Shown here: positions 1 to 56,287 of the stretch, one piece after another
Numbering within the stretch: position 1 is the stretch's first letter
Layout of the letters: every line of letters starts with the position of its first letter
Assembly (NCBI GenBank): GCA_026986535.1
Contig: JALSOK010000030.1
Location: forward strand, 1-56,287
Reading direction: 5' to 3'
DNA from: a candidate division WOR-3 bacterium
Lineage (GTDB): Bacteria > Hydrothermota > Hydrothermia > LBFQ01 > DSFT01
DNA length: 56,287 nt
Translations under genes and position numbers: made by a program
Notes under the pieces: model-generated
Seen by the model: the letters and a program-made list of their open reading frames with translations, nothing else
The model's database searches: none
Told to the model about the DNA's origin: nothing

Positions 1-384
1 TACCAGTAGGCCAGAAGTCAGAAGGATGTTTATCTCGAGGGGTTAGGTGTGGAAAATGGTTCAGGGATTTGAAGATGTCCTGGAGAGATTCCCTCCCTGC
101 AGGTGTGCTTATGAGGGATAGGCTCTTTTTCAGTGATGGGCAATACAGCAGGTTTGCCCCGTGTACATTCTCTCATGGAAAGATAGAACTCTTTTGCTTT
201 CCCTCCTCCCACGACAGTTGCTTGCCCCTCTAAATAGCAATTTCTAAATTTTTATCAGAAAGTGGGTTCTTCGGAGGATTGAGAGGATGGGCCTTTTACC
301 TCATTGGAAAGTTTTCCGGGGTTGAATGTAATCAATATGCCGGGTGATGTGCTTCATGGATAAAAACCAGGGGCTTCGAACCTT

Positions 385-390
385 TAAACT
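385..390 (+). promoter_or_regulatory. -10-like box TAAACT, 8 nt upstream of the HIT gene ATG
   Basis: Reads CCTTTAAACT-TTTAGCCC-ATG, with no SD in between. Confidence 0.4.
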
Positions 391-398
391 TTTAGCCC

Positions 399-734
399 AT
401 GCAGAAGGATTGCATATTCTGCAAAATCGTGGCGGGAGAAATTCCTTCGGATAAGGTACTGGAGACGGAGCACTGCATAGTGATAAAGGATATCAATCCT
501 CAGGCTCCCATTCATCTTCTGGTGATAACGAAGGAGCACCTGGACGACATAACCCGGATAGAGGACAGGGAAATTGCGGCCGATATCATAGGGGCGATAA
601 ATAAAGTGGCCAGGGAGCTGAACCTGAAGGATTTCAGGGTGGTGAACAACAGGGGAAGGGGGGCCGGCCAGAGCGTGTTCCATGTGCATTTCCACATTCT
701 GGCGGGCAGACCATTTTCGTGGCCACCGGGATAG
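399..734 (+). CDS. HIT-family (histidine triad) nucleotide hydrolase/transferase
   Basis: 111-aa ORF. It has the canonical histidine-triad motif SVFHVHFHIL near the C-terminus and an N-terminal CIFCKI zinc-like motif typical of Hint proteins. Confidence 0.9.
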   Translation: MQKDCIFCKIVAGEIPSDKVLETEHCIVIKDINPQAPIHLLVITKEHLDDITRIEDREIAADIIGAINKVARELNLKDFRVVNNRGRGAGQSVFHVHFHILAGRPFSWPPG

Positions 735-760
735 AAAAAACTTCAAGGGGGTGATTCTTA

Positions 761-967
761 ATGACCGGAGTAAGGCTGAGAGAGGGAGAGACCTTCGAGA
801 GCCTCCTCAAGAGGTTCAGGAAGGTGGTAATGCGGGACGGGATTCTCCAGGATTACAAGAGGCACATGGTGTATGAAAAGCCCTCCGAGAGGAGGAAGAA
901 GGCCCGCATTGCCGCCCGCAGAAGGTGGCTCCGCAAGCTGAGGAGGCTCCAGGAAGAGCTGAGATGA
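761..967 (+). CDS. rpsU: 30S ribosomal protein S21
   Basis: 68-aa very basic ORF with the typical S21 pattern (ESLLKRFRK...KRHMVYEKPSERRKK). An SD-like AAGGGGGTGA lies upstream. Confidence 0.9.
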   Translation: MTGVRLREGETFESLLKRFRKVVMRDGILQDYKRHMVYEKPSERRKKARIAARRRWLRKLRRLQEELR

Positions 968-2889
968 TTCTGAAGGAGTTCGAATCCGTAAAATCCATCA
1001 TAAAATCCTATGCCAGGACGAGGGGCGGGAGGGAGAAGATAACCCGCCTCTCCCCAAAGGAAAACCCCTCCTTCGTGCACCTGAAGGGCCTCATATATGT
1101 GTTGGAGGAACTGGAAATCAATCTGGATGTCTGGGATGTGGAGGATATCCAGTCCATACTGACCTCCATCCGTTCGGGGACACTGATGGAACCCGCCCTG
1201 CTGTACAGGGTGGTAGAGCTGATAGACCTGGCATCCCGCGTTTACGAGAAGATCATCGACACACCCCTCCAGGATCTCATGCCTGACCCCCGTCTGGTGG
1301 AGTATATGAAGGGGGAAATCCTGTCCCGCATCGACAGGAATGGACAGGTGAAGGATACTGCATCCGAAACCCTCAGGAGGATAAGGGAGCAGAGGCGGAA
1401 AGTAAGAAAGGAACTCCTGGAACTCTACGACATACTGCTCGATAGATACGACAGGAAGGGGTATCTGCGGGAGAGAAATGTGGTTCTCAAGGGGGGCAGG
1501 ATGGTGCTTCCGGTCTATTCCCATGTTCAGATGGAGGGAATCATCCACGGATATTCCAAAACCACGGAGACCATATTCATCGAGCCCATGGAAGTGGTGC
1601 CCCTTCAGAACAGATACATCCGACTGGAAGATGAGGAGAGGGAGGAGGTGCGGAGGATTCTGTCGGAACTGGTGGAGAGACTGTCCAGGAATGCCGATTA
1701 TATGCTGGCCATGTACGATGCCATTTCCTATATCGATTCCCTCCTGGCCCGCTATCACTTCATGAGGGATTACAGGGGCACGATTCCGCACTTCAACGAC
1801 AGAGAGATTATAGAGATAGAGGAGGCCCGCCATCCCCTCTTGATTCAGGTGAAGGGGCTGGATGATGTGGTGCCCCTCTCTCTGAGAATACAGGAGAAGA
1901 AGGGACTTCTGATATCGGGGCCCAATGCGGGGGGAAAGACCGTTGCCCTGAAGACCATAGCCCTCGTATTTCTCATGGCCAAGAGCGAAATACCCGTTAT
2001 CGCTTCCGGGGCGAACATATTTCTGCCGAAAAATCTCTTCGAGGCCGGCTTCGAGGATGAGCAGAATGTACAGGAAGGGATGTCCAGCTTTACCTCCTAT
2101 CTGCATCGCATAAAGGAGGTTCTGGAGAGGGGGGAGAGGGGAGACATCGTTTTCTTCGACGAACTCCTCTCGTCCACTGACCCCTACGAGGCTTCGGCCC
2201 TTGCATTTGCCGTTATAGAAACCCTCGTGGAGAGGGGAATGTATGTTTTTGCCAATACCCACCTGTCTCCCCTCAAAATGCTGTGCGAAAGATATGGAAG
2301 GATCGAGGTGGGTTCCATGCAGTTCGATATGACCACAGCCACGCCCACCTACAGGCTGGTTCTGGGGAAATCCGGAGAGAGCTTCGCTCTCCTCACTGCC
2401 CGCCGGGTGGGAATACCCGAATACATAATCGAAAAGGCGCGGAAGTACCTGGGGGATATAGAGGGGGAGGTCAGGAGCCTGAAGGAGCGCCTCAGGATGG
2501 AGCTGTCTCTGCTCGAGAGGCAGAGGAAGGAGCTGGAGGAGAAGGAGATGGAGCTGAAGCGGAAGGAGAGGAGCATCATAGACAATGCAACCCTGAGAGC
2601 GCAGCGCATAATAGAGGAGGCCCGCAGGGAGGTGGACCGCCTCTATAAGGAAATCCGGAAGGCTTCACCGAAAGAGAAATTGAAGGTGGTTCAGGATGTG
2701 AAGAGGGCCCTCAGACAGTCAGCTCCACAGCTGGAGGAGGTGGAGGAGGTTGAGGTGGGGAAGAAGTACTACATGCTACCGTTCGGGGTTATGGTGGAGG
2801 TGAAGGAGGTCAGAGGAAAAAAGGCCATAGTGCTCCTGCACGGCAGGGAGATAGAGATCCCCATAAAGAATCTCAGGAAGAAGGTTTAG
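964..2889 (+). CDS. mutS2: MutS2-family ATPase (endonuclease MutS2 / ribosome-rescue RqcU type) lacking the C-terminal Smr domain
   Basis: Walker A LISGPNAGGKTVALKT, MutS domain V motifs (FFDELLSSTDP, THL), a long coiled coil and a KOW-like end. ATG 964 overlaps the rpsU stop (ATGA). The ORF track begins at 925, but 964 (MILKEFE) fits MutS2 N-termini. Confidence 0.85.
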   Translation: MILKEFESVKSIIKSYARTRGGREKITRLSPKENPSFVHLKGLIYVLEELEINLDVWDVEDIQSILTSIRSGTLMEPALLYRVVELIDLASRVYEKIIDTPLQDLMPDPRLVEYMKGEILSRIDRNGQVKDTASETLRRIREQRRKVRKELLELYDILLDRYDRKGYLRERNVVLKGGRMVLPVYSHVQMEGIIHGYSKTTETIFIEPMEVVPLQNRYIRLEDEEREEVRRILSELVERLSRNADYMLAMYDAISYIDSLLARYHFMRDYRGTIPHFNDREIIEIEEARHPLLIQVKGLDDVVPLSLRIQEKKGLLISGPNAGGKTVALKTIALVFLMAKSEIPVIASGANIFLPKNLFEAGFEDEQNVQEGMSSFTSYLHRIKEVLERGERGDIVFFDELLSSTDPYEASALAFAVIETLVERGMYVFANTHLSPLKMLCERYGRIEVGSMQFDMTTATPTYRLVLGKSGESFALLTARRVGIPEYIIEKARKYLGDIEGEVRSLKERLRMELSLLERQRKELEEKEMELKRKERSIIDNATLRAQRIIEEARREVDRLYKEIRKASPKEKLKVVQDVKRALRQSAPQLEEVEEVEVGKKYYMLPFGVMVEVKEVRGKKAIVLLHGREIEIPIKNLRKKV

Positions 2890-5639
2890 CGTCCTGCGAC
2901 TGTAAGGACGAATCCTCCCCAGTACACGGGCGAACTGAGGCCCGTATTACGAAGGATATACAGCTGTGCCTTCTTCAGGGCCCTGTCCACGGTTTCTCCG
3001 CGGGCCAGATAGCCATACATTCTTTTCATGAGCAGGTAGGAAGCGAAATCGTTCAGGTCCCACAGGGTGCTTATAACGCATCTGGCGCCGGTATATACGA
3101 ATCCCCTCGTCAGGTTGAAGAGACCTTCCCAGTCGTTTATGAATTTCCCCAGCCCGGTTCTGCATCCGCTCAGAACCACGAGATTCTTTACTCTCAGGCG
3201 GGAGTATATCTCCCCGAGCCTCAAAATATTGTCCCTGGAGGGGAGAGTGTCTTTACTGGGTCCCAGGACTATCATACTGCTCGAATCCACAATTGCATGG
3301 GTTGCAAAGTGAATTACGGGAAACCTGGACGGATCCATTTCGTAAATCTTTTCTTCGGACACCTCGCTTCCGGTCAGGGCGATGCCTCCAATAGAAAGGG
3401 CGACGGCTCTGGCTTCCTCCTCCGCATATCTCAGGTTTCCTATTTTCCTTCTGGTGAGGATTTCATTTTTCCCATAATCGTTCCTCCCTACGGCGAGGGC
3501 GGGACCCTTTACCCGGCAGGGCTTCCCGAAGTTCCACAGGGAGAATACCCTGTATATAGAATAGGGCTTTTCCACCAGGAACTCTTTTCCGTCGTACAGA
3601 ATAGCAAAGGGCAGTTGTGTCAGGATTCCATGGGGAGATATGGCCAGAGCCCTGTATCCGGCCAGAAAGGTATCGAAGGGTTCTATCAGAATCCTCCACA
3701 GGAGCATGGAAATCTTCCTGCTGGTGGAAGGACTGGACAGGAGATGGTTCACGAGCCCCTCCAGGCTGTCTGCGGGAATATCTATGGAGAGGGTTATCGT
3801 ATCTCTTCGAGTAATCAGATACTCTGTGAGTTTCTCCCTTCCGACCACATATCCCAGGAGGGCCGTTCCTTCGGGCAAAATTCCCGCCTTCTTCGCAAAG
3901 GACCTTCTCCTCTCCACCATGTGGGCGAATATTCGCTTTTCCATGAGGAGGAGGCTGTCGTAGGGCAGACCCATATCTATCATGGCATAGAGCTTTCTGG
4001 TAAGGCTGTCCATCACCGGGTCGCTGGACCAGTTTATTTCCTCCGACAGGAGTTTCGCTTTCAGCAGTTCGCTGATTCTTACAGGGCCCGATTTCAGACC
4101 CCGGCTTATCAGAAGGGGCAGCAGTTTCTCCCAGCGCCTCTGGAGTTTCTGATAGTAATTCTTCCTGCTTATGCTGGTCATGCTGGAGCCCATGAGGAGC
4201 CTAATCTCTATGGTGTCCATAATGCTGGATGCCCGCTCGTACTCTCCCCTCAGTGCGTACAGCTTCAGTTTGTGCATCAGAATGAAAGTGGTATGGGTGA
4301 ACTGCTTCTGGGCCATATTCAGCCAGTACAGGGCAGAGTCATGGTCTTCCAGAATCTCGTATGCTATTACTTTCCCGATAATGTACCACCCGGGCAGGTC
4401 GGGGTAGTAGGCATCCACCGTCTGGAGGCTGTCCAGGGAAGCTCTTGCCACCAGTTTTGCCCGGGCTGTATCGCCCACACGCAGGTAGTACTGGGCCCTT
4501 CCTATCATGTCATCAAATACAATCCAGTCGAACTTTCCGCCCCTCGTTTTCTTTCTTATTCTCACAATCTGCCTGTGGAGGGCAAGGGCGCTGTCCATCA
4601 TTCCAAGCCTCAGCATCCTGTTGTATATGTTGGCCATTACATTTGCCACCCCCTCGTTGTCCGTGCCGAAGATTTCCAGGTGAAACTTCAGGCTCCTTCT
4701 GAGGATTTCGAGGGCAATGGAGTCGTTTTCCTCCGATAGCCCCACATTGTTCAGGATGATGGGATAGCTCAATCCCCACTTCTTCCTGATTCTTTTCATT
4801 GAATCGGCTATGGAAAGGGCTTTTTTGTAATACACATATCCCACCCTGTGGTCGCTGTAAAAGTAGGAGGTGATATCGCCCACAAATGTGTAGTAGTGGA
4901 ATTTCATGAAGGGGTCATCTATTTGTCCCAGGGAGTCCATTATCATGGTGGCATGGTAGAGGGATGTGAGGGGCAATCCCTTCTTCATGTAGTACAGGGC
5001 AAGGGACATGTGGATGTCGCTTCTAATATAGGGATCCGGATGCCGGGAGAGGGACTTCAGGGCCCTTTCGTAGGTGCTGTCCAGCGGCCTTACCGGTATA
5101 TAGGTCATTACAACCGGGAAAAATGCGGTGTCCACTACCGTGTGGAATCCTCTGAAGGCGATGGGCAGGGGATGCCTGGACCTTATGTTTTTGCTTGCGA
5201 GGGCTTTATCGAGCGGGAGAAAGCTTTCAGTGGGCACGGAGGGATAGGTGTTTTTCATCAGGTTTCCCGATGCGATATGGGTGTATGGCTCTATGGGCGT
5301 GTCCTTTCCCGCCTCCCTTATCTCCCGGGCAAGCCGGATGAGGAAATCTTTGCGGTTCTTCAGGAGCTGAACATCGAAGTCCAGTATGATCCGGTAAAGC
5401 AACTGCCCGTACAGGGCCCTCAGGTACGCCTTCCAGAGGGGCAGATTCTTATCCTTTATGATTTCGTATGCCCTTTCCAGCAGAGCCCGCGCCGAGTCTT
5501 CCATCTGTTGCTCCATGAGGCGGGGAATATCGTTTACATACCTGTAGGAGAGGATGCATGCACTGTCTCCCCGCTCGATGCATGAGAGGATACCATCATC
5601 CACATATACCGGAGAGTGCAGCAGGAAAAACGGGAGCAT
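2886..5639 (-). CDS. TPR-repeat protein with C-terminal CHAT (caspase-like) protease domain
   Basis: 917 aa. The N-terminal two thirds are helical and repeat-rich (TPR-like: ALYYMKKG, YYKKALSIAD, AQYYLRVGDTARA). The C-terminus has the CHAT His/Cys dyad context VIHFATHA and VVLSGCRTG. Confidence 0.85.
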   Translation of the reverse strand: MLPFFLLHSPVYVDDGILSCIERGDSACILSYRYVNDIPRLMEQQMEDSARALLERAYEIIKDKNLPLWKAYLRALYGQLLYRIILDFDVQLLKNRKDFLIRLAREIREAGKDTPIEPYTHIASGNLMKNTYPSVPTESFLPLDKALASKNIRSRHPLPIAFRGFHTVVDTAFFPVVMTYIPVRPLDSTYERALKSLSRHPDPYIRSDIHMSLALYYMKKGLPLTSLYHATMIMDSLGQIDDPFMKFHYYTFVGDITSYFYSDHRVGYVYYKKALSIADSMKRIRKKWGLSYPIILNNVGLSEENDSIALEILRRSLKFHLEIFGTDNEGVANVMANIYNRMLRLGMMDSALALHRQIVRIRKKTRGGKFDWIVFDDMIGRAQYYLRVGDTARAKLVARASLDSLQTVDAYYPDLPGWYIIGKVIAYEILEDHDSALYWLNMAQKQFTHTTFILMHKLKLYALRGEYERASSIMDTIEIRLLMGSSMTSISRKNYYQKLQRRWEKLLPLLISRGLKSGPVRISELLKAKLLSEEINWSSDPVMDSLTRKLYAMIDMGLPYDSLLLMEKRIFAHMVERRRSFAKKAGILPEGTALLGYVVGREKLTEYLITRRDTITLSIDIPADSLEGLVNHLLSSPSTSRKISMLLWRILIEPFDTFLAGYRALAISPHGILTQLPFAILYDGKEFLVEKPYSIYRVFSLWNFGKPCRVKGPALAVGRNDYGKNEILTRRKIGNLRYAEEEARAVALSIGGIALTGSEVSEEKIYEMDPSRFPVIHFATHAIVDSSSMIVLGPSKDTLPSRDNILRLGEIYSRLRVKNLVVLSGCRTGLGKFINDWEGLFNLTRGFVYTGARCVISTLWDLNDFASYLLMKRMYGYLARGETVDRALKKAQLYILRNTGLSSPVYWGGFVLTVAGR

Positions 5640-5694
5640 ACTGATATTTAATTTTACAGGCGGGGAGAGGAGTCCCCGCAGCCGGTTTATCCGA

Positions 5695-6777
5695 TTACTT
5701 CCACCTCTTTTCCATTATCTGATCCGCCAGAATGTAGGGGCTCGTGTTCTTTTCTATGGACAGGGGTATGATTTCGTCCAGGTTCTTCCACACATTCTCT
5801 TTTGTCTTTTCTATGGCTATCTCCTTTGCCCTGTCCTTCGAGTCTATCTTGCCCTGCCTGTGCTCGTATTCGTAGTACACCAGCGTCAATCCCCCCAGGT
5901 TTATGGCGTAGTCGGGAGCATACAGGATTCCCCTTTCGTGGAGCCTCTGGGCCACATGTCTGTTCTCCACCTGATTGTTGGCGGCCCCTGCCACCACCTT
6001 CGCCTTTATCTTGTCCACTGTCTCATGGTTGATGACCTTCCCCAGAGCATTGGGGGAGAAGATGTCCACTTCCACATCGAACACATCGTCGGGCTGTACA
6101 TATTCCGCATCGGGATACTTCTCGCGCGCCATGTCTATCTTCTTCTGGCTCACATCCGTGTACAGGAGCCTGTAGCCCCTTTCGTTCAGAAACTCCATCA
6201 GGTACCATCCCACCTTACCGAGTCCCTGCACCAGGACGCTTATCTCCCCCGGGTCCTTCTTGAAGTGATTTTCGGTGAACCATCTGATGGCTTCCGCAAT
6301 ACCTATTGCGGTAACGGGGGAGGGGTCTCCCAGACCTCCCTGCTCCTCCGGAAGGCCCACCACATGGGAAGTCCTCTCGTACACATATACCATGTCGTCG
6401 GTGGTGGTTCCCACATCCTCTGCCGTTATGTACCTGCCCTGCAGGGACTCGACGAAGTCCCCGAAGCTGTGGAAAAGATTCCTGCGCACACCCGGAATGG
6501 GCTCGTAAAAGTCCCTTATGATAACGGATTTGCCCCCTCCGAGGGGGAGGTTGGCCGCTGCCGCCTTGTAGGTCATGCCCCTCGAGAGCCTCAGGGCATC
6601 CTCCAGAGCGAGCATCTGCTTTGCGGGATGGTTGTCGTAATGGAAGAACCTGCACCCGCCCAGGGCGGGACCCCTGTTGGTGTTGTGGATGGCTATTATG
6701 GCCACATAGCCACCGTATAACTCCTTAACATAGACTTTTTCCCATCCGTGTATGTCCAGCTCTTTAACATCAGACAT
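5695..6777 (-). CDS. Leucine (Leu/Val/Phe) dehydrogenase, Glu/Leu/Phe/Val dehydrogenase family
   Basis: Motifs AIIAIHNTNRGPALGGCRF, LPLGGGKSVI and Rossmann VLVQGLGKVG. I chose ATG 6777 (MSDVKEL) because GGAGG lies 7 nt upstream; the track ORF extends to 6795. Confidence 0.85.
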   Translation of the reverse strand: MSDVKELDIHGWEKVYVKELYGGYVAIIAIHNTNRGPALGGCRFFHYDNHPAKQMLALEDALRLSRGMTYKAAAANLPLGGGKSVIIRDFYEPIPGVRRNLFHSFGDFVESLQGRYITAEDVGTTTDDMVYVYERTSHVVGLPEEQGGLGDPSPVTAIGIAEAIRWFTENHFKKDPGEISVLVQGLGKVGWYLMEFLNERGYRLLYTDVSQKKIDMAREKYPDAEYVQPDDVFDVEVDIFSPNALGKVINHETVDKIKAKVVAGAANNQVENRHVAQRLHERGILYAPDYAINLGGLTLVYYEYEHRQGKIDSKDRAKEIAIEKTKENVWKNLDEIIPLSIEKNTSPYILADQIMEKRWK

Positions 6778-7462
6778 AATCGACCTCCTTTTCACTTGCT
6801 GTCAGCACATCATTTAGGGGGTGTTCCCGAAATTCCCTTTCGAATACCCGGCCAAAATGCTTTATCACAAGTTCTCTGACCATCTGCATGTCGTCCATTC
6901 CCCTCTGTTCGAATATGCTGGTGATTCCTTTTCCCCTCAGGCCGCATGGGACGATGTACTGGAAGTGCTCCTTTATGGGATTTACATACAGGGCGAATCC
7001 GTGGAATGTGGTCCAGTGGCTCACCGCCACCCCTATGGCGCATATCTTATCGTTGCCCACCCACACGCCCGTATAGCCCTCCTTCACCTCTGCCTCTATG
7101 CCGAGCTCCTGAAGAACTCCAAGAATCGCCCTCTCTATCTTTCTGACGAAGGGTCTTACCTCATCCAGCCCCCCTATGCGGAAGAACATGTATCCCATCA
7201 GCTGTCCCGGACCGTGGTAGGTTACATCCCCTCCCCTCTCCACCTCGAACACCTCTATCCCCTCCCCCTTCAGGTAATCGAAGGATACCAGAATGTTCTC
7301 CCTGTGCCCCTTCCTTCCCAGGGTTATGACGGGATCGTGTTCCAGCAGCCAGAGGGTGTCGGGAATGAATCCCTTTGCTCTGAGGGTGTGGAGTTTTCTC
7401 TGAATCTCCCATGCTTTAGCGTAGGGAACCCTTCCCGAATTTATGACCACCCCCCTTTCCAT
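6770..7462 (-). CDS. lipB: Octanoyltransferase (lipoyl(octanoyl) transferase) LipB
   Basis: LipB motifs RGGDVTYHGPGQL, KICAIGV and PCGL. There are two adjacent ATGs (7465 and 7462). The second sits 7 nt from a TAAAAT box. Confidence 0.9.
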   Translation of the reverse strand: MERGVVINSGRVPYAKAWEIQRKLHTLRAKGFIPDTLWLLEHDPVITLGRKGHRENILVSFDYLKGEGIEVFEVERGGDVTYHGPGQLMGYMFFRIGGLDEVRPFVRKIERAILGVLQELGIEAEVKEGYTGVWVGNDKICAIGVAVSHWTTFHGFALYVNPIKEHFQYIVPCGLRGKGITSIFEQRGMDDMQMVRELVIKHFGRVFEREFREHPLNDVLTASEKEVDYV

Positions 7463-7538
7463 CATCCAAATTTTAATGCCATCCCGGAAATTCCCTGTGC
7501 CGGTAAGGCGTGGAATTTGCGCAAATTTCCAAAACCTT

Positions 7539-7544
7539 TATAAT
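7539..7544 (+). promoter_or_regulatory. -10 box TATAAT, 7 nt upstream of the parA ATG (leaderless configuration)
   Basis: Reads CTTTATAAT-TTCGACT-ATG. Confidence 0.5.
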
Positions 7545-7551
7545 TTCGACT

Positions 7552-8328
7552 ATGTCGAAAATCGCTGTGGTTAATCAGAAGGGAGGCGTCGGAAAGACCA
7601 CCACAGTCGTCAATCTCTCTACAGCTTTCGCACAGCAGGGAAAGAGGGTTTTAGTGGTGGATGGAGATTCCCAGGCCAATGCCACCAGCGGATTCGGAAT
7701 AAATGCCCGCAAGATGCAGAACCTGTACCATGTCCTGATTGGTGAGGCCGATATAGACGATGTCATAGTGCATATAAAGGATGCGGGGGTTGATCTGGTC
7801 CCCTCTTCTCCGGATTTGATCGGTGTGGATGCGGAGATCAAGGACTTTGAGCACTGGGAGCTGTTCCTGAAGAACGCTCTGAAGAAGGTGGAGAGCAGAT
7901 ACGACTATATTTTTATAGATGCCCCCCCTTCCCTGGGAACCCTGACCATCCTCATTCTGGCTGCCGCCGATTCCGTCCTGATTCCCGTTCAGGCGGAGTA
8001 CTATGCTCTGGAGGGGGTGGCCCAGCTTCTGGAGACCATAACCCATGTGAGGAGGACCATAAACCCTTCTCTGAACTTGAAGGGGTTCCTTATAACGATG
8101 TTCGATAAGAGGACGAAGCTTGCGGAGCATGTGGAGGAGGAGATAAGGAGGATTTTCCCCAATCTGGTGTTCGATACGGTGATACCCAGGAGCGTCAGGC
8201 TGGCGGAGGCTCCCAGTTATGGACTTCCGGGGGTGATATATGACCCCACATCCTCGGGAGCGAAGGCCTATATGGAGCTGGCAAAGGAGATGTTGAGCCA
8301 TGAAGAGGAAGCAGCGGGGATTAGGTAG
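7552..8328 (+). CDS. parA: Chromosome partitioning ATPase ParA/Soj
   Basis: Deviant Walker A KIAVVNQKGGVGKTTT; ParA-type DSQANAT and IDAPPSLG motifs. Start at ATG 7552 (MSKIAV); the track ORF starts at 7510. Confidence 0.9.
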   Translation: MSKIAVVNQKGGVGKTTTVVNLSTAFAQQGKRVLVVDGDSQANATSGFGINARKMQNLYHVLIGEADIDDVIVHIKDAGVDLVPSSPDLIGVDAEIKDFEHWELFLKNALKKVESRYDYIFIDAPPSLGTLTILILAAADSVLIPVQAEYYALEGVAQLLETITHVRRTINPSLNLKGFLITMFDKRTKLAEHVEEEIRRIFPNLVFDTVIPRSVRLAEAPSYGLPGVIYDPTSSGAKAYMELAKEMLSHEEEAAGIR

Positions 8329-9124
8329 GGGGATTTCGGCCCTTCTGCCGGGAAGCGAGCTGGTGGAAGACTTTACGATGCTGGATATAGACCTCATCGA
8401 ATCCAATCCCTACCAGCCGAGGAAGCGCTTCTCGGAGGCAGAGCTGAGGGAGCTGGCCCTCTCCATAGAGAAGAACGGCGTTCTCCAGCCCATAATCGTT
8501 CGCCAGAAGCAGGATGGCAGGTACGAGATAGTTGCAGGGGAGCGCAGGTGGAGGGCGGCGCGAATTGCCGGACTGAAGAAGATTCCCGCCATAATAAAGG
8601 ACCTGGAGGATTCCGAGGTTCTCCAGATTGCCCTCATAGAGAATCTCCAGAGGCAGGACCTGGACCCCATCGAAGAGGCCCTCGCATACAGGGACCTCAT
8701 GGACAGGTTCGGTTTTACGCAGAATGAGATAGCCGACCTGGTGGGCAGGGACAGGGCGACGATTACCAACAGGCTACGCCTTCTCAACCTGAGCGAGGGG
8801 GTCATAAGGGCCCTCAGGGACGGCCTGATTACCGAGGGTCATGCCCGTGTCCTCCTGCGCATAGAGGACCCCGATGAGCAGGAGAGGATGTGCCGTATGG
8901 TTATAGAAAATGGCCTCTCGGTGCGGCAGCTGGAGAGGATGATTGCCCCGAAGGAAAGGAAGAGGACATCCGACGAGGAGTGGGTGTCGGAGGTTTCCCG
9001 CAGGATATTCGAGAAGGCCGGGCTCAGGGGTCAGATAAAGGCCACATCCAGGAAGGTAAAGGTTATACTGGATTTTAAGAGCAGGGAGGAGCTGGAGGAG
9101 TTTCTCAGGAGAATTGGTGTATGA
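8300..9124 (+). CDS. parB: Chromosome partitioning protein ParB/Spo0J
   Basis: ParB box motifs GLGRGISALL, NPYQPRK, LQPIIVR and VAGERRWRAA, followed by an HTH region. Confidence 0.9.
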   Translation: MKRKQRGLGRGISALLPGSELVEDFTMLDIDLIESNPYQPRKRFSEAELRELALSIEKNGVLQPIIVRQKQDGRYEIVAGERRWRAARIAGLKKIPAIIKDLEDSEVLQIALIENLQRQDLDPIEEALAYRDLMDRFGFTQNEIADLVGRDRATITNRLRLLNLSEGVIRALRDGLITEGHARVLLRIEDPDEQERMCRMVIENGLSVRQLERMIAPKERKRTSDEEWVSEVSRRIFEKAGLRGQIKATSRKVKVILDFKSREELEEFLRRIGV

Positions 9125-9906
9125 TTCTTTACCTGATGACTGTCACGGAGCTCCTGGTCGGCAGGGGAGCTTACGGAAACGAGCTGCTGGATAAGTTCAG
9201 CAATCCCCTCATGGTGGATGGGGGTGAGGTGGGATTTTCCACCAATCTCTGGATCATGGACAGCAGGATATACTCCGCCTTTGCGGGGAAGGGCAGGTTC
9301 GTCATCTATCTTTCCTACTACGACATGGGCTCCTTCACATACCAGTCCACTGTTCCCGACGACAGCTCCTGGCTCACATTCTCTCCATATTCCATGTTCG
9401 GAGCCCTTGCATGGAAATTCACTCCCGACAGGAATGTCCACATGTCCATAAGGGCGGGTTATTATGAGAACAGGGTTATGAACGATGGGGTCTCAGCTCT
9501 CCTGATGGATTTCGACCTGATGGCCACCTTCGGAAGGTTCGAGGGGGTTGCGTATTTCCACAACCTGAATCCCCTTCGCTTCTTCAGGGGGGGACAGCTT
9601 CTGGTTCCCTATATGCTCGGTGCAGGAATCCGATACACCCGGGACAGCTGGAGTGCGGTGGCCGGTGTGAGGAAAGTTATGGACAGGCAGATAGAGAAGT
9701 TCGCCACGCTGAACTACAGGATAGGCAGGCACTTCATGGCCGGAATTACCCTGGAGCCCGATTACCAGTACTCGAAATTCTCCCTCCATATGAAGGCGCA
9801 GAGGGGACCCCTGGCTCTGGCATACAGGGTGATGATCCCCTCCGTGCAGTCGGACCTCGTGCATATAGTGACGCTGGAGTACAACTATGCGGCCCCTGGA
9901 TTTTGA
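9121..9906 (+). CDS. Hypothetical protein, possible outer-membrane beta-barrel
   Basis: 261 aa with alternating aromatic/hydrophilic beta-strand-like segments and a C-terminal aromatic residue (..YNYAAPGF). Translationally coupled to parB (ATGA). No recognised catalytic motif. Confidence 0.4.
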   Translation: MILYLMTVTELLVGRGAYGNELLDKFSNPLMVDGGEVGFSTNLWIMDSRIYSAFAGKGRFVIYLSYYDMGSFTYQSTVPDDSSWLTFSPYSMFGALAWKFTPDRNVHMSIRAGYYENRVMNDGVSALLMDFDLMATFGRFEGVAYFHNLNPLRFFRGGQLLVPYMLGAGIRYTRDSWSAVAGVRKVMDRQIEKFATLNYRIGRHFMAGITLEPDYQYSKFSLHMKAQRGPLALAYRVMIPSVQSDLVHIVTLEYNYAAPGF

Positions 9907-10822
9907 AAGGCCCCTCTACGATATACTCGAGAAGATAAAGGAGCTGGAGATCCACCCCTCGCTCAGGCATAAGGTGGAGGAGCTCAGGAGGCAGGCGGAG
10001 GAACTGCGCAGGGACATATACGACAACCTGAGCAGGTGGCAGGTGGTCCAGATTGCAAGGCATCCCGACAGGCTTAAGGCAAAGGACTACATAGAAGCCA
10101 TATTCGAGGACTTCGTGGAGCTTCACGGGGACAGGCTGTACGCCGATGACCATGCCATAATATCCGGTGTGGGCAGGATAGGGGGGATGTCCGTCGTCCT
10201 CATAGCACAGGAGAAGGGCAGTACCACCACTGAGAAAATCAGGCGCAATTTCGGTATGCCCCATCCGGAGGGATACAGGAAGGCCATGAGGATGATGGAT
10301 GTGGCCCAGAAGTACCGCATGCCCATAATTACCCTCGTGGACACTCCCGGTGCATATCCCGGAATAGGGGCTGAGGAGAGGGGGCAGTTCTCCGCCATAG
10401 CATACAGCATCAGGAAGATGCTCTCCGTGCGGACCCCCACCCTTTCCTACATCATAGGGGAAGGGGGGAGCGGGGGTGCTCTGGCCATAGCCGTGGCAGA
10501 CAGGGTCTTCGCCCTGCAGTACAGCATATACTCCGTTATTTCTCCCGAAGGGGCTGCATCCATCCTCTTCAGGGATGCATCCAGGGCCCCCGAGGCGGCA
10601 GAGGCCCTCAGGATCACAGCCCGGGATTTGATGGAGCTTGGTATTGTGGATGGCATCGTGGAGGAACCGGTAGGGGGGAATCACTGGAATCCGTCCGCCA
10701 TGCTGGAGACTCTGCGGGAGCATATAATAGGCCAGATTACTGAGCTCGTGTCCATACCGATGGATGAACTCCTGGAGAAGAGGTACGAAAAGTACAGGAG
10801 AATGGGGCTGGTTTCCACATGA
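9887..10822 (+). CDS. accA: Acetyl-CoA carboxylase carboxyltransferase alpha subunit
   Basis: Typical AccA N-terminus (LDFERPLYDILEKIKELE), then HPDRLKAKDYI, FVELHGDR, DTPGAYPG, EERGQ and IIGEGGSGGAL. Confidence 0.85.
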   Translation: MRPLDFERPLYDILEKIKELEIHPSLRHKVEELRRQAEELRRDIYDNLSRWQVVQIARHPDRLKAKDYIEAIFEDFVELHGDRLYADDHAIISGVGRIGGMSVVLIAQEKGSTTTEKIRRNFGMPHPEGYRKAMRMMDVAQKYRMPIITLVDTPGAYPGIGAEERGQFSAIAYSIRKMLSVRTPTLSYIIGEGGSGGALAIAVADRVFALQYSIYSVISPEGAASILFRDASRAPEAAEALRITARDLMELGIVDGIVEEPVGGNHWNPSAMLETLREHIIGQITELVSIPMDELLEKRYEKYRRMGLVST

Positions 10823-11721
10823 GGATTCGAATAACCGAAGTGGGTCCCCGCGACGGCCTTCAGAATATAAAGGTTCCCATACCCACGGATGCGAAGGTCC
10901 GGATGGTGGACATCCTTTCGGAGAGCGGCGTGGAGGAGGTGGAGGTTTCTTCCTTCGTCTCTCCCAAATGGGTTCCGCAGTTGTCCGACGCGGAGGAAGT
11001 ATTTCGCCGCATAAAGAGGCGGGAGGGGGTCATATACTCGGCCCTCGTTCCCAACCTCAGGGGGCTGGAGAGGGCTCTCTCGGTGGGGGTGGATAAGATA
11101 GCCCTCTTCACTGCTGCCAGCGAAACCTTCAACAGGAAGAATACCAATGCCACCATCGAGGAGAGCATAAGGCGATTCATTCCGGTGGTGCGGGAGGCCA
11201 GGAATTCGGGGCTTGTGGTGAGGGGATACATCTCTACCGCTTTCCACTGCTACTTCGAGGGAAGGATTCCACCAGAGAAGGTTCTGGAAGTGGCGGTTCG
11301 CCTGTTCGATATAGGGGTGGATGAGGTGTCCCTCGGGGACACCACGGGAAGGGCAGTTCCCGAAGATGTAAAGAGGCTTTTAGAGGTTATATTGAGGGAT
11401 TTCCCCCCGCAGAAGATAGTGCTCCACTTTCACGATACATACGGAATGGGCATCGCCAATGTGTGGACAGCATACTCGGAATTCGGGATAAACCGCTTCG
11501 ATTCGTCGGCCGGGGGGCTGGGGGGGTGTCCATTCGTTCCCGGGGCCAGCGGCAATGTGGCCACGGAGGATGTGGTCTTCCTTTTCGAGCAGTCCGGTGT
11601 GGAAACCGGAATTGACCTCCGCAGGGTGGTGGAGGGGGCCAGGGTCATCGTGGAGGCCACGGATGGATGCGTTGGGCTGCAATCCCATATATCGAAGGTG
11701 CTCGAGAGGGGACGGCTTTGA
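10819..11721 (+). CDS. Hydroxymethylglutaryl-CoA lyase (HMGL-like aldolase)
   Basis: Motifs RITEVGPRDGLQN, SFVSPKWVPQ, HFHDTYGMGIAN and GLGGCPF. ATGA overlap with accA. Confidence 0.85.
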   Translation: MRIRITEVGPRDGLQNIKVPIPTDAKVRMVDILSESGVEEVEVSSFVSPKWVPQLSDAEEVFRRIKRREGVIYSALVPNLRGLERALSVGVDKIALFTAASETFNRKNTNATIEESIRRFIPVVREARNSGLVVRGYISTAFHCYFEGRIPPEKVLEVAVRLFDIGVDEVSLGDTTGRAVPEDVKRLLEVILRDFPPQKIVLHFHDTYGMGIANVWTAYSEFGINRFDSSAGGLGGCPFVPGASGNVATEDVVFLFEQSGVETGIDLRRVVEGARVIVEATDGCVGLQSHISKVLERGRL

Positions 11722-11978
11722 AAGAAGGGCGGGGAGGACCCCACCCCATTGTTCCGACCAGTGGTAGTCTGAATGGATTTTTCTACTGATACTGCCAATT
11801 GCTATGTCCTACCGCTATGGAGAGAAATTCTATTCCCTGATTCTGTACAGAATCAATCGAGAACGGTATTAATCCACGGTTTGCCCATCTACCCTGCGAA
11901 TTTTTCCACCGATGGGGAAAATTTCCTCCTGAATATGCAGGAAATCCTGCAGGAAGTAAAGAGGCAGATTAACTCTCA

Positions 11979-12431
11979 TCAGTCGATTATTCCCCAGTTC
12001 CTCAGCACTTCCAGGACCTCATCCACACTGTGGACCCGGACCATGCCCTCTATTTCGTGGGTCCTGTAGCCTATTATCTTCCTGTTCAGTATCTTCGCAT
12101 AGGCCAGTTCGGAGAGGGTCCCCCATGCCCCTCCCACTGCTATTACCACTTCTGAGGATGCCACCACGATGGGATTCCTGTTCCAGCCCATACCGGTGTT
12201 TATTTTTATGCTCAGGTATGGGTTTGCGTCGCTTCCATCGTATGTGGTCATTATGCCCACGCTTATTCCCCCTGCTTCCCTCACTCCCCGGGATACGGCT
12301 TCCATTACTCCGCTCCTGCCGCCGTTTATCACCACCACATTCCTCCTGCCCAGTTCTTTCCCCAGGCGGTACGCAAAGCTGTAGAGGTCCTCATCCGCAA
12401 CGGATGCCCCTATCACAGAGACCTGCTTCAT
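11979..12431 (-). CDS. TIGR00725/LOG-like Rossmann-fold nucleotide-binding protein
   Basis: Motifs VSVIGAS, VVINGGRSGVMEA and AVGGAWGTLSELAYA (LOG/DprA-like SLOG pattern). Start at ATG 12431 (MKQVSV), which has a TAAACT box 7 nt upstream. Confidence 0.7.
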   Translation of the reverse strand: MKQVSVIGASVADEDLYSFAYRLGKELGRRNVVVINGGRSGVMEAVSRGVREAGGISVGIMTTYDGSDANPYLSIKINTGMGWNRNPIVVASSEVVIAVGGAWGTLSELAYAKILNRKIIGYRTHEIEGMVRVHSVDEVLEVLRNWGIID

Positions 12432-12438
12432 GCGGTGA

Positions 12439-12444
12439 AGTTTA
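12439..12444 (-). promoter_or_regulatory. -10-like box TAAACT, 7 nt upstream of the LOG-like gene ATG
   Basis: The minus strand reads CTTTAAACT-TCACCGC-ATG. Confidence 0.4.
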
Positions 12445-12526
12445 AAGACCCTCTTTCCCCTGGCCGGGGGTGGAAGGGGCGGGTGTGAACTCTTTATAAT
12501 TTCCATCCTAACGGAGGAAGGGGGAT

Positions 12527-13264
12527 TTGAAAGCATTTGCCATTTCGATAGACGATGTGCTCGAAATCAACAATCCAGATACCATATTCGACCTGGTGAG
12601 CGATGGAAATCAGGTTCTGGTTTATATGGCTCCGGATGAGCCCCTGCATGTGCTCTTTCCCGTTCCGGAGGGTTTCGTCGGGGAGGTGATGGAGAGCCCC
12701 TATTCCCATTTTCAGGACTTCGGGGATTTTTCCATCCTCTTTCTGAGGCTGGGAGAGGGGAAGAGGCTCTTCGTAATCTCCCACGATGTGGTGGTCGTGG
12801 TGGGAGCGGATGCCCGCCCTGTGGAAAAGAGGTCCATCCACAGCTCCCTGGTCAGGGAAATCGTGGATTTCATCAGGGCTCACCGGTACGGGGTGGAAGA
12901 CATGCCGTTTGAAAAGATTGGCAGAGCGAAGCGGGAGCTCTTCAACCTCTCCAGGGCCGTGGAGGAGATGTACAGGCTGAATCTCAACTACTTTTCGCCT
13001 CAGGAGGGTTATCTCCTCATGAAGATGGCACGGGAGTCCAGGTGGAGGGCAATGGACCTGGAGGACCGCCGCGAGGAGATGAGGCTCCGTATCCTCAAGC
13101 CCGTCAGGAGATTCAGGTCCCTGGAGAACCTTCTGCTTGTTATGGCGGGGATAATGGTGGCGGGCTTCTTCGAGTGGCAGATTGTGAGAATAGGGGCGGG
13201 GGTGATTCTGCTGCTGGTTATGATATACCTGCTGAGAAGGCCCTCCTCAGATTCCCTCGAATAG
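12527..13264 (+). CDS. Hypothetical membrane protein (soluble N-domain, long helices, two C-terminal TM segments; CorA-like topology without a GMN motif)
   Basis: TTG start with GGAGG 9 nt upstream. The C-terminal hydrophobic segments are LLLVMAGIMVAGFF and IGAGVILLLVMIYLL. No family motif recognised. Confidence 0.45.
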   Translation: MKAFAISIDDVLEINNPDTIFDLVSDGNQVLVYMAPDEPLHVLFPVPEGFVGEVMESPYSHFQDFGDFSILFLRLGEGKRLFVISHDVVVVVGADARPVEKRSIHSSLVREIVDFIRAHRYGVEDMPFEKIGRAKRELFNLSRAVEEMYRLNLNYFSPQEGYLLMKMARESRWRAMDLEDRREEMRLRILKPVRRFRSLENLLLVMAGIMVAGFFEWQIVRIGAGVILLLVMIYLLRRPSSDSLE

Positions 13265-14305
13265 CTTCTCCAGTTTCTTTCTGAGTTCCTCGTTCCTGAT
13301 CTGCTCCACGCCGTCGGTAAGCTCCTCCCTGTGTTTCCTCAGCCATGCTTTCCCCCCTATATCCTTTGCCCTCTGTAGCATTGTCTTCATGATTTCTATC
13401 ATTTTGTCGGGTTTCTTCCTGGTGCTTTCGTTCTCCTCTGCTATGGATTCCAGCATCTCTTTCCCTATCTTGCTGCCCAGAATATTCAGATTCCTGTCGT
13501 AAATTTCCTGAAGTATCTTCAGGTCCTGGTTCGATATGAGCATGGCCTTTATCGGTCGGGGCTCCTGATTTGCCACTCCGGTTATAGCTTTTCCCTCTGC
13601 ATCGGGGAATGCCCTCGCAGTGAAGGTGCTGTCGGTGGAGTTCACTATCCTTATTCCCTCTTCGAATATCTCGAGCCGCTCGGAGGTTATTATCACTCCG
13701 GATTCCCCCTCCTCCGCAAACTTCAGCCTTATCTCCTGAATCGACTCCGGTTCTGCGGTGGATGAAGAGAGCATGGCGGATGTAAACACTTTCACGGCCT
13801 GCATGGAAGCGATGTACACATCCAGTTCCTTCGAGTTGTTTATGAAGTGGAGGAAAGCATCCTCCCCGGTGTAAATCCTCCCCTGAACCATCGCCCGGGC
13901 GTACAGGGGTTCTCCATCGGACAGGGCCAGAAGGGACCCTATGGAAATTAGAAATCCTGTAAAACGGGTGGAGCCGACCCAGTTCATGAATCTGAACAGC
14001 TCCTCCTGCTCGAAGTCCAGTTTGCTGAACATGAGGGAGAAGTGCTCGTTGTAGCCCCGGGAGGGGAATATGCTGTCCTTGAGGATGAGCCATCCTTCGG
14101 TTATGGTGGTGGGGGGTGTGTGCTCCAGTGGTTCTATTTTCCATTCCCCCTCCGATTTTATTAGCTCTATGAGGGCCTCCCTGCCGAATTTATCCCCTTT
14201 CTCGGCGTTCACAATCCGCCCCTTCAGGATGTCTATTTCCCCGTCCGGGAAGACGAACCTGACCGAAGACCTCTTGATTATAGCCTTTTGAATTTCACTT
14301 AACAT
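13247..14305 (-). CDS. Hypothetical protein, possible DUF4388/PATAN-like repeats
   Basis: The pattern F.G.l....l.l.dG....A.....G..A is seen twice (VRFVFPDGEIDILKGRIVNAEKGDKFGREALIELI; FTGFLISIGSLLALSDGEPLYARAMVQGRIYTGEDAFLHFI). Start at ATG 14305 (MLSEIQ) overlaps the queC stop; the track ORF runs to 14377. Confidence 0.4.
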   Translation of the reverse strand: MLSEIQKAIIKRSSVRFVFPDGEIDILKGRIVNAEKGDKFGREALIELIKSEGEWKIEPLEHTPPTTITEGWLILKDSIFPSRGYNEHFSLMFSKLDFEQEELFRFMNWVGSTRFTGFLISIGSLLALSDGEPLYARAMVQGRIYTGEDAFLHFINNSKELDVYIASMQAVKVFTSAMLSSSTAEPESIQEIRLKFAEEGESGVIITSERLEIFEEGIRIVNSTDSTFTARAFPDAEGKAITGVANQEPRPIKAMLISNQDLKILQEIYDRNLNILGSKIGKEMLESIAEENESTRKKPDKMIEIMKTMLQRAKDIGGKAWLRKHREELTDGVEQIRNEELRKKLEKLFEGI

Positions 14306-14942
14306 GGAGTCCCACCTCCTTGAAAGCCTTTTCCCTGTCCACACAGCTGGGACATACTCCGCAGGGCTCGTCTCCACCCCTGTAACAGCTCCATGTCATC
14401 TCGTAGTTGACACCCAGCTTGAGTCCCAGTCTGACGATGTCGGCCTTCCTGTAGTTGACGAACGGAGCTATGATCTGCACCTGGAAGTCGGGGTTCAGTT
14501 TCAGGACCCTGTTGAGGGCTTCTATGAACTGGGGTCTGGTGTCCCAGTAGCCGCTGTAGTCCTGCCTCTGGGCTCCGTAGTAGATTTCAGGAATTTTTCT
14601 GCTCTCTGCATAGGAGATGGCTATGGACAGGAGTATCATGTTCCTGTTGGGCACATAGGTGGATGGGGTCCCCTGTTGCGCCTCCTCCCAGGAGGGCAGC
14701 TGTGCCTTCTCATCCAGAAGGGCGGAACTGGCCAGCTCCCTGAGGAAGGAGATGTCCACTATCCTGTGTTCCACCACCCCCACCTCTCTGGCCTGCCATT
14801 TAGCCATTTCCAGCTCCCTGCTGTGCCTCTGACCGTAGTTGAAGCTGATGGCATATACTTCCCTCCTGAGGGTCTTCTTAACATAGTGAAGCAGGGTCGT
14901 GCTATCTATACCTCCAGAGAGCAATACGAGGGCCCTGCGCAT
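14295..14942 (-). CDS. queC: 7-cyano-7-deazaguanine synthase QueC
   Basis: PP-loop ALVLLSGGIDSTT and a C-terminal zinc cluster CYRGGDEPCGVCPSC. Start at ATG 14942 with GGAGG upstream; the track ORF starts at 15044. Confidence 0.9.
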   Translation of the reverse strand: MRRALVLLSGGIDSTTLLHYVKKTLRREVYAISFNYGQRHSRELEMAKWQAREVGVVEHRIVDISFLRELASSALLDEKAQLPSWEEAQQGTPSTYVPNRNMILLSIAISYAESRKIPEIYYGAQRQDYSGYWDTRPQFIEALNRVLKLNPDFQVQIIAPFVNYRKADIVRLGLKLGVNYEMTWSCYRGGDEPCGVCPSCVDREKAFKEVGLHVK

Positions 14943-14958
14943 CCGCGTGCCTCCTTCT

Positions 14959-17694
14959 TCAATATTCCAGTCCAAAGTATAAACTATAAACGGGTTTGCC
15001 CCAGGGGTCCAGCATCTTTTTAAGGTCGGTTCTCCAGGAGACATCCAGGATCACATCTGCGAATCCTATGAACCACCTGGTGCTGAAACCGAACGCTGCC
15101 TTCGGTGATGCCAGAGATCCGTCCGGATTGAAGAACCTGAATCCCTCATCGTCGAACCATGCATAGCCCATATCGAAGAACAGGGCTCCCCTTATGTTGC
15201 TCAGACGGATTGGCGGTATTCCGAATGTGATGTTTCTGATGAAGGGGAATCTGAACTCCGAATTCCACACGAAGAAGTTGTTTCCGAAGAAGAGGGATAG
15301 ACTCCTCCATCCCCTGACATCGTAGAAGATGAAGGGATTATCGTATGCATTCCTTCCCCAGACCCTTCCTCCAGCCAGACGGAGGGCCAGTATGTACCAC
15401 CTGGAGAATCTGAAGTACTTCCTTGCATCAGCCATGAACATGTGGTACTGGAGATCCCCTATCGGGGAGGACTGCAGACCCACAAATAGCCTGTCCCCGT
15501 CCACCGGCCCCCATGGATAGTACAGGGCTCTGTCGTGGGAAAACCCCACATAGGCGAAGGGACTGTGAAGGTACATAACATAATCCACGAAGTAGTCCCC
15601 GTTGGCATCCATGTACCTGGTTTTGTAATCATACCCGAACCCCATCTCCAGCCTGTCGAACCGATTGAAAGGATAGTAGGTGAGCATGTATCCACCCAGG
15701 TTCTTGTCCAGCGCCAGATAGAGGCTGTTGTTCTGAACCCCTATGGACCAGCTCCAGTACTGGTGGGCGTTGAGGTTGAGGTCCCATCTCCTCTTCAGGT
15801 ACAGGTAGTCCAGGAAGAACTGCATATTGGTTATGTCCTGCGTGTACAGGTCGGAGGAGAAGATGATCCAGTTGTCCCCCGTCCAGTCCGACAGCCCCAC
15901 TGTGAAGTATCCGGCCCCACCGTACAGGGTGGAGTATCCACCCGCTCCCGCTATCCAGTCAATGGAAAAGGCCACCTTGTAGGGTTTATTTACATAGTCC
16001 ACCGGCCTGTAGGTGTAGGGATGGGATTTTTCGGAAAAATACGATGGGTCCAGGGTATCGTAGATTTCCAGCTCATTGAAGACGAGTATCTCCCTCGCCC
16101 CATCCATCTGCATGCTGGTGGCCATCAGGTTGCCGTCCCTGTCGAAGGAGAAGGTGTATATACCGGTGGCCACATTGGTGATCCTGTAGAGCTTTCCATC
16201 CCTGTATTCGAAGAGGTTTATGGTCCCCCCGTACTCCAGGGCCAGAACGGGGTTGCCCTTTCTCAGGTCCATGTAATGAATCTTTCCCATATAGGGGCTT
16301 ATGCGCTTTACCTGTGTCCCATCGTAGGAGAAGATGGCATAATCCCCGAATCTGTAAAAGTCATCGTTCCTGTCGCTTATGAAGAGGATGTTCCCCTCCC
16401 TATCGAAAACGGGAAAGAGGTCCGTAAAGTAGTCATCGGTGATCTGGACCATGCTGTTGCTCTCTATGTGGTACACATAAATGTCCGGACGCCCATCCTT
16501 CATCCCCACCAGTGCTATGGACTTTCCATCGGGAGAAAAGGCGGGATACCTTATTCCATCCAGGTCCTTTACGGGAATCTTCCTTATAATCTTCCCATTT
16601 CTGGCGTCTGCCACATAGAGTATGTCGTATCCGGGTCCCCTTGCCACGAATGTGAATTTCTTTCCATCCGGGGAGAAGTCCAGTTTGGCCTCCAGGAGGT
16701 GAAGATTCTCCAGGTCCGGCCGCGTATTCCCCGATATTAGCTTCTTCTGATACTTCCCCGTGATGCTGGCCATGTATATGTCCGAGTAGTCGTTCCTGTC
16801 AGTAATGAATACGATTCTGTCCCCGCCGGGAGAGACATCGGGGGCGATGTTGAAGTACCCCTGCCCCTTCTGTCTGTCCGTGATCTGTACAGCGTATCCC
16901 CTGAGGTCGAATCGGGCCAGGTACGGATAGTACTTTTCTTTGAGCCAGAGGGAGAAATCCTTCGAGAAGTTCTCCATGGTTATGTTCAGGGTCTTTCTGA
17001 AGGTCTGCTCGATATTCATGGTAAAGGCGAGGTTGGAGATGAATTCCCTTACCTTCTGTCTGCCGTAGACCTCTTCTATGTAGTAGTAGATGGCCTGCCC
17101 CTCTTTGTAGATCAGGTATCCCCCATAGTTTCCGAGCTGTGTGACGGGAACGAGGAGGTCGTTCAGGACCAGGTCCCTGACATACACTTCCCCCGTTATG
17201 TCCCATCCGATGGATACATACTCCGCCATCCCCTCTATGGACCACAGGGGGATTCTTCCCATGCTCTGGGACAGGAGCCCCTGCGTGTTGCTGAACATTT
17301 CGTACTGGAATACATGGACCAGCTCGTGCCTGAGGACATGTCTGAATTCATCGTAGGAGCCTGCAAATGGAACGACAACCCTCCTCTTGAACACCTCGGT
17401 GAATCCACCGACCCCCTCGTCTATGAGGCTGAATATGACATTGGTCTGCCGGAAATCATCGGGGGAATTGTAAATCAGAACCGGTATCTTCCCCTTCGGT
17501 GTCTTCGGCATTACATCCCTGTATTCCTCGAATGCTTCTTCCAGTACCCCTATTGCAAAATCTTTCAGGTGGTCCCCCCCCTGATAGTAGAAGACCCTGA
17601 AGTGCTGACTTTCCGCCACTTTCCACTGGAAATCCCTGTACTGGACCTTATTCTTACCGAAGTAGCCCAGAAGGATGAAGAATGTAAAGGTCAT
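14959..17694 (-). CDS. Outer-membrane fusion protein: MA-clan metallopeptidase-like domain (HExxH) + TolB/PD40-type beta-propeller repeats + Omp85/BamA-type C-terminal barrel
   Basis: 911 aa. The short hydrophobic N-terminus is MTFTFFILLGYF. HELVHV motif near residue 130. Repeated PD40-like units (DVSPGGDRIVFI, FSPDGKKFTFV, FSPDGKSIALV). The C-terminus has the Omp85 signature RGALFFDMGYAW and the terminal aromatic ..LYFGLEY. Confidence 0.7.
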   Translation of the reverse strand: MTFTFFILLGYFGKNKVQYRDFQWKVAESQHFRVFYYQGGDHLKDFAIGVLEEAFEEYRDVMPKTPKGKIPVLIYNSPDDFRQTNVIFSLIDEGVGGFTEVFKRRVVVPFAGSYDEFRHVLRHELVHVFQYEMFSNTQGLLSQSMGRIPLWSIEGMAEYVSIGWDITGEVYVRDLVLNDLLVPVTQLGNYGGYLIYKEGQAIYYYIEEVYGRQKVREFISNLAFTMNIEQTFRKTLNITMENFSKDFSLWLKEKYYPYLARFDLRGYAVQITDRQKGQGYFNIAPDVSPGGDRIVFITDRNDYSDIYMASITGKYQKKLISGNTRPDLENLHLLEAKLDFSPDGKKFTFVARGPGYDILYVADARNGKIIRKIPVKDLDGIRYPAFSPDGKSIALVGMKDGRPDIYVYHIESNSMVQITDDYFTDLFPVFDREGNILFISDRNDDFYRFGDYAIFSYDGTQVKRISPYMGKIHYMDLRKGNPVLALEYGGTINLFEYRDGKLYRITNVATGIYTFSFDRDGNLMATSMQMDGAREILVFNELEIYDTLDPSYFSEKSHPYTYRPVDYVNKPYKVAFSIDWIAGAGGYSTLYGGAGYFTVGLSDWTGDNWIIFSSDLYTQDITNMQFFLDYLYLKRRWDLNLNAHQYWSWSIGVQNNSLYLALDKNLGGYMLTYYPFNRFDRLEMGFGYDYKTRYMDANGDYFVDYVMYLHSPFAYVGFSHDRALYYPWGPVDGDRLFVGLQSSPIGDLQYHMFMADARKYFRFSRWYILALRLAGGRVWGRNAYDNPFIFYDVRGWRSLSLFFGNNFFVWNSEFRFPFIRNITFGIPPIRLSNIRGALFFDMGYAWFDDEGFRFFNPDGSLASPKAAFGFSTRWFIGFADVILDVSWRTDLKKMLDPWGKPVYSLYFGLEY

Positions 17695-17701
17695 AGTCCA
17701 A

Positions 17702-17707
17702 ATGTTA
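17702..17707 (-). promoter_or_regulatory. -10-like box TAACAT, 7 nt upstream of the 911-aa OMP gene ATG
   Basis: The minus strand reads CTTTAACAT-TTGGACT-ATG. Confidence 0.45.
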
Positions 17708-17743
17708 AAGTTTTGTGCAGTTTTTTAAAGGACTTTCCGTTTG

Positions 17744-18832
17744 CTATCTCGCCACGAAGGTTGCCACTATCGGAAGATGGTCTGAGAAGCCCTTTCCCAG
17801 ATGCTCCGTGAATCCCGGACCCCTGTTGACCTGCCACCTGTAGGGGGTTCCCGAAGGGGTGAGGAGGTATGGGGGTTTGAATACATGGAAGGAGCCGGAC
17901 AGGTACGATATACCTTTTTCGTCGAACAGGCCTGCGCTCACGATTATGTGGTCCAGGGTTCCCCATTTGCCCGCGAAGAAGTGGCTTCCCCTCTGCTTTT
18001 CGGGAAGGTCATACCACAGGTTGTACAGATAGCCTCTGGACAGGAGTTTTTTGTTCCCTGTGGTCTTCAGGATGTCTATGAGTCCCACGACGATTTTCGG
18101 GTTGAAGGCGTCTCCGGTAACCACATCGCTCTGGGTCTCGTCATGGTGGGTATTGAAATCCCCCACCAGCACGATGTCCGCATCCGGATCCCGTTCCAGA
18201 ATCGAATCCACCACGGCCCTGACGATTTTCGCAATTTCTATCCTCATGGATTCGGGGCCGCTCTTGGATTTCCAGTGGTTGACCAGTATGTAGAGGGTGT
18301 CCCCGTTGATCAGAATCCCTGCCAGGAGCAGATTCCTGACCCTCTCTATGGTGTAGTATCCCCGCGCGAAGATTATGGGATACTTGCTCAGGAGGGCCAC
18401 ATTGACGGCTGTTCTCTGGGGCCTGTCCGCCACCACATAGTACCTGAACCCCTCCTCCCTGAGGGATTCCTGAATGGCGTGTACGCTTATCCTGCTTTCG
18501 ACTTCCTGAAGCCCTACTATGTCCGCCCCGGCATCTTTTATTACCTTCTCCACATGGTGAACCTTTATCCAGAAGAACTTCGACGAATAGTTGCTGGTCC
18601 CGGGTGAGTAGTCGCGGTACTCGGTTCCGCTGTAAACCGTATCGAAGAGATTCTCCACATTGTAGGACATAACCTGGAATATGGTGTCCCGGAAGGGGGC
18701 GGCACTGGAGTCCACATAGATGGTCAAATCGCTGGAAATCAGTCTGCTGGTTTCGCCTCTGGCCTTTGTGGCACCCGAACAGCCGGACAGCAGGGCGCCG
18801 GTCATCAGAATAAGGGGAATGAACTTCCTCAT
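17744..18832 (-). CDS. Endonuclease/exonuclease/phosphatase (EEP) family lipoprotein
   Basis: Start at ATG 18832 gives the lipoprotein signal MRKFIPLILMTGALLSGCSG. EEP motifs VMSYNVENLFD, IVGLQEVES, LVGDFN and SDHLPIV. Confidence 0.8.
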   Translation of the reverse strand: MRKFIPLILMTGALLSGCSGATKARGETSRLISSDLTIYVDSSAAPFRDTIFQVMSYNVENLFDTVYSGTEYRDYSPGTSNYSSKFFWIKVHHVEKVIKDAGADIVGLQEVESRISVHAIQESLREEGFRYYVVADRPQRTAVNVALLSKYPIIFARGYYTIERVRNLLLAGILINGDTLYILVNHWKSKSGPESMRIEIAKIVRAVVDSILERDPDADIVLVGDFNTHHDETQSDVVTGDAFNPKIVVGLIDILKTTGNKKLLSRGYLYNLWYDLPEKQRGSHFFAGKWGTLDHIIVSAGLFDEKGISYLSGSFHVFKPPYLLTPSGTPYRWQVNRGPGFTEHLGKGFSDHLPIVATFVAR

Positions 18833-18839
18833 CCTCCAA

Positions 18840-18845
18840 ATTTTA
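18840..18845 (-). promoter_or_regulatory. -10 box TAAAAT, 7 nt upstream of the EEP lipoprotein ATG
   Basis: The minus strand reads GTGTAAAAT-TTGGAGG-ATG. Confidence 0.45.
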
Positions 18846-18856
18846 CACTTTTTCTT

Positions 18857-18862
18857 TATACT
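18857..18862 (+). promoter_or_regulatory. -10-like box TATACT, 7 nt upstream of ATG 18870
   Basis: Reads CTTTATACT-TGTCTTT-ATG. It is divergent from the EEP promoter 12 nt away. Confidence 0.4.
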
Positions 18863-18869
18863 TGTCTTT

Positions 18870-19133
18870 ATGGGCGCTTCGCTCCTCCTGGCCCTCCATT
18901 TCAGGATGGAGGTTTCGGATGGATGGTTCGGACCGGACAAGGTGAAGCATGCGGCCGTCTCTTATGTGCTGTACAGTGCGTCCCGCAGGGAAGGGAGAAA
19001 TGGGTGGGCCGTATCCATATCCGTGGGGCTGGGGAAGGAGATATACGACGGATTTTTCCGCAGGGGTTTCAGCTACAGGGATCTGGTATGGGACCTTCTG
19101 GGCGTGGGTCTTGCCAGTCTGCTGAGCAGATGA
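18870..19133 (+). CDS. Small membrane protein, DUF2279/YfiM-like
   Basis: 87 aa from ATG 18870. Pattern DKVKHAAVSY ... GLGKEIYDG ... FSYRDLVWDLLG. TATACT box 7 nt upstream. Family assignment is tentative. Confidence 0.4.
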   Translation: MGASLLLALHFRMEVSDGWFGPDKVKHAAVSYVLYSASRREGRNGWAVSISVGLGKEIYDGFFRRGFSYRDLVWDLLGVGLASLLSR

Positions 19134-19210
19134 TTCACCCGCCGGTCGAGGTCCTGGGATTTCCGACAGTATTCATGGGACTTTTCCGGCTCCTGCCCGC
19201 AATTCCCCTA

Positions 19211-19216
19211 TAAAAT
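19211..19216 (+). promoter_or_regulatory. -10 box TAAAAT, 6 nt upstream of the fadN-like ATG
   Basis: Reads CCTATAAAAT-TTTCCC-ATG. Confidence 0.5.
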
Positions 19217-19222
19217 TTTCCC

Positions 19223-21562
19223 ATGAGGAAGATCAAAAAGGTTGCCGTTCTCGGCGCAGGAACCATGGGATCCCAGATTGCTGCCCACATTGCCAATGCG
19301 GGATTTAATGTCCTTTTGCTGGACTTAAACAGGGATGTGGCCACTGAAGGACTCAGGCGGGCCCTCAAGGCTAAACCCGCTGCATTCATGGATCCGGATT
19401 TCAAGTTCCATATAGAGCTGGGCGGTTTCGACACTGACATGGAGAGAATCCGGGAGGCCGACTGGATCATAGAGGCTGTGGTGGAGCGTCTGGATATAAA
19501 GCGTAGCCTGTTCGAGAAGGTGGAGCAGAACATGAGGGAAGATGCCATCGTATCCACCAACACCTCCGGAATACCCATACACCTTCTGCTGGAAGGCCGC
19601 ACCGATGTCTTCAAAAAGAACTTCCTGGGGACCCACTTCTTCAATCCTCCCCGCTATATGAAGCTCCTGGAGATCATCCCCTCCAGCCACACCGATAAAG
19701 AAGTGATAGATACCATCGTGCGGTTTGCGGAGGACTATCTGGGTAAGGGCATCGTATATGCGAAGGATACCCCCAACTTCATCGCCAACAGGATAGGGGT
19801 CTTCTCCCTCATGTACGCCCTAAGAGTGGCTCAGGAGCTGGGCCTTGCCCCCGAAGAGATAGATGCCATTACGGGTAAACTCATCGGAAGGCCCAAGACG
19901 GCCACATTCAGGCTGGCGGACCTGGTGGGAATAGATATAATAGCCCATGTGGCCAGAAACATTTATGATCTGGCGGAGGATGACGAATTCAGGGACTTCT
20001 TCCAGATTCCCGATTTTCTCCAGAAGATGATAGAGAACAAACTCCTGGGCGATAAGACGGGTGGCGGATTCTATAAGAAGGTGGAAGGAAAGCGGATGGT
20101 TCTCGACCTGCAGAGTTTCGAGTACAGGGAGCCTAAGAAGGCCCAGTTCCCCGAACTGGCTGCCATAGAGAATGAGCAGGACCTTGGAAAGAGGCTTCAG
20201 ATGATCTTCAAAGCCGACGGGAAGGGGGCCGAATTCCTCAAGAGGACCCTGACGGCCACCCTAATATACTCAGCCAACAGGATACCCGAGATCGCCGATA
20301 CTATATACGATGTGGATAATGCGATGAAGTGGGGATTCGCGTGGAAGCTGGGGCCCTTTGAGACCTTCGATGTAATCGGTGTGGATACCATAATGGAGCA
20401 TGCGCAGAAGTACGGACTGCTGAAGAAGAATCCCGAAATCGTTCAGAAGCTGAAGGGCAGGGGATACGACAGGTTCTACAGGGACACCCGCCACTACTTC
20501 GATTTTTACGAAGAGGATTACAGGGAGATACCCCGCAGGAAGGAGATCATCATCATCGATGAGATTCGGGACAGGACCATCAATAAGAATGCCGAGGCTT
20601 CCGTCATCGATATGGGGGACGGGGTGCTCCTGCTGGAATTCCACTCGAAAGGCAACGCACTCGGATTCGGTACCCTTCAGATGCTTAACTACGCAATGGA
20701 CCTTATGGAGAACGATGACAGGTATATCGGAATGGTGATAGGCAACAATGCGGACAGGACCTTTTCCGCAGGTGCAAACCTGGGCCTTATGGCGATGGCC
20801 ATCGGGGAGATGGCATGGGATGAGATAGAGAGGGCCATAGATACCTTCCACAGGACCTTCATGCGCATGAAGTACTTCCCCAAACCCATAGTGGCTGCTC
20901 CCTTCGGTATCACTGTGGGAGGAGGAACTGAGCTCATAATGCACACAGCCCGCAGGGTTGCCCATGCGGAGCTGTACACCGGTCTGGTGGAGGTGGGAGT
21001 GGGTCTGATACCCGGAGCCGGTGGAAGCAAGGAGTTTACCATAAGGGCCCTCAAGAGGATTCCCGAAAACAAGGATATGCCTCCGGACCCGGTGCCTATA
21101 TGGGCCACTTTCTTTACCAACATAGCCATGGCCAAGGTGTCCAGTTCCGCCTATGAGGCGTATAAGATGGGCATCCTGACCGATGGGGACATAATCGTCA
21201 TGAACAGGGATTTCCAGCTCCACTATGCCAAGAATATGGTGATCGGGCTGGCCAATGCCGGATATACGCCGCCCCACGGCCCCGAAAGGGTCAGGGTCCT
21301 GGGATGGGACGGTTATTCCGTGGTTCTGTCCCAGCTGGTCAATCTCCTGAGGGGTAAGTTCATAAGCGAGCATGACCACTACATACTGACCAGACTTGCC
21401 AGGGTTATGACCGGAGGACCTGATGTGGCTCCCGGCACCCTGGTGGACGAGTGGACCATCCTCCAGTGGGAGAAGGAGGCGTTTCTGGATCTCATAAAGC
21501 AGCCCAAGACTCAGGAGAGAATATTCCACATGCTCAAGTACCGCAAACCTCTGCGCAACTGA
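19223..21562 (+). CDS. Fused 3-hydroxyacyl-CoA dehydrogenase / enoyl-CoA hydratase (FadN-type fatty-acid oxidation enzyme)
   Basis: 779 aa. N-terminal NAD-binding VAVLGAGTMGSQIA and HFFNPP motif. The C-terminal crotonase-like region has FSAGANL. Domain order matches FadN-type enzymes. Confidence 0.85.
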   Translation: MRKIKKVAVLGAGTMGSQIAAHIANAGFNVLLLDLNRDVATEGLRRALKAKPAAFMDPDFKFHIELGGFDTDMERIREADWIIEAVVERLDIKRSLFEKVEQNMREDAIVSTNTSGIPIHLLLEGRTDVFKKNFLGTHFFNPPRYMKLLEIIPSSHTDKEVIDTIVRFAEDYLGKGIVYAKDTPNFIANRIGVFSLMYALRVAQELGLAPEEIDAITGKLIGRPKTATFRLADLVGIDIIAHVARNIYDLAEDDEFRDFFQIPDFLQKMIENKLLGDKTGGGFYKKVEGKRMVLDLQSFEYREPKKAQFPELAAIENEQDLGKRLQMIFKADGKGAEFLKRTLTATLIYSANRIPEIADTIYDVDNAMKWGFAWKLGPFETFDVIGVDTIMEHAQKYGLLKKNPEIVQKLKGRGYDRFYRDTRHYFDFYEEDYREIPRRKEIIIIDEIRDRTINKNAEASVIDMGDGVLLLEFHSKGNALGFGTLQMLNYAMDLMENDDRYIGMVIGNNADRTFSAGANLGLMAMAIGEMAWDEIERAIDTFHRTFMRMKYFPKPIVAAPFGITVGGGTELIMHTARRVAHAELYTGLVEVGVGLIPGAGGSKEFTIRALKRIPENKDMPPDPVPIWATFFTNIAMAKVSSSAYEAYKMGILTDGDIIVMNRDFQLHYAKNMVIGLANAGYTPPHGPERVRVLGWDGYSVVLSQLVNLLRGKFISEHDHYILTRLARVMTGGPDVAPGTLVDEWTILQWEKEAFLDLIKQPKTQERIFHMLKYRKPLRN

Positions 21563-21571
21563 TTAGTGCTG

Positions 21572-21589
21572 CGGGGCTGTGCCCCCGCT
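21572..21589 (+). terminator. GC hairpin between convergent fadN-like and roadblock genes
   Basis: GCGGGG-(loop)-CCCCGC stem followed by TTT, located immediately after the 21562 stop. Confidence 0.45.
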
Positions 21590-21958
21590 TTACAGCATGA
21601 GCTCCTCCAGCTCTTCCCGGATTCCGGGAAGAACCATCCGTATCATACCGAGGTTCACCTCCCTGTCCGTGATGAGGGCCAGGATTGCATCCTCCCCGAT
21701 GCTGTAGAAGAACACTTTTCCATTCTCCCCCTCTATCATGAAGTCCTCTGCTTCCCCTATGTTCAGCTGGGGTGCCACTTTCTTCGAGAGAATCGCGATG
21801 GAGGAGATTATGGCAGATATGCGGTCCTCCTCTCCGGATGATTTCATATCGGAGGCCACGGGGAGCCCATCTATGGTGGAGATTACTATCCCCCTCAGTC
21901 CCTTCAGGTTCCTGAACAGTTTTTCGAATACTTTGCGAATTCCATCGGCGAGATTCAT
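21590..21958 (-). CDS. Roadblock/LC7 (MglB-like) domain protein
   Basis: 122 aa with the typical roadblock pattern (LRGIVISTIDGLPVAS ... ISAIISSIAILSKK ... FFYSIGEDAILALITD). SD AGGAGG upstream. Confidence 0.75.
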   Translation of the reverse strand: MNLADGIRKVFEKLFRNLKGLRGIVISTIDGLPVASDMKSSGEEDRISAIISSIAILSKKVAPQLNIGEAEDFMIEGENGKVFFYSIGEDAILALITDREVNLGMIRMVLPGIREELEELML

Positions 21959-22209
21959 ACAACAACCTCCTGTTCATGCGAATTTTAAAGGATGGAAATC
22001 GTCAAATAGTTTTTGAATACCTTATTAAGGGCACCTTCCTCCATCCTGCTGTCTGTCATCCGTTTAGTCCGTATGGGGGAGCAGGTGGCCGGTTCCATAC
22101 CCCTCCGGGATGGCAGTTAGCAGTTCTGTCAGTATAAGGGGGAAATGCTGTGGAATCGGGACCTTATATTTCCTCTGTTTGTATGGTATCTGAACAAAGG
22201 AGGTAGGCT

Positions 22210-24119
22210 ATGGTAATCTTCCTGATATCACTGTCGGGGGCGGGAAAGGGGAATCTCCTCATGCGTGCACTGGGGCAGAGGGCGGAGCGTGTCGGTAAAT
22301 ATGCTGGGGTGAAGGAGGGGGCGGGGAAATCCTCGCCATATGGTATTAATATTTCGAGGACTTCGAGGATAGCACGGCCGATGGATGGGAGATAATAGAT
22401 GGGAATGGGGATGGGGTTTCTTTTTCGGTGACTCCCTGCACATCGATAATACAGCCTCCTGCCGGATTCGGGGTCTATGCCCTCAATTACAGCGACGATG
22501 ATGCGGGAGGGGCTTCTTCCCCTGCGAGAGAAATGGCCATAAGTCCTCTGGTGTCCCTGTCCGATACTTCATCCCCCCCTCCTTTTGAGATACGATTATG
22601 GATGCGATTCCTGTGCACAGGACGACACCCTTCGAATTTACCTTTTAGCGGTTGCACCGGATTCGAGCGTGGATACCTTTATGCTGGGTGAGATTTCCCT
22701 GAGTAGCGGGGGCGATTCGGGGACTGCATATTACGACCTGGGTCCCTATGTGGGTGGTGCGGCGGGAATCAGGATTGCTTTCTCCTATGTGGATGCCGGC
22801 GGATGGAACTGGAATGCCGCATTCGACAATGGGGGAATCGACACCCCTTCTCCCGTGATCCTCTTTTCTGAGGACTTCGAGGATACGGCTGGAGTGGGGT
22901 GGGAGATAATGGATGGCGATGGAGATGGGGTTTCCTTTGCTATTACTTCCTGCCCTGCCATAAATCAGCCCCCCACCAGATGTGGAACTTTTGCCCTCAA
23001 TTACGATGATGATGCGGCGGGCGAATCCTCACCCCTGCGGATGAGAGCGCCATAACCCCTGCCGTAATTATTCCTCCCGGTGTGCTCTCCGTTATCGTGG
23101 CATACGACTACGGTTTCGAATCCTGCGAGCGGGACGATACGGTCGGTGTCTATGCCTTCCTCTATGATACGGTGCCGATTCAGGTGGTAAGGCCGGGTGA
23201 GCCCGATTCCGGAAGGTTCATGGCTTTCCTTCCCATCGGCGGGGTGGACAGCATCCGGATTCTATTTCACTATGCTGATGCCGGTGGATGGAACTGGAAT
23301 GCCGCATTCGACAATATCAGCATCATCTATGCGGAGAACAATATCGCCATACTCGATGTAATTCCTCCCGACATGGCGCCCTCGTGGCTCTGGATGCTGT
23401 TGGCACCCTCGGGAATATTGGACCTTCCAGGATAGCCGTTCGATTCTTCCGATGTATATCTTTTCAGCGGCCTTTATATAAGGAGAATCTTCTTCTACCA
23501 CTGCATCTCCGGGTGCGAGCAGGTGCTCCGGTGGTGGCGAGAATGCGGTTGCCCTGTATCCGGATGCAGGCGGATACCCGGACCACAGCGACCCCCTGTT
23601 CAGATATGTGTGGTGGAACTGGATTCCCTTTCCTCCGCCGATACTTCTGCCCTGAGAATCGGATATACCTATCCCTTCTATGTGGCCAGGGAGGTGGAGA
23701 ATCTCGAGATGAGTTTTCCCTTCGGGGTGGATGGGGGGTCCTGCTGGAGCGGAAGGGGTTGCTGGATTCAGTCGGATAGTCCTGGTCCCGCCTGGCATCT
23801 TCTGAGGGAGTACGGTGCCGATATGAGCAGCAACTGGATTCCGGGAATAGTGCTGGGGGGTGCCCCTATTGAGGGAGGCGAGGTTGTGGTGGTTCCGGGC
23901 GATGCGGAACTTCTTGTAGGGGTGGAGGATGGTTATGCATACCTGAGCAGGCCCCTGGACATGGATTTGTCCATAAGCATATACAACACTGCGGGAAGAC
24001 TCGTCAGGCATGTGCTGGTGCGCAGGGGGAAGAGGAGGGTTTTCCTCGGCAGAATGCCATCCGGTGCATACTTCTATGCGGCAGAAAATGGAAGGACAGG
24101 GGCCTTCATCGTCAGGTGA
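22210..24119 (+). pseudogene. Frameshift-fragmented gene for a secreted multi-module surface protein with T9SS-type C-terminal sorting domain
   Basis: The coding signal hops between frames: 22210 (frame 1), 22350-22691 (frame 0), 22585-23055 (frame 1), 23034-23435 (frame 0), then mixed frames to 24119. Two homologous modules are present (FEDFEDSTADGWEIIDGNGDGVSF.. / FSEDFEDTAGVGWEIMDGDGDGVSF.. and ..YVDAGGWNWNAAFDN / ..YADAGGWNWNAAFDN). The C-terminal end (LSISIYNTAGRLV...PSGAYFYAAENGRTGAFIVR) looks like a Por/T9SS sorting domain. Confidence 0.65.
22356..23315 (+). repeat. Tandem duplication of a roughly 0.5-kb protein module
   Basis: GAGGACTTCGAGGATA occurs at 22356 and 22870. The exact 30-mer GGATGGAACTGGAATGCCGCATTCGACAAT occurs at 22801-22830 and 23286-23315. 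Confidence 0.8.
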
Positions 24120-24123
24120 AAAT

Positions 24124-24142
24124 CGGGGGGATTTACCCCCCG
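24124..24142. terminator. Bidirectional hairpin between convergent genes
   Basis: Perfect CGGGGGG-ATTTA-CCCCCCG stem-loop in the 27-nt gap between the 24119 and 24147 gene ends. A/T-rich flanks on both sides. Confidence 0.5.
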
Positions 24143-24146
24143 TAAA

Positions 24147-26849
24147 TCAGCATCCGGATTCCTTTCTCCTCTTCTTCACAGGAGGGACGAACATGGGATT
24201 CTCCTGGACCCTTATGCGGGCATCCACGACTTTCGCCCCCTTCCCCTTTTCGAACACGATTACGGGGTTCATATCCATCTCCACTATGGGGCTCAGGTCG
24301 TCCACCATCTGTCCCACTCTCATTATGATTTCCTTCAATTTCTCCACATCGTATTCGGGGCCTCCGCGGTATCCCCTGAGGAGGGGATATGTTCTGAGGG
24401 ATGTGATCATCTCCTCCGCATCTATATCCGTGATGGGGGTGATTCTGACGGATATGTCCTTGAGGAGCTCCACATAGATGCCCCCCGCTCCAGTCACCAC
24501 TATGGGACCGAATATGGGGTCGTGGGTGACGCCCACCAGCATCTCCTGTCCCCTGGGGACCATCTCCTGAATCATCAGCCCCTTCACCCTGTATCCCTTT
24601 TCCTCGAGGGATTTCACCATCTCCTGTGCTGTTTTTCTGACATCTTCGGGCCTGATGTTGAGCCTGACGCCTCCCACATCCGTCTTGTGGGTCACCCCCT
24701 CTATTACTGCTTTTATGGCCACCGGAACACCCAGTTCTCTGGCGAATGCCTCCGCCTCATCGTAGTCCTTCACCACCTTCATGCGGGCTGTTGGTATTCC
24801 GTACGCATTCAGCACGGCCCATGTGTCCTCCGGCGAGAGCCACTCATCGCCGCGGGAGAGGGCTCTGGATATCACGATTGCCGCATCCTCTTTTCTGACA
24901 TCGTCGAACTGGGGCACCTGCCCCTCCGGGCGGCGCAGGTATTTCCCGTACTCCATCGCTTTGGAGAGGGCCCTGGCTGCAGTTTCCGGGAAAGGATAAG
25001 AGGGTATCTTTATATCCCCCTCCTGAAGCAGGTTGGATATTCCGGCCGATGCCATGAAGACGGAGAGAACGGTTATGTTGTTGCCCTCCTGCCTCAACTC
25101 CTTCACTGCCTTCAGGATGTTCTTCGCCACATCCTGCGGGCTTATGAGCAGGGGCTGGATGAAGATCACTATGATGGCGTCCACTTCACCGCTGTTCGCC
25201 ACCACCTTTATGGCCCTGTAGTAGTTCTCCGGCGTGGCGGATGCGATCATGTCCACGGGGTTGTAGAATCCGGCTTCCGGAGGCAGGAACTCCTTCAGTT
25301 TTCTGATGGTCTCTTCGGACAGCTCCGGAACCTCCATCCCGAAGGCCTCGCTGGCATCTGCCGCCAGTATTCCCGCCCCTCCGGCGTTGGTGATGATCCC
25401 CACCCTGTTTCCTGCGGGAACCGGCTGTGTGGCCAGCAGAGCCGCCACCTCGAACATCTCCTCTATCGTATCCGTTCTTATGACTCCGGACTGATGGAAC
25501 AGGGCGTTGACGGTTACATCCGAAGTGGATACCAGCGCTCCCGTATGGGACTGGGTGGCCCTGAACCCTGCGGAGGATCTTCCGCTCTTGACCGCTATTA
25601 TGGGTTTCTTCTTTACTATCCTCTTTGCAATCCGGGAGAATTTGCGGGGATTTCCGAAGGATTCCAGGTACAGGAGGATGATTTCTGTCATGGGGTCCTC
25701 TTCCCAGTAGAGCAGAAGGTCATTTGCCGATATGTCGGCCTTATTGCCCACGGAGATGAAGTTGGACATACCCAGCCCCAGCTTGTTGGACTGGTCTATA
25801 ATCGTCACCCCCAGGGCCCCCGACTGGGAGAGGAATCCTATTTTGCCGGGCATGGGGACGAATGGGGTGAACTGGGCGTTGAGGCGCACTTTCGGGTCCG
25901 TATTCACTATGCCCAGGCAGTTGGGTCCTATGAGCCTCATTCCATACTGCCTGCATATCTGGACCAGCTCCTCCTGTAGCTTCCTTCCCTCTTCGCCGGT
26001 TTCTGCGAATCCTGCGGTGATGACCACGAGGGCCTTTACCCCCTTTTCCCCCGCCTCCCGGGCAACCTGCGGAACGAATCTGGCTGGAACCGTTATCACC
26101 GCCAGGTCTATTTCATCGGGTATGTCTTTTATGGACCTGTATGCCTTTACCGACTGGACCACATCCGCACGGGCATTGACCGGATATACGGGGCCGTTGA
26201 ACTGGTAGCTCAGGATGTTCCAGAAGATTTCACCGCTCACACCTCCCCTCTTTCTGGACGCTCCTATGACAGCGACGCTCCGGGGGTAGAGGAAGTACTT
26301 AAGGGCCTCTCTGGCCGCTATTGCTTCCTTCTCCTCGAAGTACCTCAGGGCTTCCGGCAGGAGGGATGAGGGGACTATTGCCGTGACCATTCCCGGCTTC
26401 GTTTCCAGTTTTACCGGGAATCCCAGTTTCTTGAGGACGCTGAGCATCCTGTAGTTGCCCTCCGATACGGATGCGTGGATTTCGTTGATTCCGTTGAGGC
26501 GGGCAAACTCTATGATGTGGCCGGTCAGAAGGGTTCCAAGCCCCTTCCCCTGGAAATCGTCCGCTATGATGAGGTGAATGCTGGCTTTGTCCTCATCGAT
26601 TCTCTCGAAAGAGGCGTGTCCAACTATGCGGTCGTTTCTGAGGGCTATCAGCACCCCCCTTCCTTCCGATGGCATCAGTTTTTCCACCGCCTCTTCGGGG
26701 GGGATGTCTTTAAGAAATCTCAATCTCAGGCTTTCTATCGAGAGCCTTTTGACGAAGTCTTCTATGAGGGGTCTGTCCTGCTGTGTGGCGCTCCTTACCT
26801 CCACAACGGAGCCGTCGTTCAGGGTGAGAACTTCTTTGTATGTTTGCAT
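24147..26849 (-). CDS. GNAT acetyltransferase fused N-terminally to an ADP-forming acyl/acetyl-CoA synthetase (CoA-binding, ligase-CoA and ATP-grasp domains)
   Basis: 900 aa. GNAT motif A is FQGKGLGTLL near residue 100. CoA-binding VAVIGASRKRGGVSG. The conserved phosphohistidine context QSHTGAL is present. ATP-grasp region at the C-terminus. Confidence 0.85.
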   Translation of the reverse strand: MQTYKEVLTLNDGSVVEVRSATQQDRPLIEDFVKRLSIESLRLRFLKDIPPEEAVEKLMPSEGRGVLIALRNDRIVGHASFERIDEDKASIHLIIADDFQGKGLGTLLTGHIIEFARLNGINEIHASVSEGNYRMLSVLKKLGFPVKLETKPGMVTAIVPSSLLPEALRYFEEKEAIAAREALKYFLYPRSVAVIGASRKRGGVSGEIFWNILSYQFNGPVYPVNARADVVQSVKAYRSIKDIPDEIDLAVITVPARFVPQVAREAGEKGVKALVVITAGFAETGEEGRKLQEELVQICRQYGMRLIGPNCLGIVNTDPKVRLNAQFTPFVPMPGKIGFLSQSGALGVTIIDQSNKLGLGMSNFISVGNKADISANDLLLYWEEDPMTEIILLYLESFGNPRKFSRIAKRIVKKKPIIAVKSGRSSAGFRATQSHTGALVSTSDVTVNALFHQSGVIRTDTIEEMFEVAALLATQPVPAGNRVGIITNAGGAGILAADASEAFGMEVPELSEETIRKLKEFLPPEAGFYNPVDMIASATPENYYRAIKVVANSGEVDAIIVIFIQPLLISPQDVAKNILKAVKELRQEGNNITVLSVFMASAGISNLLQEGDIKIPSYPFPETAARALSKAMEYGKYLRRPEGQVPQFDDVRKEDAAIVISRALSRGDEWLSPEDTWAVLNAYGIPTARMKVVKDYDEAEAFARELGVPVAIKAVIEGVTHKTDVGGVRLNIRPEDVRKTAQEMVKSLEEKGYRVKGLMIQEMVPRGQEMLVGVTHDPIFGPIVVTGAGGIYVELLKDISVRITPITDIDAEEMITSLRTYPLLRGYRGGPEYDVEKLKEIIMRVGQMVDDLSPIVEMDMNPVIVFEKGKGAKVVDARIRVQENPMFVPPVKKRRKESGC

Positions 26850-26855
26850 GAAGAA

Positions 26856-26861
26856 ATTTTA
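26856..26861 (-). promoter_or_regulatory. -10 box TAAAAT, 6 nt upstream of the GNAT-ACS ATG
   Basis: The minus strand reads GTATTTAAAAT-TTCTTC-ATG. Confidence 0.5.
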
Positions 26862-27032
26862 AATACCCGATGAAATTCATATTGTATCGGTGGGTTTTAA
26901 TTGCACCGCCGCCTGTCCGTGCCGGAATCCGGATTTACATACTACATTAAAAAATAAAACATTTAAAATCAATCATTTTTTGAAAAATTGTTGATGAATG
27001 TAAGTGAATTTGTTTATATAATTGATATTGCG

Positions 27033-27056
27033 TGTAAAAAGTTTTCACATTAAAAT
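27033..27056 (+). promoter_or_regulatory. Candidate promoter with imperfect palindrome abutting a TAAAAT -10 box
   Basis: TGTAAAAAGTTTTCACA (27033-27049) is followed by TAAAAT (27051-27056) inside the most AT-rich spacer of the window. A further TGTGAAAA lies at about 27082, and SD GGGAGG lies before ATG 27107. Confidence 0.3.
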
Positions 27057-27106
27057 TAAGCAGATTTAAAGAGTTCGCTCCGTGTGAAAATGGGAGGTAG
27101 GTTATT

Positions 27107-29476
27107 ATGCTGTGGGTTTTAGTGACCGCTTCTCAAAGTGTTGAGGTATGGAATAAGTTCGTCCATCTGGCATCCCGCGAGATGGGCAAGCAGAAGGCTC
27201 TCCATCTTCTGGAGACCCGGAGTTATCGGGAGCTCGCACCCGTAGTGAAGGAGGTCTTCCACCTGAAGGATGATAAAGAGGCCCTGCACCTGGCCCGTAT
27301 CATAAGGGAAGGGTATGGGCTCCTCAGCAGAGGGGATTCGGAGCCGGATGTCCCATCTCTCCATGTGGTGTACTCCGACGAATGCAGGAGAAATCTCTGG
27401 CAGTGGGGGGAGGACGATTCCATACCTTCGTGCTCGGGAACGGACCTGTGCTTCGGAACGGCCCTGAACGGGCAGTATCCTGTGAATGCAGATGATACCC
27501 TGATGTCTCCCCCTCTGGATCTCTCCTCCTACGATGTTGCAAGGGTAATATTCAGCCATTACTATCAGACCGAGGCCACCTACGACTATGGCAGGATGCT
27601 GTGCTCTCCCGACGGTGGACTCACATGGGTGGAAGTGGGAGGCCCCTACAGTGGAAGCTCTGGTGGATGGCTGACTGATACCATCGACATATCGGCATGT
27701 GCCGGTTCCAGCAATGCCCTCATTGCCTTTGCCTTCCATAGCGATGGTGGTACTCAGGACCTGGGATGGTATATCGATGACATCTATGTTCAGGGGGCCA
27801 ATTACGATGCTTTTTCAGCCCTCTACTCCTCCTCCTTCGAGGGTCCGGATGATGGGGATCTGGTCCCCGTCCTGCTGGGGGATTCCACTGCTCCCTGGGA
27901 GAGGGGTGTTCCCACCAGCGGTCCGTACAGTGCTTACGATGGGTCCAGGGTATGGGCCACCAATCTCTCCGGCGATTATAAGAATTATGCACACGAAGCC
28001 CTGACGAAGCAGAGCGCGATTGCCCTTTCGGGGTATTCTCAGTACGAGTTCGTCTTTTATCACTGGTACGATATAGAGACCGGGTACGACAGCGCCCTGG
28101 TGGAGTTCTCCACAGATGGGGGAGCCACCTGGAATGTGGCAGGCACATATACGGGCTCCAGTAATGGATGGGAGAGGGTGTCGCTGGATCTGACTCCTTA
28201 TGCTGGAAGCGACATACTATTCAGATTCCGGTTCCGGAGCGATTACAGTGTGAACTACAGCGGATGGTATGTGGATTCGGTGAATGTGTATGGGGTGGAT
28301 CTGGGCCCCTATTCCCTGCTGGCTTCGTACGATTTCGACGGCGACGATGAAGGATTCAGTGTTTCGGGTTATATTGCGGGCAATCCATACGAGCTCACCA
28401 ACTCCTACCTGACCTGGTGGATAGATATAACGGGGAACTCTGATTTCGGCACATATACGGCCGAAACCGGCCCCAATCATGTCTATCCCCACATAACCCT
28501 CCTTTACGGGGGGAGCTATCCCAGTGCCTGGAGCAGCTGGACCACCATACATTCTGAGAATTCGAACATCGACTACATAGGCAAGAATGGGACCGCCACG
28601 CCGCCTTCTGGCTACGATATGGCCAATCTCAAAAATTTTGCCTCGCAGGTGATATGCGATACTGCAAACAGGTCCCTGGAAATCGTTTACGAGATAGACA
28701 CTGCGGGGGACAGGCTGACCGTGAAGGAGGTCTTCTGGGTGGAGGGAACCTACTCCAACAACTCCTTCCTCTGGCACAGGACCACCGTAATCAACAACTC
28801 CCTGTTCAATACGGCAAATGTGGGTGTCAGATGGGAGTACGACACCCATGTGGATAATACCGACCATCCCGCCCAGTACCAGTGTAAGTACGATTCCGCC
28901 CTCGGAGACCTGCTATGTAGCGATGAAATTGCCACCCCCATTCAGGTGGGACCTCCCGTCCCGGACACCTTCAACTATATGCGGGAGTCGGATTCCAATC
29001 CTCCCTCGGGTGATAAATATCATGTGTTTGCAGTGGTGGATGACTCCGTAACACCTCCGGATTTCGTATATCATACCAGGTGGCCCAATGCCAACAGCAA
29101 TACATGGACCTATACATTATCCACGGATGATATAACGGTGGAGAGTGGTTCTGACAATGCTTTCGTGTACTTCTGGGATGTGCAGGCCATCCTTCCGGGG
29201 GACTCCATTTCCTATGTGATTCCAATAGGCTCCGTCCTGACACCGACCCCCGTGTACGACAGGGAGGAGCTGGAGGAGATGGGCATAGAAATCTCTTCGG
29301 GAAGGGTGATTTTGCGCAATATAACCTCCCCGGTGGATGTGGCCCTTTACGATGTTGCGGGCAAACTCCTGAAGAGGGAAACCCTAACTCCGCGGAAGAA
29401 CTGGATCCAGTGGAACAATCCTGGGGTTTATATCGTCAGGGTGGGCAGCAGGGTCTTCAAGACCATAATCCGCTGA
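27107..29476 (+). CDS. Secreted protein with two InhA/MAM-like beta-sandwich repeats and a T9SS-type C-terminal sorting domain
   Basis: 789 aa. There are two homologous ~135-aa repeats (..SHYYQTEATYDYGRMLCSPDGGLTW..GSSGGW..GWYIDDIYVQG and ..YHWYDIETGYDSALVEFSTDGGATW..GSSNGW..GWYVDSVNVYG). The C-terminal end is VDVALYDVAGKLL...PGVYIVRVGSRVFKTIIR. Confidence 0.7.
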   Translation: MLWVLVTASQSVEVWNKFVHLASREMGKQKALHLLETRSYRELAPVVKEVFHLKDDKEALHLARIIREGYGLLSRGDSEPDVPSLHVVYSDECRRNLWQWGEDDSIPSCSGTDLCFGTALNGQYPVNADDTLMSPPLDLSSYDVARVIFSHYYQTEATYDYGRMLCSPDGGLTWVEVGGPYSGSSGGWLTDTIDISACAGSSNALIAFAFHSDGGTQDLGWYIDDIYVQGANYDAFSALYSSSFEGPDDGDLVPVLLGDSTAPWERGVPTSGPYSAYDGSRVWATNLSGDYKNYAHEALTKQSAIALSGYSQYEFVFYHWYDIETGYDSALVEFSTDGGATWNVAGTYTGSSNGWERVSLDLTPYAGSDILFRFRFRSDYSVNYSGWYVDSVNVYGVDLGPYSLLASYDFDGDDEGFSVSGYIAGNPYELTNSYLTWWIDITGNSDFGTYTAETGPNHVYPHITLLYGGSYPSAWSSWTTIHSENSNIDYIGKNGTATPPSGYDMANLKNFASQVICDTANRSLEIVYEIDTAGDRLTVKEVFWVEGTYSNNSFLWHRTTVINNSLFNTANVGVRWEYDTHVDNTDHPAQYQCKYDSALGDLLCSDEIATPIQVGPPVPDTFNYMRESDSNPPSGDKYHVFAVVDDSVTPPDFVYHTRWPNANSNTWTYTLSTDDITVESGSDNAFVYFWDVQAILPGDSISYVIPIGSVLTPTPVYDREELEEMGIEISSGRVILRNITSPVDVALYDVAGKLLKRETLTPRKNWIQWNNPGVYIVRVGSRVFKTIIR

Positions 29477-29480
29477 CCGT

Positions 29481-29497
29481 GGGGGGATTCCTCCCCC
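29481..29497 (+). terminator. Weak GC hairpin after the cargo gene
   Basis: GGGGG-GATTCCT-CCCCC followed by TTAAACTTT. It overlaps the next gene's -10-like box. Confidence 0.3.
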
Positions 29498-29512
29498 TTA
29501 AACTTTCCCCCG

Positions 29513-30286
29513 ATGGGGATCAGGGTATTTCTACGGGGAAGTGAGGAGCTGAAGAGGAAATTGGAAGATGTCCTCCGGAAGCTGGGTACGGATTATGTGC
29601 TGTATTTCGAGGAGGGGGATGACGGGGTGCTGGAGATCGATGGCGTTTCCCTTCCTGATGAATGGAAAGAGAGTCCGGAGCTGTATCTGAGGGCCGCACT
29701 GCTTCTAAGGTTCATGCACGATGGAATACGCCTAAAACTGGTTCCCCGCAGTGGATGGTGGTACTACGGGATAAAGAACCCCGAGAGTGTGGCGGAGCAT
29801 GTTTATTCCATGTCCCTCATGGCGATGCTCGTGGCGGAGTACCTCCGGGAGATGGGGGAGGAGATAGATGTGGGTAAGGTGGTCCGCATGGCCCTCATCC
29901 ATGAGCTGGGGGAATCGAGGATCGGCGATATACATCTGGAGGCCCGCAGGTATATACCCCGGGGGGAGCTCGATGATGCGGAGAGAAGGGCCTTTTCGGA
30001 TGTGGCGGGGGTCATGGGGAACATATCGCGCCGCATTCTGGAACTGTACAGGGAATTCGAGGAGAGGTCGAGCAGGGAGGCCCTCATCGTGAGGGCGGCC
30101 GATAAGCTGGAGCTTTTATTTCAGGCATACATGTACGAGAAGTTCGGCTACAGGAATCTGGAGGCCTTCTGGGAGACGAAGGAGAACTTCCGGGACTTCT
30201 TCCACCACGAATTCCTGGAGGTCCTCTTCCGTCTGATAAGGGCCCTCAGGGAACACGGTCTATCTGCTGAATCCGGCCATTCGTAA
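29513..30286 (+). CDS. HD-domain phosphohydrolase (YfbR-like 5'-nucleotidase family) with ~70-aa N-terminal extension
   Basis: Motifs ESVAEHVYSMSLMA, ALIHELGESRIGD and AADKLELLFQA. The usual HD pair reads HE here. Confidence 0.7.
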   Translation: MGIRVFLRGSEELKRKLEDVLRKLGTDYVLYFEEGDDGVLEIDGVSLPDEWKESPELYLRAALLLRFMHDGIRLKLVPRSGWWYYGIKNPESVAEHVYSMSLMAMLVAEYLREMGEEIDVGKVVRMALIHELGESRIGDIHLEARRYIPRGELDDAERRAFSDVAGVMGNISRRILELYREFEERSSREALIVRAADKLELLFQAYMYEKFGYRNLEAFWETKENFRDFFHHEFLEVLFRLIRALREHGLSAESGHS

Positions 30287-30926
30287 TCCTGTACACCACC
30301 GCGGATGGATGGTTTTTAATCAGTTCGTAATCGTGGGTTGCCACCACGACCGTCATTCCCTGTTCGTTGAGCTTCCTGAGATAATCCAGTATCTCCAGAG
30401 AGGTTTCGGGGTCCAGATTTCCCGTGGGTTCATCCGCTATGAGCATGGCAGGCTGGCGGGCGATCGCCCGTGCGATGGATACCCTCTGCTTCTCCCCACC
30501 GGATAGGCGGTCCGGCAGTTCGCTCCTCCTTTCCCACAGCCGAACGAATTTGAGGGCTTCTTCCACCCTCCTGCGGGCCATTTCGGGCGGAACCCCGGTG
30601 TATCCCAGGGGCATGTACACATTGTCGTATATCGTCCTGTAGTCCAGGAGCTTGAAATCCTGAAATATTACCCCCATCTTCTGGCGCAGTTCCCCTATCT
30701 TCGAAGGGCGGGGTGTCTCTCCGAATATCCTCACGGTGCCCCTGTCCGGAAATTCCTCCATGTATATCATCTTCAGAAGGGTGGTCTTTCCTATTCCGCT
30801 CTGCCCTATGATGAATACGAATTCCCCCTTTTCGATTTTCAGATCCAGTCCGCTGAATACCTTCAGGTTTCCAAATGATTTGTGCACACCCTCCATGAGG
30901 ATTATGTTCGTTTCATTCGGCCTCAT
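30246..30926 (-). CDS. ftsE: Cell-division ABC ATPase FtsE
   Basis: Walker A GQSGIGKTTLLK, signature LSGGEKQRVSIARA, Walker B MLIADEPTGNLD. FtsE-like length and N-terminus. Confidence 0.85.
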   Translation of the reverse strand: MRPNETNIILMEGVHKSFGNLKVFSGLDLKIEKGEFVFIIGQSGIGKTTLLKMIYMEEFPDRGTVRIFGETPRPSKIGELRQKMGVIFQDFKLLDYRTIYDNVYMPLGYTGVPPEMARRRVEEALKFVRLWERRSELPDRLSGGEKQRVSIARAIARQPAMLIADEPTGNLDPETSLEILDYLRKLNEQGMTVVVATHDYELIKNHPSAVVYRITNGRIQQIDRVP

Positions 30927-31857
30927 CTCTCAAATACTCCTTCAGTCTGCTGATAACTCTTTTGACCACTTCCTTCTCCTCCATGGTGGCGGGCATCCTG
31001 AATGCCGCCGCATTCCTGTGGCCACCCCCGCCGAATTCCCTTGCCACTGTGGATATGTCCAGATTTCCCTTGCTTCTGAGGCTTATTCTCCACACATCGT
31101 CGTATTCCTCGAACTTCACACCCACCAGTGCACCCCGGACGGAGAGGGCATAGTCCACTATACCGTAATTATGGCTCCTCTTTGCCCCCGAGATTTCGTA
31201 GAACTCCTTTCTCACTATGATCCAGGCAATGCGCTCCTCCATCTTCAGGGTCTGGAGTGCAAGGCCTATCAGCTTGAACCTCTCGAGGGGGGACTCCCGG
31301 AATACCTTTTCCGCAATCTTCTTTCCATCGACCCCCTTCGACAGGAGGTAGAGGGCATCCATCATGGCCACATCTATCGCCGAATAGGTGAAGCTTCCGG
31401 TGTCCGTGAGCAGTCCTGTGTAGAGGGCTTCCGCAATGGGGATATCTATGGCCTCCTCATCCCATTCCCGCAGGATTTTTAGCATCAGGTGGGCTGTAGC
31501 AGGAGCATTCTGGTCCACTACATCGTGGGGACTGTATCTCCGGGGGGATATGTGGTGGTCTATCTTTACCACCGGTCCATCGGGGTGGGGGAATCCCGTC
31601 CTCTCCCATTCAGCCGCATCTACCAGAACATAAAGCTCCCCCCTTTCCATCGCCCCCACCACTATTTCGTCGAAGCCCCTGAGGAATGTGAGGGTGTCGG
31701 GAGGCTCGTCCCTGGAGACCACCGTGGAGTCCAGCCCCTTTTTCTTCAGAAACAGGTGCAGCGCCAGTGCACTTCCTATTGCGTCCGGATCCGGCTTCTC
31801 GTGTACAGCGATTACTATTCTGCCCCCTGGATTTTCCAGAATGCTCCTTATGCTCAT
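30913..31857 (-). CDS. nrnA: DHH-family phosphoesterase, NrnA-type oligoribonuclease/pAp phosphatase
   Basis: Motifs AVHEKPDPDAIGS, DHH (KIDHHIS) and the DHHA1 motif GGGHRNAAAF. Confidence 0.8.
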   Translation of the reverse strand: MSIRSILENPGGRIVIAVHEKPDPDAIGSALALHLFLKKKGLDSTVVSRDEPPDTLTFLRGFDEIVVGAMERGELYVLVDAAEWERTGFPHPDGPVVKIDHHISPRRYSPHDVVDQNAPATAHLMLKILREWDEEAIDIPIAEALYTGLLTDTGSFTYSAIDVAMMDALYLLSKGVDGKKIAEKVFRESPLERFKLIGLALQTLKMEERIAWIIVRKEFYEISGAKRSHNYGIVDYALSVRGALVGVKFEEYDDVWRISLRSKGNLDISTVAREFGGGGHRNAAAFRMPATMEEKEVVKRVISRLKEYLRDEAE

Positions 31858-31870
31858 GTGAGGACTAATT

Positions 31871-32248
31871 TTATAGGGAAATCTGCTCCAAGATTTTCCG
31901 GACCAGCTTTCCCGTTATGAGCCTGGCCCTTCCGACGGAAATCCCGGGGGAGGCCACCAGTATTATACCCAGTTCGTTCTTTAAATGCTCCAGCAGAATG
32001 ATACCCCTGCCCGTTTCTATGACTACCCTTTCCATTGGGGCCATATTGAGACTCTCCATTACTTTGAGAGATGTGGATAGCAGACCTCCCCCTCTGGCTG
32101 ATAGTTCCTCTCCCCCGATGCCGTCCTGTACCGCGTATGCCACTGGATTTCCGTGCCTGTCGAATATGGCGATAGCGAGAATTCCATTGTCCCTCATATT
32201 ATCCCTCAATATTTTCATCAAGTGCTCTATACGATATTCCCTTTTCAT
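31871..32248 (-). CDS. Roadblock/LC7 (MglB-like) domain protein, second copy
   Basis: 125 aa with the pattern GILAIAIFDRHGNPVA ... LLSTSLKVMESL ... VVIETGRGIILLEHL. Confidence 0.7.
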   Translation of the reverse strand: MKREYRIEHLMKILRDNMRDNGILAIAIFDRHGNPVAYAVQDGIGGEELSARGGGLLSTSLKVMESLNMAPMERVVIETGRGIILLEHLKNELGIILVASPGISVGRARLITGKLVRKILEQISL

Positions 32249-32250
32249 AA

Positions 32251-32270
32251 TTCAATTCTATTCAATTCTA
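32251..32270. repeat. Perfect tandem 10-mer (TTCAATTCTA x2) in the 5' leader of the roadblock gene
   Basis: Read directly at 32251-32260 and 32261-32270, between ATG 32248 and the ATTTTA (TAAAAT on the minus strand) box at 32271-32276. Confidence 0.8.
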
Positions 32271-32292
32271 ATTTTACGGCTTTTTGTGGTCG

Positions 32293-32307
32293 TTTTTTTT
32301 TTTTTTT
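32293..32307. repeat. Homopolymer T15 (A15 on the minus strand) in a divergent promoter region
   Basis: 15 consecutive T read directly. This is the longest homopolymer I saw in the window. Confidence 0.9.
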
Positions 32308-32420
32308 GAACTCACCTTCGAATATTCCCTGTATTTGCGGAAATTTTATTATAGTTTTTATGGAAAATTATAGTTCGTGCTCAATAATTTGCCCCGTGGA
32401 TTAAAATTTTGCCGGATAAG

Positions 32421-33872
32421 ATGTCTTCGCTTGCGGTGAAGTACAGGCCCCGAACATTCGAGGAGCATGTGGGTCAGGAGCCCATAGTGAAGGCCCTGCG
32501 CAATGCTCTCCGATTGAAGCGCATATCCAGTGCATATCTCTTTGCCGGGCCCAGGGGGGTGGGAAAGACGACCACAGCCAGGATCTTCGCCAAGGGTCTT
32601 AACTGCGAGGCTTCCGATGATATAACGGACAGGCCGTGCGGAGAATGTAGGGCATGCAGGGATATAGAGATGGGGAGGCATCCGGATGTGATAGAGATCG
32701 ATGCGGCATCCAACAGGGGCATCGATGAGATAAGGGCAATACGGGAGAGCGTGAAGTACCTTCCCTCCAGGGGGAGGAAGAAGGTCTATATAATAGATGA
32801 GGCCCACATGCTGACGATGGAGGCCTTCAACGCCCTGCTCAAAACCCTGGAGGAGCCCCCGGAGCATGTGGTATTCATCCTGGCCACCACGGACCCCCAC
32901 AGGATACCCCCCACCATTCTCTCCAGGCTCCAGAAGTACGAATTTCGTCCCATAAGCCCCTTCGATATCATAAGGCGTTTGCAGTTCATAGCCAGGCAGG
33001 AGGGGATCGAGGTGGAGGACAGGGCCCTTCATGAAATAGCCCGCAGGAGCGAGGGGAGCCTCCGGGATGCGATCAGTATGCTGGAGCAGGTGTGGGTTTT
33101 CTCCGGAAACAGCGTGACATACGAGGATGTTCTCAAGTTCGTGGGTGGTATTGACCCCGATGTGCTGGGCAGGCTCATTACCCACATAAGGAAAGGGGAG
33201 AGCTTCGAAGCTCTGGCCATTCTGGATGAGCTTCTGACCAGGGGGGTGTCGCCTCAGGATTTCGTTCGGGAGCTGGGCAACTACCTGAATGATTTGCTCA
33301 GAGCTGTGCTGGAGGGCAGGAGGAGCGACATTACCCGGGAGCACATCCTCATGTACATGAACAATGTCCTCAAAATGGAGGAGGTGGTCCGCTGGAGCCA
33401 GACTCCCCGCCTCTGGGTGGAATACTACATAACCCGGATGAGCCTGCTTCCATCCACTGTGGACCTGACGGAGATTGCGAGGAAGTATAACCTGACCCAT
33501 GCCCCACCGGGGAAAGAGAGAAAAATGCCCCGCCAGCCGTCCCCGCCTGTGGAGGAGAGGAAGGAAGAAAGGAGGGAGGATGACCTCGCCATCCTTCTCG
33601 CTTCCAGAATCAGAAAGGCTCCGGTTGCCGGGACGGTCAGGGAGTCCCGCGTGCTTGTGGAGGGGAAGAAGCTGATAATAAAAACCCGCTCCGAAGCCCT
33701 CAGGAAGTTCCTGGAGGAGGAGAAGGAAGAGCTGATTTCTGCCTATAAGGAGCTGGCCCTTCCCGTGGAAGAAGTGGTGATAGAGGTTCAGAAGAGTCAT
33801 CCCGGCCTTCTCCGGTTGATAGATGAACTGGAGCTCAGGGAGCTGGGGAGGGGTGAGGCCGGTGGAGATTAA
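32421..33872 (+). CDS. dnaX: DNA polymerase III subunit gamma/tau
   Basis: Motifs YRPRTFEEHVGQE, Walker A GPRGVGKTT, zinc module CGECRACRD, IIDEAHML and SRLQKYEF. ATG 32421 is preferred over the track's TTG 32409. Confidence 0.9.
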   Translation: MSSLAVKYRPRTFEEHVGQEPIVKALRNALRLKRISSAYLFAGPRGVGKTTTARIFAKGLNCEASDDITDRPCGECRACRDIEMGRHPDVIEIDAASNRGIDEIRAIRESVKYLPSRGRKKVYIIDEAHMLTMEAFNALLKTLEEPPEHVVFILATTDPHRIPPTILSRLQKYEFRPISPFDIIRRLQFIARQEGIEVEDRALHEIARRSEGSLRDAISMLEQVWVFSGNSVTYEDVLKFVGGIDPDVLGRLITHIRKGESFEALAILDELLTRGVSPQDFVRELGNYLNDLLRAVLEGRRSDITREHILMYMNNVLKMEEVVRWSQTPRLWVEYYITRMSLLPSTVDLTEIARKYNLTHAPPGKERKMPRQPSPPVEERKEERREDDLAILLASRIRKAPVAGTVRESRVLVEGKKLIIKTRSEALRKFLEEEKEELISAYKELALPVEEVVIEVQKSHPGLLRLIDELELRELGRGEAGGD

Positions 33873-33896
33873 AATTTGGAGAAGGGAGGTAAGAAG

Positions 33897-34223
33897 ATGT
33901 TTGGAAAGTTCAGGGACTTGAAGAAGGTGGCAGAGCTGAAGTCCAGAATGTCGAAACTGGAGAAGCAGTTCAAAGCCATGCGGATAGAGGAATCCGGAAT
34001 GGACGGCCGTATAAGGGTGGCGGTAAATGGCCTGGGTGAGGTGGTGGAGGTGAAGCTGGATCCCGGCCTGTTCGAGGGGAAGGCGGATGTGAAGAAGGTG
34101 GAGAAGACCCTTGTAAACGCCATCAACTCGGCCCAGAAGAAGGCCAAGAATATGGCCGCCCAGAAGATGCAGGAGCTCATGAACGAGCTTCCCCCCGAAG
34201 TGAGGAGGATGATGGGTGGATGA
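33897..34223 (+). CDS. ybaB: Nucleoid-associated protein YbaB/EbfC
   Basis: The start MFGKF...LKKVAELKSRMSKLEKQ and G.V.V.VNG..E.V.V..DP follow the YbaB pattern. ATG 33897 has AGGGAGGT 6 nt upstream. Confidence 0.85.
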   Translation: MFGKFRDLKKVAELKSRMSKLEKQFKAMRIEESGMDGRIRVAVNGLGEVVEVKLDPGLFEGKADVKKVEKTLVNAINSAQKKAKNMAAQKMQELMNELPPEVRRMMGG

Positions 34224-34813
34224 ATGCTATCCCCGATAAACTCAGAAGGCTCATAGAGGAGCTGAAAAAACTGCCTTCCATAGGGGAGAGGACCGCGGAG
34301 CTGGCGGCCTTCGAACTCGTCGTCAGGAGGGAAAAGCTCGTAAATCTCATAAGGGCCCTCGAGGATGCCGGCAGTCTCGGGCTGTGCGGGGTCTGTCATA
34401 CCGTAACAGAGGGGGAAGTTTGCAGTGTCTGTTCGGATGAGTCCAGAGAGCCCATCCTGATGATAGTGGAGAGCCCCATGGATATGTACAGGATAGAGGA
34501 AACGGGCATATTCCGGGGAAAATATCATGTCCTGGGAGGATTGATAGCCCCCCTGGAGGGCGTGGAGCCCTCCCATCTGTTCATAGATGACATACCGGAG
34601 AGGATACGCAGGGAGAATATAAAGGAGGTGGTCTTCGCCCTCAGCCCCACAGTTGAGGGGGATGCAACCATGTTCTACATCATGGATATCATAAAGGATA
34701 CCGGCGTTCGCATTACGAGAATCGCAAGGGGGATTCCGTCGGGATTCACCATATCGAAAGCCGATGGCATAACCCTGGAAGAGGCCCTTAAGTCCCGTCA
34801 GCCGGTGGAGTGA
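34220..34813 (+). CDS. recR: Recombination protein RecR
   Basis: Motifs LPSIGERTAELAAFEL and the C4 zinc finger CGVCHTVTEGEVCSVC, plus a Toprim region. ATGA coupling to ybaB. Confidence 0.9.
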   Translation: MNAIPDKLRRLIEELKKLPSIGERTAELAAFELVVRREKLVNLIRALEDAGSLGLCGVCHTVTEGEVCSVCSDESREPILMIVESPMDMYRIEETGIFRGKYHVLGGLIAPLEGVEPSHLFIDDIPERIRRENIKEVVFALSPTVEGDATMFYIMDIIKDTGVRITRIARGIPSGFTISKADGITLEEALKSRQPVE

Positions 34814-34814
34814 T

Positions 34815-35975
34815 ATGGCGGCTGGAATTCTGATTACGGGAAATGAACTCCTGGAGGGGTTCGTGAGGGATGCGAACACCCTCATCATCTCCCAGTTCCT
34901 CCTGTCCCGCAGGAGGGAGCCACCCCGCATGTCGATCATGGTACCGGACCGGGTGGAGGAGATACATCGGGGTCTGGGGATTCTGATGGATGGGGATTTC
35001 GAGGTAATAGTCGTTACGGGAGGCATGGGTCCCACAGAGGACGATATTACTGTCCGGGCAGTGGCGGAGTTTCTGGGAAAAAGGCTGGAGAGGGTGGAGG
35101 ATTTTCCCACGGATCTGGAGAAGTACAGGTGGAGGATAGAGGGTTTTTCCATGTTGCCCAATCCGGTGGGCAGGGCCCCCGCCATGTGGGGTCATCACAT
35201 GGACAGGCTGATCGTTCTTCTGCCCGGTGTTCCTCAGGAGGTCCGGGGTTTTCTTCTCAGAACGAGGCTGGGGAGGGTGATACTGGACCACCTTCCCCTG
35301 ACCGACACCTTCTATATGCTGATAAAGACAGGTGGTCTCAGCGAGAGGGAGGTGCGGGACATTCTGTCCCGCTACTACGACAGGATAGGCATTCCCGATT
35401 ACATGGCCACCCCCTCCGGGGTAATCCTCAAGCTTAAGGGTCGGGAGAGGGATGTGAAGCAGAGGGCAGAGGCTGTGGAGAAGATTCTGGGATCGTACAT
35501 CTGGGGATACAACGATGAGACCCTGGAGGAGAAGGTGGCCCTCCTCCTGAAGAAGAGGGGCCTTACCGTATCCACAGCCGAGAGCTGTACATCCGGAAAG
35601 ATTCCCGACCTCCTGACTTCCGTAAGTGGAAGCTCGGCCTACTATCGCGGGGGAATCGTGGCTTACAGTACGGATGTAAAAATTCACATACTGGGCGTGC
35701 CCGGTGATGTGGTGGAGCGCTATACGGTCTATTCGCATCAGGTGGCTGCCCACATGGCGGCATCCATCAGGCGGATCATGGGGTCCCATATAGGGATATC
35801 CACAACGGGCATGGCGGAGAATCCCGATGGGGAGCCCTTTGCCTTCGTGGGGATAGCCGCGGATGAGGTCAGGACCTATTACAGGGAATTTGCGGGGGAG
35901 AGGAATCTGGTTCGCCTCAGTATTGCATACTATGCCCTGTTCCGCCTTTATCAGCTTCTGACGGGCAGGGGTTGA
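34815..35975 (+). CDS. cinA: CinA family protein (MoCF-like N-domain + nicotinamide-nucleotide amidohydrolase PncC-like C-domain)
   Basis: Motifs TGNELLEG, VVTGGMGPTEDD and the C-terminal TAESCTSG, ISTTGMAEN. Confidence 0.85.
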   Translation: MAAGILITGNELLEGFVRDANTLIISQFLLSRRREPPRMSIMVPDRVEEIHRGLGILMDGDFEVIVVTGGMGPTEDDITVRAVAEFLGKRLERVEDFPTDLEKYRWRIEGFSMLPNPVGRAPAMWGHHMDRLIVLLPGVPQEVRGFLLRTRLGRVILDHLPLTDTFYMLIKTGGLSEREVRDILSRYYDRIGIPDYMATPSGVILKLKGRERDVKQRAEAVEKILGSYIWGYNDETLEEKVALLLKKRGLTVSTAESCTSGKIPDLLTSVSGSSAYYRGGIVAYSTDVKIHILGVPGDVVERYTVYSHQVAAHMAASIRRIMGSHIGISTTGMAENPDGEPFAFVGIAADEVRTYYREFAGERNLVRLSIAYYALFRLYQLLTGRG

Positions 35976-36097
35976 TTCAACTTCGATTCAATCAAAACAT
36001 ATTGATTTAGTATGATTTCAATTTGCGATAAAATTTTTGAGATTAATTCACTTTTCCTGGAGTTAAAATGGTGTAAAATTTAAACACGGGGGATATC

Positions 36098-36748
36098 ATG
36101 AGAGTATTTTACGATACAGGGCTGTATGGGACGGTGGCGCTGGTGCGGAATTCTCAGCTGCACTCTGTGATAGAGCGAATGGTGGAGCAGGGGTTTTCCG
36201 GCCTGATGTCCATAGAGGGAGTGGGACTGCTCATGTTCGTGGAGGGGGGCTATGTTCCGATTCTCCTGTATGAGGGGCCGGTACCCGATATCATGAGGGT
36301 CTGGACCAGGCCCCTTTCGAGACCAGTTCTGAATCTTATATTTTCCATGGGGGAAATTTCCCGAGAATCTATCGTTTACAGCAATGGTACTCCCGAAACA
36401 ATTTCCCTGCCTTCCCTGGGGGTGGAGGAGCAGGAGGTGGGCATATCGTTCCTCTATTCTGGAAACTCTCATCTGAGGGTTGTGCTTACCAGGTGGCTTC
36501 AGGAGAGGTATCCCCACTACCGTATGGTGGAGCGGGATGTGGAGGAGTCCTCCGTGGTGATCCTCGGTGTGGAGCATCTGGACAGGGTTGTAGATTTGCC
36601 CCCGTATGTTCTCAGAATTCTCATACTGGAGAAGGGGGAAGAGGTGGACAGGGACAGAGTTCAATCGCTCGGCATAAAGATTTTCGAATACCCCTATACC
36701 AGAACCAAGTTCTTCAGGCTCCTCGGGGAGTGGGATAATCTGAACTGA
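36098..36748 (+). CDS. Hypothetical protein (weak DUF4388-like N-terminal pattern)
   Basis: 216-aa ORF preceded by an AT-rich spacer with TAAAAT boxes. GFSGLMSIEGVGLLMFVEGGYV resembles the DUF4388 core. No catalytic motif seen. Confidence 0.4.
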   Translation: MRVFYDTGLYGTVALVRNSQLHSVIERMVEQGFSGLMSIEGVGLLMFVEGGYVPILLYEGPVPDIMRVWTRPLSRPVLNLIFSMGEISRESIVYSNGTPETISLPSLGVEEQEVGISFLYSGNSHLRVVLTRWLQERYPHYRMVERDVEESSVVILGVEHLDRVVDLPPYVLRILILEKGEEVDRDRVQSLGIKIFEYPYTRTKFFRLLGEWDNLN

Positions 36749-36768
36749 CTTTAAAATTTGCCCGTCCG

Positions 36769-37116
36769 ATGTGGAGAATAATCGTTCGGGAGACTTTCTC
36801 GGCCGCCCACCGCCTCGACAGGTACAGGGGAAGACCGGAGCCGCTTCATGGTCACAATTATCGCGTGGAGGTGTACATAGAATCCCGAACCCTGAACGAT
36901 GAGGGTATAACCATAGACTTCCTGGAAGTGAAGGAGTACCTGAGGAAGATCCTTCCCGACAGGAGGTACCTTAACGAAATCTATCCGTTTCCCACGAGCG
37001 CCGAAAATATAGCAAGGGAGATATACAGGAAGATGAAGGAAAGATATCCCACAACCGTAAAAGTGGTCCTGTGGGAGACGGAGGACATGGGGGTGGAATA
37101 TGCCGAAGCTGAGTAG
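36769..37116 (+). CDS. queD: 6-carboxy-5,6,7,8-tetrahydropterin synthase QueD
   Basis: 115 aa with FSAAHRL, LHGHNYRVEV and the C-terminal WETE pattern of PTPS/QueD. Confidence 0.85.
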   Translation: MWRIIVRETFSAAHRLDRYRGRPEPLHGHNYRVEVYIESRTLNDEGITIDFLEVKEYLRKILPDRRYLNEIYPFPTSAENIAREIYRKMKERYPTTVKVVLWETEDMGVEYAEAE

Positions 37117-37369
37117 TATGGGCAAACTGGTTGTGACCCTCCTTCCCATGGTGATGGATATCGTGGGGTATGGCAGGAGGGAGGAGGAGCTCAGAACCAG
37201 CATAGATGATCTGCATGAGCGTCTGGGTGCCATAGAGGAGCACCTCGATAGCATGTATCTTTCTCTGCGCAGGGAGATAAGAATCCTCAACCTCTACCTG
37301 AAGGTTTCCATAGCTCTCAATGTACTGCTCCTTGTCCTGTTGATGGTGGTTCTGATAAGGATATGGTAA
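37100..37369 (+). CDS. Small coiled-coil protein with C-terminal TM helix (tail-anchored), paralog group member
   Basis: 89 aa. Central heptad-like EEELRTSIDDLHERLGAIEEHLDSMYLSLRREIR, then VSIALNVLLLVLLMVVLIRIW at the extreme C-terminus. Confidence 0.5.
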   Translation: MPKLSSMGKLVVTLLPMVMDIVGYGRREEELRTSIDDLHERLGAIEEHLDSMYLSLRREIRILNLYLKVSIALNVLLLVLLMVVLIRIW

Positions 37370-38403
37370 AGATAAGCACCATAGAGGAGGCCCTGGAGGA
37401 TATCCGGAAGGGCAGGCCCATAATAATCGTGGATGATGAGGACAGGGAGAACGAGGGGGACTTCTTCGTTCCTGCCCAGATATGCCGTCCGGAGCATATA
37501 AACTTCATGGCGCGGGTTGGAGGGGGGCTGGTCTGTGTCTCCATGAATCCGGAAAGGTTCGAACAGCTGGAGCTGGATGTGCCCCTGAAGAACACATCGC
37601 GGTTCGGGACCCCCTTCGGAATCCCTATAGATTACAAAGAGGTCACAACGGGCACCTCCGCCCACGAGAGGGCCCTGACGGCCCGGATGGTGGCTGATGA
37701 GAGCAGGGGACCTTCGGACTTCATCCGCCCCGGCCACCTATATACCCTTAAGGCCCGCAGGGGGGGTGTGCTGGAGAGGGCCGGGCATACGGAGGCCAGC
37801 GTGGATCTGGCGCGGCTGGCCGGATTCTACCCCGCAGGTGTAATATGCGAGGTGATGGACGAGGACGGAAGCATGGCCCGCCTGCCCCGGCTTGGGGAGA
37901 TTGCCCGCAGGTACGATTTGAAGATCATAACTATAAGGGACCTGATAGAGTACCGCCTCAGGCGGGAGACCATCGTGGAAAAGGTGGAGGAGAGGACTGT
38001 GGACACTGCCTATGGAAGGATGAATCTCTACACTTTCAGGGACATATACGGCAGGAAGCACTATGCGCTGGAGAAGGTCTCGGATTCGGATGTCAAATTC
38101 GTGAGGGTCCACAGGGCCAATATTCTGGCGGATGTGCTGATGGTCAGGGATGTGGAGGACTTCGGAAAGAGGGAGAAGGCAATGAGGGTTATAAGCGAGA
38201 GGGGAGGGGCCTTCATTTACCTGGATGCGGGCAATGGAAACCTGGAGCCCGGCGAGAAGATGGACTTCAGGGATTATGGTATCGGGGCCCAGATTATCCG
38301 CCTCCTTGGATACAGGAGGATTATACCCATTACTTCCAGACCCCTCAACTATAAGGGAATAGAGGGTTTCGGGATAGTCATAGAGGGATTCGAACTGATA
38401 TAG
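37363..38403 (+). CDS. ribB: 3,4-dihydroxy-2-butanone-4-phosphate synthase fused to a degenerate GTP cyclohydrolase II-like domain (RibBX-type)
   Basis: RibB motifs IIVDDEDRENEGDF and ERAGHTEASVDLARLAG. The C-terminal domain reads VRVHRANILADV where RibA has VRVHSECLTGD, and the zinc cysteines are absent. Confidence 0.8.
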   Translation: MVKISTIEEALEDIRKGRPIIIVDDEDRENEGDFFVPAQICRPEHINFMARVGGGLVCVSMNPERFEQLELDVPLKNTSRFGTPFGIPIDYKEVTTGTSAHERALTARMVADESRGPSDFIRPGHLYTLKARRGGVLERAGHTEASVDLARLAGFYPAGVICEVMDEDGSMARLPRLGEIARRYDLKIITIRDLIEYRLRRETIVEKVEERTVDTAYGRMNLYTFRDIYGRKHYALEKVSDSDVKFVRVHRANILADVLMVRDVEDFGKREKAMRVISERGGAFIYLDAGNGNLEPGEKMDFRDYGIGAQIIRLLGYRRIIPITSRPLNYKGIEGFGIVIEGFELI

Positions 38404-38772
38404 GTATCGTCCTGTGGGGACATACACTTAAAATTGTGTAAGGGGAGGTGGTAGAGATTCCAGGGGGAAGGAGGAAGTAAAGATTCCCCGAACCAGAAAG
38501 CAAGCTCCTGCCGCAGAGATGGAAGAGGAACGGGATTTCCATGGGTTATACCCGTGGCACTGCAAAGACAGTCCCCTCGGAACCGGGCATAAAAGCAGGG
38601 GATATAGAAGCCATAAATACTTCTCCTGTGGATGAGAGGGTGGCTTTCGTATATCTGGATGGGCGCAGATCTTGAAACTCCTGGTGGGAAGGGGCCTCAG
38701 TGGTCTTTCACAGGCGATTCAGCCCATATCTCCCCGGTCTGACCTTTCAGGTCCTTAAGGAGGAATTTGCCC

Positions 38773-38952
38773 GTGAAGGAGACCGAAAAGGAGAGGTTTG
38801 TGGACAGGCTGATGGAGTTCCCCCGTATGGAGTTCTATTTCAAGTCCCTTATCGATAATGCTTCCTTCTCTACCAATCTCATAGGAGCTGTTTTCAGGCA
38901 GGTCAGAAGGCAGGAGATTATGTCCCTGTTCTGTGCGAAAATCCTTCTGTGA
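38773..38952 (+). CDS. Possible small ORF (59 aa), unknown function
   Basis: GTG 38773 is preceded by AAGGAGG 9 nt upstream. There is no family recognition, so it could be spurious. Confidence 0.25.
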   Translation: MKETEKERFVDRLMEFPRMEFYFKSLIDNASFSTNLIGAVFRQVRRQEIMSLFCAKILL

Positions 38953-38977
38953 GTGATGTTTTGACATTTTGAGGCTT

Positions 38978-38983
38978 TAACAT
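38978..38983 (+). promoter_or_regulatory. -10-like box TAACAT, 7 nt upstream of the GT2 ATG
   Basis: Reads GCTTTAACAT-TTCCACG-ATG. Confidence 0.45.
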
Positions 38984-38990
38984 TTCCACG

Positions 38991-39725
38991 ATGTCGAAGT
39001 ACAGGAAGTTGTCCATAGTTATTCCTGTTTACAATGAAAAGGATTACATCGAAAAGATACTGAACATGGTCAGGGGGGTGGACCTGGGATATGATCTCGA
39101 AAGGGAGATAATAGTCGTGGATGATGGTTCCACGGACGGCACCAGGGATATACTGCGTCGGCTGGAGAACTCCGATGAGTTCAGGGGTATTCTCAGGGTG
39201 ATTTTCCACGAGAAGAATCAGGGTAAGGGAGGGGCCCTGAATACCGGCTTCAAATATGTGACCGGTGATATAGTGGTCATACAGGATGCAGACCTGGAAT
39301 ACGACCCCCGCGACTGGAAGGAGATGCTCCGCCTGTTTATGGAGGGATGGGCGGATGTGGTCTATGGCTCCCGCTTCTACGGCAAATCGCACAGGGTCCT
39401 CTATTACCATCACTTCATGGGCAACAAGGTCATCACCTTCCTCATCAATCTCCTGTACAACATGACCTTTTCCGATATAGAGGTGTGCTACAAGATGTTC
39501 ACGAAGGAGGTTCTGGACAGGCTGATGCCCTTCCGCTCTCGGGATTTCGGCTTCGAGGTGGAGATAACGACCAGGATTTCCAAGCTGGCCAACAGGGGAG
39601 AGGTAAGGGTTTACGAAACGGCCATAAATTATTATGGCCGGACCTACTCTGAGGGGAAAAAGATAGGCTGGAAGGATGGATTTAAGGCTCTATGGTACAT
39701 TCTAAAGCACAAATTCGTCTGGTAG
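38991..39725 (+). CDS. Family 2 glycosyltransferase (polyprenyl-phosphate sugar synthase-like)
   Basis: Motifs LSIVIPVYNE, VVDDGSTDGT, IQDADLEYDP and GSRF. Size and motifs resemble DPM1/GtrB-type GT2 enzymes. Confidence 0.85.
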   Translation: MSKYRKLSIVIPVYNEKDYIEKILNMVRGVDLGYDLEREIIVVDDGSTDGTRDILRRLENSDEFRGILRVIFHEKNQGKGGALNTGFKYVTGDIVVIQDADLEYDPRDWKEMLRLFMEGWADVVYGSRFYGKSHRVLYYHHFMGNKVITFLINLLYNMTFSDIEVCYKMFTKEVLDRLMPFRSRDFGFEVEITTRISKLANRGEVRVYETAINYYGRTYSEGKKIGWKDGFKALWYILKHKFVW

Positions 39726-41182
39726 GGACGGGTGCTGTTTATTTAATCTGGATACTTATATCCATTCTGGGGGCTTTTCTGACCCTGTGGGTGTCGCCCC
39801 ACGGATTCACCGTGACTCCCGACTCCGTGTATTATCTCATGGGAGCAGAGGGAATAAGGAGGGGACTGGGGTTCGTCTCTTTCGAGGCCGGCGGCATTCT
39901 CAGGCCCATAACCCACTGGCCCCCCCTGTATTCCCTTCTCATAGCATTTCTGGGAGCCGGTGCTGTCAATGTGCTGTCTTTTGCCCTGATTATCTTTCTC
40001 ACCTCCCTCCTGATTTATACGGCATCCGATGACCCCGTGTACTCTGCGATTGGGGGTCTGCTGGTTTCCACTTCTCCAATACTGCTCAAGTTCTCTTCCA
40101 CGGTTCTGACGGAGATTCTCTTCGCTCTCTGGGTTCTGCTGATACTCTTCCTCATGTTCAGGCATGCTCTCTCGGGAAGGGACAGGTGCCTTGCCCTTAT
40201 GGGTCTGCTTTCTGCCCTCGCCGTCCTCACCCGGTATGCGGGGCTGTTCCTGATGCTTCCGTTCGCATATTACTGGTTGCGCAGGAGACTGCCCCTGTGG
40301 AAGGGGGGCCTTCTAACCCTTTCGCCCGCTATAACCTATGTCCTGTGGAAGTTCTACCTCATCTCGGTCGGGGGAGAGGAGACCCGCCATCTGGTGTTTC
40401 ATCCCCCCTCCGGATATCACCTGAAGGTGTTTCTGGAGACTGTGGTCAGGTTCATCTCTTTCGTTCCCTCTGTTCTGCTCAATCCGGCGATCCTGCTGGT
40501 TCTCGTTGCCGGGGTGCTCCTTCTTGTATTTGCCCGCGGAGGGAAGGTGGATGGGAGGCGCAGAATGCTCATAGAAATGGCTGTAGTCTTCTTTATGTCC
40601 TATCTGATATTCCTTTTTCTCTCCATATCCCTGATGGATTTCTACACCCTTCCCGATGAGCGCATCCTGTCCGTCCTCTATCCCCTCCTGGTTGTGGCCC
40701 TGGTCTCCTATCTCTCCACATTTCCCCTGAGCAGAGCCGGACTGTTCCTTCTGACCCTTGTGGCCCTCAATCTGTACGGGGATGCCGCCCTCCGTCGGGA
40801 GAAATCTGCCCCCTATACGGGATACAACGGCCCATATTACAGGCATCTTCAGGTGATAGACTATGTCAGGAAGCATCTTCCCCCCGATGCGATAATCTAC
40901 AGCAATGGGCCGGATCTCCTGTGGTACTACACCCGCAGGCCTGCATCCATGCTCCCCCGCTTGATTCTGCCGGTGGAGAGGAGGTACAATCCCCGCTTCA
41001 AAGAAGAGATGAGGAAGATGTTAGAGCATCTGACTTCGGGGAAGGGCTACATCGTCATCTTCGCACCGATTCGAAGGGGCTATCTCCCCCCGGTCAGAGA
41101 TATAATGAGGGAGGTTCCGGTGAAGGATGTCGTGGAGCTGAGGGATGGCCTTATACTGGTGGTGGAAAATGGAAAGGGTTGA
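39692..41182 (+). CDS. Polytopic membrane glycosyltransferase, GT39/GT83 (ArnT/PMT)-like
   Basis: 496 aa with about 10 or more hydrophobic segments in the first 350 aa and a soluble C-terminal domain. It sits after a GT2 polyprenyl-P-sugar synthase. The family call rests on architecture and the start is uncertain. Confidence 0.6.
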   Translation: MVHSKAQIRLVGTGAVYLIWILISILGAFLTLWVSPHGFTVTPDSVYYLMGAEGIRRGLGFVSFEAGGILRPITHWPPLYSLLIAFLGAGAVNVLSFALIIFLTSLLIYTASDDPVYSAIGGLLVSTSPILLKFSSTVLTEILFALWVLLILFLMFRHALSGRDRCLALMGLLSALAVLTRYAGLFLMLPFAYYWLRRRLPLWKGGLLTLSPAITYVLWKFYLISVGGEETRHLVFHPPSGYHLKVFLETVVRFISFVPSVLLNPAILLVLVAGVLLLVFARGGKVDGRRRMLIEMAVVFFMSYLIFLFLSISLMDFYTLPDERILSVLYPLLVVALVSYLSTFPLSRAGLFLLTLVALNLYGDAALRREKSAPYTGYNGPYYRHLQVIDYVRKHLPPDAIIYSNGPDLLWYYTRRPASMLPRLILPVERRYNPRFKEEMRKMLEHLTSGKGYIVIFAPIRRGYLPPVRDIMREVPVKDVVELRDGLILVVENGKG

Positions 41183-41945
41183 ACTGTCTGTTCTGATAAT
41201 CGCATACAATGAGGAGGACAATCTGCCCCGCCTTCTGGACAGCCTGAGCCTCATCGGGGTTCCCCACGAGGTGGTGGTGGTGGATGCCTTCTCTCAGGAC
41301 CGAACTGTGGAAATTGCCCGCTCCCGCGGTGCGCGCGTGTATCAGAGGAGGTGGGAGGGATACAGGAAGCAGAGGGAATTCGCCCTGTCCCTTGCACGGG
41401 GAAGGTGGGTCCTCTTCCTGGATGCGGATGAATGGCTGACTCCGGAGATTGCCCGGGAGATCACCCGAATCGTTGAGAGGGACGGTCCCTGCGATGGATA
41501 CAGGCTCAGGCGCAGGAATGTGTATCTGGGCAAACTCCAGAGGAAGTTGCCGGAGAAGATAGAGCGGCTGGGGAGAAGGGAGAATATGAGCATATCGGGT
41601 CTGTATGTCCACGAGAGGCCGGCAATTAAGGGCCGGGTATGCACAACGAAGCACTACATCATGCACCTGCCGTACAGGGATCTGAAGCACCACTGGGAGA
41701 AGAACACCCGCTATGCATACCTGTCTGCCCTGGAGAAGTACGAAAGGGGGAGAAGGGCGGGCATCGTGGATTTAACCCTGCGGCCCTTTGCCACTTTCCT
41801 CAGGCACTACTTTCTTCAGCTGAACTTTCTGGACGGATGGAGGGGGCTGGTTTACGCCGTATCGCAGTCCTGGTATGTGTTCCAGAAGTATGCTTTTTTG
41901 AGGGAGCTTCACCTGAGAGGTAAAGATTTACCTGATAAGGGGTAG
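41169..41945 (+). CDS. Family 2 glycosyltransferase
   Basis: Motifs LSVLIIAYNEEDNLPRLL, VVVDAFSQDRT and FLDADEW. Start at ATG 41169 (MERVEL). Confidence 0.8.
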   Translation: MERVELSVLIIAYNEEDNLPRLLDSLSLIGVPHEVVVVDAFSQDRTVEIARSRGARVYQRRWEGYRKQREFALSLARGRWVLFLDADEWLTPEIAREITRIVERDGPCDGYRLRRRNVYLGKLQRKLPEKIERLGRRENMSISGLYVHERPAIKGRVCTTKHYIMHLPYRDLKHHWEKNTRYAYLSALEKYERGRRAGIVDLTLRPFATFLRHYFLQLNFLDGWRGLVYAVSQSWYVFQKYAFLRELHLRGKDLPDKG

Positions 41946-42332
41946 CAGTGCCCTTGCCGCTTCCTCTCCTTTGTTCCCGAACTTGCCTCCCGCCCTGTTG
42001 AGGGCCTGCTCTATGGAATCCACGGTCAGCACTCCGAATGTTATGGGTATATCCTTCTCCAGTGCCAGCTTCATCAGGCCGAAGGAGACCGCCCGTGCTA
42101 TATGGTCATTGTGGTCGGTTTCCCCCTTTATGATGCATCCGAGGGCTATGAAGCCCTCGTAATCCCTGTCCGCTTCCCTGAGGAGCCTTGCTATCATCTG
42201 CGGGATTTCGAAGGAGCCTTCGACCCAGTGAACATCGAATTCTATGCCGTTTTCCTCCAGAACCGAGGTGGCCCCGTCCAGCAGTCTCTCGGTTATCAGC
42301 TGGTTGAATCTGGACACCACTATGCCCACCAT
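41928..42332 (-). CDS. ribH: 6,7-dimethyl-8-ribityllumazine synthase
   Basis: Motifs VGIVVSRFN, VEGSFEIP, ALGCIIKGETDH and GVLT. Confidence 0.9.
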   Translation of the reverse strand: MVGIVVSRFNQLITERLLDGATSVLEENGIEFDVHWVEGSFEIPQMIARLLREADRDYEGFIALGCIIKGETDHNDHIARAVSFGLMKLALEKDIPITFGVLTVDSIEQALNRAGGKFGNKGEEAARALLPLIR

Positions 42333-42333
42333 A

Positions 42334-43674
42334 TCACACCACTTCCTTTACGGCTTCGACGAGGGCATCTATCTCCTCTCTTCTGCGCTTCTCCGTTGCC
42401 GCCATCAGGATGTAGTGGTCTCCGAGGGCCTCCACCGCTGGTCCCACCAGGAATCCCCTGTGGGCCATCTCGTGTATGAATTCGTCTGCCTTCATGGGGG
42501 TTCTGACCACGAATTCCCTGAAGGTGGGGCTCCTGAAGGGGATTTCCAGCCCTGCATCGGCCAGTTTTTCCTTCATGTATTCGGCCTTGTAGAAGCTCTG
42601 GAGGGCCGCTTCCTTCAGTCCCCGTTTCCCCATCAGGGTCAGGTAAATGGTCACTATGGTGGCAATCAGCTGTTGATTCGTGCATATATTGGAGGTGGCC
42701 TTTGCCCTCCTTATGTGCTGTTCCCTCGTCTGCAGTGTGGTCACATATCCCCTTCTTCCCTGCCCGTCGTAAGTGAGAGCCACTATGCGGCCGGGCAGTT
42801 GCCGTATGTACTTCTTCTTGGATGTGAAGAGTCCCACATACGGGCCTCCGAAGGAAAGGGGAACGCCGAGGGGCTGCCCTTCACCCACAGCGATATCCGC
42901 ATCGTACTTGCCGGGGGGCTCCAGCATGGCCAGACTGGTGGGCTCGAATACTGCGATGAGCAGTTTCCCCCTTTCCCTGACGAGCGAGGATATTCTGAAG
43001 GGGTCTTCCAGTATTCCGAAGAAGTTGGGATGCTGGATTACCACGGAGGCCGTCTCGTCATCGATGGTCCGGGAGAGGGCCTCCTCGTCTATCCGTCCGC
43101 TGCTGTCGAATGGAACTTCCACGATCTCAGCCTCTATTCCATGCAGATATGTTTCCAGAACCCGTCTGTAGGCGGGGTTGAGGTTTGCGGGAACGATGAC
43201 TTTGTATTTCTTCGATATTCTGAAGCTCATCAGGACTGCCTCGGCAAGGGCAGTTGCACCGTCGTAAACGGAAGCGTTCGCCACCTCCATATCGGTCAGC
43301 TCTGTGATCAGGGACTGGAATTCGAACATGGTCTGCAGGGTCCCCTGCGAAACCTCGGGCTGGTAGGGGGTATAGGCGGTGTAGAATTCGCTGCGCAGGA
43401 TCAGGTGGTTTATGGCGGATGGGACGAAGACATCGTAGGCGCCGCCCCCTGCGAATATGGTGAGCATCCTGTTGAGGCTGGCCACCTTTTCCATGTACTC
43501 GCGGGCTTCCTCCTCGGAGAGGGCGGGAGGGAGGTCGAGGGGTTCTTCGTGTATCTTCACCCGGTCGGTGCCCACGGCATGCCTGTAGAGCTCCATTAAA
43601 CTGGAGAAACCGATTCTTTCCAGCATTTTCTTTATATCTTCATCCCCGGAGCCGAAATAGTGTTTTGCATACAT
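42334..43674 (-). CDS. gcvPA: Glycine dehydrogenase (aminomethyl-transferring) subunit 1
   Basis: 446 aa. GcvPA pattern FAGGGAYD, YTPYQPEVSQG, EFQ and ANASVYDGATA. Confidence 0.9.
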   Translation of the reverse strand: MYAKHYFGSGDEDIKKMLERIGFSSLMELYRHAVGTDRVKIHEEPLDLPPALSEEEAREYMEKVASLNRMLTIFAGGGAYDVFVPSAINHLILRSEFYTAYTPYQPEVSQGTLQTMFEFQSLITELTDMEVANASVYDGATALAEAVLMSFRISKKYKVIVPANLNPAYRRVLETYLHGIEAEIVEVPFDSSGRIDEEALSRTIDDETASVVIQHPNFFGILEDPFRISSLVRERGKLLIAVFEPTSLAMLEPPGKYDADIAVGEGQPLGVPLSFGGPYVGLFTSKKKYIRQLPGRIVALTYDGQGRRGYVTTLQTREQHIRRAKATSNICTNQQLIATIVTIYLTLMGKRGLKEAALQSFYKAEYMKEKLADAGLEIPFRSPTFREFVVRTPMKADEFIHEMAHRGFLVGPAVEALGDHYILMAATEKRRREEIDALVEAVKEVV

Positions 43675-43720
43675 GGTTTTAAAATCTTAAAGGGGGTCCC
43701 GGGGTGCTTTTACCGACTCT

Positions 43721-44014
43721 TCATCTCATCAGCAGGATTACGAGCAGTACCGCGGCCATGATTGTGGCAACGAGGGACCAGACCCTGTAGATATTCAATC
43801 GATTTCCCATCTCTTCCAGACGGGATTCGAGGAGGCGATTCCGGGCACGGCAATCTTCCAGGTTCCTTTCCAGCTCCCTGATTTTCTCGTAGTAATTTTC
43901 AGCAGGGGCCATCGGGGATTTTTCGTTGAAAGCCCTGCGCATGAATTTCTTTACCAACTCCCTTGCGATAAATGGTCCCACCTTTTTCACAAATTCTTTC
44001 AGCCTATCCCACAT
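43721..44014 (-). CDS. Small coiled-coil protein with C-terminal TM helix (tail-anchored), paralog A
   Basis: 97 aa: amphipathic N-terminus, coiled coil IRELERNLEDCRARNRLLESRLEEMGNRL, and terminal VWSLVATIMAAVLLVILLMR. TAAAAT box 6 nt upstream of the ATG. Confidence 0.55.
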   Translation of the reverse strand: MWDRLKEFVKKVGPFIARELVKKFMRRAFNEKSPMAPAENYYEKIRELERNLEDCRARNRLLESRLEEMGNRLNIYRVWSLVATIMAAVLLVILLMR

Positions 44015-44020
44015 GGTACA

Positions 44021-44026
44021 ATTTTA
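44021..44026 (-). promoter_or_regulatory. -10 box TAAAAT, 6 nt upstream of the small paralog A ATG
   Basis: The minus strand reads AGTTTTAAAAT-TGTACC-ATG. Confidence 0.45.
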
Positions 44027-44040
44027 AAACTGCCAGGATG

Positions 44041-44358
44041 CTATCTCCAGAGCAGAACTACGAGGAGAATTGCGGCGGCGATAGTTGAGGCGATTGCCCA
44101 GATGCGGGTGAATCGGAGCTGGTCCCCCTTTTGCCTCAGAGCCTCTTCCAGCATTTGCCTTTCCAGGTTGCACCTTTCAAGGTCGTTCTTACAGGCCCTC
44201 AGTTCCTCCCTCAGCTTCTGGATTTCGTTTTCTCTGGAGAAATCCAGTGACCGGGAACTGTCCGATTTTCCTCCGGAAATGAACTGGATCACCCTCCTGC
44301 CCGATTCGAATAATATTAATTTGGCCGCCTCCTTCAGGATTCTGCCGATGAATCCCAT
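44041..44358 (-). CDS. Small coiled-coil protein with C-terminal TM helix (tail-anchored), paralog B
   Basis: 105 aa: coiled coil IQKLREELRACKNDLERCNLERQMLEEALRQKGDQL and terminal IWAIASTIAAAILLVVLLWR. TAAAAT box 7 nt upstream of the ATG. Confidence 0.55.
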   Translation of the reverse strand: MGFIGRILKEAAKLILFESGRRVIQFISGGKSDSSRSLDFSRENEIQKLREELRACKNDLERCNLERQMLEEALRQKGDQLRFTRIWAIASTIAAAILLVVLLWR

Positions 44359-44365
44359 GGTGAAA

Positions 44366-44371
44366 ATTTTA
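44366..44371 (-). promoter_or_regulatory. -10 box TAAAAT, 7 nt upstream of the small paralog B ATG
   Basis: The minus strand reads CATTTTAAAAT-TTTCACC-ATG. Confidence 0.45.
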
Positions 44372-44377
44372 AAATGC

Positions 44378-45631
44378 CTATTTTTCCAGAATTTTGTCGA
44401 ATTTCCTGTGGATTATGCCCTTCACCCTTATGGTGCTGTCGGTGAATTCCTCTTCCTCTATGTAGGCGTACTTCTTGAGGGCGGAGTATTTTTCGAATTT
44501 TTCCAGGGGGATTTCGATTTCGAAGGGCCTGAAATTGGCTTCCAGCATCTCTTTTATCCTTTCCACCAGTTCCTCTATGTTTTCCCCGAGGCGGGCCGAA
44601 ATGAATACGCTGTTGGGGTACTTCTGCCGCAGGCGGTGGATTACATTCCTGTCCAGGAGCATATCTATCTTATTGAAGACCAGAAGTATGGGTCTGTCCT
44701 TCAAATCCATCTCCTCCAGGGTTTTCTCCACGGTCTTTATGTGCTCCTCCATGGCCGGATGCGATATGTCCACCACATGCAGTATGAGATCAGCATCCTC
44801 TATGACCCCCAGCGTGGCCCTGAAGGAGGCTATGAGGCCGGGCGGAATATCCTTTATGAATCCGACGGTATCGGAGAGGACAACCCTGTAGGGAACTGCG
44901 GGCAGTTTCAGGAGGCGGGTGGTGGCGTCCAGTGTGGCAAACAGTTTATCGTCCACATATACGCTGGCATCGGTTAGCAGGTTCATTATGGTGGATTTGC
45001 CCACATTCGTGTATCCCACGAGGGCAATCTTTATGAAGTCCCTGCGGGCCTTTCTGTGGATTTTCTTCGTTCTCTCTATGGTCTGGAGCTTCTTCCGAAG
45101 GGCCGTAATTCTGTCCTTTATGCGCCTCTTTTCCACTTCCAGCTCTTTTTCTCCCGGGCCTCTGGTCCCTATTCCTCCTCCCAGACGGGACAGTTCCTTT
45201 CCCCTGCCCACGAGGTGGGTCAGTGCATACTCCAGCTGTGCCAGTTCCACCTGTATCTTTGCCTCCGAGGTTCTGGCCCTGTTTTCGAAGATCTTCATGA
45301 TGAGCTGGGTTCTGTCCATGACCTGGATTCCCATGACTTTTTCGAGATTCCTCGCCTGTGCATGGGTCAGTTCGAAGTCGAAGATGATTATGTCTATTGC
45401 GTACTGCCGGGCTATGTCCCCCAGCTCCCTCGCTTTCCCGACCCCTATGTAGTATGCGGGGTCCACCTGGGGCCTGATCTGAAGGAATTTCTCGAAAACT
45501 TCGTATCCGGCCGTTTCTGCCAGCTGCTGGAGTTCCTCCAGGCTGTCCAGGGCTTCCCACCTGTCCCTGCTGGATTTTGCGAAACCCACCAGAAGGGCCC
45601 TTTCTCTCCTGTCCTCTGCCGCCTTCTCCAT
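44378..45631 (-). CDS. hflX: GTPase HflX
   Basis: HflX N-domain (ERALLVG...), coiled linker, G1 VGYTNVGKST, G3 DTVGF and G4 NKID. Start at ATG 45631 (MEKAAED) avoids the overlap with clpX that the track start 45679 implies. Confidence 0.9.
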   Translation of the reverse strand: MEKAAEDRRERALLVGFAKSSRDRWEALDSLEELQQLAETAGYEVFEKFLQIRPQVDPAYYIGVGKARELGDIARQYAIDIIIFDFELTHAQARNLEKVMGIQVMDRTQLIMKIFENRARTSEAKIQVELAQLEYALTHLVGRGKELSRLGGGIGTRGPGEKELEVEKRRIKDRITALRKKLQTIERTKKIHRKARRDFIKIALVGYTNVGKSTIMNLLTDASVYVDDKLFATLDATTRLLKLPAVPYRVVLSDTVGFIKDIPPGLIASFRATLGVIEDADLILHVVDISHPAMEEHIKTVEKTLEEMDLKDRPILLVFNKIDMLLDRNVIHRLRQKYPNSVFISARLGENIEELVERIKEMLEANFRPFEIEIPLEKFEKYSALKKYAYIEEEEFTDSTIRVKGIIHRKFDKILEK

Positions 45632-45644
45632 GCCCCCTGCGGGT

Positions 45645-46886
45645 CTAACCCCCCGCTTTTCTTTCCTCTCTGACTTCAAAGATGGGCTCCTTGTGCTTCA
45701 GGATGGTCTCGTCCGTTATGATGATTCTGGCAACGCCCCTCTCCTTCAATTCTGGAAGCTGGAACATCAATTCGTTCAGGACCTCCTCCATGATCGCCCT
45801 CAGGCCCCTCGCCCCCGTTCCCCTCTTCATGGCTATTTCTGCTATAGTCTCCAGGGCCTTCTGCGTAAACTGGAGATTTACCCCCTCCAGTTCGAAGAGC
45901 TTCTGATACTGCCTGACCAGTGCATTCCTCGGCTCCGTGAGGATCTTCACCAGGTCATCCACATCGAGAGGGTCGAATACGGCAATCACATGGAGCCTTC
46001 CCACCATCTCCGGAATTATGCCGTACTTTATGAGGTCTTCCGGCTGGACCAGACGCAGTATCTCCCTGTCGTCCACCCTTTTGTGCTCTCCCCTGAATCC
46101 TATCTCCCTGCGACCCAGCCTCTCGCGGATGATGTCTGCCAGGCCATCGAAAGCCCCACCCATGATGAACAGAATGTCGGATGTGTCCAGCTGTATGTAG
46201 CTCTGTTCGGGATGCTTCCTGCCCCCCTGCGGGGGTATGTTGGCCACAGTTCCTTCCACTATCTTCAAGAGGGCCTGCTGGACCCCTTCTCCTCCCACAT
46301 CCTTCGTGAGGGATGGGGAGTCCTGCCTGCGGGAGAGCTTGTCGAATTCGTCCAGGTATATGATGCCGTATCGGGCCTTTTCCAGATTGTAATCTGCATT
46401 CTGCACCAGCCTGAGCAGTATGTTCTCCACATCTTCTCCTACATATCCCGCCTCAGTGAGGGGGGTGGCGTCGTATATGGCATAAGGTATGTTCAGGAAC
46501 TTTGCCAGGGTCTTTGCCATAAGGGTTTTACCCACTCCCGTGGGCCCTATCATGAGGATGTTGGACTTTTCCAGCTCCACATCGTCGAACCTGTTCTTGT
46601 GTTTTATGCGCTTGAGGTGATTGTAGATGGCGACTGATATGACCTTCTTGGCCCTTTCCTGCCCCACTATGTATCTGTCCAGAAATGCCTTGATCTGGGA
46701 GGGTTTGGGAATCTCCTCGACTGCGGCCTCCTGCGGCTCGTAGTTGAGCCTGGCCTCCTTGAGGACCTCGTAGGCGATCTGGACGCACTCATCGCATATA
46801 TAGGCGGCAAAACCGCCTATGAGATTGTTTACTTCGCTCTCCGGCCTCCCGCAGAAGGAACAGCGCCTCTCTTTCTTCTTTCCCAT
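45645..46886 (-). CDS. clpX: ATP-dependent Clp protease ATP-binding subunit ClpX
   Basis: N-terminal zinc finger CSFCGR...CDEC, Walker A GPTGVGKT, Walker [10 protein letters not shown] and GGAFDGL. Confidence 0.95.
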
Positions 46887-46889
46887 GAT

Positions 46890-47561
46890 TTACGGCCTCT
46901 TTTCCAGGACTTCATCCACTATTCCATACTCTTTCGCTTCGTAGGATGACATGTAGAAATTCCTGTCGGTATCCTTTTCTATCTTCTCTATGGGCTGGCC
47001 CGTATGCTTCGCCAGTATTTCGTTCAGCATGCGCTTGAGGGTTAGAATCTCCTTCGCCTCTATCTCTATGTCGGCTGCCTGTCCCTTGACCCCTCCCAGG
47101 GGCTGGTGAATCATTATTCTCGTGTGGGGAAGTGCGAAGCGCTTCTGCTTCGTGCCTGCCGCCAGAAGCACCGCCGCCATGGAGGCCGCCATTCCCATGG
47201 CTATGGTAGAAACATCCGGCTTTATGTACTGCATGGTATCGTATATGGCCAGACCCGCAGTCACATATCCTCCGGGTGAGTGAATGTAGAGGTATATGTC
47301 CTTCTCCGGATTGTCCGCCTCCAGAAACAGGAGCTGAGCCACCACGAGGTTGCCCACATGGTCATCCACGGCCGTTCCCAGAAAGACTATGCGGTCCTTG
47401 AGGAGTCGGGAGTATATGTCGTAGGCCCTTTCGCCCATCCCCACCTTCTCTATGACATAGGGCACATAGTACTGGTCGTAAATCTTCCTGTTTTTTTCCA
47501 CATCCTCTTTCTTCATATCCGGCCCCATGCGGGGCAGTCTGTTTATGTTAAAGTCTTTCAT
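46890..47561 (-). CDS. clpP: ATP-dependent Clp protease proteolytic subunit ClpP (about 30-aa N-terminal extension, start uncertain)
   Basis: Motifs [19 protein letters not shown], the catalytic Ser context MGMAASMAA, and IMIHQPLGG. Confidence 0.9.
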
Positions 47562-47563
47562 GG

Positions 47564-48646
47564 CTAAATCTTTACCGGCATTATTAGGTATTTGAGGTTT
47601 TCCTCCCCGCTGCCTATGAGGATGGGGGAGGTGTCCCCGTATATGCGCATCTCCATATCCCCTCTGGGCAGATGTCTTATTATATCCACGAACTTCTTCG
47701 TGTCGAGGACGATCTCGTAGGGGCTCCCCTCATACCTGCCCTCCAGCTGGATTTCCAGTTCATCGCCGTCCGTGTTGGCGGCATGAATCAGCAGGCTGTC
47801 TTCGGAGAGGACGAACTTCAGGTTGTCGGGGTTGATGGCGGTTGCCGCCTTCAGGGCCCTGTCCATGTCTTCCCTCGTGATGCGCAGGGAGCTGTAAGTG
47901 CCCTCCGGGAATATTCCCTCGTAGTTGGGGTACGGTCCCTGAATCAGCCGGATGTTTATGAATCCTTCGGGGAACCTTATGGTCATGTAATTCTGATCCT
48001 CCGTGAACCCCACTTCCACCTTCTCCGCCTCTATGTCCTTGAGGACCCCCTTCAGGTTTCTGGGAAGAATGGCCTGGAATTCCCTCCCCGTGGGTATTTC
48101 TCTTTCCGCAACCCCCAGGACGAAGCTATCGGTGGCCACGAACCTGCTCGACTCATCCCTGCTGTCCCACAGGATGCCCGTGAGGAAGAGTCTGCTGTCG
48201 TCGGAGGCCGCACAGAATTCCACCCTGTCCAGGGCCCCGATTACATCTTCCAGGCTTACCATAAAGGTTCCGGTGGTCTCCTTTGGACTTATGGGGGGAA
48301 AGAGTTCGGGGTCCTGCGTGACGACCCTGTACCTGACCCCTTCGGACTGGATGGTCAGGTTGCTGTCGCTCGTGCTCACATCCACAACGGCGTCCTTTTC
48401 GAAAACCTTTATGAGGGAAGTAAATTTCTTGCGGTCAACCAGAGCCCTTCCGGGTTTCGAATCCAGCACTGGAATGGACATGACCATTTCTATGTCTCCG
48501 CTTGTGGCATACATCCTGAGACGACCCTCTTCCACCTCCAGCAGAATGTTGTTGTGGATATCGAGGGCGCTCCTTCCACCCCCCACGAGTTTTCCAATTG
48601 AGGTAATATTCCGCTCTATCAATTTCTTCTCCACCTTGAACTTCAT
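47564..48646 (-). CDS. dnaN: DNA polymerase III beta sliding clamp
   Basis: 360 aa, N-terminus [21 protein letters not shown], three-domain length, C-terminal ..[17 protein letters not shown] upstream. Confidence 0.9.
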
Positions 48647-48678
48647 ATCTTCCTCCTCTTTTAAACCGAAGGGTGAAA

Positions 48679-48684
48679 ATTATA
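48679..48684 (-). promoter_or_regulatory. -10 box TATAAT upstream of dnaN (leadered, with SD), overlapping the tsaE stop
   Basis: The minus strand reads CGTATAATTTTCACCC..., then about 20 nt, then GAGGAGGAAGAT-ATG. Confidence 0.4.
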
Positions 48685-49117
48685 CGGTGGTTCCCCCGTG
48701 GTGGGATATACGGATTTTCCGTGTATTTTCGTCCACCATTTCTATCTCCACCAGCCAGTACCTGTCGAAGAGGTCCCCTGGTGCATGCTCGTACCATTCC
48801 ACCAGCACTATGCTGTTTCCTTCGCTGACTATGTCCCATACCTCGAGCCTTTCCACCTCCTGCGGGGACAGCCTGTAGAGGTCTATGTGGTACAGGTTCA
48901 GGTCCTCCACCCTGTACTGATGAATTATATTGAAGGTGGGGCTCCTGACCCTTCGAATGCCGAATCTCCGCAGGAATCCTCTTGCGAATGTGGTCTTTCC
49001 GGCTCCGATTTCCCCTCTGAGCAGGATTATGACGGGCTTTTCCTCCTTGAGGACCTTCTGTGCCAGCTCGGATGCTATCTCGTGAGTTTCCTCTATGGAT
49101 CTCGAGATGTATTCCAT
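48680..49117 (-). CDS. tsaE: tRNA t6A37 biosynthesis ATPase TsaE (YjeE)
   Basis: Motifs LLRGEIGAGKTTFARGF, VRSPTFNI, HIDLYR and VLVEW. Confidence 0.85.
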   Translation of the reverse strand: MEYISRSIEETHEIASELAQKVLKEEKPVIILLRGEIGAGKTTFARGFLRRFGIRRVRSPTFNIIHQYRVEDLNLYHIDLYRLSPQEVERLEVWDIVSEGNSIVLVEWYEHAPGDLFDRYWLVEIEMVDENTRKIRISHHGGTTV

Positions 49118-49148
49118 GAAGAAGAAGACAGGGGGACTTCCCCTGCAA

Positions 49149-49538
49149 TCAATCCCTTATTTCCTTCAGCTTCCTCCTGAGGGCCCTTTCGCTCAGGTTC
49201 CTGATGAAGGAGAGTACTGCCCTCTTGGGCTTGACCTTCTTTATCACCTCTATCTTCTCTATGTTGGGGGAATGTACGGGGAATATTCTCTCTATGCCGA
49301 TTCCGTGGCTCACCCTCCTGACGGTTATGGTCCGGTTTATGCCGCTTCCCTTCATCCTTATTACGATGCCTTCGAAGGGCTGAATCCTGACCCTCTCTTC
49401 CCACTGCCTTTTCTTTGCGTTGAATCTCAGCTCTTTTACCTTAACATGAACCCTTACGGTGTATCCAGGCTTGATTTCGGGAATGTCTTCCTTGATGAAC
49501 CTGGATTCCACTCCCCTTATGAGTTCCATCTTGTTCAT
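49149..49538 (-). CDS. rplS: 50S ribosomal protein L19
   Basis: Motifs IPEIKPGYTVRVHVKVKE, RIQPFEGIVI and TVRRVSHGIGIERIFPVHSP. Confidence 0.9.
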   Translation of the reverse strand: MNKMELIRGVESRFIKEDIPEIKPGYTVRVHVKVKELRFNAKKRQWEERVRIQPFEGIVIRMKGSGINRTITVRRVSHGIGIERIFPVHSPNIEKIEVIKKVKPKRAVLSFIRNLSERALRRKLKEIRD

Positions 49539-49575
49539 GATAACACCTCCCGGACGGATCTGAATAATAAAAAAG

Positions 49576-49647
49576 AGCGGGAGACGGGATTCGAACCCGC
49601 GACCCCCTGCATGGCAAGCAGGTGCTCTACCACTGAGCTACTCCCGC
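49576..49647 (-). tRNA. tRNA-Gly (anticodon GCC), no encoded CCA
   Basis: The minus strand reads GCGGGAG-TA-GCTC-AGTGGTA-GAGC-A-CCTGC-TTGCCAT-GCAGG-GGGTC-GCGGG-TTCGAAT-CCCGT-CTCCCGC-T. This folds into a cloverleaf with a 7-bp acceptor stem, GCC in the anticodon loop and a U discriminator, followed by a T-run. Confidence 0.9.
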
Positions 49648-49662
49648 TCGGTCGGGGTGAAA

Positions 49663-49668
49663 ATTATA
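49663..49668 (-). promoter_or_regulatory. -10 box TATAAT, 15 nt upstream of the mature tRNA-Gly 5' end
   Basis: The minus strand reads CTTTATAATTTTCACCCCGACCGA followed by GCGGGAG (tRNA). Confidence 0.5.
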
Positions 49669-49742
49669 AAGCAGATGGGATGGGGATTGCAGGGACGCGG
49701 CCCGCCCGGAAGACCGCCCGGATGAACAGGGAACTGTTCTGC

Positions 49743-51143
49743 TCACTCTTTCATGATCTTTTCGATTATGAGTCTTACTTTTCCGGGGTCGGCCTGCGGG
49801 TTCTTCTTCTTTACCCTTCCTATGAAGAAACCGATGAGCCCCATCTTTCCACCCTTAAGCCGCTCGAATTCATCGGGATGCTCGGCGATTACAGCCCTCA
49901 CGATGACCTCCAGCTCTTCATCCGAGGGACCGGATTCCACCTCTTTCAGGAGCTCCTCCAGTACGGCTCCCTCTATGATGCGCCTGAGGAATTCTTTCAC
50001 TCTGTGGGCGGGAAGTTTTTCCTTCTGAACCATTATCATGAGTTTCCTGAACTGGTCCAGCGGGGGGAGTCTGTCCATGTTGCGCACCTGATTTACCATC
50101 CACTTGCTGGCCAGTATGGGATCCACCTCCCCGTCTCCTATTGCATCTCTGAAGAATCGTATTGCGTCCCTGTTCCTGTCCCGCATGAGGATCTCCAGGT
50201 TGTTCAGGTAGTTGTCGTAGCCCTTTTCCCCTGGGCTGGCCCTGGATGCCATTTCGTCGAAGAGGGCAAAGGGATCATCGAGGTCGCCCGATTCCACCTC
50301 CTGCATAAGGGGGGCGATGGATAGCACGGGAATGTCCGGCTCCGGGAAGTATCGATAGTCATCTTCCGTTTCTTTCCTTCTCATGGGGATGGTGCGCTTT
50401 TCGTAATCGTCCCACCTGCGGGTATGCTGTTCTATGGGCCTGCCCTTTCTGATTTCCTCCTTCTGGCGATTGATTTCGTATTTCAGGGCTTCCACCACAT
50501 CCCTTATGCTGTTGACATTCTTTATCTCCACCCTCTCTCCTCCACCCACGGATACATTTATGTCCACCCTGAACTGGCCCTTCTCCATGTCCGCATCCGA
50601 AATTTCCATGAGTTGAACCACCAGCCGGAGGTTCTCCAGGAACCTTTTGACATCCTCCACGGTGTGCATATCCGGTTCAGTGACTATTTCTATGAGGGGA
50701 ATACCGGCCCTGTTGAAATCCAGAAGGACCTCTCCCTCGTCGGTCTGTATGGAGCGGGCTGTATCCTCCTCCAGGGATAGCCTGCGGATGCGGACCCTTT
50801 TGTCCCTGTTTCTGAAGTCCAGGGGGAGATAGCCCCCCTGAGCGATTGCGGCCTCGTTGTACTGGGTAATCTGATACCCCTTTGGCAGGTCCGGGTAAAA
50901 GTAGTTCTTCCTGTAGAACACCGGGTCGGGATTGATTTCGCTGTGGAGCACCCTTGCCAGCCTTATGGCGTACTCCACGGCCCTGCGGTTGGTGACCGGA
51001 AGGGTTCCGGGATAGCCCAGGCACACGGGACATATATTGGTGTTGGGTTCGTCCTGAACATCGTAGTCGTTCTTGCAGCGGCAGAACATTTTGCTCCTGG
51101 TCTTCAGCTGAAGGTGAATCTCGAGGCCTATTTTCACTTCCAT
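49743..51143 (-). CDS. gatB: Asp/Glu-tRNA amidotransferase subunit B
   Basis: Motifs IGLEIHLQL, KMFCRC, NICPVCLGYPGTLP and a C-terminal YqeY-like tail. Confidence 0.9.
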   Translation of the reverse strand: MEVKIGLEIHLQLKTRSKMFCRCKNDYDVQDEPNTNICPVCLGYPGTLPVTNRRAVEYAIRLARVLHSEINPDPVFYRKNYFYPDLPKGYQITQYNEAAIAQGGYLPLDFRNRDKRVRIRRLSLEEDTARSIQTDEGEVLLDFNRAGIPLIEIVTEPDMHTVEDVKRFLENLRLVVQLMEISDADMEKGQFRVDINVSVGGGERVEIKNVNSIRDVVEALKYEINRQKEEIRKGRPIEQHTRRWDDYEKRTIPMRRKETEDDYRYFPEPDIPVLSIAPLMQEVESGDLDDPFALFDEMASRASPGEKGYDNYLNNLEILMRDRNRDAIRFFRDAIGDGEVDPILASKWMVNQVRNMDRLPPLDQFRKLMIMVQKEKLPAHRVKEFLRRIIEGAVLEELLKEVESGPSDEELEVIVRAVIAEHPDEFERLKGGKMGLIGFFIGRVKKKNPQADPGKVRLIIEKIMKE

Positions 51144-51144
51144 A

Positions 51145-52332
51145 TCACTTCACCAGTTCGGACCGGGGTATGATTTCGAAGAGGGTTTTCAGATATTTCT
51201 GCGGGTTGAAGTATCTGTATGGGGGGTCTATTCCTGGGTCGTCCCTTCTCATAATGTCGTACTGGCCGATGATGGAAAGGGCGGAGAGCACGGTGCTGTA
51301 TCCGGTCATCTTCTGCATGGCTGTGTATTTTTCATCGGAGAGCACGACCGCGTGCATCTCTTCTGTGATGCCCCCCTTCGAGGCCACCACCTTCATGATG
51401 GCCATGTCCTCCTTCGTCCGGGGAAGGATTTTGTCCAGCATCATGGAGGTTATATCGAGGAAGGAGTAGGCCCTGCCCTCTATGTTCAGGAATCTGTCGC
51501 TGTCGAAGAGCCCCAGTCTCCACAGTTTGCGGATTACATCGTAGTGGCCGGAGTATCTCAGGGTTCTGTATCCCATATTCTTCACGCCCCCGTAGTGGAA
51601 GGGCATCAGGGATACGCCGTCTGATGTGGGAAGGGACTCCAGGTCCCTGATGTAGAACTCTCCGTCTTTCTCTTCTATCTTCTGGTACTTTTTGATGACT
51701 CCGGCGATTTGCGGGTCTGTGAATTTGACATACAGGTCCTTTTCTATTTCATCCGCCAGCCCCTGTATGAACTGGATTTCACCGTCCTTCTTCACTATGG
51801 TGGCATCCGTGTACTCCTGAATGAGGCCCTTTATGGACCAGGTGAGGGCGTATCTCAGTATTCCTCCGGCCCTGTCGTCCAGGGGAAGCCCGCCGGAGTA
51901 CATGATAACCTCTTCATAACCCCTCTCGGCATAGTAAGCCCCCATGACATTTATGGTGCCGGGAGCCATGCCCGTTTCTACCACCAGCTTTACGCCCTTT
52001 TCCCTTGCGAACTGCTCGAAGGATTTCTGTTTTATTGTGGTCCAGGTGCTCTGGCCCAGGTCCACATAGTTGAAACCATATTCCACAGCCAGGCGGGCAT
52101 AGAATTCGTTGCCCGTGAATGTGGAAGCATTTATGAGGACATCGGGCTTAAGGGCCCGCAGGGCCTCCTGAACATCGGGGTTTATATCCCTCAATCTGCA
52201 GGTTCCCTCTATGTTCTCCTTCTCCTCCACGATGTCGTAAACGAAGATTTCGCTGTCCTTTGCGAGCTCCTTCAGCTGATTGACGATGGCTGTTCCCATT
52301 TTGCCGAGACCAGCGACGGCTATCTTCGACAT
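51145..52332 (-). CDS. Saccharopine dehydrogenase-family NAD(P) oxidoreductase
   Basis: Rossmann KIAVAGLGKMGTAI and GMAPGTINV, with a Sacchrp_dh C-terminal-like region. Substrate unknown. Confidence 0.7.
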   Translation of the reverse strand: MSKIAVAGLGKMGTAIVNQLKELAKDSEIFVYDIVEEKENIEGTCRLRDINPDVQEALRALKPDVLINASTFTGNEFYARLAVEYGFNYVDLGQSTWTTIKQKSFEQFAREKGVKLVVETGMAPGTINVMGAYYAERGYEEVIMYSGGLPLDDRAGGILRYALTWSIKGLIQEYTDATIVKKDGEIQFIQGLADEIEKDLYVKFTDPQIAGVIKKYQKIEEKDGEFYIRDLESLPTSDGVSLMPFHYGGVKNMGYRTLRYSGHYDVIRKLWRLGLFDSDRFLNIEGRAYSFLDITSMMLDKILPRTKEDMAIMKVVASKGGITEEMHAVVLSDEKYTAMQKMTGYSTVLSALSIIGQYDIMRRDDPGIDPPYRYFNPQKYLKTLFEIIPRSELVK

Positions 52333-52490
52333 TCCTTTTCACCTCCTGGTTTTCATGGTTTTTAAAGGGGAATTGTAAAAAATCGCATCCCCTTCCAAAG
52401 CCCCACAATTATAAACACATCTGGAGCGATGGTGAATCCCCGGTCCCCATCCTCTCCATCTGCCGCTCTCTGGTTTAAACTTATGAGTCG

Positions 52491-52814
52491 ATGCTGTGGC
52501 TGTTTCTCGTCTCCCAGTGCTCCTGCCCCCCGATGGATGATATGGGTGCTGTCGCCCGCTCCGATATGGTGTTCGAGGGGGTTGTGGATAGTGTAATCCG
52601 GGACTCTGTTCGGGGATATGTGTTCGATGTGTCCTTCGTTATAAAGGGGCCCGACACCGGCAGGGTGGTGGTGTGGACCCCCGACTCGTGCGGGGTGGAA
52701 TTCAGAAGGGGCGGTGAGTACAGGGTTTTCTCCAGGCTGGTCGATGGAAAGTTGATTACGGACGCCTGCTCCGGTTCCTATCCCATCTATTCGGAAGAGG
52801 AATATGATCAATAG
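52491..52814 (+). CDS. Small Cys-containing protein resembling the TIMP / NTR N-terminal domain
   Basis: After a 9-aa hydrophobic leader the sequence reads CSCPP...SDMVFEGVV...YVFDVSFVIKG...VVVWTPDSCGVEF..GGEYRVFSRLVDGKLITDACSGS. This parallels TIMP-1 CTCVPP...SDLVIRAKF...YEIKMTKMYKG...[36 protein letters not shown]. It overlaps the recJ start by 11 nt. Confidence 0.5.
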   Translation: MLWLFLVSQCSCPPMDDMGAVARSDMVFEGVVDSVIRDSVRGYVFDVSFVIKGPDTGRVVVWTPDSCGVEFRRGGEYRVFSRLVDGKLITDACSGSYPIYSEEEYDQ

Positions 52815-54426
52815 GGCCATGAAGATTCACGAGAAAGTGGAGGAGGTTCTGCGCCTTCGGGGGATGGACGATGATGACATCGAGATGTTTCTCAATCCCT
52901 CTGTGGAGCAGATAAGGGACCCGGGGGGGCTGAGGGATATAGACAGGGCTGTGGACCTCATAATCCACCACATGAGGAGGGGAAGCACCATCATGGTCCA
53001 CGGGGATTACGATGCCGATGGAATAACTGCCCTTTCCCTCCTGTACCGGGTCCTTTCCCGTGTTTACAGTCCGGATAAGCTGGTTCCCTACATACCGGAC
53101 AGATTTGTGGAGGGATATGGCCTGTCCATGCGGGCTGTTCGAAAGGCTGTGGAGGATGGGATTTCCCTCATCATAACCGCCGACTGTGGAATTACATCCG
53201 TGGAGGAGGTGGAGGAAGCCCGCAGGCACTCGGTAGATGTGATTATTACGGACCACCACGAGCCCCCGGAAACCCTGCCCCGGGCCAGTGCGATAGTTCA
53301 CCCCATGCTGAGCGGGGATTACCCGTTCAGGCACCTGACGGGGGTGGGGGTGGCTTTCAAGCTCATGCAGGCCCTGTACAATCGTCTGGGCAAGCCGTTT
53401 CGCCATTTGCTGTGGGACCTGGATCTGGTGGCCATAGGTACTGTGGCGGATATGGGGGAGCTGGTCGATGAGAACAGGGTTATGGTGAGCCTTGGACTGA
53501 GGGTTCTGCGGGAGACGAAGAAGGCCGGCCTCAAGGCCCTCAAGTTCGTCGTGGGGGTTGATGGATATGTGAGCACCTGGCACATCGCTTTTCTTCTGGC
53601 CCCCAGGCTCAACTCTGCGGGGCGCATCTCGGACCCCATGCACTCCTTCAATCTTCTGACGGAAAGGGATGGGAACAGGGCCCTCCTCCTGAGCCACAGG
53701 CTCAATCGCCTCAATCAGGAGAGGCAGAAGTACGAGAAGAGGATTCTGGACAGGGCGATGGCCCAGGCCATGCGGAAGGCGGGAAGGGATGTTCTGGTTC
53801 TGTGGGACTGGGGATGGCATGAGGGGATAATAGGGATAGTGGCTTCCAGAATCGTCAGCAGGTGGAACAGACCGGCCATAATCATCTCGGTCCAGGGGGA
53901 GACCTCCCGTGGAAGTGCCAGGAGTACGGAGGGTTTTCATATGCAGAGGGCCCTTTCCGAGCTTTCCTATATGTTCGAGAACTTCGGTGGGCACGAGATG
54001 GCGGCTGGTTTCACCATAAAAACCGAGTATCTCGAGGAGTTCGAGGAGAAGATAAACCGGATAGCAAGGGAGCATTTCGCCGGTTATGAGCCCTCCACTC
54101 CCGATGCCGAGGCGGTCCTTCGCCCCCATGACCTGAATGACCTGTTCGTGCGGGATATGAGGAGAATGGCCCCATTCGGTAATGGAAATCCCTCCCCCCT
54201 CTTCCTGATGAATTCCCTGAAGGTGGTGGGAAAGGAGCTCAGGGGCAGAACCCTGTACATAACACTTTCCACCGGAAGGGATGAGCTTTACGGCCGCATA
54301 TACGACCCCTCCGACAGGTGGATGGGTCTGAAGGAGGGGGATGTGATCGATTTGCTCATGAAGTTCCGGGAGGTGGTGAGGCTCGGCGGCCAGTTCCTCA
54401 TAGAACCCGTGGATTTTTCCAGGTGA
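52804..54426 (+). CDS. recJ: Single-stranded-DNA-specific exonuclease RecJ
   Basis: Motifs VHGDYDADGITA, ITADCG, ITDHH and GGHEMAAG (DHHA1). Confidence 0.9.
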   Translation: MINRAMKIHEKVEEVLRLRGMDDDDIEMFLNPSVEQIRDPGGLRDIDRAVDLIIHHMRRGSTIMVHGDYDADGITALSLLYRVLSRVYSPDKLVPYIPDRFVEGYGLSMRAVRKAVEDGISLIITADCGITSVEEVEEARRHSVDVIITDHHEPPETLPRASAIVHPMLSGDYPFRHLTGVGVAFKLMQALYNRLGKPFRHLLWDLDLVAIGTVADMGELVDENRVMVSLGLRVLRETKKAGLKALKFVVGVDGYVSTWHIAFLLAPRLNSAGRISDPMHSFNLLTERDGNRALLLSHRLNRLNQERQKYEKRILDRAMAQAMRKAGRDVLVLWDWGWHEGIIGIVASRIVSRWNRPAIIISVQGETSRGSARSTEGFHMQRALSELSYMFENFGGHEMAAGFTIKTEYLEEFEEKINRIAREHFAGYEPSTPDAEAVLRPHDLNDLFVRDMRRMAPFGNGNPSPLFLMNSLKVVGKELRGRTLYITLSTGRDELYGRIYDPSDRWMGLKEGDVIDLLMKFREVVRLGGQFLIEPVDFSR

Positions 54427-54446
54427 GTACAGTTCCCGGTGCGGTA

Positions 54447-54452
54447 TAAAAT
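54447..54452 (+). promoter_or_regulatory. -10 box TAAAAT (TATAAAAT), 6 nt upstream of the PLD-HerA ATG
   Basis: Reads GGTATAAAAT-TGGCTC-ATG, 20 nt after the recJ stop. Confidence 0.45.
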
Positions 54453-54458
54453 TGGCTC

Positions 54459-56287
54459 ATGCGGATACTCGGCAGCGATGAAATTGGCGAAAAGGTAATC
54501 GAAATGGTGAAAGGCGCCAGCGATTGCGTCTGCATGGCTTCCGCATGGATCACAGGGGGTGCTGTGGAGAGAATCGTGAGGGCCATTCCCGATGGGGTCA
54601 GGGTTCAGGTGGTGATACGGGCCTCCGAGTTTGCTGACCTGAGGATAACCGATGATAGGGTTTTTGCCCTCCTGCGAGGGAAGGGGGCGGGGATATTTCT
54701 GAACGACAGGCTCCATGCCAAATTCGTAGTGGTGGATGGCAGGGAAGCGGTGGTGGGGTCTGCCAATATCACCGCGAGCGGATATTCCCCTTTCGAGAGG
54801 GGAAATATCGAGGCGGCCGTTTACTACAGCCGGCACGATGACGAGGAGCAGATCCGGGAGCTTCTGGATTACTTCGGGAGGATTCTGGAGGCTTCGTATC
54901 CCCTGAACGACAGCCTGGTGGGATATGTGATAAATCCATCGGGGACCAGAAGTCTGCGGGCCATATTGCTGGACCGCCGCGTGCAGGAGTACTCCTTCGT
55001 GGAGATAGGGGATGGGGTACTGGGGAGAATCGACAGCATCAGGTCTTACAGCGCGGGATTCTTCAACAATCCCTTCGAGGATGGATACAGCGATGTGTAT
55101 GCTCCCACGGGGGACTTCATGGAGATTTTTTCCCACAATCGGGACATGGACTGGATGAGGGCCGCGGTGTATTCCTATTTGAACGAGAGGGCCAGAAAGG
55201 TGAGAATTGCCACGGTATCTATTCTGGGCCGCATTCGTGGGCAGGAGGATGGTTCCTTCAGGCTGGAGCCATTGAGTGTGCCGGCCGATGTTGGAGAGCC
55301 CGTCTATGTATCCGGGAAGGTGGGTCATTTGCTTTCAAAAGGGGGAGTGGCAATCGGAAGGCTGTACGGTTTCGATACCCCCGTGGAGATAGACCACAGG
55401 CAGATTCTCAGAAAGCACATGCTCGTTCTGGGCAATACCGGTTCCGGCAAGAGCTACTTCACAAAGCTCTTCATCAGCAGGCTGGCGGAGAAGTCGGAGG
55501 ATGTGGGCAGGATCGTGGTGCTCGACCCCCACGGAGAATATGCCCGGGCCTTTGCAGGGGATGATGAGGAGGGAAGGTTCCGTTTGAGCAACATGAAGGT
55601 GCTGCGGCTGAGGGATGTCTTCTTTCTGGATGACGCGAGGGATGTGGTGGATTTTCTCTCGGAATACGGAGCCCTCATGCCCTCTTCCAATTCGGAGGTT
55701 TACAGGAACCTGCAGTCTGCCATCGTGGAATGGCTCAGAAATCCCTCGGGCAGTCTGCGGGATGAGATTCGGAAGGTGGATTTTGGAAAGTATGAGTACA
55801 ACAGAGAGACGATAGAGGAGGCTTTCGATTCCATGGAAGAGGAGTTCGGTCCCGATTTCTTCAGGAGTGTTTGGGATACCAGGAAGCGGATAGAGGAGCA
55901 TCTGAATCTTTCGGGCACTGTGGTATTCGACCTCAGCGGTGTGACGGTCCCGACCATAAGGGTGCATATTGCCGGCTTTGTGATGAGGAGTCTGTTTCTT
56001 AAGGCCCGTAGGGAGGAAGCATACGACGCCCTTATAGTGCTTGAGGAGGCCCACAACTTTGCCCCCGAGAGGGGCTACGGGGAGGTGTCCGCCGGCAGGG
56101 ATAATCCGGCTCTCGTCTGGGCCAGGAAGATTGCCAGCGAGGGGAGGAAGTTCGGGGTGGGTCTGGTCACCATAACCCAGAGGCCCGCACAGGTGAGCAA
56201 GTATGTCCTTGCCCAGATGAATACGCAGATGATGTTCAGGACGGTAAATTCGCAGGATATAGATGCAGTCAGAGAGTTTGTGGAATT
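54459..56287 (+). CDS. PLD-family (single HKD) nuclease domain fused to a HerA/FtsK-type ATPase; 3' end outside the window
   Basis: This ORF is not in the supplied track because it has no stop before the window end. My manual translation from ATG 54459 is open for 609 codons. HKD motif LHAKFVVVDGREAVVGSANIT. HerA motifs VLGNTGSGKSYF, ALIVLEEAHNFAP, GRKFGVGLVTITQRPAQV and AQMNTQMMFR. Confidence 0.85.
   Translation, partial: MRILGSDEIGEKVIEMVKGASDCVCMASAWITGGAVERIVRAIPDGVRVQVVIRASEFADLRITDDRVFALLRGKGAGIFLNDRLHAKFVVVDGREAVVGSANITASGYSPFERGNIEAAVYYSRHDDEEQIRELLDYFGRILEASYPLNDSLVGYVINPSGTRSLRAILLDRRVQEYSFVEIGDGVLGRIDSIRSYSAGFFNNPFEDGYSDVYAPTGDFMEIFSHNRDMDWMRAAVYSYLNERARKVRIATVSILGRIRGQEDGSFRLEPLSVPADVGEPVYVSGKVGHLLSKGGVAIGRLYGFDTPVEIDHRQILRKHMLVLGNTGSGKSYFTKLFISRLAEKSEDVGRIVVLDPHGEYARAFAGDDEEGRFRLSNMKVLRLRDVFFLDDARDVVDFLSEYGALMPSSNSEVYRNLQSAIVEWLRNPSGSLRDEIRKVDFGKYEYNRETIEEAFDSMEEEFGPDFFRSVWDTRKRIEEHLNLSGTVVFDLSGVTVPTIRVHIAGFVMRSLFLKARREEAYDALIVLEEAHNFAPERGYGEVSAGRDNPALVWARKIASEGRKFGVGLVTITQRPAQVSKYVLAQMNTQMMFRTVNSQDIDAVREFVE

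Follow-up and report, generated by a model that had tools for sequence, protein, structure and literature searches.

The genome of an uncultured bacterial relative of Candidatus Caldipriscus in the candidate phylum WOR-3 (assembly of 1.74 Mb) very probably produces leaderless or near-leaderless mRNAs at about one third of its genes, from a promoter box abutting the start codon, in a dual arrangement with Shine-Dalgarno initiation. The motif cCTT-TAAA(A/C)T-TT is predicted to be the housekeeping promoter, an extended −10-type element essentially without a −35 box. At roughly one gene in three and one transcription unit head in two, the start point would fall on, or a few bases from, the A of the ATG. 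With the canonical start point at the seventh base after the hexamer, a box 6–9 bases before the start codon implies that mRNAs should begin at AUG; we infer this exact position from canonical sigma-70 geometry, and likewise infer translation of the resulting 5′-AUG mRNAs. RNA polymerase would yield transcripts whose 5′ untranslated region is absent or a few nt long, lacking a Shine-Dalgarno site and recruited via the 5′-terminal AUG by leaderless initiation. At operon-internal genes, and at first genes whose promoter lies at least 20 nt upstream, GGAGG would pair with the CCUCC tail of 16S rRNA. At the level of sequence, the motif, its spacing, its promoter identity, its partition with Shine-Dalgarno sites and its conservation in relatives are established below.

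Boxes in the window

The window is the whole analyzed stretch of 56,287 nucleotides. A preliminary description had listed 16 hexamers in it, and all 16 stand where it placed them, on the strand of the gene and at the claimed distance from the ATG. These and further boxes are the following:

385–390, plus strand: TAAACT, 8 nt before the ATG (399) of a HIT-family gene; coding-score start, Pfam HIT
5651–5656, minus strand: TAAAAT, 11 nt before the ATG (5639) of a 917-aa gene; near-leaderless, not listed previously
7470–7475, minus strand: TAAAAT, 4 and 7 nt before the adjacent lipB ATGs (7465, 7462); Pfam LplA-B_cat
7539–7544, plus strand: TATAAT (cCTTTATAATTT), 7 nt before the parA ATG (7552), conserved in six relatives; site sequence cttTATAATttcgactATG
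12439–12444, minus strand: TAAACT, 7 nt before the SLOG/LOG-like ATG (12431, shortened start); site sequence cttTAAACTtcaccgcATG
12495–12500, plus strand: cttTATAAT, leadered contrast, 26 nt before a TTG (12527); GGAGG in the short leader
17702–17707, minus strand: TAACAT (weaker), 7 nt before the ATG (17694) of a 911-aa peptidase-MA/PD40 protein
18840–18845, minus strand: TAAAAT, 7 nt before the EEP-family ATG (18832)
18857–18862, plus strand: TATACT, 7 nt before the ATG (18870) of an 87-aa ORF and arranged back-to-back with the EEP promoter; an uncertain gene, its Pfam DUF2279 match being below cut-off
19211–19216, plus strand: TAAAAT, 6 nt before the ATG (19223) of a fadN-like 3-hydroxyacyl-CoA dehydrogenase/enoyl-CoA hydratase fusion; site sequence ctaTAAAATtttcccATG
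21982–21987, minus strand: cttTAAAAT, leadered contrast, 23 nt before the ATG (21958) of a Roadblock/LC7 gene; AGGAGG in the leader
26856–26861, minus strand: TAAAAT, 6 nt before the ATG (26849) of a GNAT and acyl-CoA synthetase fusion
29499–29504, plus strand: TAAACT, 8 nt before the ATG (29513) of an HD-domain gene
31868–31873, minus strand: TAAAAT, 10 nt before an ATG (31857); near-leaderless, not listed previously
36752–36757, plus strand: cttTAAAAT, 11 nt before an ATG (36769); near-leaderless, not listed previously
38978–38983, plus strand: TAACAT (weaker), 7 nt before the ATG (38991) of a GT2 glycosyltransferase gene
43684–43689, minus strand: TAAGAT (weaker), 9 nt before the gcvPA ATG (43674); Pfam GDC-P from residue 5
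44021–44026, minus strand: TAAAAT, 6 nt before the ATG (44014) of the 97-aa small paralogue A
44366–44371, minus strand: TAAAAT, 7 nt before the ATG (44358) of the 105-aa small paralogue B
48679–48684, minus strand: TATAAT, leadered contrast, 32 nt before the dnaN ATG (48646); GAGGAGG in the leader
49663–49668, minus strand: gCTTTATAATTT promoter box upstream of tRNA-Gly (49575–49647), 15 nt from its mature 5′ end
52476–52481, plus strand: TAAACT, 9 nt before the ATG (52491) of a 107-aa ORF; start uncertain, the coding score preferring 52533
54447–54452, plus strand: TAAAAT, 6 nt before the ATG (54459) of a PLD-HerA fusion running off the window

The box is less general than the initial claim of one at nearly every unit head: 18–19 of approximately 37 heads in the window carry it within 12 nt, and 53% of divergent heads do so genome-wide. 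As a means of choosing start codons it performs unevenly. The shortened LOG-like start agrees with the coding score, a Pfam profile matching from residue 2 and the orthologue alignment, and the EEP start with the coding score alone; at lipB, where both adjacent ATGs are present as described, the box cannot choose between them. The 911-aa product, formerly called an outer-membrane protein, matches peptidase-MA and PD40 beta-propeller families and not an outer-membrane family. GGAGG sites do precede operon-internal genes, as had been reported, but are not restricted to them: first genes of the window with a box 23–32 nt upstream carry GGAGG in the intervening short leader.

Motif and spacing across the genome

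Genome-wide starts (1485 genes) were picked by coding score only, with a home-made gene caller that leaves the upstream motif unused; the strict box was TA[ACT]A[ACT]T and internal ATGs served as the control. Upstream of these starts the full motif is an 11–12-mer, cCTT-TAAA(A/C)T-TT, with high information content reaching 3 nt to the 5′ side and 2 nt to the 3′ side of the hexamer and none further upstream of the motif. A −35 element is only weakly in excess, TTGACA being matched at four or more of six positions in 67 of 436 promoters versus approximately 41 at control offsets. Pattern-free counting of 7-mers in the 30 nt before starts places TAAAATT at the top (331 observed versus 6.7 expected, 49-fold), followed by TAAACTT (158 versus 3.3).

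The strict box is found at spacers 6, 7, 8 and 9 in 188, 104, 52 and 91 genes, respectively (435 of 1485), versus 1–2 per 1000 internal ATGs (0.1–0.2% per spacer), an approximately 100-fold enrichment. The spacer is not fixed at 6–8 nt as had been stated: the histogram is highest at 6, then at 7, dips at 8 and has a second shoulder at 9–10. Its left edge is sharp (9 genes at spacer 5 versus 188 at spacer 6), and 6 nt is the canonical distance from the −10 hexamer to +1. Counts made without gene calls place ATG at spacer 6 after 107 of 1126 TAAAAT copies and at spacer 7 after 77 (background about 20), and at spacer 6 after 65 of 653 TAAACT copies (background about 10), a peak at 6–7 nt of approximately five times background. 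The caller is biased by TAA falling in frame when the spacer is 6, 9 or 12, but the dip at 8 recurs in these caller-free counts, and the bias does not fully explain the dip and the 9–10 shoulder. The 190 genes at spacers 9–12 would be near-leaderless, not strictly leaderless, with leaders of 2–6 nt.

Base −1 is C in 68% of spacer-6 genes versus 24% of Shine-Dalgarno genes; C before ATG fits the pyrimidine(−1)/purine(+1) signature of transcription start sites. The extended box at spacer 6 is followed by 119 ATG, 12 GTG and 1 TTG start codons. As the ATG share does not differ between box genes (90%) and Shine-Dalgarno genes (93%), start-codon usage adds no support to the leaderless reading.

Orthologues of parA in six relatives retain the box and its 7-nt spacing, and fadN-like orthologues in three relatives retain it at 6–10 nt. 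In the LOG-like orthologue of another family it is kept as TATAAT, with spacing within 6–10 nt. The flanks have diverged in all three cases. Box and spacing are under purifying selection in these relatives.

Promoter identity and alternative readings

Nearly all tRNA genes, or the leading tRNA where they are clustered, have the motif 8–18 nt upstream. For the tmRNA gene the distance is 33 nt, and the 16S rRNA gene is preceded by three tandem copies at 85–235 nt; in the window, the tRNA-Gly box likewise means that the same motif serves an untranslated gene. Copies of the extended motif are intergenic in 413 of 456 cases (91%), versus an intergenic share of 16% for the genome as a whole, and 206 abut a start. 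Boxes are present at 36% of genes, Shine-Dalgarno sites at 30% and both at 0.5% (7 of 1483 genes, or 7 of the 541 bearing a box). Because it precedes tRNA and 16S genes, is mostly intergenic and almost never co-occurs with Shine-Dalgarno sites, the box is best read as a promoter, a general element of the organism, and not a translation signal. The box is present at 53% of divergent unit heads and a Shine-Dalgarno site at 17%; for operon-internal genes (those following a gene on the same strand by less than 25 nt), the shares are 17% and 46%. About one third of genes lack both the strict box and a Shine-Dalgarno site, and a portion of these are probably miscalled starts of the home-made caller. 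The 16S rRNA tail (GGATCACCTCCTTT) has its CCUCC anti-Shine-Dalgarno intact, so both initiation modes would be available. Each prediction of the leaderless reading examined in sequence (promoter identity, the 6-nt edge, C at −1, the Shine-Dalgarno partition) was borne out.

AT-rich intergenic DNA and free start choice could make TAnnnT appear at 6–8 nt through selection of examples. The box had helped to choose some of the earlier starts, which is circular, and with a spacer of 6, 9 or 12 the TAA is a stop in frame with the ATG, which forces that ATG to be the first candidate in its frame. The window alone gives a just modestly significant signal: the box has an ATG 6–9 nt downstream 20 times and 5–6 times at 16–19 or 26–29 nt, while 200 dinucleotide shuffles yield 9.4 ± 3.0, about half the observed count, which one shuffle reached. 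The genome-level spacing tests are, however, decisive for the reality of the pattern. The caller-free peak, the enrichment at coding-score starts, the motif extent beyond the hexamer, the 7-mers and the conservation in orthologues refute the artefact, whose probability we put close to nil. A different view takes the box for a non-Shine-Dalgarno ribosome- or S1-binding element in leadered mRNA (Bacteroidota "group B"), with transcription starting further upstream. The box does fill the −16 to −6 zone in which a ribosome-binding site would lie, and box and Shine-Dalgarno exclude each other; moreover, WOR-3 is frequently positioned close to the FCB group, in which non-Shine-Dalgarno initiation is common. 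We nevertheless consider this very unlikely, as the identical extended motif precedes untranslated tRNA, tmRNA and 16S rRNA genes, no second promoter-like motif lies upstream of the box, GGAGG stands between motif and start where the motif is 23–32 nt away, and operon-internal genes are depleted of the box relative to divergent heads. The group B signal occurs at internal genes too (PMC6028130).

The core TTTAAA could also be TATA-like and direct a start about 25 nt downstream, leaving the annotated ATGs off the mRNA and the true starts downstream. Although cTTTAAAa is similar to the TATA consensus of archaea and the lineage is apparently thermophilic and deep-branching, such a start would fall inside tRNAs, whose mature 5′ ends are only 8–18 nt from the box. 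Conserved N-termini would be lost as well: ParA aligns from residues 1–4 and Pfam profiles match from residue 2 (SLOG), 6 (3HCDH_N), 8 (GT2) and 5 (GDC-P), which leaves no room for true starts further downstream. A normal RpoD with canonical region 4.2 is encoded in the genome, and the cliff of the spacer histogram at exactly 6 nt agrees with sigma-70 geometry; we find a TATA-like role scarcely credible. Finally, the box may be a promoter while most of its genes are mainly transcribed by read-through from upstream promoters, leaderless mRNAs forming a minor share. This is plausible for some genes in a compact genome (16% intergenic), and 17% of closely following genes carry the box. As a general account it is improbable: box genes almost never have a Shine-Dalgarno site, so a read-through transcript would have no obvious way to initiate there, the majority of divergent heads, which lack an upstream same-strand gene, have the box, and box and spacing are under purifying selection.

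Comparison with known systems

Deinococcus and Actinobacteria are well known for this layout, which appears here in a WOR-3 lineage; we found no literature report of start-codon-abutting promoters for this phylum. The dual architecture had correctly been attributed to Deinococcus-Thermus and Actinobacteria (PMC6028130, PMC4007540). Group C of GeneMarkS-2, frequent in these taxa, combines leaderless transcription with a dual gene-start model, 25–50% of operons being predicted leaderless (PMC6028130); the comparable figures here are the 36% of genes and 53% of divergent heads with a box. Judged from its architecture, the genome appears to be of this type in a WOR-3/Caldipriscota-related lineage: a Pribnow-type box lies 6–8 nt from the start of first operon genes, and internal and leadered genes have Shine-Dalgarno sites at a comparable distance. 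The box differs: it is TAAA(A/C)T flanked by conserved CTT and TT, versus TATAAT or TAnnnT.

In Deinococcus deserti, dRNA-seq assigned leaders shorter than 6 nt to 60% of mRNAs, with Shine-Dalgarno sites in leadered mRNAs and a −10 motif without a widely conserved −35 (PMC4007540). The −10 without −35, Shine-Dalgarno sites in leadered genes and a large putatively leaderless share are common to both; however, D. deserti belongs to another phylum, its start sites were measured whereas ours are predicted, and our 11–12-mer motif is the longer and more uniform one. Many mRNAs of Mycobacterium smegmatis and M. tuberculosis begin at the start codon, with a TAnnnT −10 approximately 7 nt upstream, dual initiation and frequent leaderless GTG starts, supported by RNA-seq and ribosome profiling (PMC4633059). 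Distance and dual mode resemble ours, but in contrast to these GC-rich Actinobacteria, ATG dominates here.

Bacteroidota possess a −7 element, TAnnTTTG, and their mRNAs are leadered, mostly without Shine-Dalgarno at all genes (group B starts: PMC6028130). The WOR-3 genome shares with them an AT-rich −10-region element with a T-rich 3′ extension and little use of a canonical TTGACA −35. Unlike theirs, its box-linked mRNAs are apparently leaderless and its operon-internal genes have clear GGAGG; in motif register, TAAAATTT here compares with TAnnTTTG.

Box position and spacing before start codons

All 16 of the −10-type hexamers that the preliminary description had placed 6–9 nt before ATG codons, and had read as leaderless gene starts, were recovered in a sequence check with matching position, strand and spacer (the nucleotides between box and start codon). 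The window contains 20 boxes of the strict form TA[ACT]A[ACT]T with an ATG 6–9 nt downstream (9.4 ± 3.0 in dinucleotide shuffles) and 5–6 with an ATG at 16–19 or 26–29 nt. This window-only excess is suggestive, and whole-genome counts settle the reality of the pattern. The claim that a box stands at nearly every transcription unit proved too broad, since it lies within 12 nt at only about 18–19 of the 37 putative heads in the window.

The assembly (1.74 Mb, 160 contigs, 52% G+C, 96% complete by marker genes), in which the 56,287-base window is contig C30, was counted without gene calls. Of 1126 TAAAAT copies, 107 have an ATG at spacer 6 and 77 have one at spacer 7, against a background of some 20; TAAACT has 65 of 653 at spacer 6, against a background of some 10. 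No such peak is seen genome-wide for the reverse complements of the two hexamers.

Genes were called with a simple home-made caller (in-frame hexamer log-odds, greedy overlap resolution), and their starts were picked solely on the coding score plus a start-codon prior, with upstream sequence never used. Among 1485 called starts, a strict box occurs at spacers 5, 6, 7, 8, 9 and 10 in 9, 188, 104, 52, 91 and 40 genes, against 1–2 per 1000 per spacer at 25,092 internal ATGs. The histogram peaks at 6 and then 7, falls off a cliff below 6 nt, dips at 8 and has shoulders at 9–10, so that the supposedly fixed spacing of 6–8 nt gives way to a distribution ranked 6 > 7 > 9 > 8 > 10. A third of the genes carry neither box nor Shine-Dalgarno site, some of them probably miscalled. 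When 7-mers in the 30 nt upstream of starts were ranked by enrichment with no preset pattern, TAAATT-type words came first (TAAAATT, 331 against 6.7 expected; TAAACTT, 158 against 3.3 expected), and all leading enriched 7-mers are fragments of one motif. Motif discovery, the spacer histogram and the comparison with internal ATGs, all proposed as checks in the preliminary description, bear out its main claim: one motif dominates, with its peak at 6–7 nt.

Box and Shine-Dalgarno sites by operon position

A strict box lies 5–12 nt before 36% of genes and GGAG or GAGG lies 3–11 nt before 30%, these Shine-Dalgarno sites peaking at spacers 6–8. Divergent heads carry the box in 53% and a Shine-Dalgarno site in 17% of cases; among genes whose same-strand neighbour ends less than 25 nt upstream the values are 17% and 46%. 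Compared with divergent heads, operon-internal genes have the box one third as often. The 16S rRNA ends in GGATCACCTCCTTT, so the anti-Shine-Dalgarno sequence is intact. The dual architecture proposed earlier is upheld by this partition, by the presence of the anti-Shine-Dalgarno sequence and by the rarity of genes with both signals (0.5%, 7 of 1483).

The related claim, that Shine-Dalgarno sites mark operon-internal genes, stands as far as those genes are concerned, but leadered first genes use such sites too. At the Roadblock/LC7 gene (21590–21958, starting at 21958), an ORF at 12527 and dnaN (48646), all in the window, a box 23–32 nt upstream is followed by a GGAGG-type site in a short leader. 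Start-codon usage does not discriminate between the two classes (ATG in 90% of box genes and 93% of Shine-Dalgarno genes, a difference that is not significant).

Two divergent arrangements were also observed in the window. The boxes of the EEP gene (− strand) and an 87-aa ORF (+ strand) are back to back, 11 nt apart (18840–18862), and those of lipB and parA are 63 nt apart (7470–7475 and 7539–7544).

Promoter identity and the probable transcription start

Almost all tRNA genes, or the leading tRNA where they form a cluster, have the extended motif (cCTTTAAAATTT, typically CCTTTAAAATTT) 8–18 nt ahead of the mature 5′ end, and the tmRNA gene has it 33 nt upstream. The tRNA-Gly gene (49575–49647) provides an example in the window:

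49663–49668, − strand, promoter box of the tRNA-Gly gene

Three tandem promoter-like motifs (tccTTTAAACTTT, gcTTTAAACTTA and tatTAAAATTA) precede the 16S rRNA gene by about 85, 160 and 235 nt (contig C72 of the genome under study, − strand), an arrangement resembling stacked rRNA promoters. Of all TTTA[AT]A[AC]TT copies, 413 of 456 (91%) are intergenic, intergenic DNA making up 16% of the genome; a called start lies 5–12 nt downstream of 206 copies and 13–150 nt downstream of 123. The occurrence before tRNA, tmRNA and 16S rRNA genes, the intergenic bias and the depletion at operon-internal genes identify the box motif as a promoter rather than a ribosome-binding site.

Three other readings were weighed and rejected. 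If the motif were a translation enhancer or ribosome-binding site, as in the Bacteroidota-type 'group B' pattern, where one motif precedes first and internal genes of leadered mRNAs, it would not be expected before genes of untranslated RNAs, nor would it be depleted at operon-internal genes; here internal genes use GGAGG. An artefact of base composition is contradicted by the persistence of the peak both without gene calls and with coding-score-only starts. Were the box a TATA-box with transcription starting about 25 nt downstream, starts would fall inside tRNAs and conserved N-termini would be deleted.

From this promoter, transcription would start at or next to the ATG. In the canonical geometry the hexamer occupies −12 to −7 and the seventh base after it is +1, and bacterial start sites prefer a pyrimidine at −1 and a purine at +1. 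The spacer cliff at exactly 6 nt fits this geometry. The base before the start codon is C in 68% of spacer-6, 50% of spacer-7 and 24% of Shine-Dalgarno genes, matching the pyrimidine/purine preference. Distances from box to tRNA are never below 8 nt, except for two outliers at 3 nt, and are in keeping with transcription beginning about 7 nt past the box; primary tRNA transcripts should accordingly have 5′ leaders of some 1–11 nt for removal by RNase P.

The N-termini of ParA, the SLOG (LOG-like) protein, the 3HCDH (fadN-like) protein, GT2 and GcvPA fall at the boxed ATGs by homology or Pfam coordinates: ParA aligns with its homologues from residues 1–4 onward, and the Pfam profiles start at residue 2 (SLOG), 6 (3HCDH_N), 8 (GT2) and 5 (GDC-P). 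The shortened starts favoured earlier for the LOG-like (12431) and EEP (18832) genes were chosen independently by the coding-score caller, and in LOG-like orthologues from a sister family of the same order (f2) the aligned Met is the start codon and TATAAT stands 6–7 nt before it. The box pattern is real and genome-wide, and, judging from the sequence, transcription very probably starts at the ATG and translation is leaderless; we judge this interpretation in the preliminary description well supported by the sequence.

Two details concern departures from the main classes. In genes with the box at spacer 8 or 9 it is position −2 from the ATG, not −1, that is rich in C, a possible sign of 1-nt leaders or of some flexibility in where transcription starts. 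The short interval between tRNA-Arg and tRNA-Trp (contig C8 of the genome under study, cluster at 19224–19387, − strand) holds a full CCTTTAAAATTG motif only 3 nt from tRNA-Trp. So small a distance leaves no room for transcription to begin ahead of the mature 5′ end; the copy is an odd promoter inside the cluster, a relic, or a product of chance.

The box-aligned consensus is c-C-T-T-TAAA(A/C)T-T-t, with T directly 3′ of the hexamer in 92% of cases and each base of the preceding CTT in 60–66%; beyond position −4 on its upstream side, the alignment of box-bearing promoters carries no information. A canonical −35 element is essentially absent (at least four of six matches to TTGACA, 16–18 nt upstream, in 67 of 436 promoters versus 38–45 at control offsets). 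The promoters are −10-only or extended −10-like, and their consensus is mildly unusual, very uniform and −35-less. RpoD (549 aa; locus L143 on contig C27 of the genome under study, 577–2226) has a canonical region 4.2 (ITRERVRQIEAKA), and lost −35 recognition by sigma is therefore not an obvious explanation. We entertain, as a tentative and rather doubtful idea, that the family comprising this genus and its sister genus evolved a distinct housekeeping promoter grammar, an 11–12-nt, −35-independent cCTT-TAAA(A/C)T-TT with A in place of T at the third hexamer position and flanks conserved almost as strongly as the hexamer itself. If the primary sigma factor or RNA polymerase reads the flanks, for example through discriminator or extended −10 contacts, this would be lineage-specific promoter recognition, and it would go together with a leaderless signal that ranks among the strongest in the sampled WOR-3 genomes.

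Relatives and known leaderless systems

The closest matches of ParA are Candidatus Caldipriscus MAGs (58% identity) and also 'Thermotogota bacterium' MAGs. NCBI files Caldipriscus under Candidatus Caldipriscota, a taxon equated with the WOR-3 lineage in the literature (PMC12285271). Our comparison covered the family of the genome under study (f1: the genome itself, one of the same genus and five of a second genus) and relatives including 12 genomes of family f2. Family f2 appears to include Caldipriscus-type MAGs, the parA upstream sequence being identical in loci L092 and L001.

At parA, CTTTATAATTT and its 7-nt spacer are kept in the same-genus genome and the five sister-genus genomes (71–72% protein identity), and the upstream flank is unrelated; in f2, parA is operon-internal and has no box. 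The fadN-like gene of relatives keeps a TAAAAT or TAAACT box 6–10 nt from the start. We counted TTTAAAMTT-N5-8-ATG against a backwards control: 152/4 in the genome under study, 139/9 in its congener, 285–411/30–68 in the sister genus, and weak elsewhere. The ratio for TAWAMT-N6-7-ATG is 8.6 in the genome under study, 5–6 in family f5, about 6–11 in f8 (small counts), 1.4–2.8 in f2 and about 1–1.5 for the majority of the phylum's other classes. In a survey of sampled DNA based on the first ATGs of ORFs of at least 600 nt, f2 and f5 genomes have box peaks at spacers 6–9 with TATAAT, TAGAAT or TAAAAT and different flanks, and f3 and f4 appear mainly Shine-Dalgarno-led. Within the order and class, sister families have boxes of the ccTATAATat or TATAATtt type, and the tRNA promoters of the surveyed families read likewise. 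Related genomes are not independent and samples are small, which makes the comparison a sketch rather than a census; with the pattern pronounced in certain families of the class but weak in the rest, it looks evolutionarily labile within the phylum.

Two side observations concern these groups. Nearly every tRNA gene or cluster has its own promoter, a design other families share with TATAAT. Both f1 genera have the CTTTAAAATTT promoter and leaderless layout despite a G+C gap of about 20 points (about 31% in G002–G006, from a sample of G002, and 52% in the genome under study and its congener).

This arrangement matches group C of GeneMarkS-2, defined by a Pribnow box 6–8 nt from first-gene starts and Shine-Dalgarno sites elsewhere, with 25–50% of operons leaderless; among 4769 bacterial genomes 1028 fell into that group, most of them from Actinobacteria and Deinococcus-Thermus (PMC6028130). 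In D. deserti, dRNA-seq found 60% of mRNAs leaderless with a −10-like motif directly upstream, no conserved −35 and Shine-Dalgarno sites in leadered mRNAs (PMC4007540). The box adjoining the start, −10-only or extended −10-like promoters and Shine-Dalgarno sites in leadered genes likewise occur here, with starts that we infer. The leaderless layout is of a known kind, and the added lineage is WOR-3/Caldipriscota; within the literature library searched, no paper joins 'leaderless' and 'WOR-3'.

A largely uncultured candidate phylum, in which Caldipriscus relatives are hot-spring dwellers and a first WOR-3 isolate exists (PMC12285271), would join the bacteria relying heavily on leaderless mRNAs. 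Metatranscriptomic data from springs harbouring Caldipriscus have been reported (PMC11696919). The case bears on the debate on leaderless initiation as an ancestral trait or one that arose repeatedly, and the apparent lability within the phylum could be used for comparative work. For annotation of the lineage the box is a reliable criterion for start codons and operon heads, Shine-Dalgarno-trained gene finders being prone to over-extended or misplaced starts, as at the LOG-like and EEP genes. Should a relative be cultured, predicting promoters and designing synthetic expression would both be easy with the very uniform 11–12-nt promoter.

A minor correction concerns a protein initially labelled a 911-aa outer-membrane protein, which has the appearance of a peptidase-MA/PD40 protein:

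14959–17694, − strand, 911-aa protein with weak Peptidase_MA_2 and BSP matches and a PD40 beta-propeller repeat

These matches suggest rather a peptidase-propeller protein, secreted or periplasmic.

Follow-up and report, generated by a model that had tools for sequence, protein, structure and literature searches.

HerA-nuclease rings are central to two questions, how thermophiles process DNA ends and how HerA-based immunity destroys invading DNA. A stretch of 56,287 nucleotides from a candidate division WOR-3 bacterium (hereafter the window) ends inside a reading frame that combines a phospholipase D (PLD)-fold nuclease domain with a HerA-type ATPase in one polypeptide. This locus raises the question of whether the frame is a genuine gene, and of whether its product belongs to the repair or to the defense side of HerA biology.

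Integrity and expression signals of the fusion gene

The ORF listing for the window leaves out frames that run off the source, and over this region it shows only two antisense ORFs. The first-pass annotation had pointed this out and had proposed a hidden ORF of 609 codons, truncated at its 3' end, which proved to be real. The features at issue are as follows.

52804..54426, + strand: recJ (DHH, DHHA1, and RecJ_OB by Pfam), the upstream neighbor, listed as context and not as a family-wide partner
54445..54453, + strand: promoter-like -10 element TATAAAATT, ending 5 nt before the ATG (its TATAAA hexamer ends 8 nt before)
54459..56287, + strand: PLD-HAS-HerA fusion gene, 609 of 643 codons, cut by the window edge; identified by its open frame, 643-aa orthologs, and dN/dS
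54288..55328 and 55335..56054, - strand: two antisense ORFs from the ORF listing, shadows of the fusion gene

Translation from the ATG at 54459 to the end of the window gave 609 codons with 0 stops. A strain variant (P0243, with 2 differences in 609 residues, or 99.7% identity) and an ortholog (P0001, 97% identical) come from independent assemblies, and both encode intact proteins of 643 aa, from which it follows that only 34 codons of the gene lie beyond the window. Comparison with three orthologs gave dN/dS values of 0.12 to 0.13 for the gene and 0.04 to 0.18 for its three domains taken separately (0.09 to 0.17 for the PLD domain); every domain is thus under purifying selection. A Pfam search found no family for either antisense ORF, and we therefore treat both as shadows of the fusion gene. 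The sense frame that runs over them has homologs and is under purifying selection.

Truncation could in principle conceal a stop or frameshift and make the ORF a pseudogene or an assembly artifact. The 3' end of the gene does lie outside the window, and a homolog on the Aquifex plasmid ece1 is visibly decayed. Against this stand the uninterrupted frame, the low dN/dS, the conserved start codon and promoter element, and the two intact near-identical proteins. We consider the possibility exceedingly improbable, as it is effectively refuted by the dN/dS values and the intact variants.

The annotation had also assigned the gene its own leaderless-type -10 box directly after recJ. This assignment gains weight from the observation that TATAAAATT is invariant in four orthologous spacers (window, L001, L003, and L005) that have otherwise diverged, and that it is unchanged in L003 in spite of a 45-nt insertion. 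Of the 51 genes in the window, 13 have this element in front of them, where about 0.7 would be expected, and it is thus a promoter type common in this genome. No Shine-Dalgarno sequence was found between the element and the ATG, which predicts a leaderless or very short-leader transcript. A strict scan for sigma-70 two-hexamer (-35/-10) promoters and terminators found nothing at the fusion gene, and the promoter assignment is based on conservation and recurrence of TATAAAATT rather than on that scan. An Rfam scan of the window detected a single tRNA only.

Domain composition of the fusion protein

Taken together, profiles, structure models, and Foldseek searches support the annotation's reading of one chain in which a PLD nuclease domain with a single HKD motif is fused to a HAS barrel and a HerA ATPase. 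The full-length model has a pLDDT of 85.5 and a pTM of 0.75. The domains and motifs, all on the + strand, are the following.

54459..54893, + strand: N-terminal single-HKD PLD-fold nuclease domain, residues 1-145 (Pfam, PADLOC, model, Foldseek)
54711..54773, + strand: HKD catalytic motif LHAKFVVVDGREAVVGSANIT, residues 85-105 (H86, K88, D93, G100, S101, N103)
54801-54821, + strand: conserved E118, 3' of the HKD motif (GNIEAAV; family conservation)
54906..55391, + strand: HAS-barrel domain, residues about 150-311 (weak Pfam match, model strands, Foldseek)
55392..56285, + strand: HerA/FtsK-type RecA-like ATPase domain, residues 312-609, with the last 34 residues beyond the window
55425..55460, + strand: Walker A/P-loop VLGNTGSGKSYF, residues 323-334 (G325 to K331; family conservation)
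56028..56066, + strand: Walker B ALIVLEEAHNFAP, residues 524-536 (invariant LEEAH, L528-E529-E530-A531-H532)
56142..56195, + strand: GRKFGVGLVTITQRPAQV, residues 562-579 (R563/K564 and a QRPA motif)

The N terminus falls within the PLD superfamily: Pfam PLDc_2 matches residues 15-141 at 38.1 bits (cutoff, 27; E = 1.6e-9), the PLDc active-site motif profile matches residues 82-105, and PADLOC models of the DrmC type (6e-12) and for the Mokosh PLD proteins MkoB/MkoC match as well. The HKD motif reported earlier is complete, fits H-x-K-x4-D-x6-G-S-x-N, and occurs once per chain. Across 29 family members, K88, S101, N103, and E118 are invariant, and conservation of H86, D93, and G100 is 90% or higher. 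The modeled domain (pLDDT, 93.5) has its best full-domain Foldseek matches in NucT (TM 0.77/0.73) and Nuc (0.75/0.75), followed by Zucchini, PLD3/4, and BfiI, with TM scores of 0.6 to 0.77 for Nuc, NucT, Zucchini, and PLD3/4. Of the earlier comparison to Nuc/BfiI-type enzymes, the Nuc part is thus borne out, and BfiI ranks lower. The domain has the NucT/Nuc fold, yet it is no NucT ortholog (NucT equivalog NF010490, 23.7 bits against a cutoff of 211; E = 4.3e-5). The DISARM DrmC equivalog NF038319 likewise scored below its cutoff (35.8 bits against 133), and no DISARM genes lie near the fusion gene in the window or the orthologous contigs. PLD/HKD superfamily chemistry is metal independent, and in single-HKD PLD nucleases catalysis is EDTA resistant and proceeds via a phospho-histidine intermediate.

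Some PLD folds do not cut nucleic acid, and the domain might instead be a DNA-binding, regulatory, or lipid-directed module on a HerA that only translocates. Its top structural matches include FAM83 pseudo-PLD domains and the TrmBL2 domain, lipid-directed PLDs occur among the PDB profile matches, and in family member P0029 the catalytic His is replaced by Arg. We nevertheless think such a role very unlikely, given the conservation of the full HKD motif and downstream Glu across the family, the strong constraint on the PLD domain, its attachment to a DNA motor, and the fact that single-HKD domains this small (Nuc, NucT, Zucchini, BfiI) are typically nucleases.

The HAS-barrel-like segment of the annotation holds up by structure and falls short by sequence. 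Pfam HAS-barrel matches residues 154-257 at 17.8 bits, below its cutoff of 25.2 (E = 0.0037). The model places beta-strands at residues 153-198 and 247-311, around a low-confidence insert (about 200-250) that contains a conserved GFFxNPF motif and the invariant W232, and full-length Foldseek alignments to HerA structures extend over 513 to 638 columns. A HAS-barrel fold is thus supported by the predicted model and its alignment to HerA structures, despite the subthreshold sequence score.

For the ATPase, all of the HerA motifs listed previously were found where expected, including AQMNTQMMFR at residues 585-594. Pfam DUF87/HerA central domain covers residues 298-511 at 84.6 bits (cutoff, 23.2; E = 1.4e-23), PADLOC HerA models match down to 8e-36, and HerA chains were matched in a PDB sequence search. 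Foldseek ranks two HerAs of the repair type, SsoHerA (4d2i, 4e-33) and Tko HerA-NurA (9x1m, 2e-31), first, and then the defense HerAs. G325, T327, G328, S329, G330, and K331 of the Walker A motif are invariant in the family, as are G562, R563, K564, Q574, R575, P576, and A577 in GRKFGVGLVTITQRPAQV, where we infer that R563/K564 is a candidate arginine finger. None of the specific HerA families claims the protein: it scores 104 bits against the 970-bit cutoff of archaeal HerA equivalog NF040819 and 87.5 against 800 for NF040937, and among the anti-phage HerA equivalogs it scores 96.4 against 800 (NF042943) and 64.1 against 850 (NF042944).

Neighborhoods and inheritance of the family

In the branch of the window, the fusion gene lies between recJ and, on the downstream side visible in orthologous contigs, genes for an MFS transporter, a CAP-domain protein, and GcvP. 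Genes for DnaN, ClpXP, GatB, and L19 are found near it in the window and in orthologous loci. Gene calls of the window locus and its orthologs included no defense or mobile genes, and no nurA, mre11/rad50, Sir2, or DUF4297 neighbors occur in the window or the orthologous contigs. The earlier suggestion that any partner genes lie beyond the window was not upheld: orthologous contigs extend the locus past the 34 missing codons and contain no partner gene. We also considered recJ as a functional partner across the family and rejected it, as the adjacency is limited to the window's own branch. There the synteny persists down to 61% identity, with a metallophosphatase gene separating the two in the 61% ortholog, and DHH proteins account for only 2 of 114 neighbors family-wide.

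All-against-all clustering of neighbors placed no cluster in more than 19 of 85 fusion loci, and the neighbors are of housekeeping type. A Pfam census of 114 flanking genes listed Dtd (18), CoaE (13), Obg (6), GT2, GAPDH, and homoserine dehydrogenase, and NurA, Mre11/Rad50, Sir2, and DUF4297 were absent among the 25 families listed. The fusion therefore has no conserved partner gene. Its closest nonfusion relatives are archaeal stand-alone DUF87 proteins that sit next to EamA, RimK, Ham1, HtrA, NAD-synthase, or Lhr and have no NurA beside them. Descent of the fusion from a NurA-linked HerA is thus unsupported, and the annotation's statement that the fusion replaces the usual trans partner stands as an analogy only.

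The PLD-HAS-HerA architecture is represented by about 50 to 60 clusters (50% identity) among 1.84 billion representative proteins, and is thus rare but real. The implied novelty was overstated, since such proteins are already in public databases under generic names. A search of full-text literature found no description of a PLD-HerA fusion, nor of the PLD-HAS-HerA combination specifically; an earlier mention is possible in Iyer et al. 2004, which reportedly catalogues nuclease fusions of HerA.

The family has its center in Aquificota and occurs sporadically in other thermophiles; among named genomes, the closest is a WOR-3 metagenome-assembled genome (MAG). In a neighbor-joining tree, clade II tracks Aquificota taxonomy. 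Gene order is conserved as coaE>fusion<dtd across Thermocrinis, Hydrogenobacter, and Pampinifervens and as PGK-YaaD-GT2>fusion in three diverged members. Most copies, that of the window included, are in housekeeping synteny of this kind. Others are in defense islands beside a pAgo gene: P0016 and P0019 occupy variable islands with McrBC, AbiEii, TumE, and DNA methyltransferases and have in common a conserved fusion-N6_Mtase-Piwi(pAgo) block. The decayed ece1 copy in Aquifex aeolicus, which belongs to the window's major clade, is found among toxin-antitoxin PIN/AbrB, AbiEii, and Fic genes and IS5. Outside Aquificota the distribution is patchy and crosses phyla, with two copies in some MAGs.

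There is now evidence on both sides, resection and defense. By analogy to HerA-DUF4297, Sir2-HerA, and HerA/FtsK "capture" systems, the protein could be a single-gene anti-phage or anti-plasmid effector in which the PLD nuclease destroys invading DNA that the HerA ring has captured, the housekeeping neighborhood being incidental. The islands, the plasmid copy, and the patchy spread all fit such a role. So do the PADLOC results, in which HerA models are the best-scoring profiles and the N terminus resembles DrmC and Mokosh PLD proteins. PLD nucleases are known as helpers of pAgo immunity (PMC11442185), and archaeal HerA-NurA has itself now been suggested to be antiviral (PMC12977600). The haloarchaeal pAgo-associated PLD protein AgaP is a different protein and has no HerA module. 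We regard the defense role as credible but unlikely. The window and its orthologs have housekeeping surroundings, and the conserved family synteny together with the taxonomy-tracking phylogeny indicates long vertical inheritance, which is unusual for defense genes. Searches found no homolog on phages, scores against the anti-phage HerA equivalogs are far below their cutoffs, and there is no obvious sensor or regulator to hold a constitutively fused nuclease in check.

DNA uptake or exchange offers another reading, in which the motor would pull in exogenous DNA and the nuclease would trim or degrade one strand, by analogy to NucT in Helicobacter transformation and to CedD, a HerA-like ATPase of the crenarchaeal DNA import system. 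NCBIfam matches to CedD (4.9e-19) and NucT, the rank of NucT among the structural matches, and weak FtsK, TrwB, and VirB4-type profile matches are in its favor. All of these CedD, NucT, and FtsK-type scores are far below family cutoffs, however, and the weak matches are attributable to the shared P-loop fold. The 25 families listed in the census of 114 flanking genes include no competence, pilus, or Ced family, and profile searches of the protein gave no membrane-related domain. An uptake role is accordingly most improbable.

Proposed mechanism and relation to known systems

Both catalytic modules carry full, family-conserved motifs. We think it probable that the gene encodes a self-sufficient 643-aa enzyme, a hexameric DNA-translocating nuclease whose role would be to degrade or process linear DNA in an end-dependent manner. 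As other HerA proteins do, it would assemble as a hexameric ring through whose central pore double-stranded DNA is threaded at the expense of ATP. Because the PLD domains are joined directly to the N terminus of the HAS barrel, they would sit on top of the HAS face of the ring, the face that the NurA dimer occupies in archaeal HerA-NurA. One HKD motif makes up half an active site, so the PLD domains would have to pair, as in Nuc, NucT, Zucchini, and BfiI; six of them may form three composite metal-independent active sites, or may pair across two stacked rings. With a HerA ring that threads DNA and paired PLD sites, the enzyme would load at free ends and break the DNA down while pumping it, which would make it analogous to HerA-NurA and HerA-DUF4297, with the nuclease supplied in cis. 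For this genome and for most Aquificota it would be a vertically inherited chromosomal gene with that function, and, as with RecBCD, such an activity could both process double-strand breaks and eliminate linear DNA of foreign origin. Several points weigh against this enzyme model. Its hexamer, its paired PLD domains, and its placement of the nuclease with respect to the pore are predictions; PLD-fold domains can be noncatalytic, although the invariant HKD residues argue otherwise; and the defense islands, plasmid copy, phylum jumps, and two-copy MAGs fit defense at least as well.

Archaeal HerA-NurA (Sulfolobus 4d2i, Thermococcus 9x1l/9x1m) gave the highest-ranking full-length structural matches. 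Like the fusion, it has a HerA ATPase and comes from thermophiles; it also has a HAS barrel and couples a ring motor to a nuclease on the HAS face, as predicted for the fusion. The nuclease of the fusion is PLD/HKD, whereas NurA is RNase H-like and Mn dependent; it is supplied in cis, at six copies per predicted ring versus one NurA dimer; and its listed flanking families include neither NurA nor Mre11 or Rad50. As a translocase-nuclease, HerA-NurA digests double-stranded DNA from the ends, and whether it serves resection or antiviral degradation is debated (PMC12977600), much as it is for the fusion. HerA-DUF4297 (8xau, 8ziq, 9c1m) and Sir2-HerA/Nezha (8j4u, 8su9, 8wiv) show strong ATPase profile and structural similarity, and their HerA hexamer is platform and activator for an effector (a nuclease in HerA-DUF4297), a role to which that of the fusion may be likened. 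They resemble the family, too, in that some of its members lie in defense islands. Their effector (Cap4-like nuclease or Sir2 NADase) is separate, in a two-gene operon, unlike the partnerless PLD fusion, which misses their NCBIfam cutoffs and, in the window, has housekeeping synteny.

The single-HKD nucleases Nuc (1byr), NucT (6ehi), Zucchini/MitoPLD (4ggj), and the BfiI N-terminal domain (2c1l) share with the PLD domain its size of about 150 residues, its fold (TM up to 0.77), one HKD per chain, and, by prediction, an active site formed through dimerization. They are stand-alone proteins or, in BfiI, carry a DNA-recognition domain, and none is known to be joined to a ring translocase; the sequence identity is just 15 to 24%. 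Among defense systems, an NTP-driven DNA or RNA motor is combined with a nuclease in PbeA (HKD plus SF2 helicase), Mokosh MkoB/MkoC, and DISARM DrmC, and the 3'-5' exonuclease-HerA/FtsK proteins and DndH, in which HerA/FtsK is fused to a nuclease, follow the same design principle; cis fusions of nuclease and HerA/FtsK have been described (PMC10853773). Members of this group differ from the fusion in having an SF2 motor instead of HerA, or in that the nuclease joined to HerA/FtsK is of a non-PLD type, and the proteins belong to multigene systems.

A. aeolicus lacks PriA and RuvAB, and surveyed RecBCD/AddAB-bearing genomes all have PriA, with the one exception of a genome lacking RecA (PMC1193525); Aquifex is thus implied to have neither RecBCD nor AddAB. 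NurA/HerA homologs have also been reported in A. aeolicus (PMC4641729), which weakens the idea of the fusion as the sole end-processing machine. Tentatively, and more as a doubtful extension than as an expectation, a single-polypeptide, metal-independent, ATP-driven DNA-end-degrading ring may provide Aquificota and a few other thermophilic bacteria, this WOR-3-like lineage among them, with the missing functional counterpart of RecBCD/AddAB and HerA-NurA. It would have a symmetry mismatch of six motor subunits to three composite HKD sites, or consist of two rings stacked via PLD dimers.

A cis fusion to a PLD nuclease fixes stoichiometry and dispenses with a partner, and would thus provide a compact model of a six-fold motor that feeds DNA to pair-built active sites. 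As a predicted processive nuclease that is driven by ATP, thermostable, and resistant to EDTA, the enzyme could also find use as a reagent; should it prove to be just one more defense effector, the gain is modest. The proposal of an antiviral archaeal HerA-NurA makes the question of repair versus defense timely. With core synteny in most Aquificota on one side and pAgo/McrBC islands and a plasmid copy on the other, this family would be a good test of whether "repair" and "defense" HerA nucleases are really different.

The PLD-HAS-HerA gene and its modules

Translation from the ATG at 54459 stays open for 609 codons, to the end of the window, as the first-pass annotation had claimed. The ORF lister leaves out ORFs that run off their source, and at this place it shows only two antisense ORFs, neither of which has a Pfam match:

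54288 to 55328, minus strand: antisense ORF opposite the fusion gene
55335 to 56054, minus strand: antisense ORF opposite the fusion gene

Two 643-aa homologs are intact: P0243, which differs from the window protein at 2 of 609 positions, and P0001, an ortholog with 97% identity. Only the final 34 codons of the gene thus fall outside the window. For three orthologs (97%, 79%, and 78% identity), the Nei-Gojobori dN/dS was 0.12 to 0.13 overall and 0.04 to 0.18 when the PLD, HAS, and ATPase modules were taken one by one; purifying selection acts on all three modules alike. Beside these intact and constrained copies, a pseudogene is a minor alternative.

The motifs named in the first-pass annotation were each located where expected:

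Residues 85 to 105: HKD motif, the PLD catalytic motif
Residues 323 to 334: Walker A
Residues 524 to 536: Walker B
Residues 562 to 579: GRK...QRPAQV
Residues 585 to 594: AQMNTQMMFR

Profile searches placed the N terminus in PLDc_2 (residues 15 to 141; 38.1 bits, cut-off 27) and the later part in DUF87/HerA (residues 298 to 511; 84.6 bits, cut-off 23.2), and PADLOC and NCBIfam profiles agreed on two modules, PLD and HerA. The HAS-barrel model matched residues 154 to 257 weakly (17.8 bits, cut-off 25.2). Across an alignment of 29 family sequences, the HKD residues H86, K88, D93, G100, S101, and N103, the downstream E118, the P-loop (G325 to K331), the Walker B LEEAH, and R563/K564 with the QRPA motif were invariant or at least 90% conserved, so the single-HKD nuclease and the HerA ATPase both look catalytically competent.

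AlphaFold2 modelled the full-length 97% ortholog with confidence (pLDDT 85.5, pTM 0.75), except for the HAS-barrel insert (about residues 200 to 250) and a short loop (541 to 545). Among PDB structures, the predicted whole chain appeared closest to Sulfolobus HerA (4d2i; E=4e-33), then to Thermococcus HerA of the HerA-NurA complex (9x1m; 2e-31), and next to the Sir2-HerA and DUF4297-HerA defence complexes. When only the first 152 residues were modelled, the pLDDT reached 93.5. The PLD domain model matched the single-HKD dimeric nucleases NucT (TM 0.77/0.73) and Nuc (0.75/0.75), as well as Zucchini, PLD3/PLD4, and BfiI, and the sequence profile of this domain retrieved PLD-family chains, NucT and Nuc among them. 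Matches to the non-catalytic FAM83 and TrmBL2 domains were also obtained; set beside the conserved HKD residues, a non-catalytic PLD domain is a minor alternative.

The HAS-barrel insert (window 55056 to 55205), although predicted with low confidence, holds a conserved GFFxNPF motif and an invariant W232; in clade II, one of the two major branches of the family tree, the motif is absent and the tryptophan is kept. Oligomerisation, PLD docking, or DNA contact may take place through this insert.

The spacer between recJ and the ORF is 32 nt long, has no Shine-Dalgarno sequence, and contains one promoter-like element:

54445 to 54453, plus strand: TATAAAATT, promoter-like element in the recJ-ORF spacer

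Four orthologous spacers share this element at an unchanged distance from the ATG; one of them carries a 45-nt insertion, and outside the element the spacer sequence has diverged. In 13 of 51 window genes (about 0.7 expected), a TAAAAT-like hexamer stands 10 to 17 nt before the start codon; in the form T(T/A)TAAAATT, the element is placed 6 to 9 nt before the ATG, and these genes have no Shine-Dalgarno sequence. Examples are the starts at 19223(+), 21977(-), 26849(-), 31857(-), 44014(-), 44358(-), and 54459(+). A strict sigma-70 two-hexamer scan gave no match for the fusion gene promoter. Because the element is conserved and recurs window-wide, the proposed leaderless-type -10 box after recJ is supported as the normal promoter type of the lineage. 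This sequence pattern suggests that leaderless transcripts are common there, and the fusion gene probably has a transcript of its own.

Distribution and gene neighbourhood

Among 5.8 billion proteins, a word-indexed search returned 31 with the PLDc_2 plus DUF87 architecture, and among the 24,390 HerA-like matches of an exhaustive profile search (1.84 billion representatives), roughly 50 to 60 clusters (50% identity) cover both modules. The architecture is unchanged in a longer subgroup of 730 to 755 aa. Public databases name these proteins only in general terms (hypothetical protein, DUF87 domain-containing protein, PLD phosphodiesterase domain-containing protein). When each GTDB species is represented by a single genome, many Aquificota carry the fusion: Aquificaceae (among them an Aquifex aeolicus MAG), Thermocrinis, Hydrogenobacter, Pampinifervens, Hydrogenivirga, Persephonella/Hydrogenothermaceae, and Desulfurobacteriaceae/Thermovibrio. 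Carriers outside Aquificota are sporadic: a WOR-3 MAG, which among named genomes has the protein nearest to that of the window (79% identity), Archaeoglobaceae, Kryptonium, and MAGs with the labels Thermotogota, Blastocatellaceae, and Acidobacteria. Neighbour joining gave a tree with two major clades. The branching of clade II agrees with Aquificota taxonomy, and clade I joins the window's branch with Desulfurobacteriaceae, marine Aquificaceae, and the scattered phyla. In three MAGs a clade I copy and a clade II copy occur together.

Partner genes had been placed beyond the window, and this was not borne out. Orthologous contigs have recJ upstream of the fusion gene and an MFS transporter, a CAP-domain protein, and GcvP downstream. 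When all neighbours were clustered, no family occurred in more than 19 of 85 loci, and the commonest families were housekeeping genes belonging to one sub-clade. A Pfam census of 114 immediately flanking genes gave Dtd, CoaE, Obg, GT2, GNAT, GAPDH, homoserine dehydrogenase, MoaC, and others, with NurA, Mre11/Rad50, Sir2, and DUF4297 absent from the listed families. The fusion has no conserved partner gene in these loci.

Some gene orders are conserved. In Thermocrinis, Hydrogenobacter, and Pampinifervens the fusion gene has CoaE on its upstream side and a convergent Dtd gene on the other. A GT2-fusion order recurs in three diverged members representing both clades, with only about 35 to 42% identity to the window protein: L089 (2754 to 7625), L002 (7117 to 11932), and L092 (7047 to 9926). 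In L089 and L002 the order extends to PGK-YaaD-GT2-fusion. This common order suggests either in-situ replacement or very fast-diverging orthologs. For the contig locus L088, which carries a 61% identical ortholog, a metallophosphatase gene (Pur_ac_phosph_N plus Metallophos; 6664 to 7866) on the opposite strand separates recJ from the fusion gene, so the two are not an obligatory operon.

The closest non-fusion relatives are archaeal (Aenigmatarchaeota) DUF87 proteins of 680 to 690 aa (L071, L073, L074, L078, and L081; genes at about 9870 to 11950), with a C-terminal extension of about 230 residues that has no Pfam match and conserved synteny with EamA, Ham1, and HtrA genes. None has NurA beside it. 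Since these relatives also lack an adjacent NurA, the earlier reading that the PLD domain replaces NurA stands as a functional analogy only, not as a demonstrated displacement.

Proposed mechanism and known systems

The fusion is a stand-alone protein in which a probable HAS barrel lies between a single-HKD nuclease domain and a HerA ATPase, both of which appear competent. We think it reasonably probable that it acts as a hexameric dsDNA pump with paired PLD sites and end-dependent degradation of linear DNA. A HerA-type hexamer would form and pump dsDNA, and the PLD domains, because they are attached to the N terminus of the HAS barrel, would be located on the HAS face of the ring, where NurA sits in HerA-NurA. 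They would pair into composite, metal-independent active sites, either three per ring or in pairs across two stacked rings, and linear DNA would be degraded from its ends.

The fusion would thus be like HerA-NurA and HerA-DUF4297 in its way of working, yet it is a member of neither, since its equivalog scores fall 8- to 13-fold under the cut-offs and the partner genes are absent. HKD-helicase fusions are already known (PbeA and Mokosh), as are cis fusions of a nuclease with HerA/FtsK (a 3'-5' exonuclease; DndH) (PMC10853773). No description of the PLD-HAS-HerA combination was found in the literature searched. This fusion is real, conserved, and uncharacterised.

Housekeeping and defence

The case for a dedicated defence function draws in part on homologs in variable islands and on a plasmid. 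The islands around P0016 and P0019 contain McrBC, AbiEii, TumE, and DNA methyltransferases, and the two loci have a fusion-N6_Mtase-Piwi block in common. This block, with a convergent N6 DNA methyltransferase and a Piwi-domain (pAgo) gene, spans 8001 to 13772 in L086/L087 and 7353 to 13134 in L091; the upstream parts of the two metagenomic contigs differ (McrBC and DNA methylase versus AAA_23/TumE/AbiEii). Possibly the block is a defence module, linked to pAgo, that employs the fusion protein. Haloarchaeal pAgo immunity is assisted by PLD nucleases, and the PLD protein there has no HerA module (PMC11442185). A 2026 study made the case that archaeal HerA-NurA breaks down the two strands of DNA alike and could itself act against viruses (PMC12977600). 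The sole full-length plasmid match is on ece1 of A. aeolicus VF5, where the neighbours are PIN/AbrB, AbiEii, and Fic genes together with an IS5:

NC_001880.1 26335 to 28291 (locus L085, 11166 to 13122): ece1 homolog, clade I, 40.6% identity to the window protein

The ece1 copy is interrupted three times, by stops at codon 7 and within the ATPase and by a frameshift that follows the HKD motif, and RefSeq annotates it as two CDSs; the lesions could be true decay or errors in the 1998 sequence.

The conserved syntenies (coaE/dtd, PGK-YaaD-GT2, and recJ) and a clade II phylogeny that tracks taxonomy argue for housekeeping, no phage-borne homolog was found, and we consider dedicated defence the less likely role; DNA-uptake processing is a minor alternative. 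Also in favour of housekeeping, the rest of the window is ordinary chromosome (a MutS2-like protein, DnaX, DnaN, ClpXP, GatB, L19, and RecJ). Its other features include the following:

925 to 2889, plus strand: MutS2-like protein (MutS_V), abutting the next gene
2886 to 5639, minus strand: convergent 917-aa TPR-CHAT protein; CHAT proteases are often components of conflict or signalling systems
24147 to 26849, minus strand: 900-aa fusion of a GNAT acetyltransferase and an ADP-forming acyl-CoA synthetase (CoA_binding, Succ_CoA_lig, ATP-grasp_5), the architecture of Pat-type protein lysine acetyltransferases
49576 to 49647, minus strand: the window's one Rfam match, a single tRNA gene flanked by the genes for L19 and GatB

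RuvAB and PriA are missing from A. aeolicus, and the RecBCD/AddAB-bearing genomes surveyed all have PriA, with the one exception of a genome lacking RecA (PMC1193525); together these imply that RecBCD and AddAB are both absent from Aquifex. Such an absence would leave space for another end-processing machine, but Aquifex is reported to have NurA/HerA homologs as well (PMC4641729). In the genome of the window, the more likely role of the fusion is vertically inherited, end-dependent DNA processing with RecBCD-like dual use.
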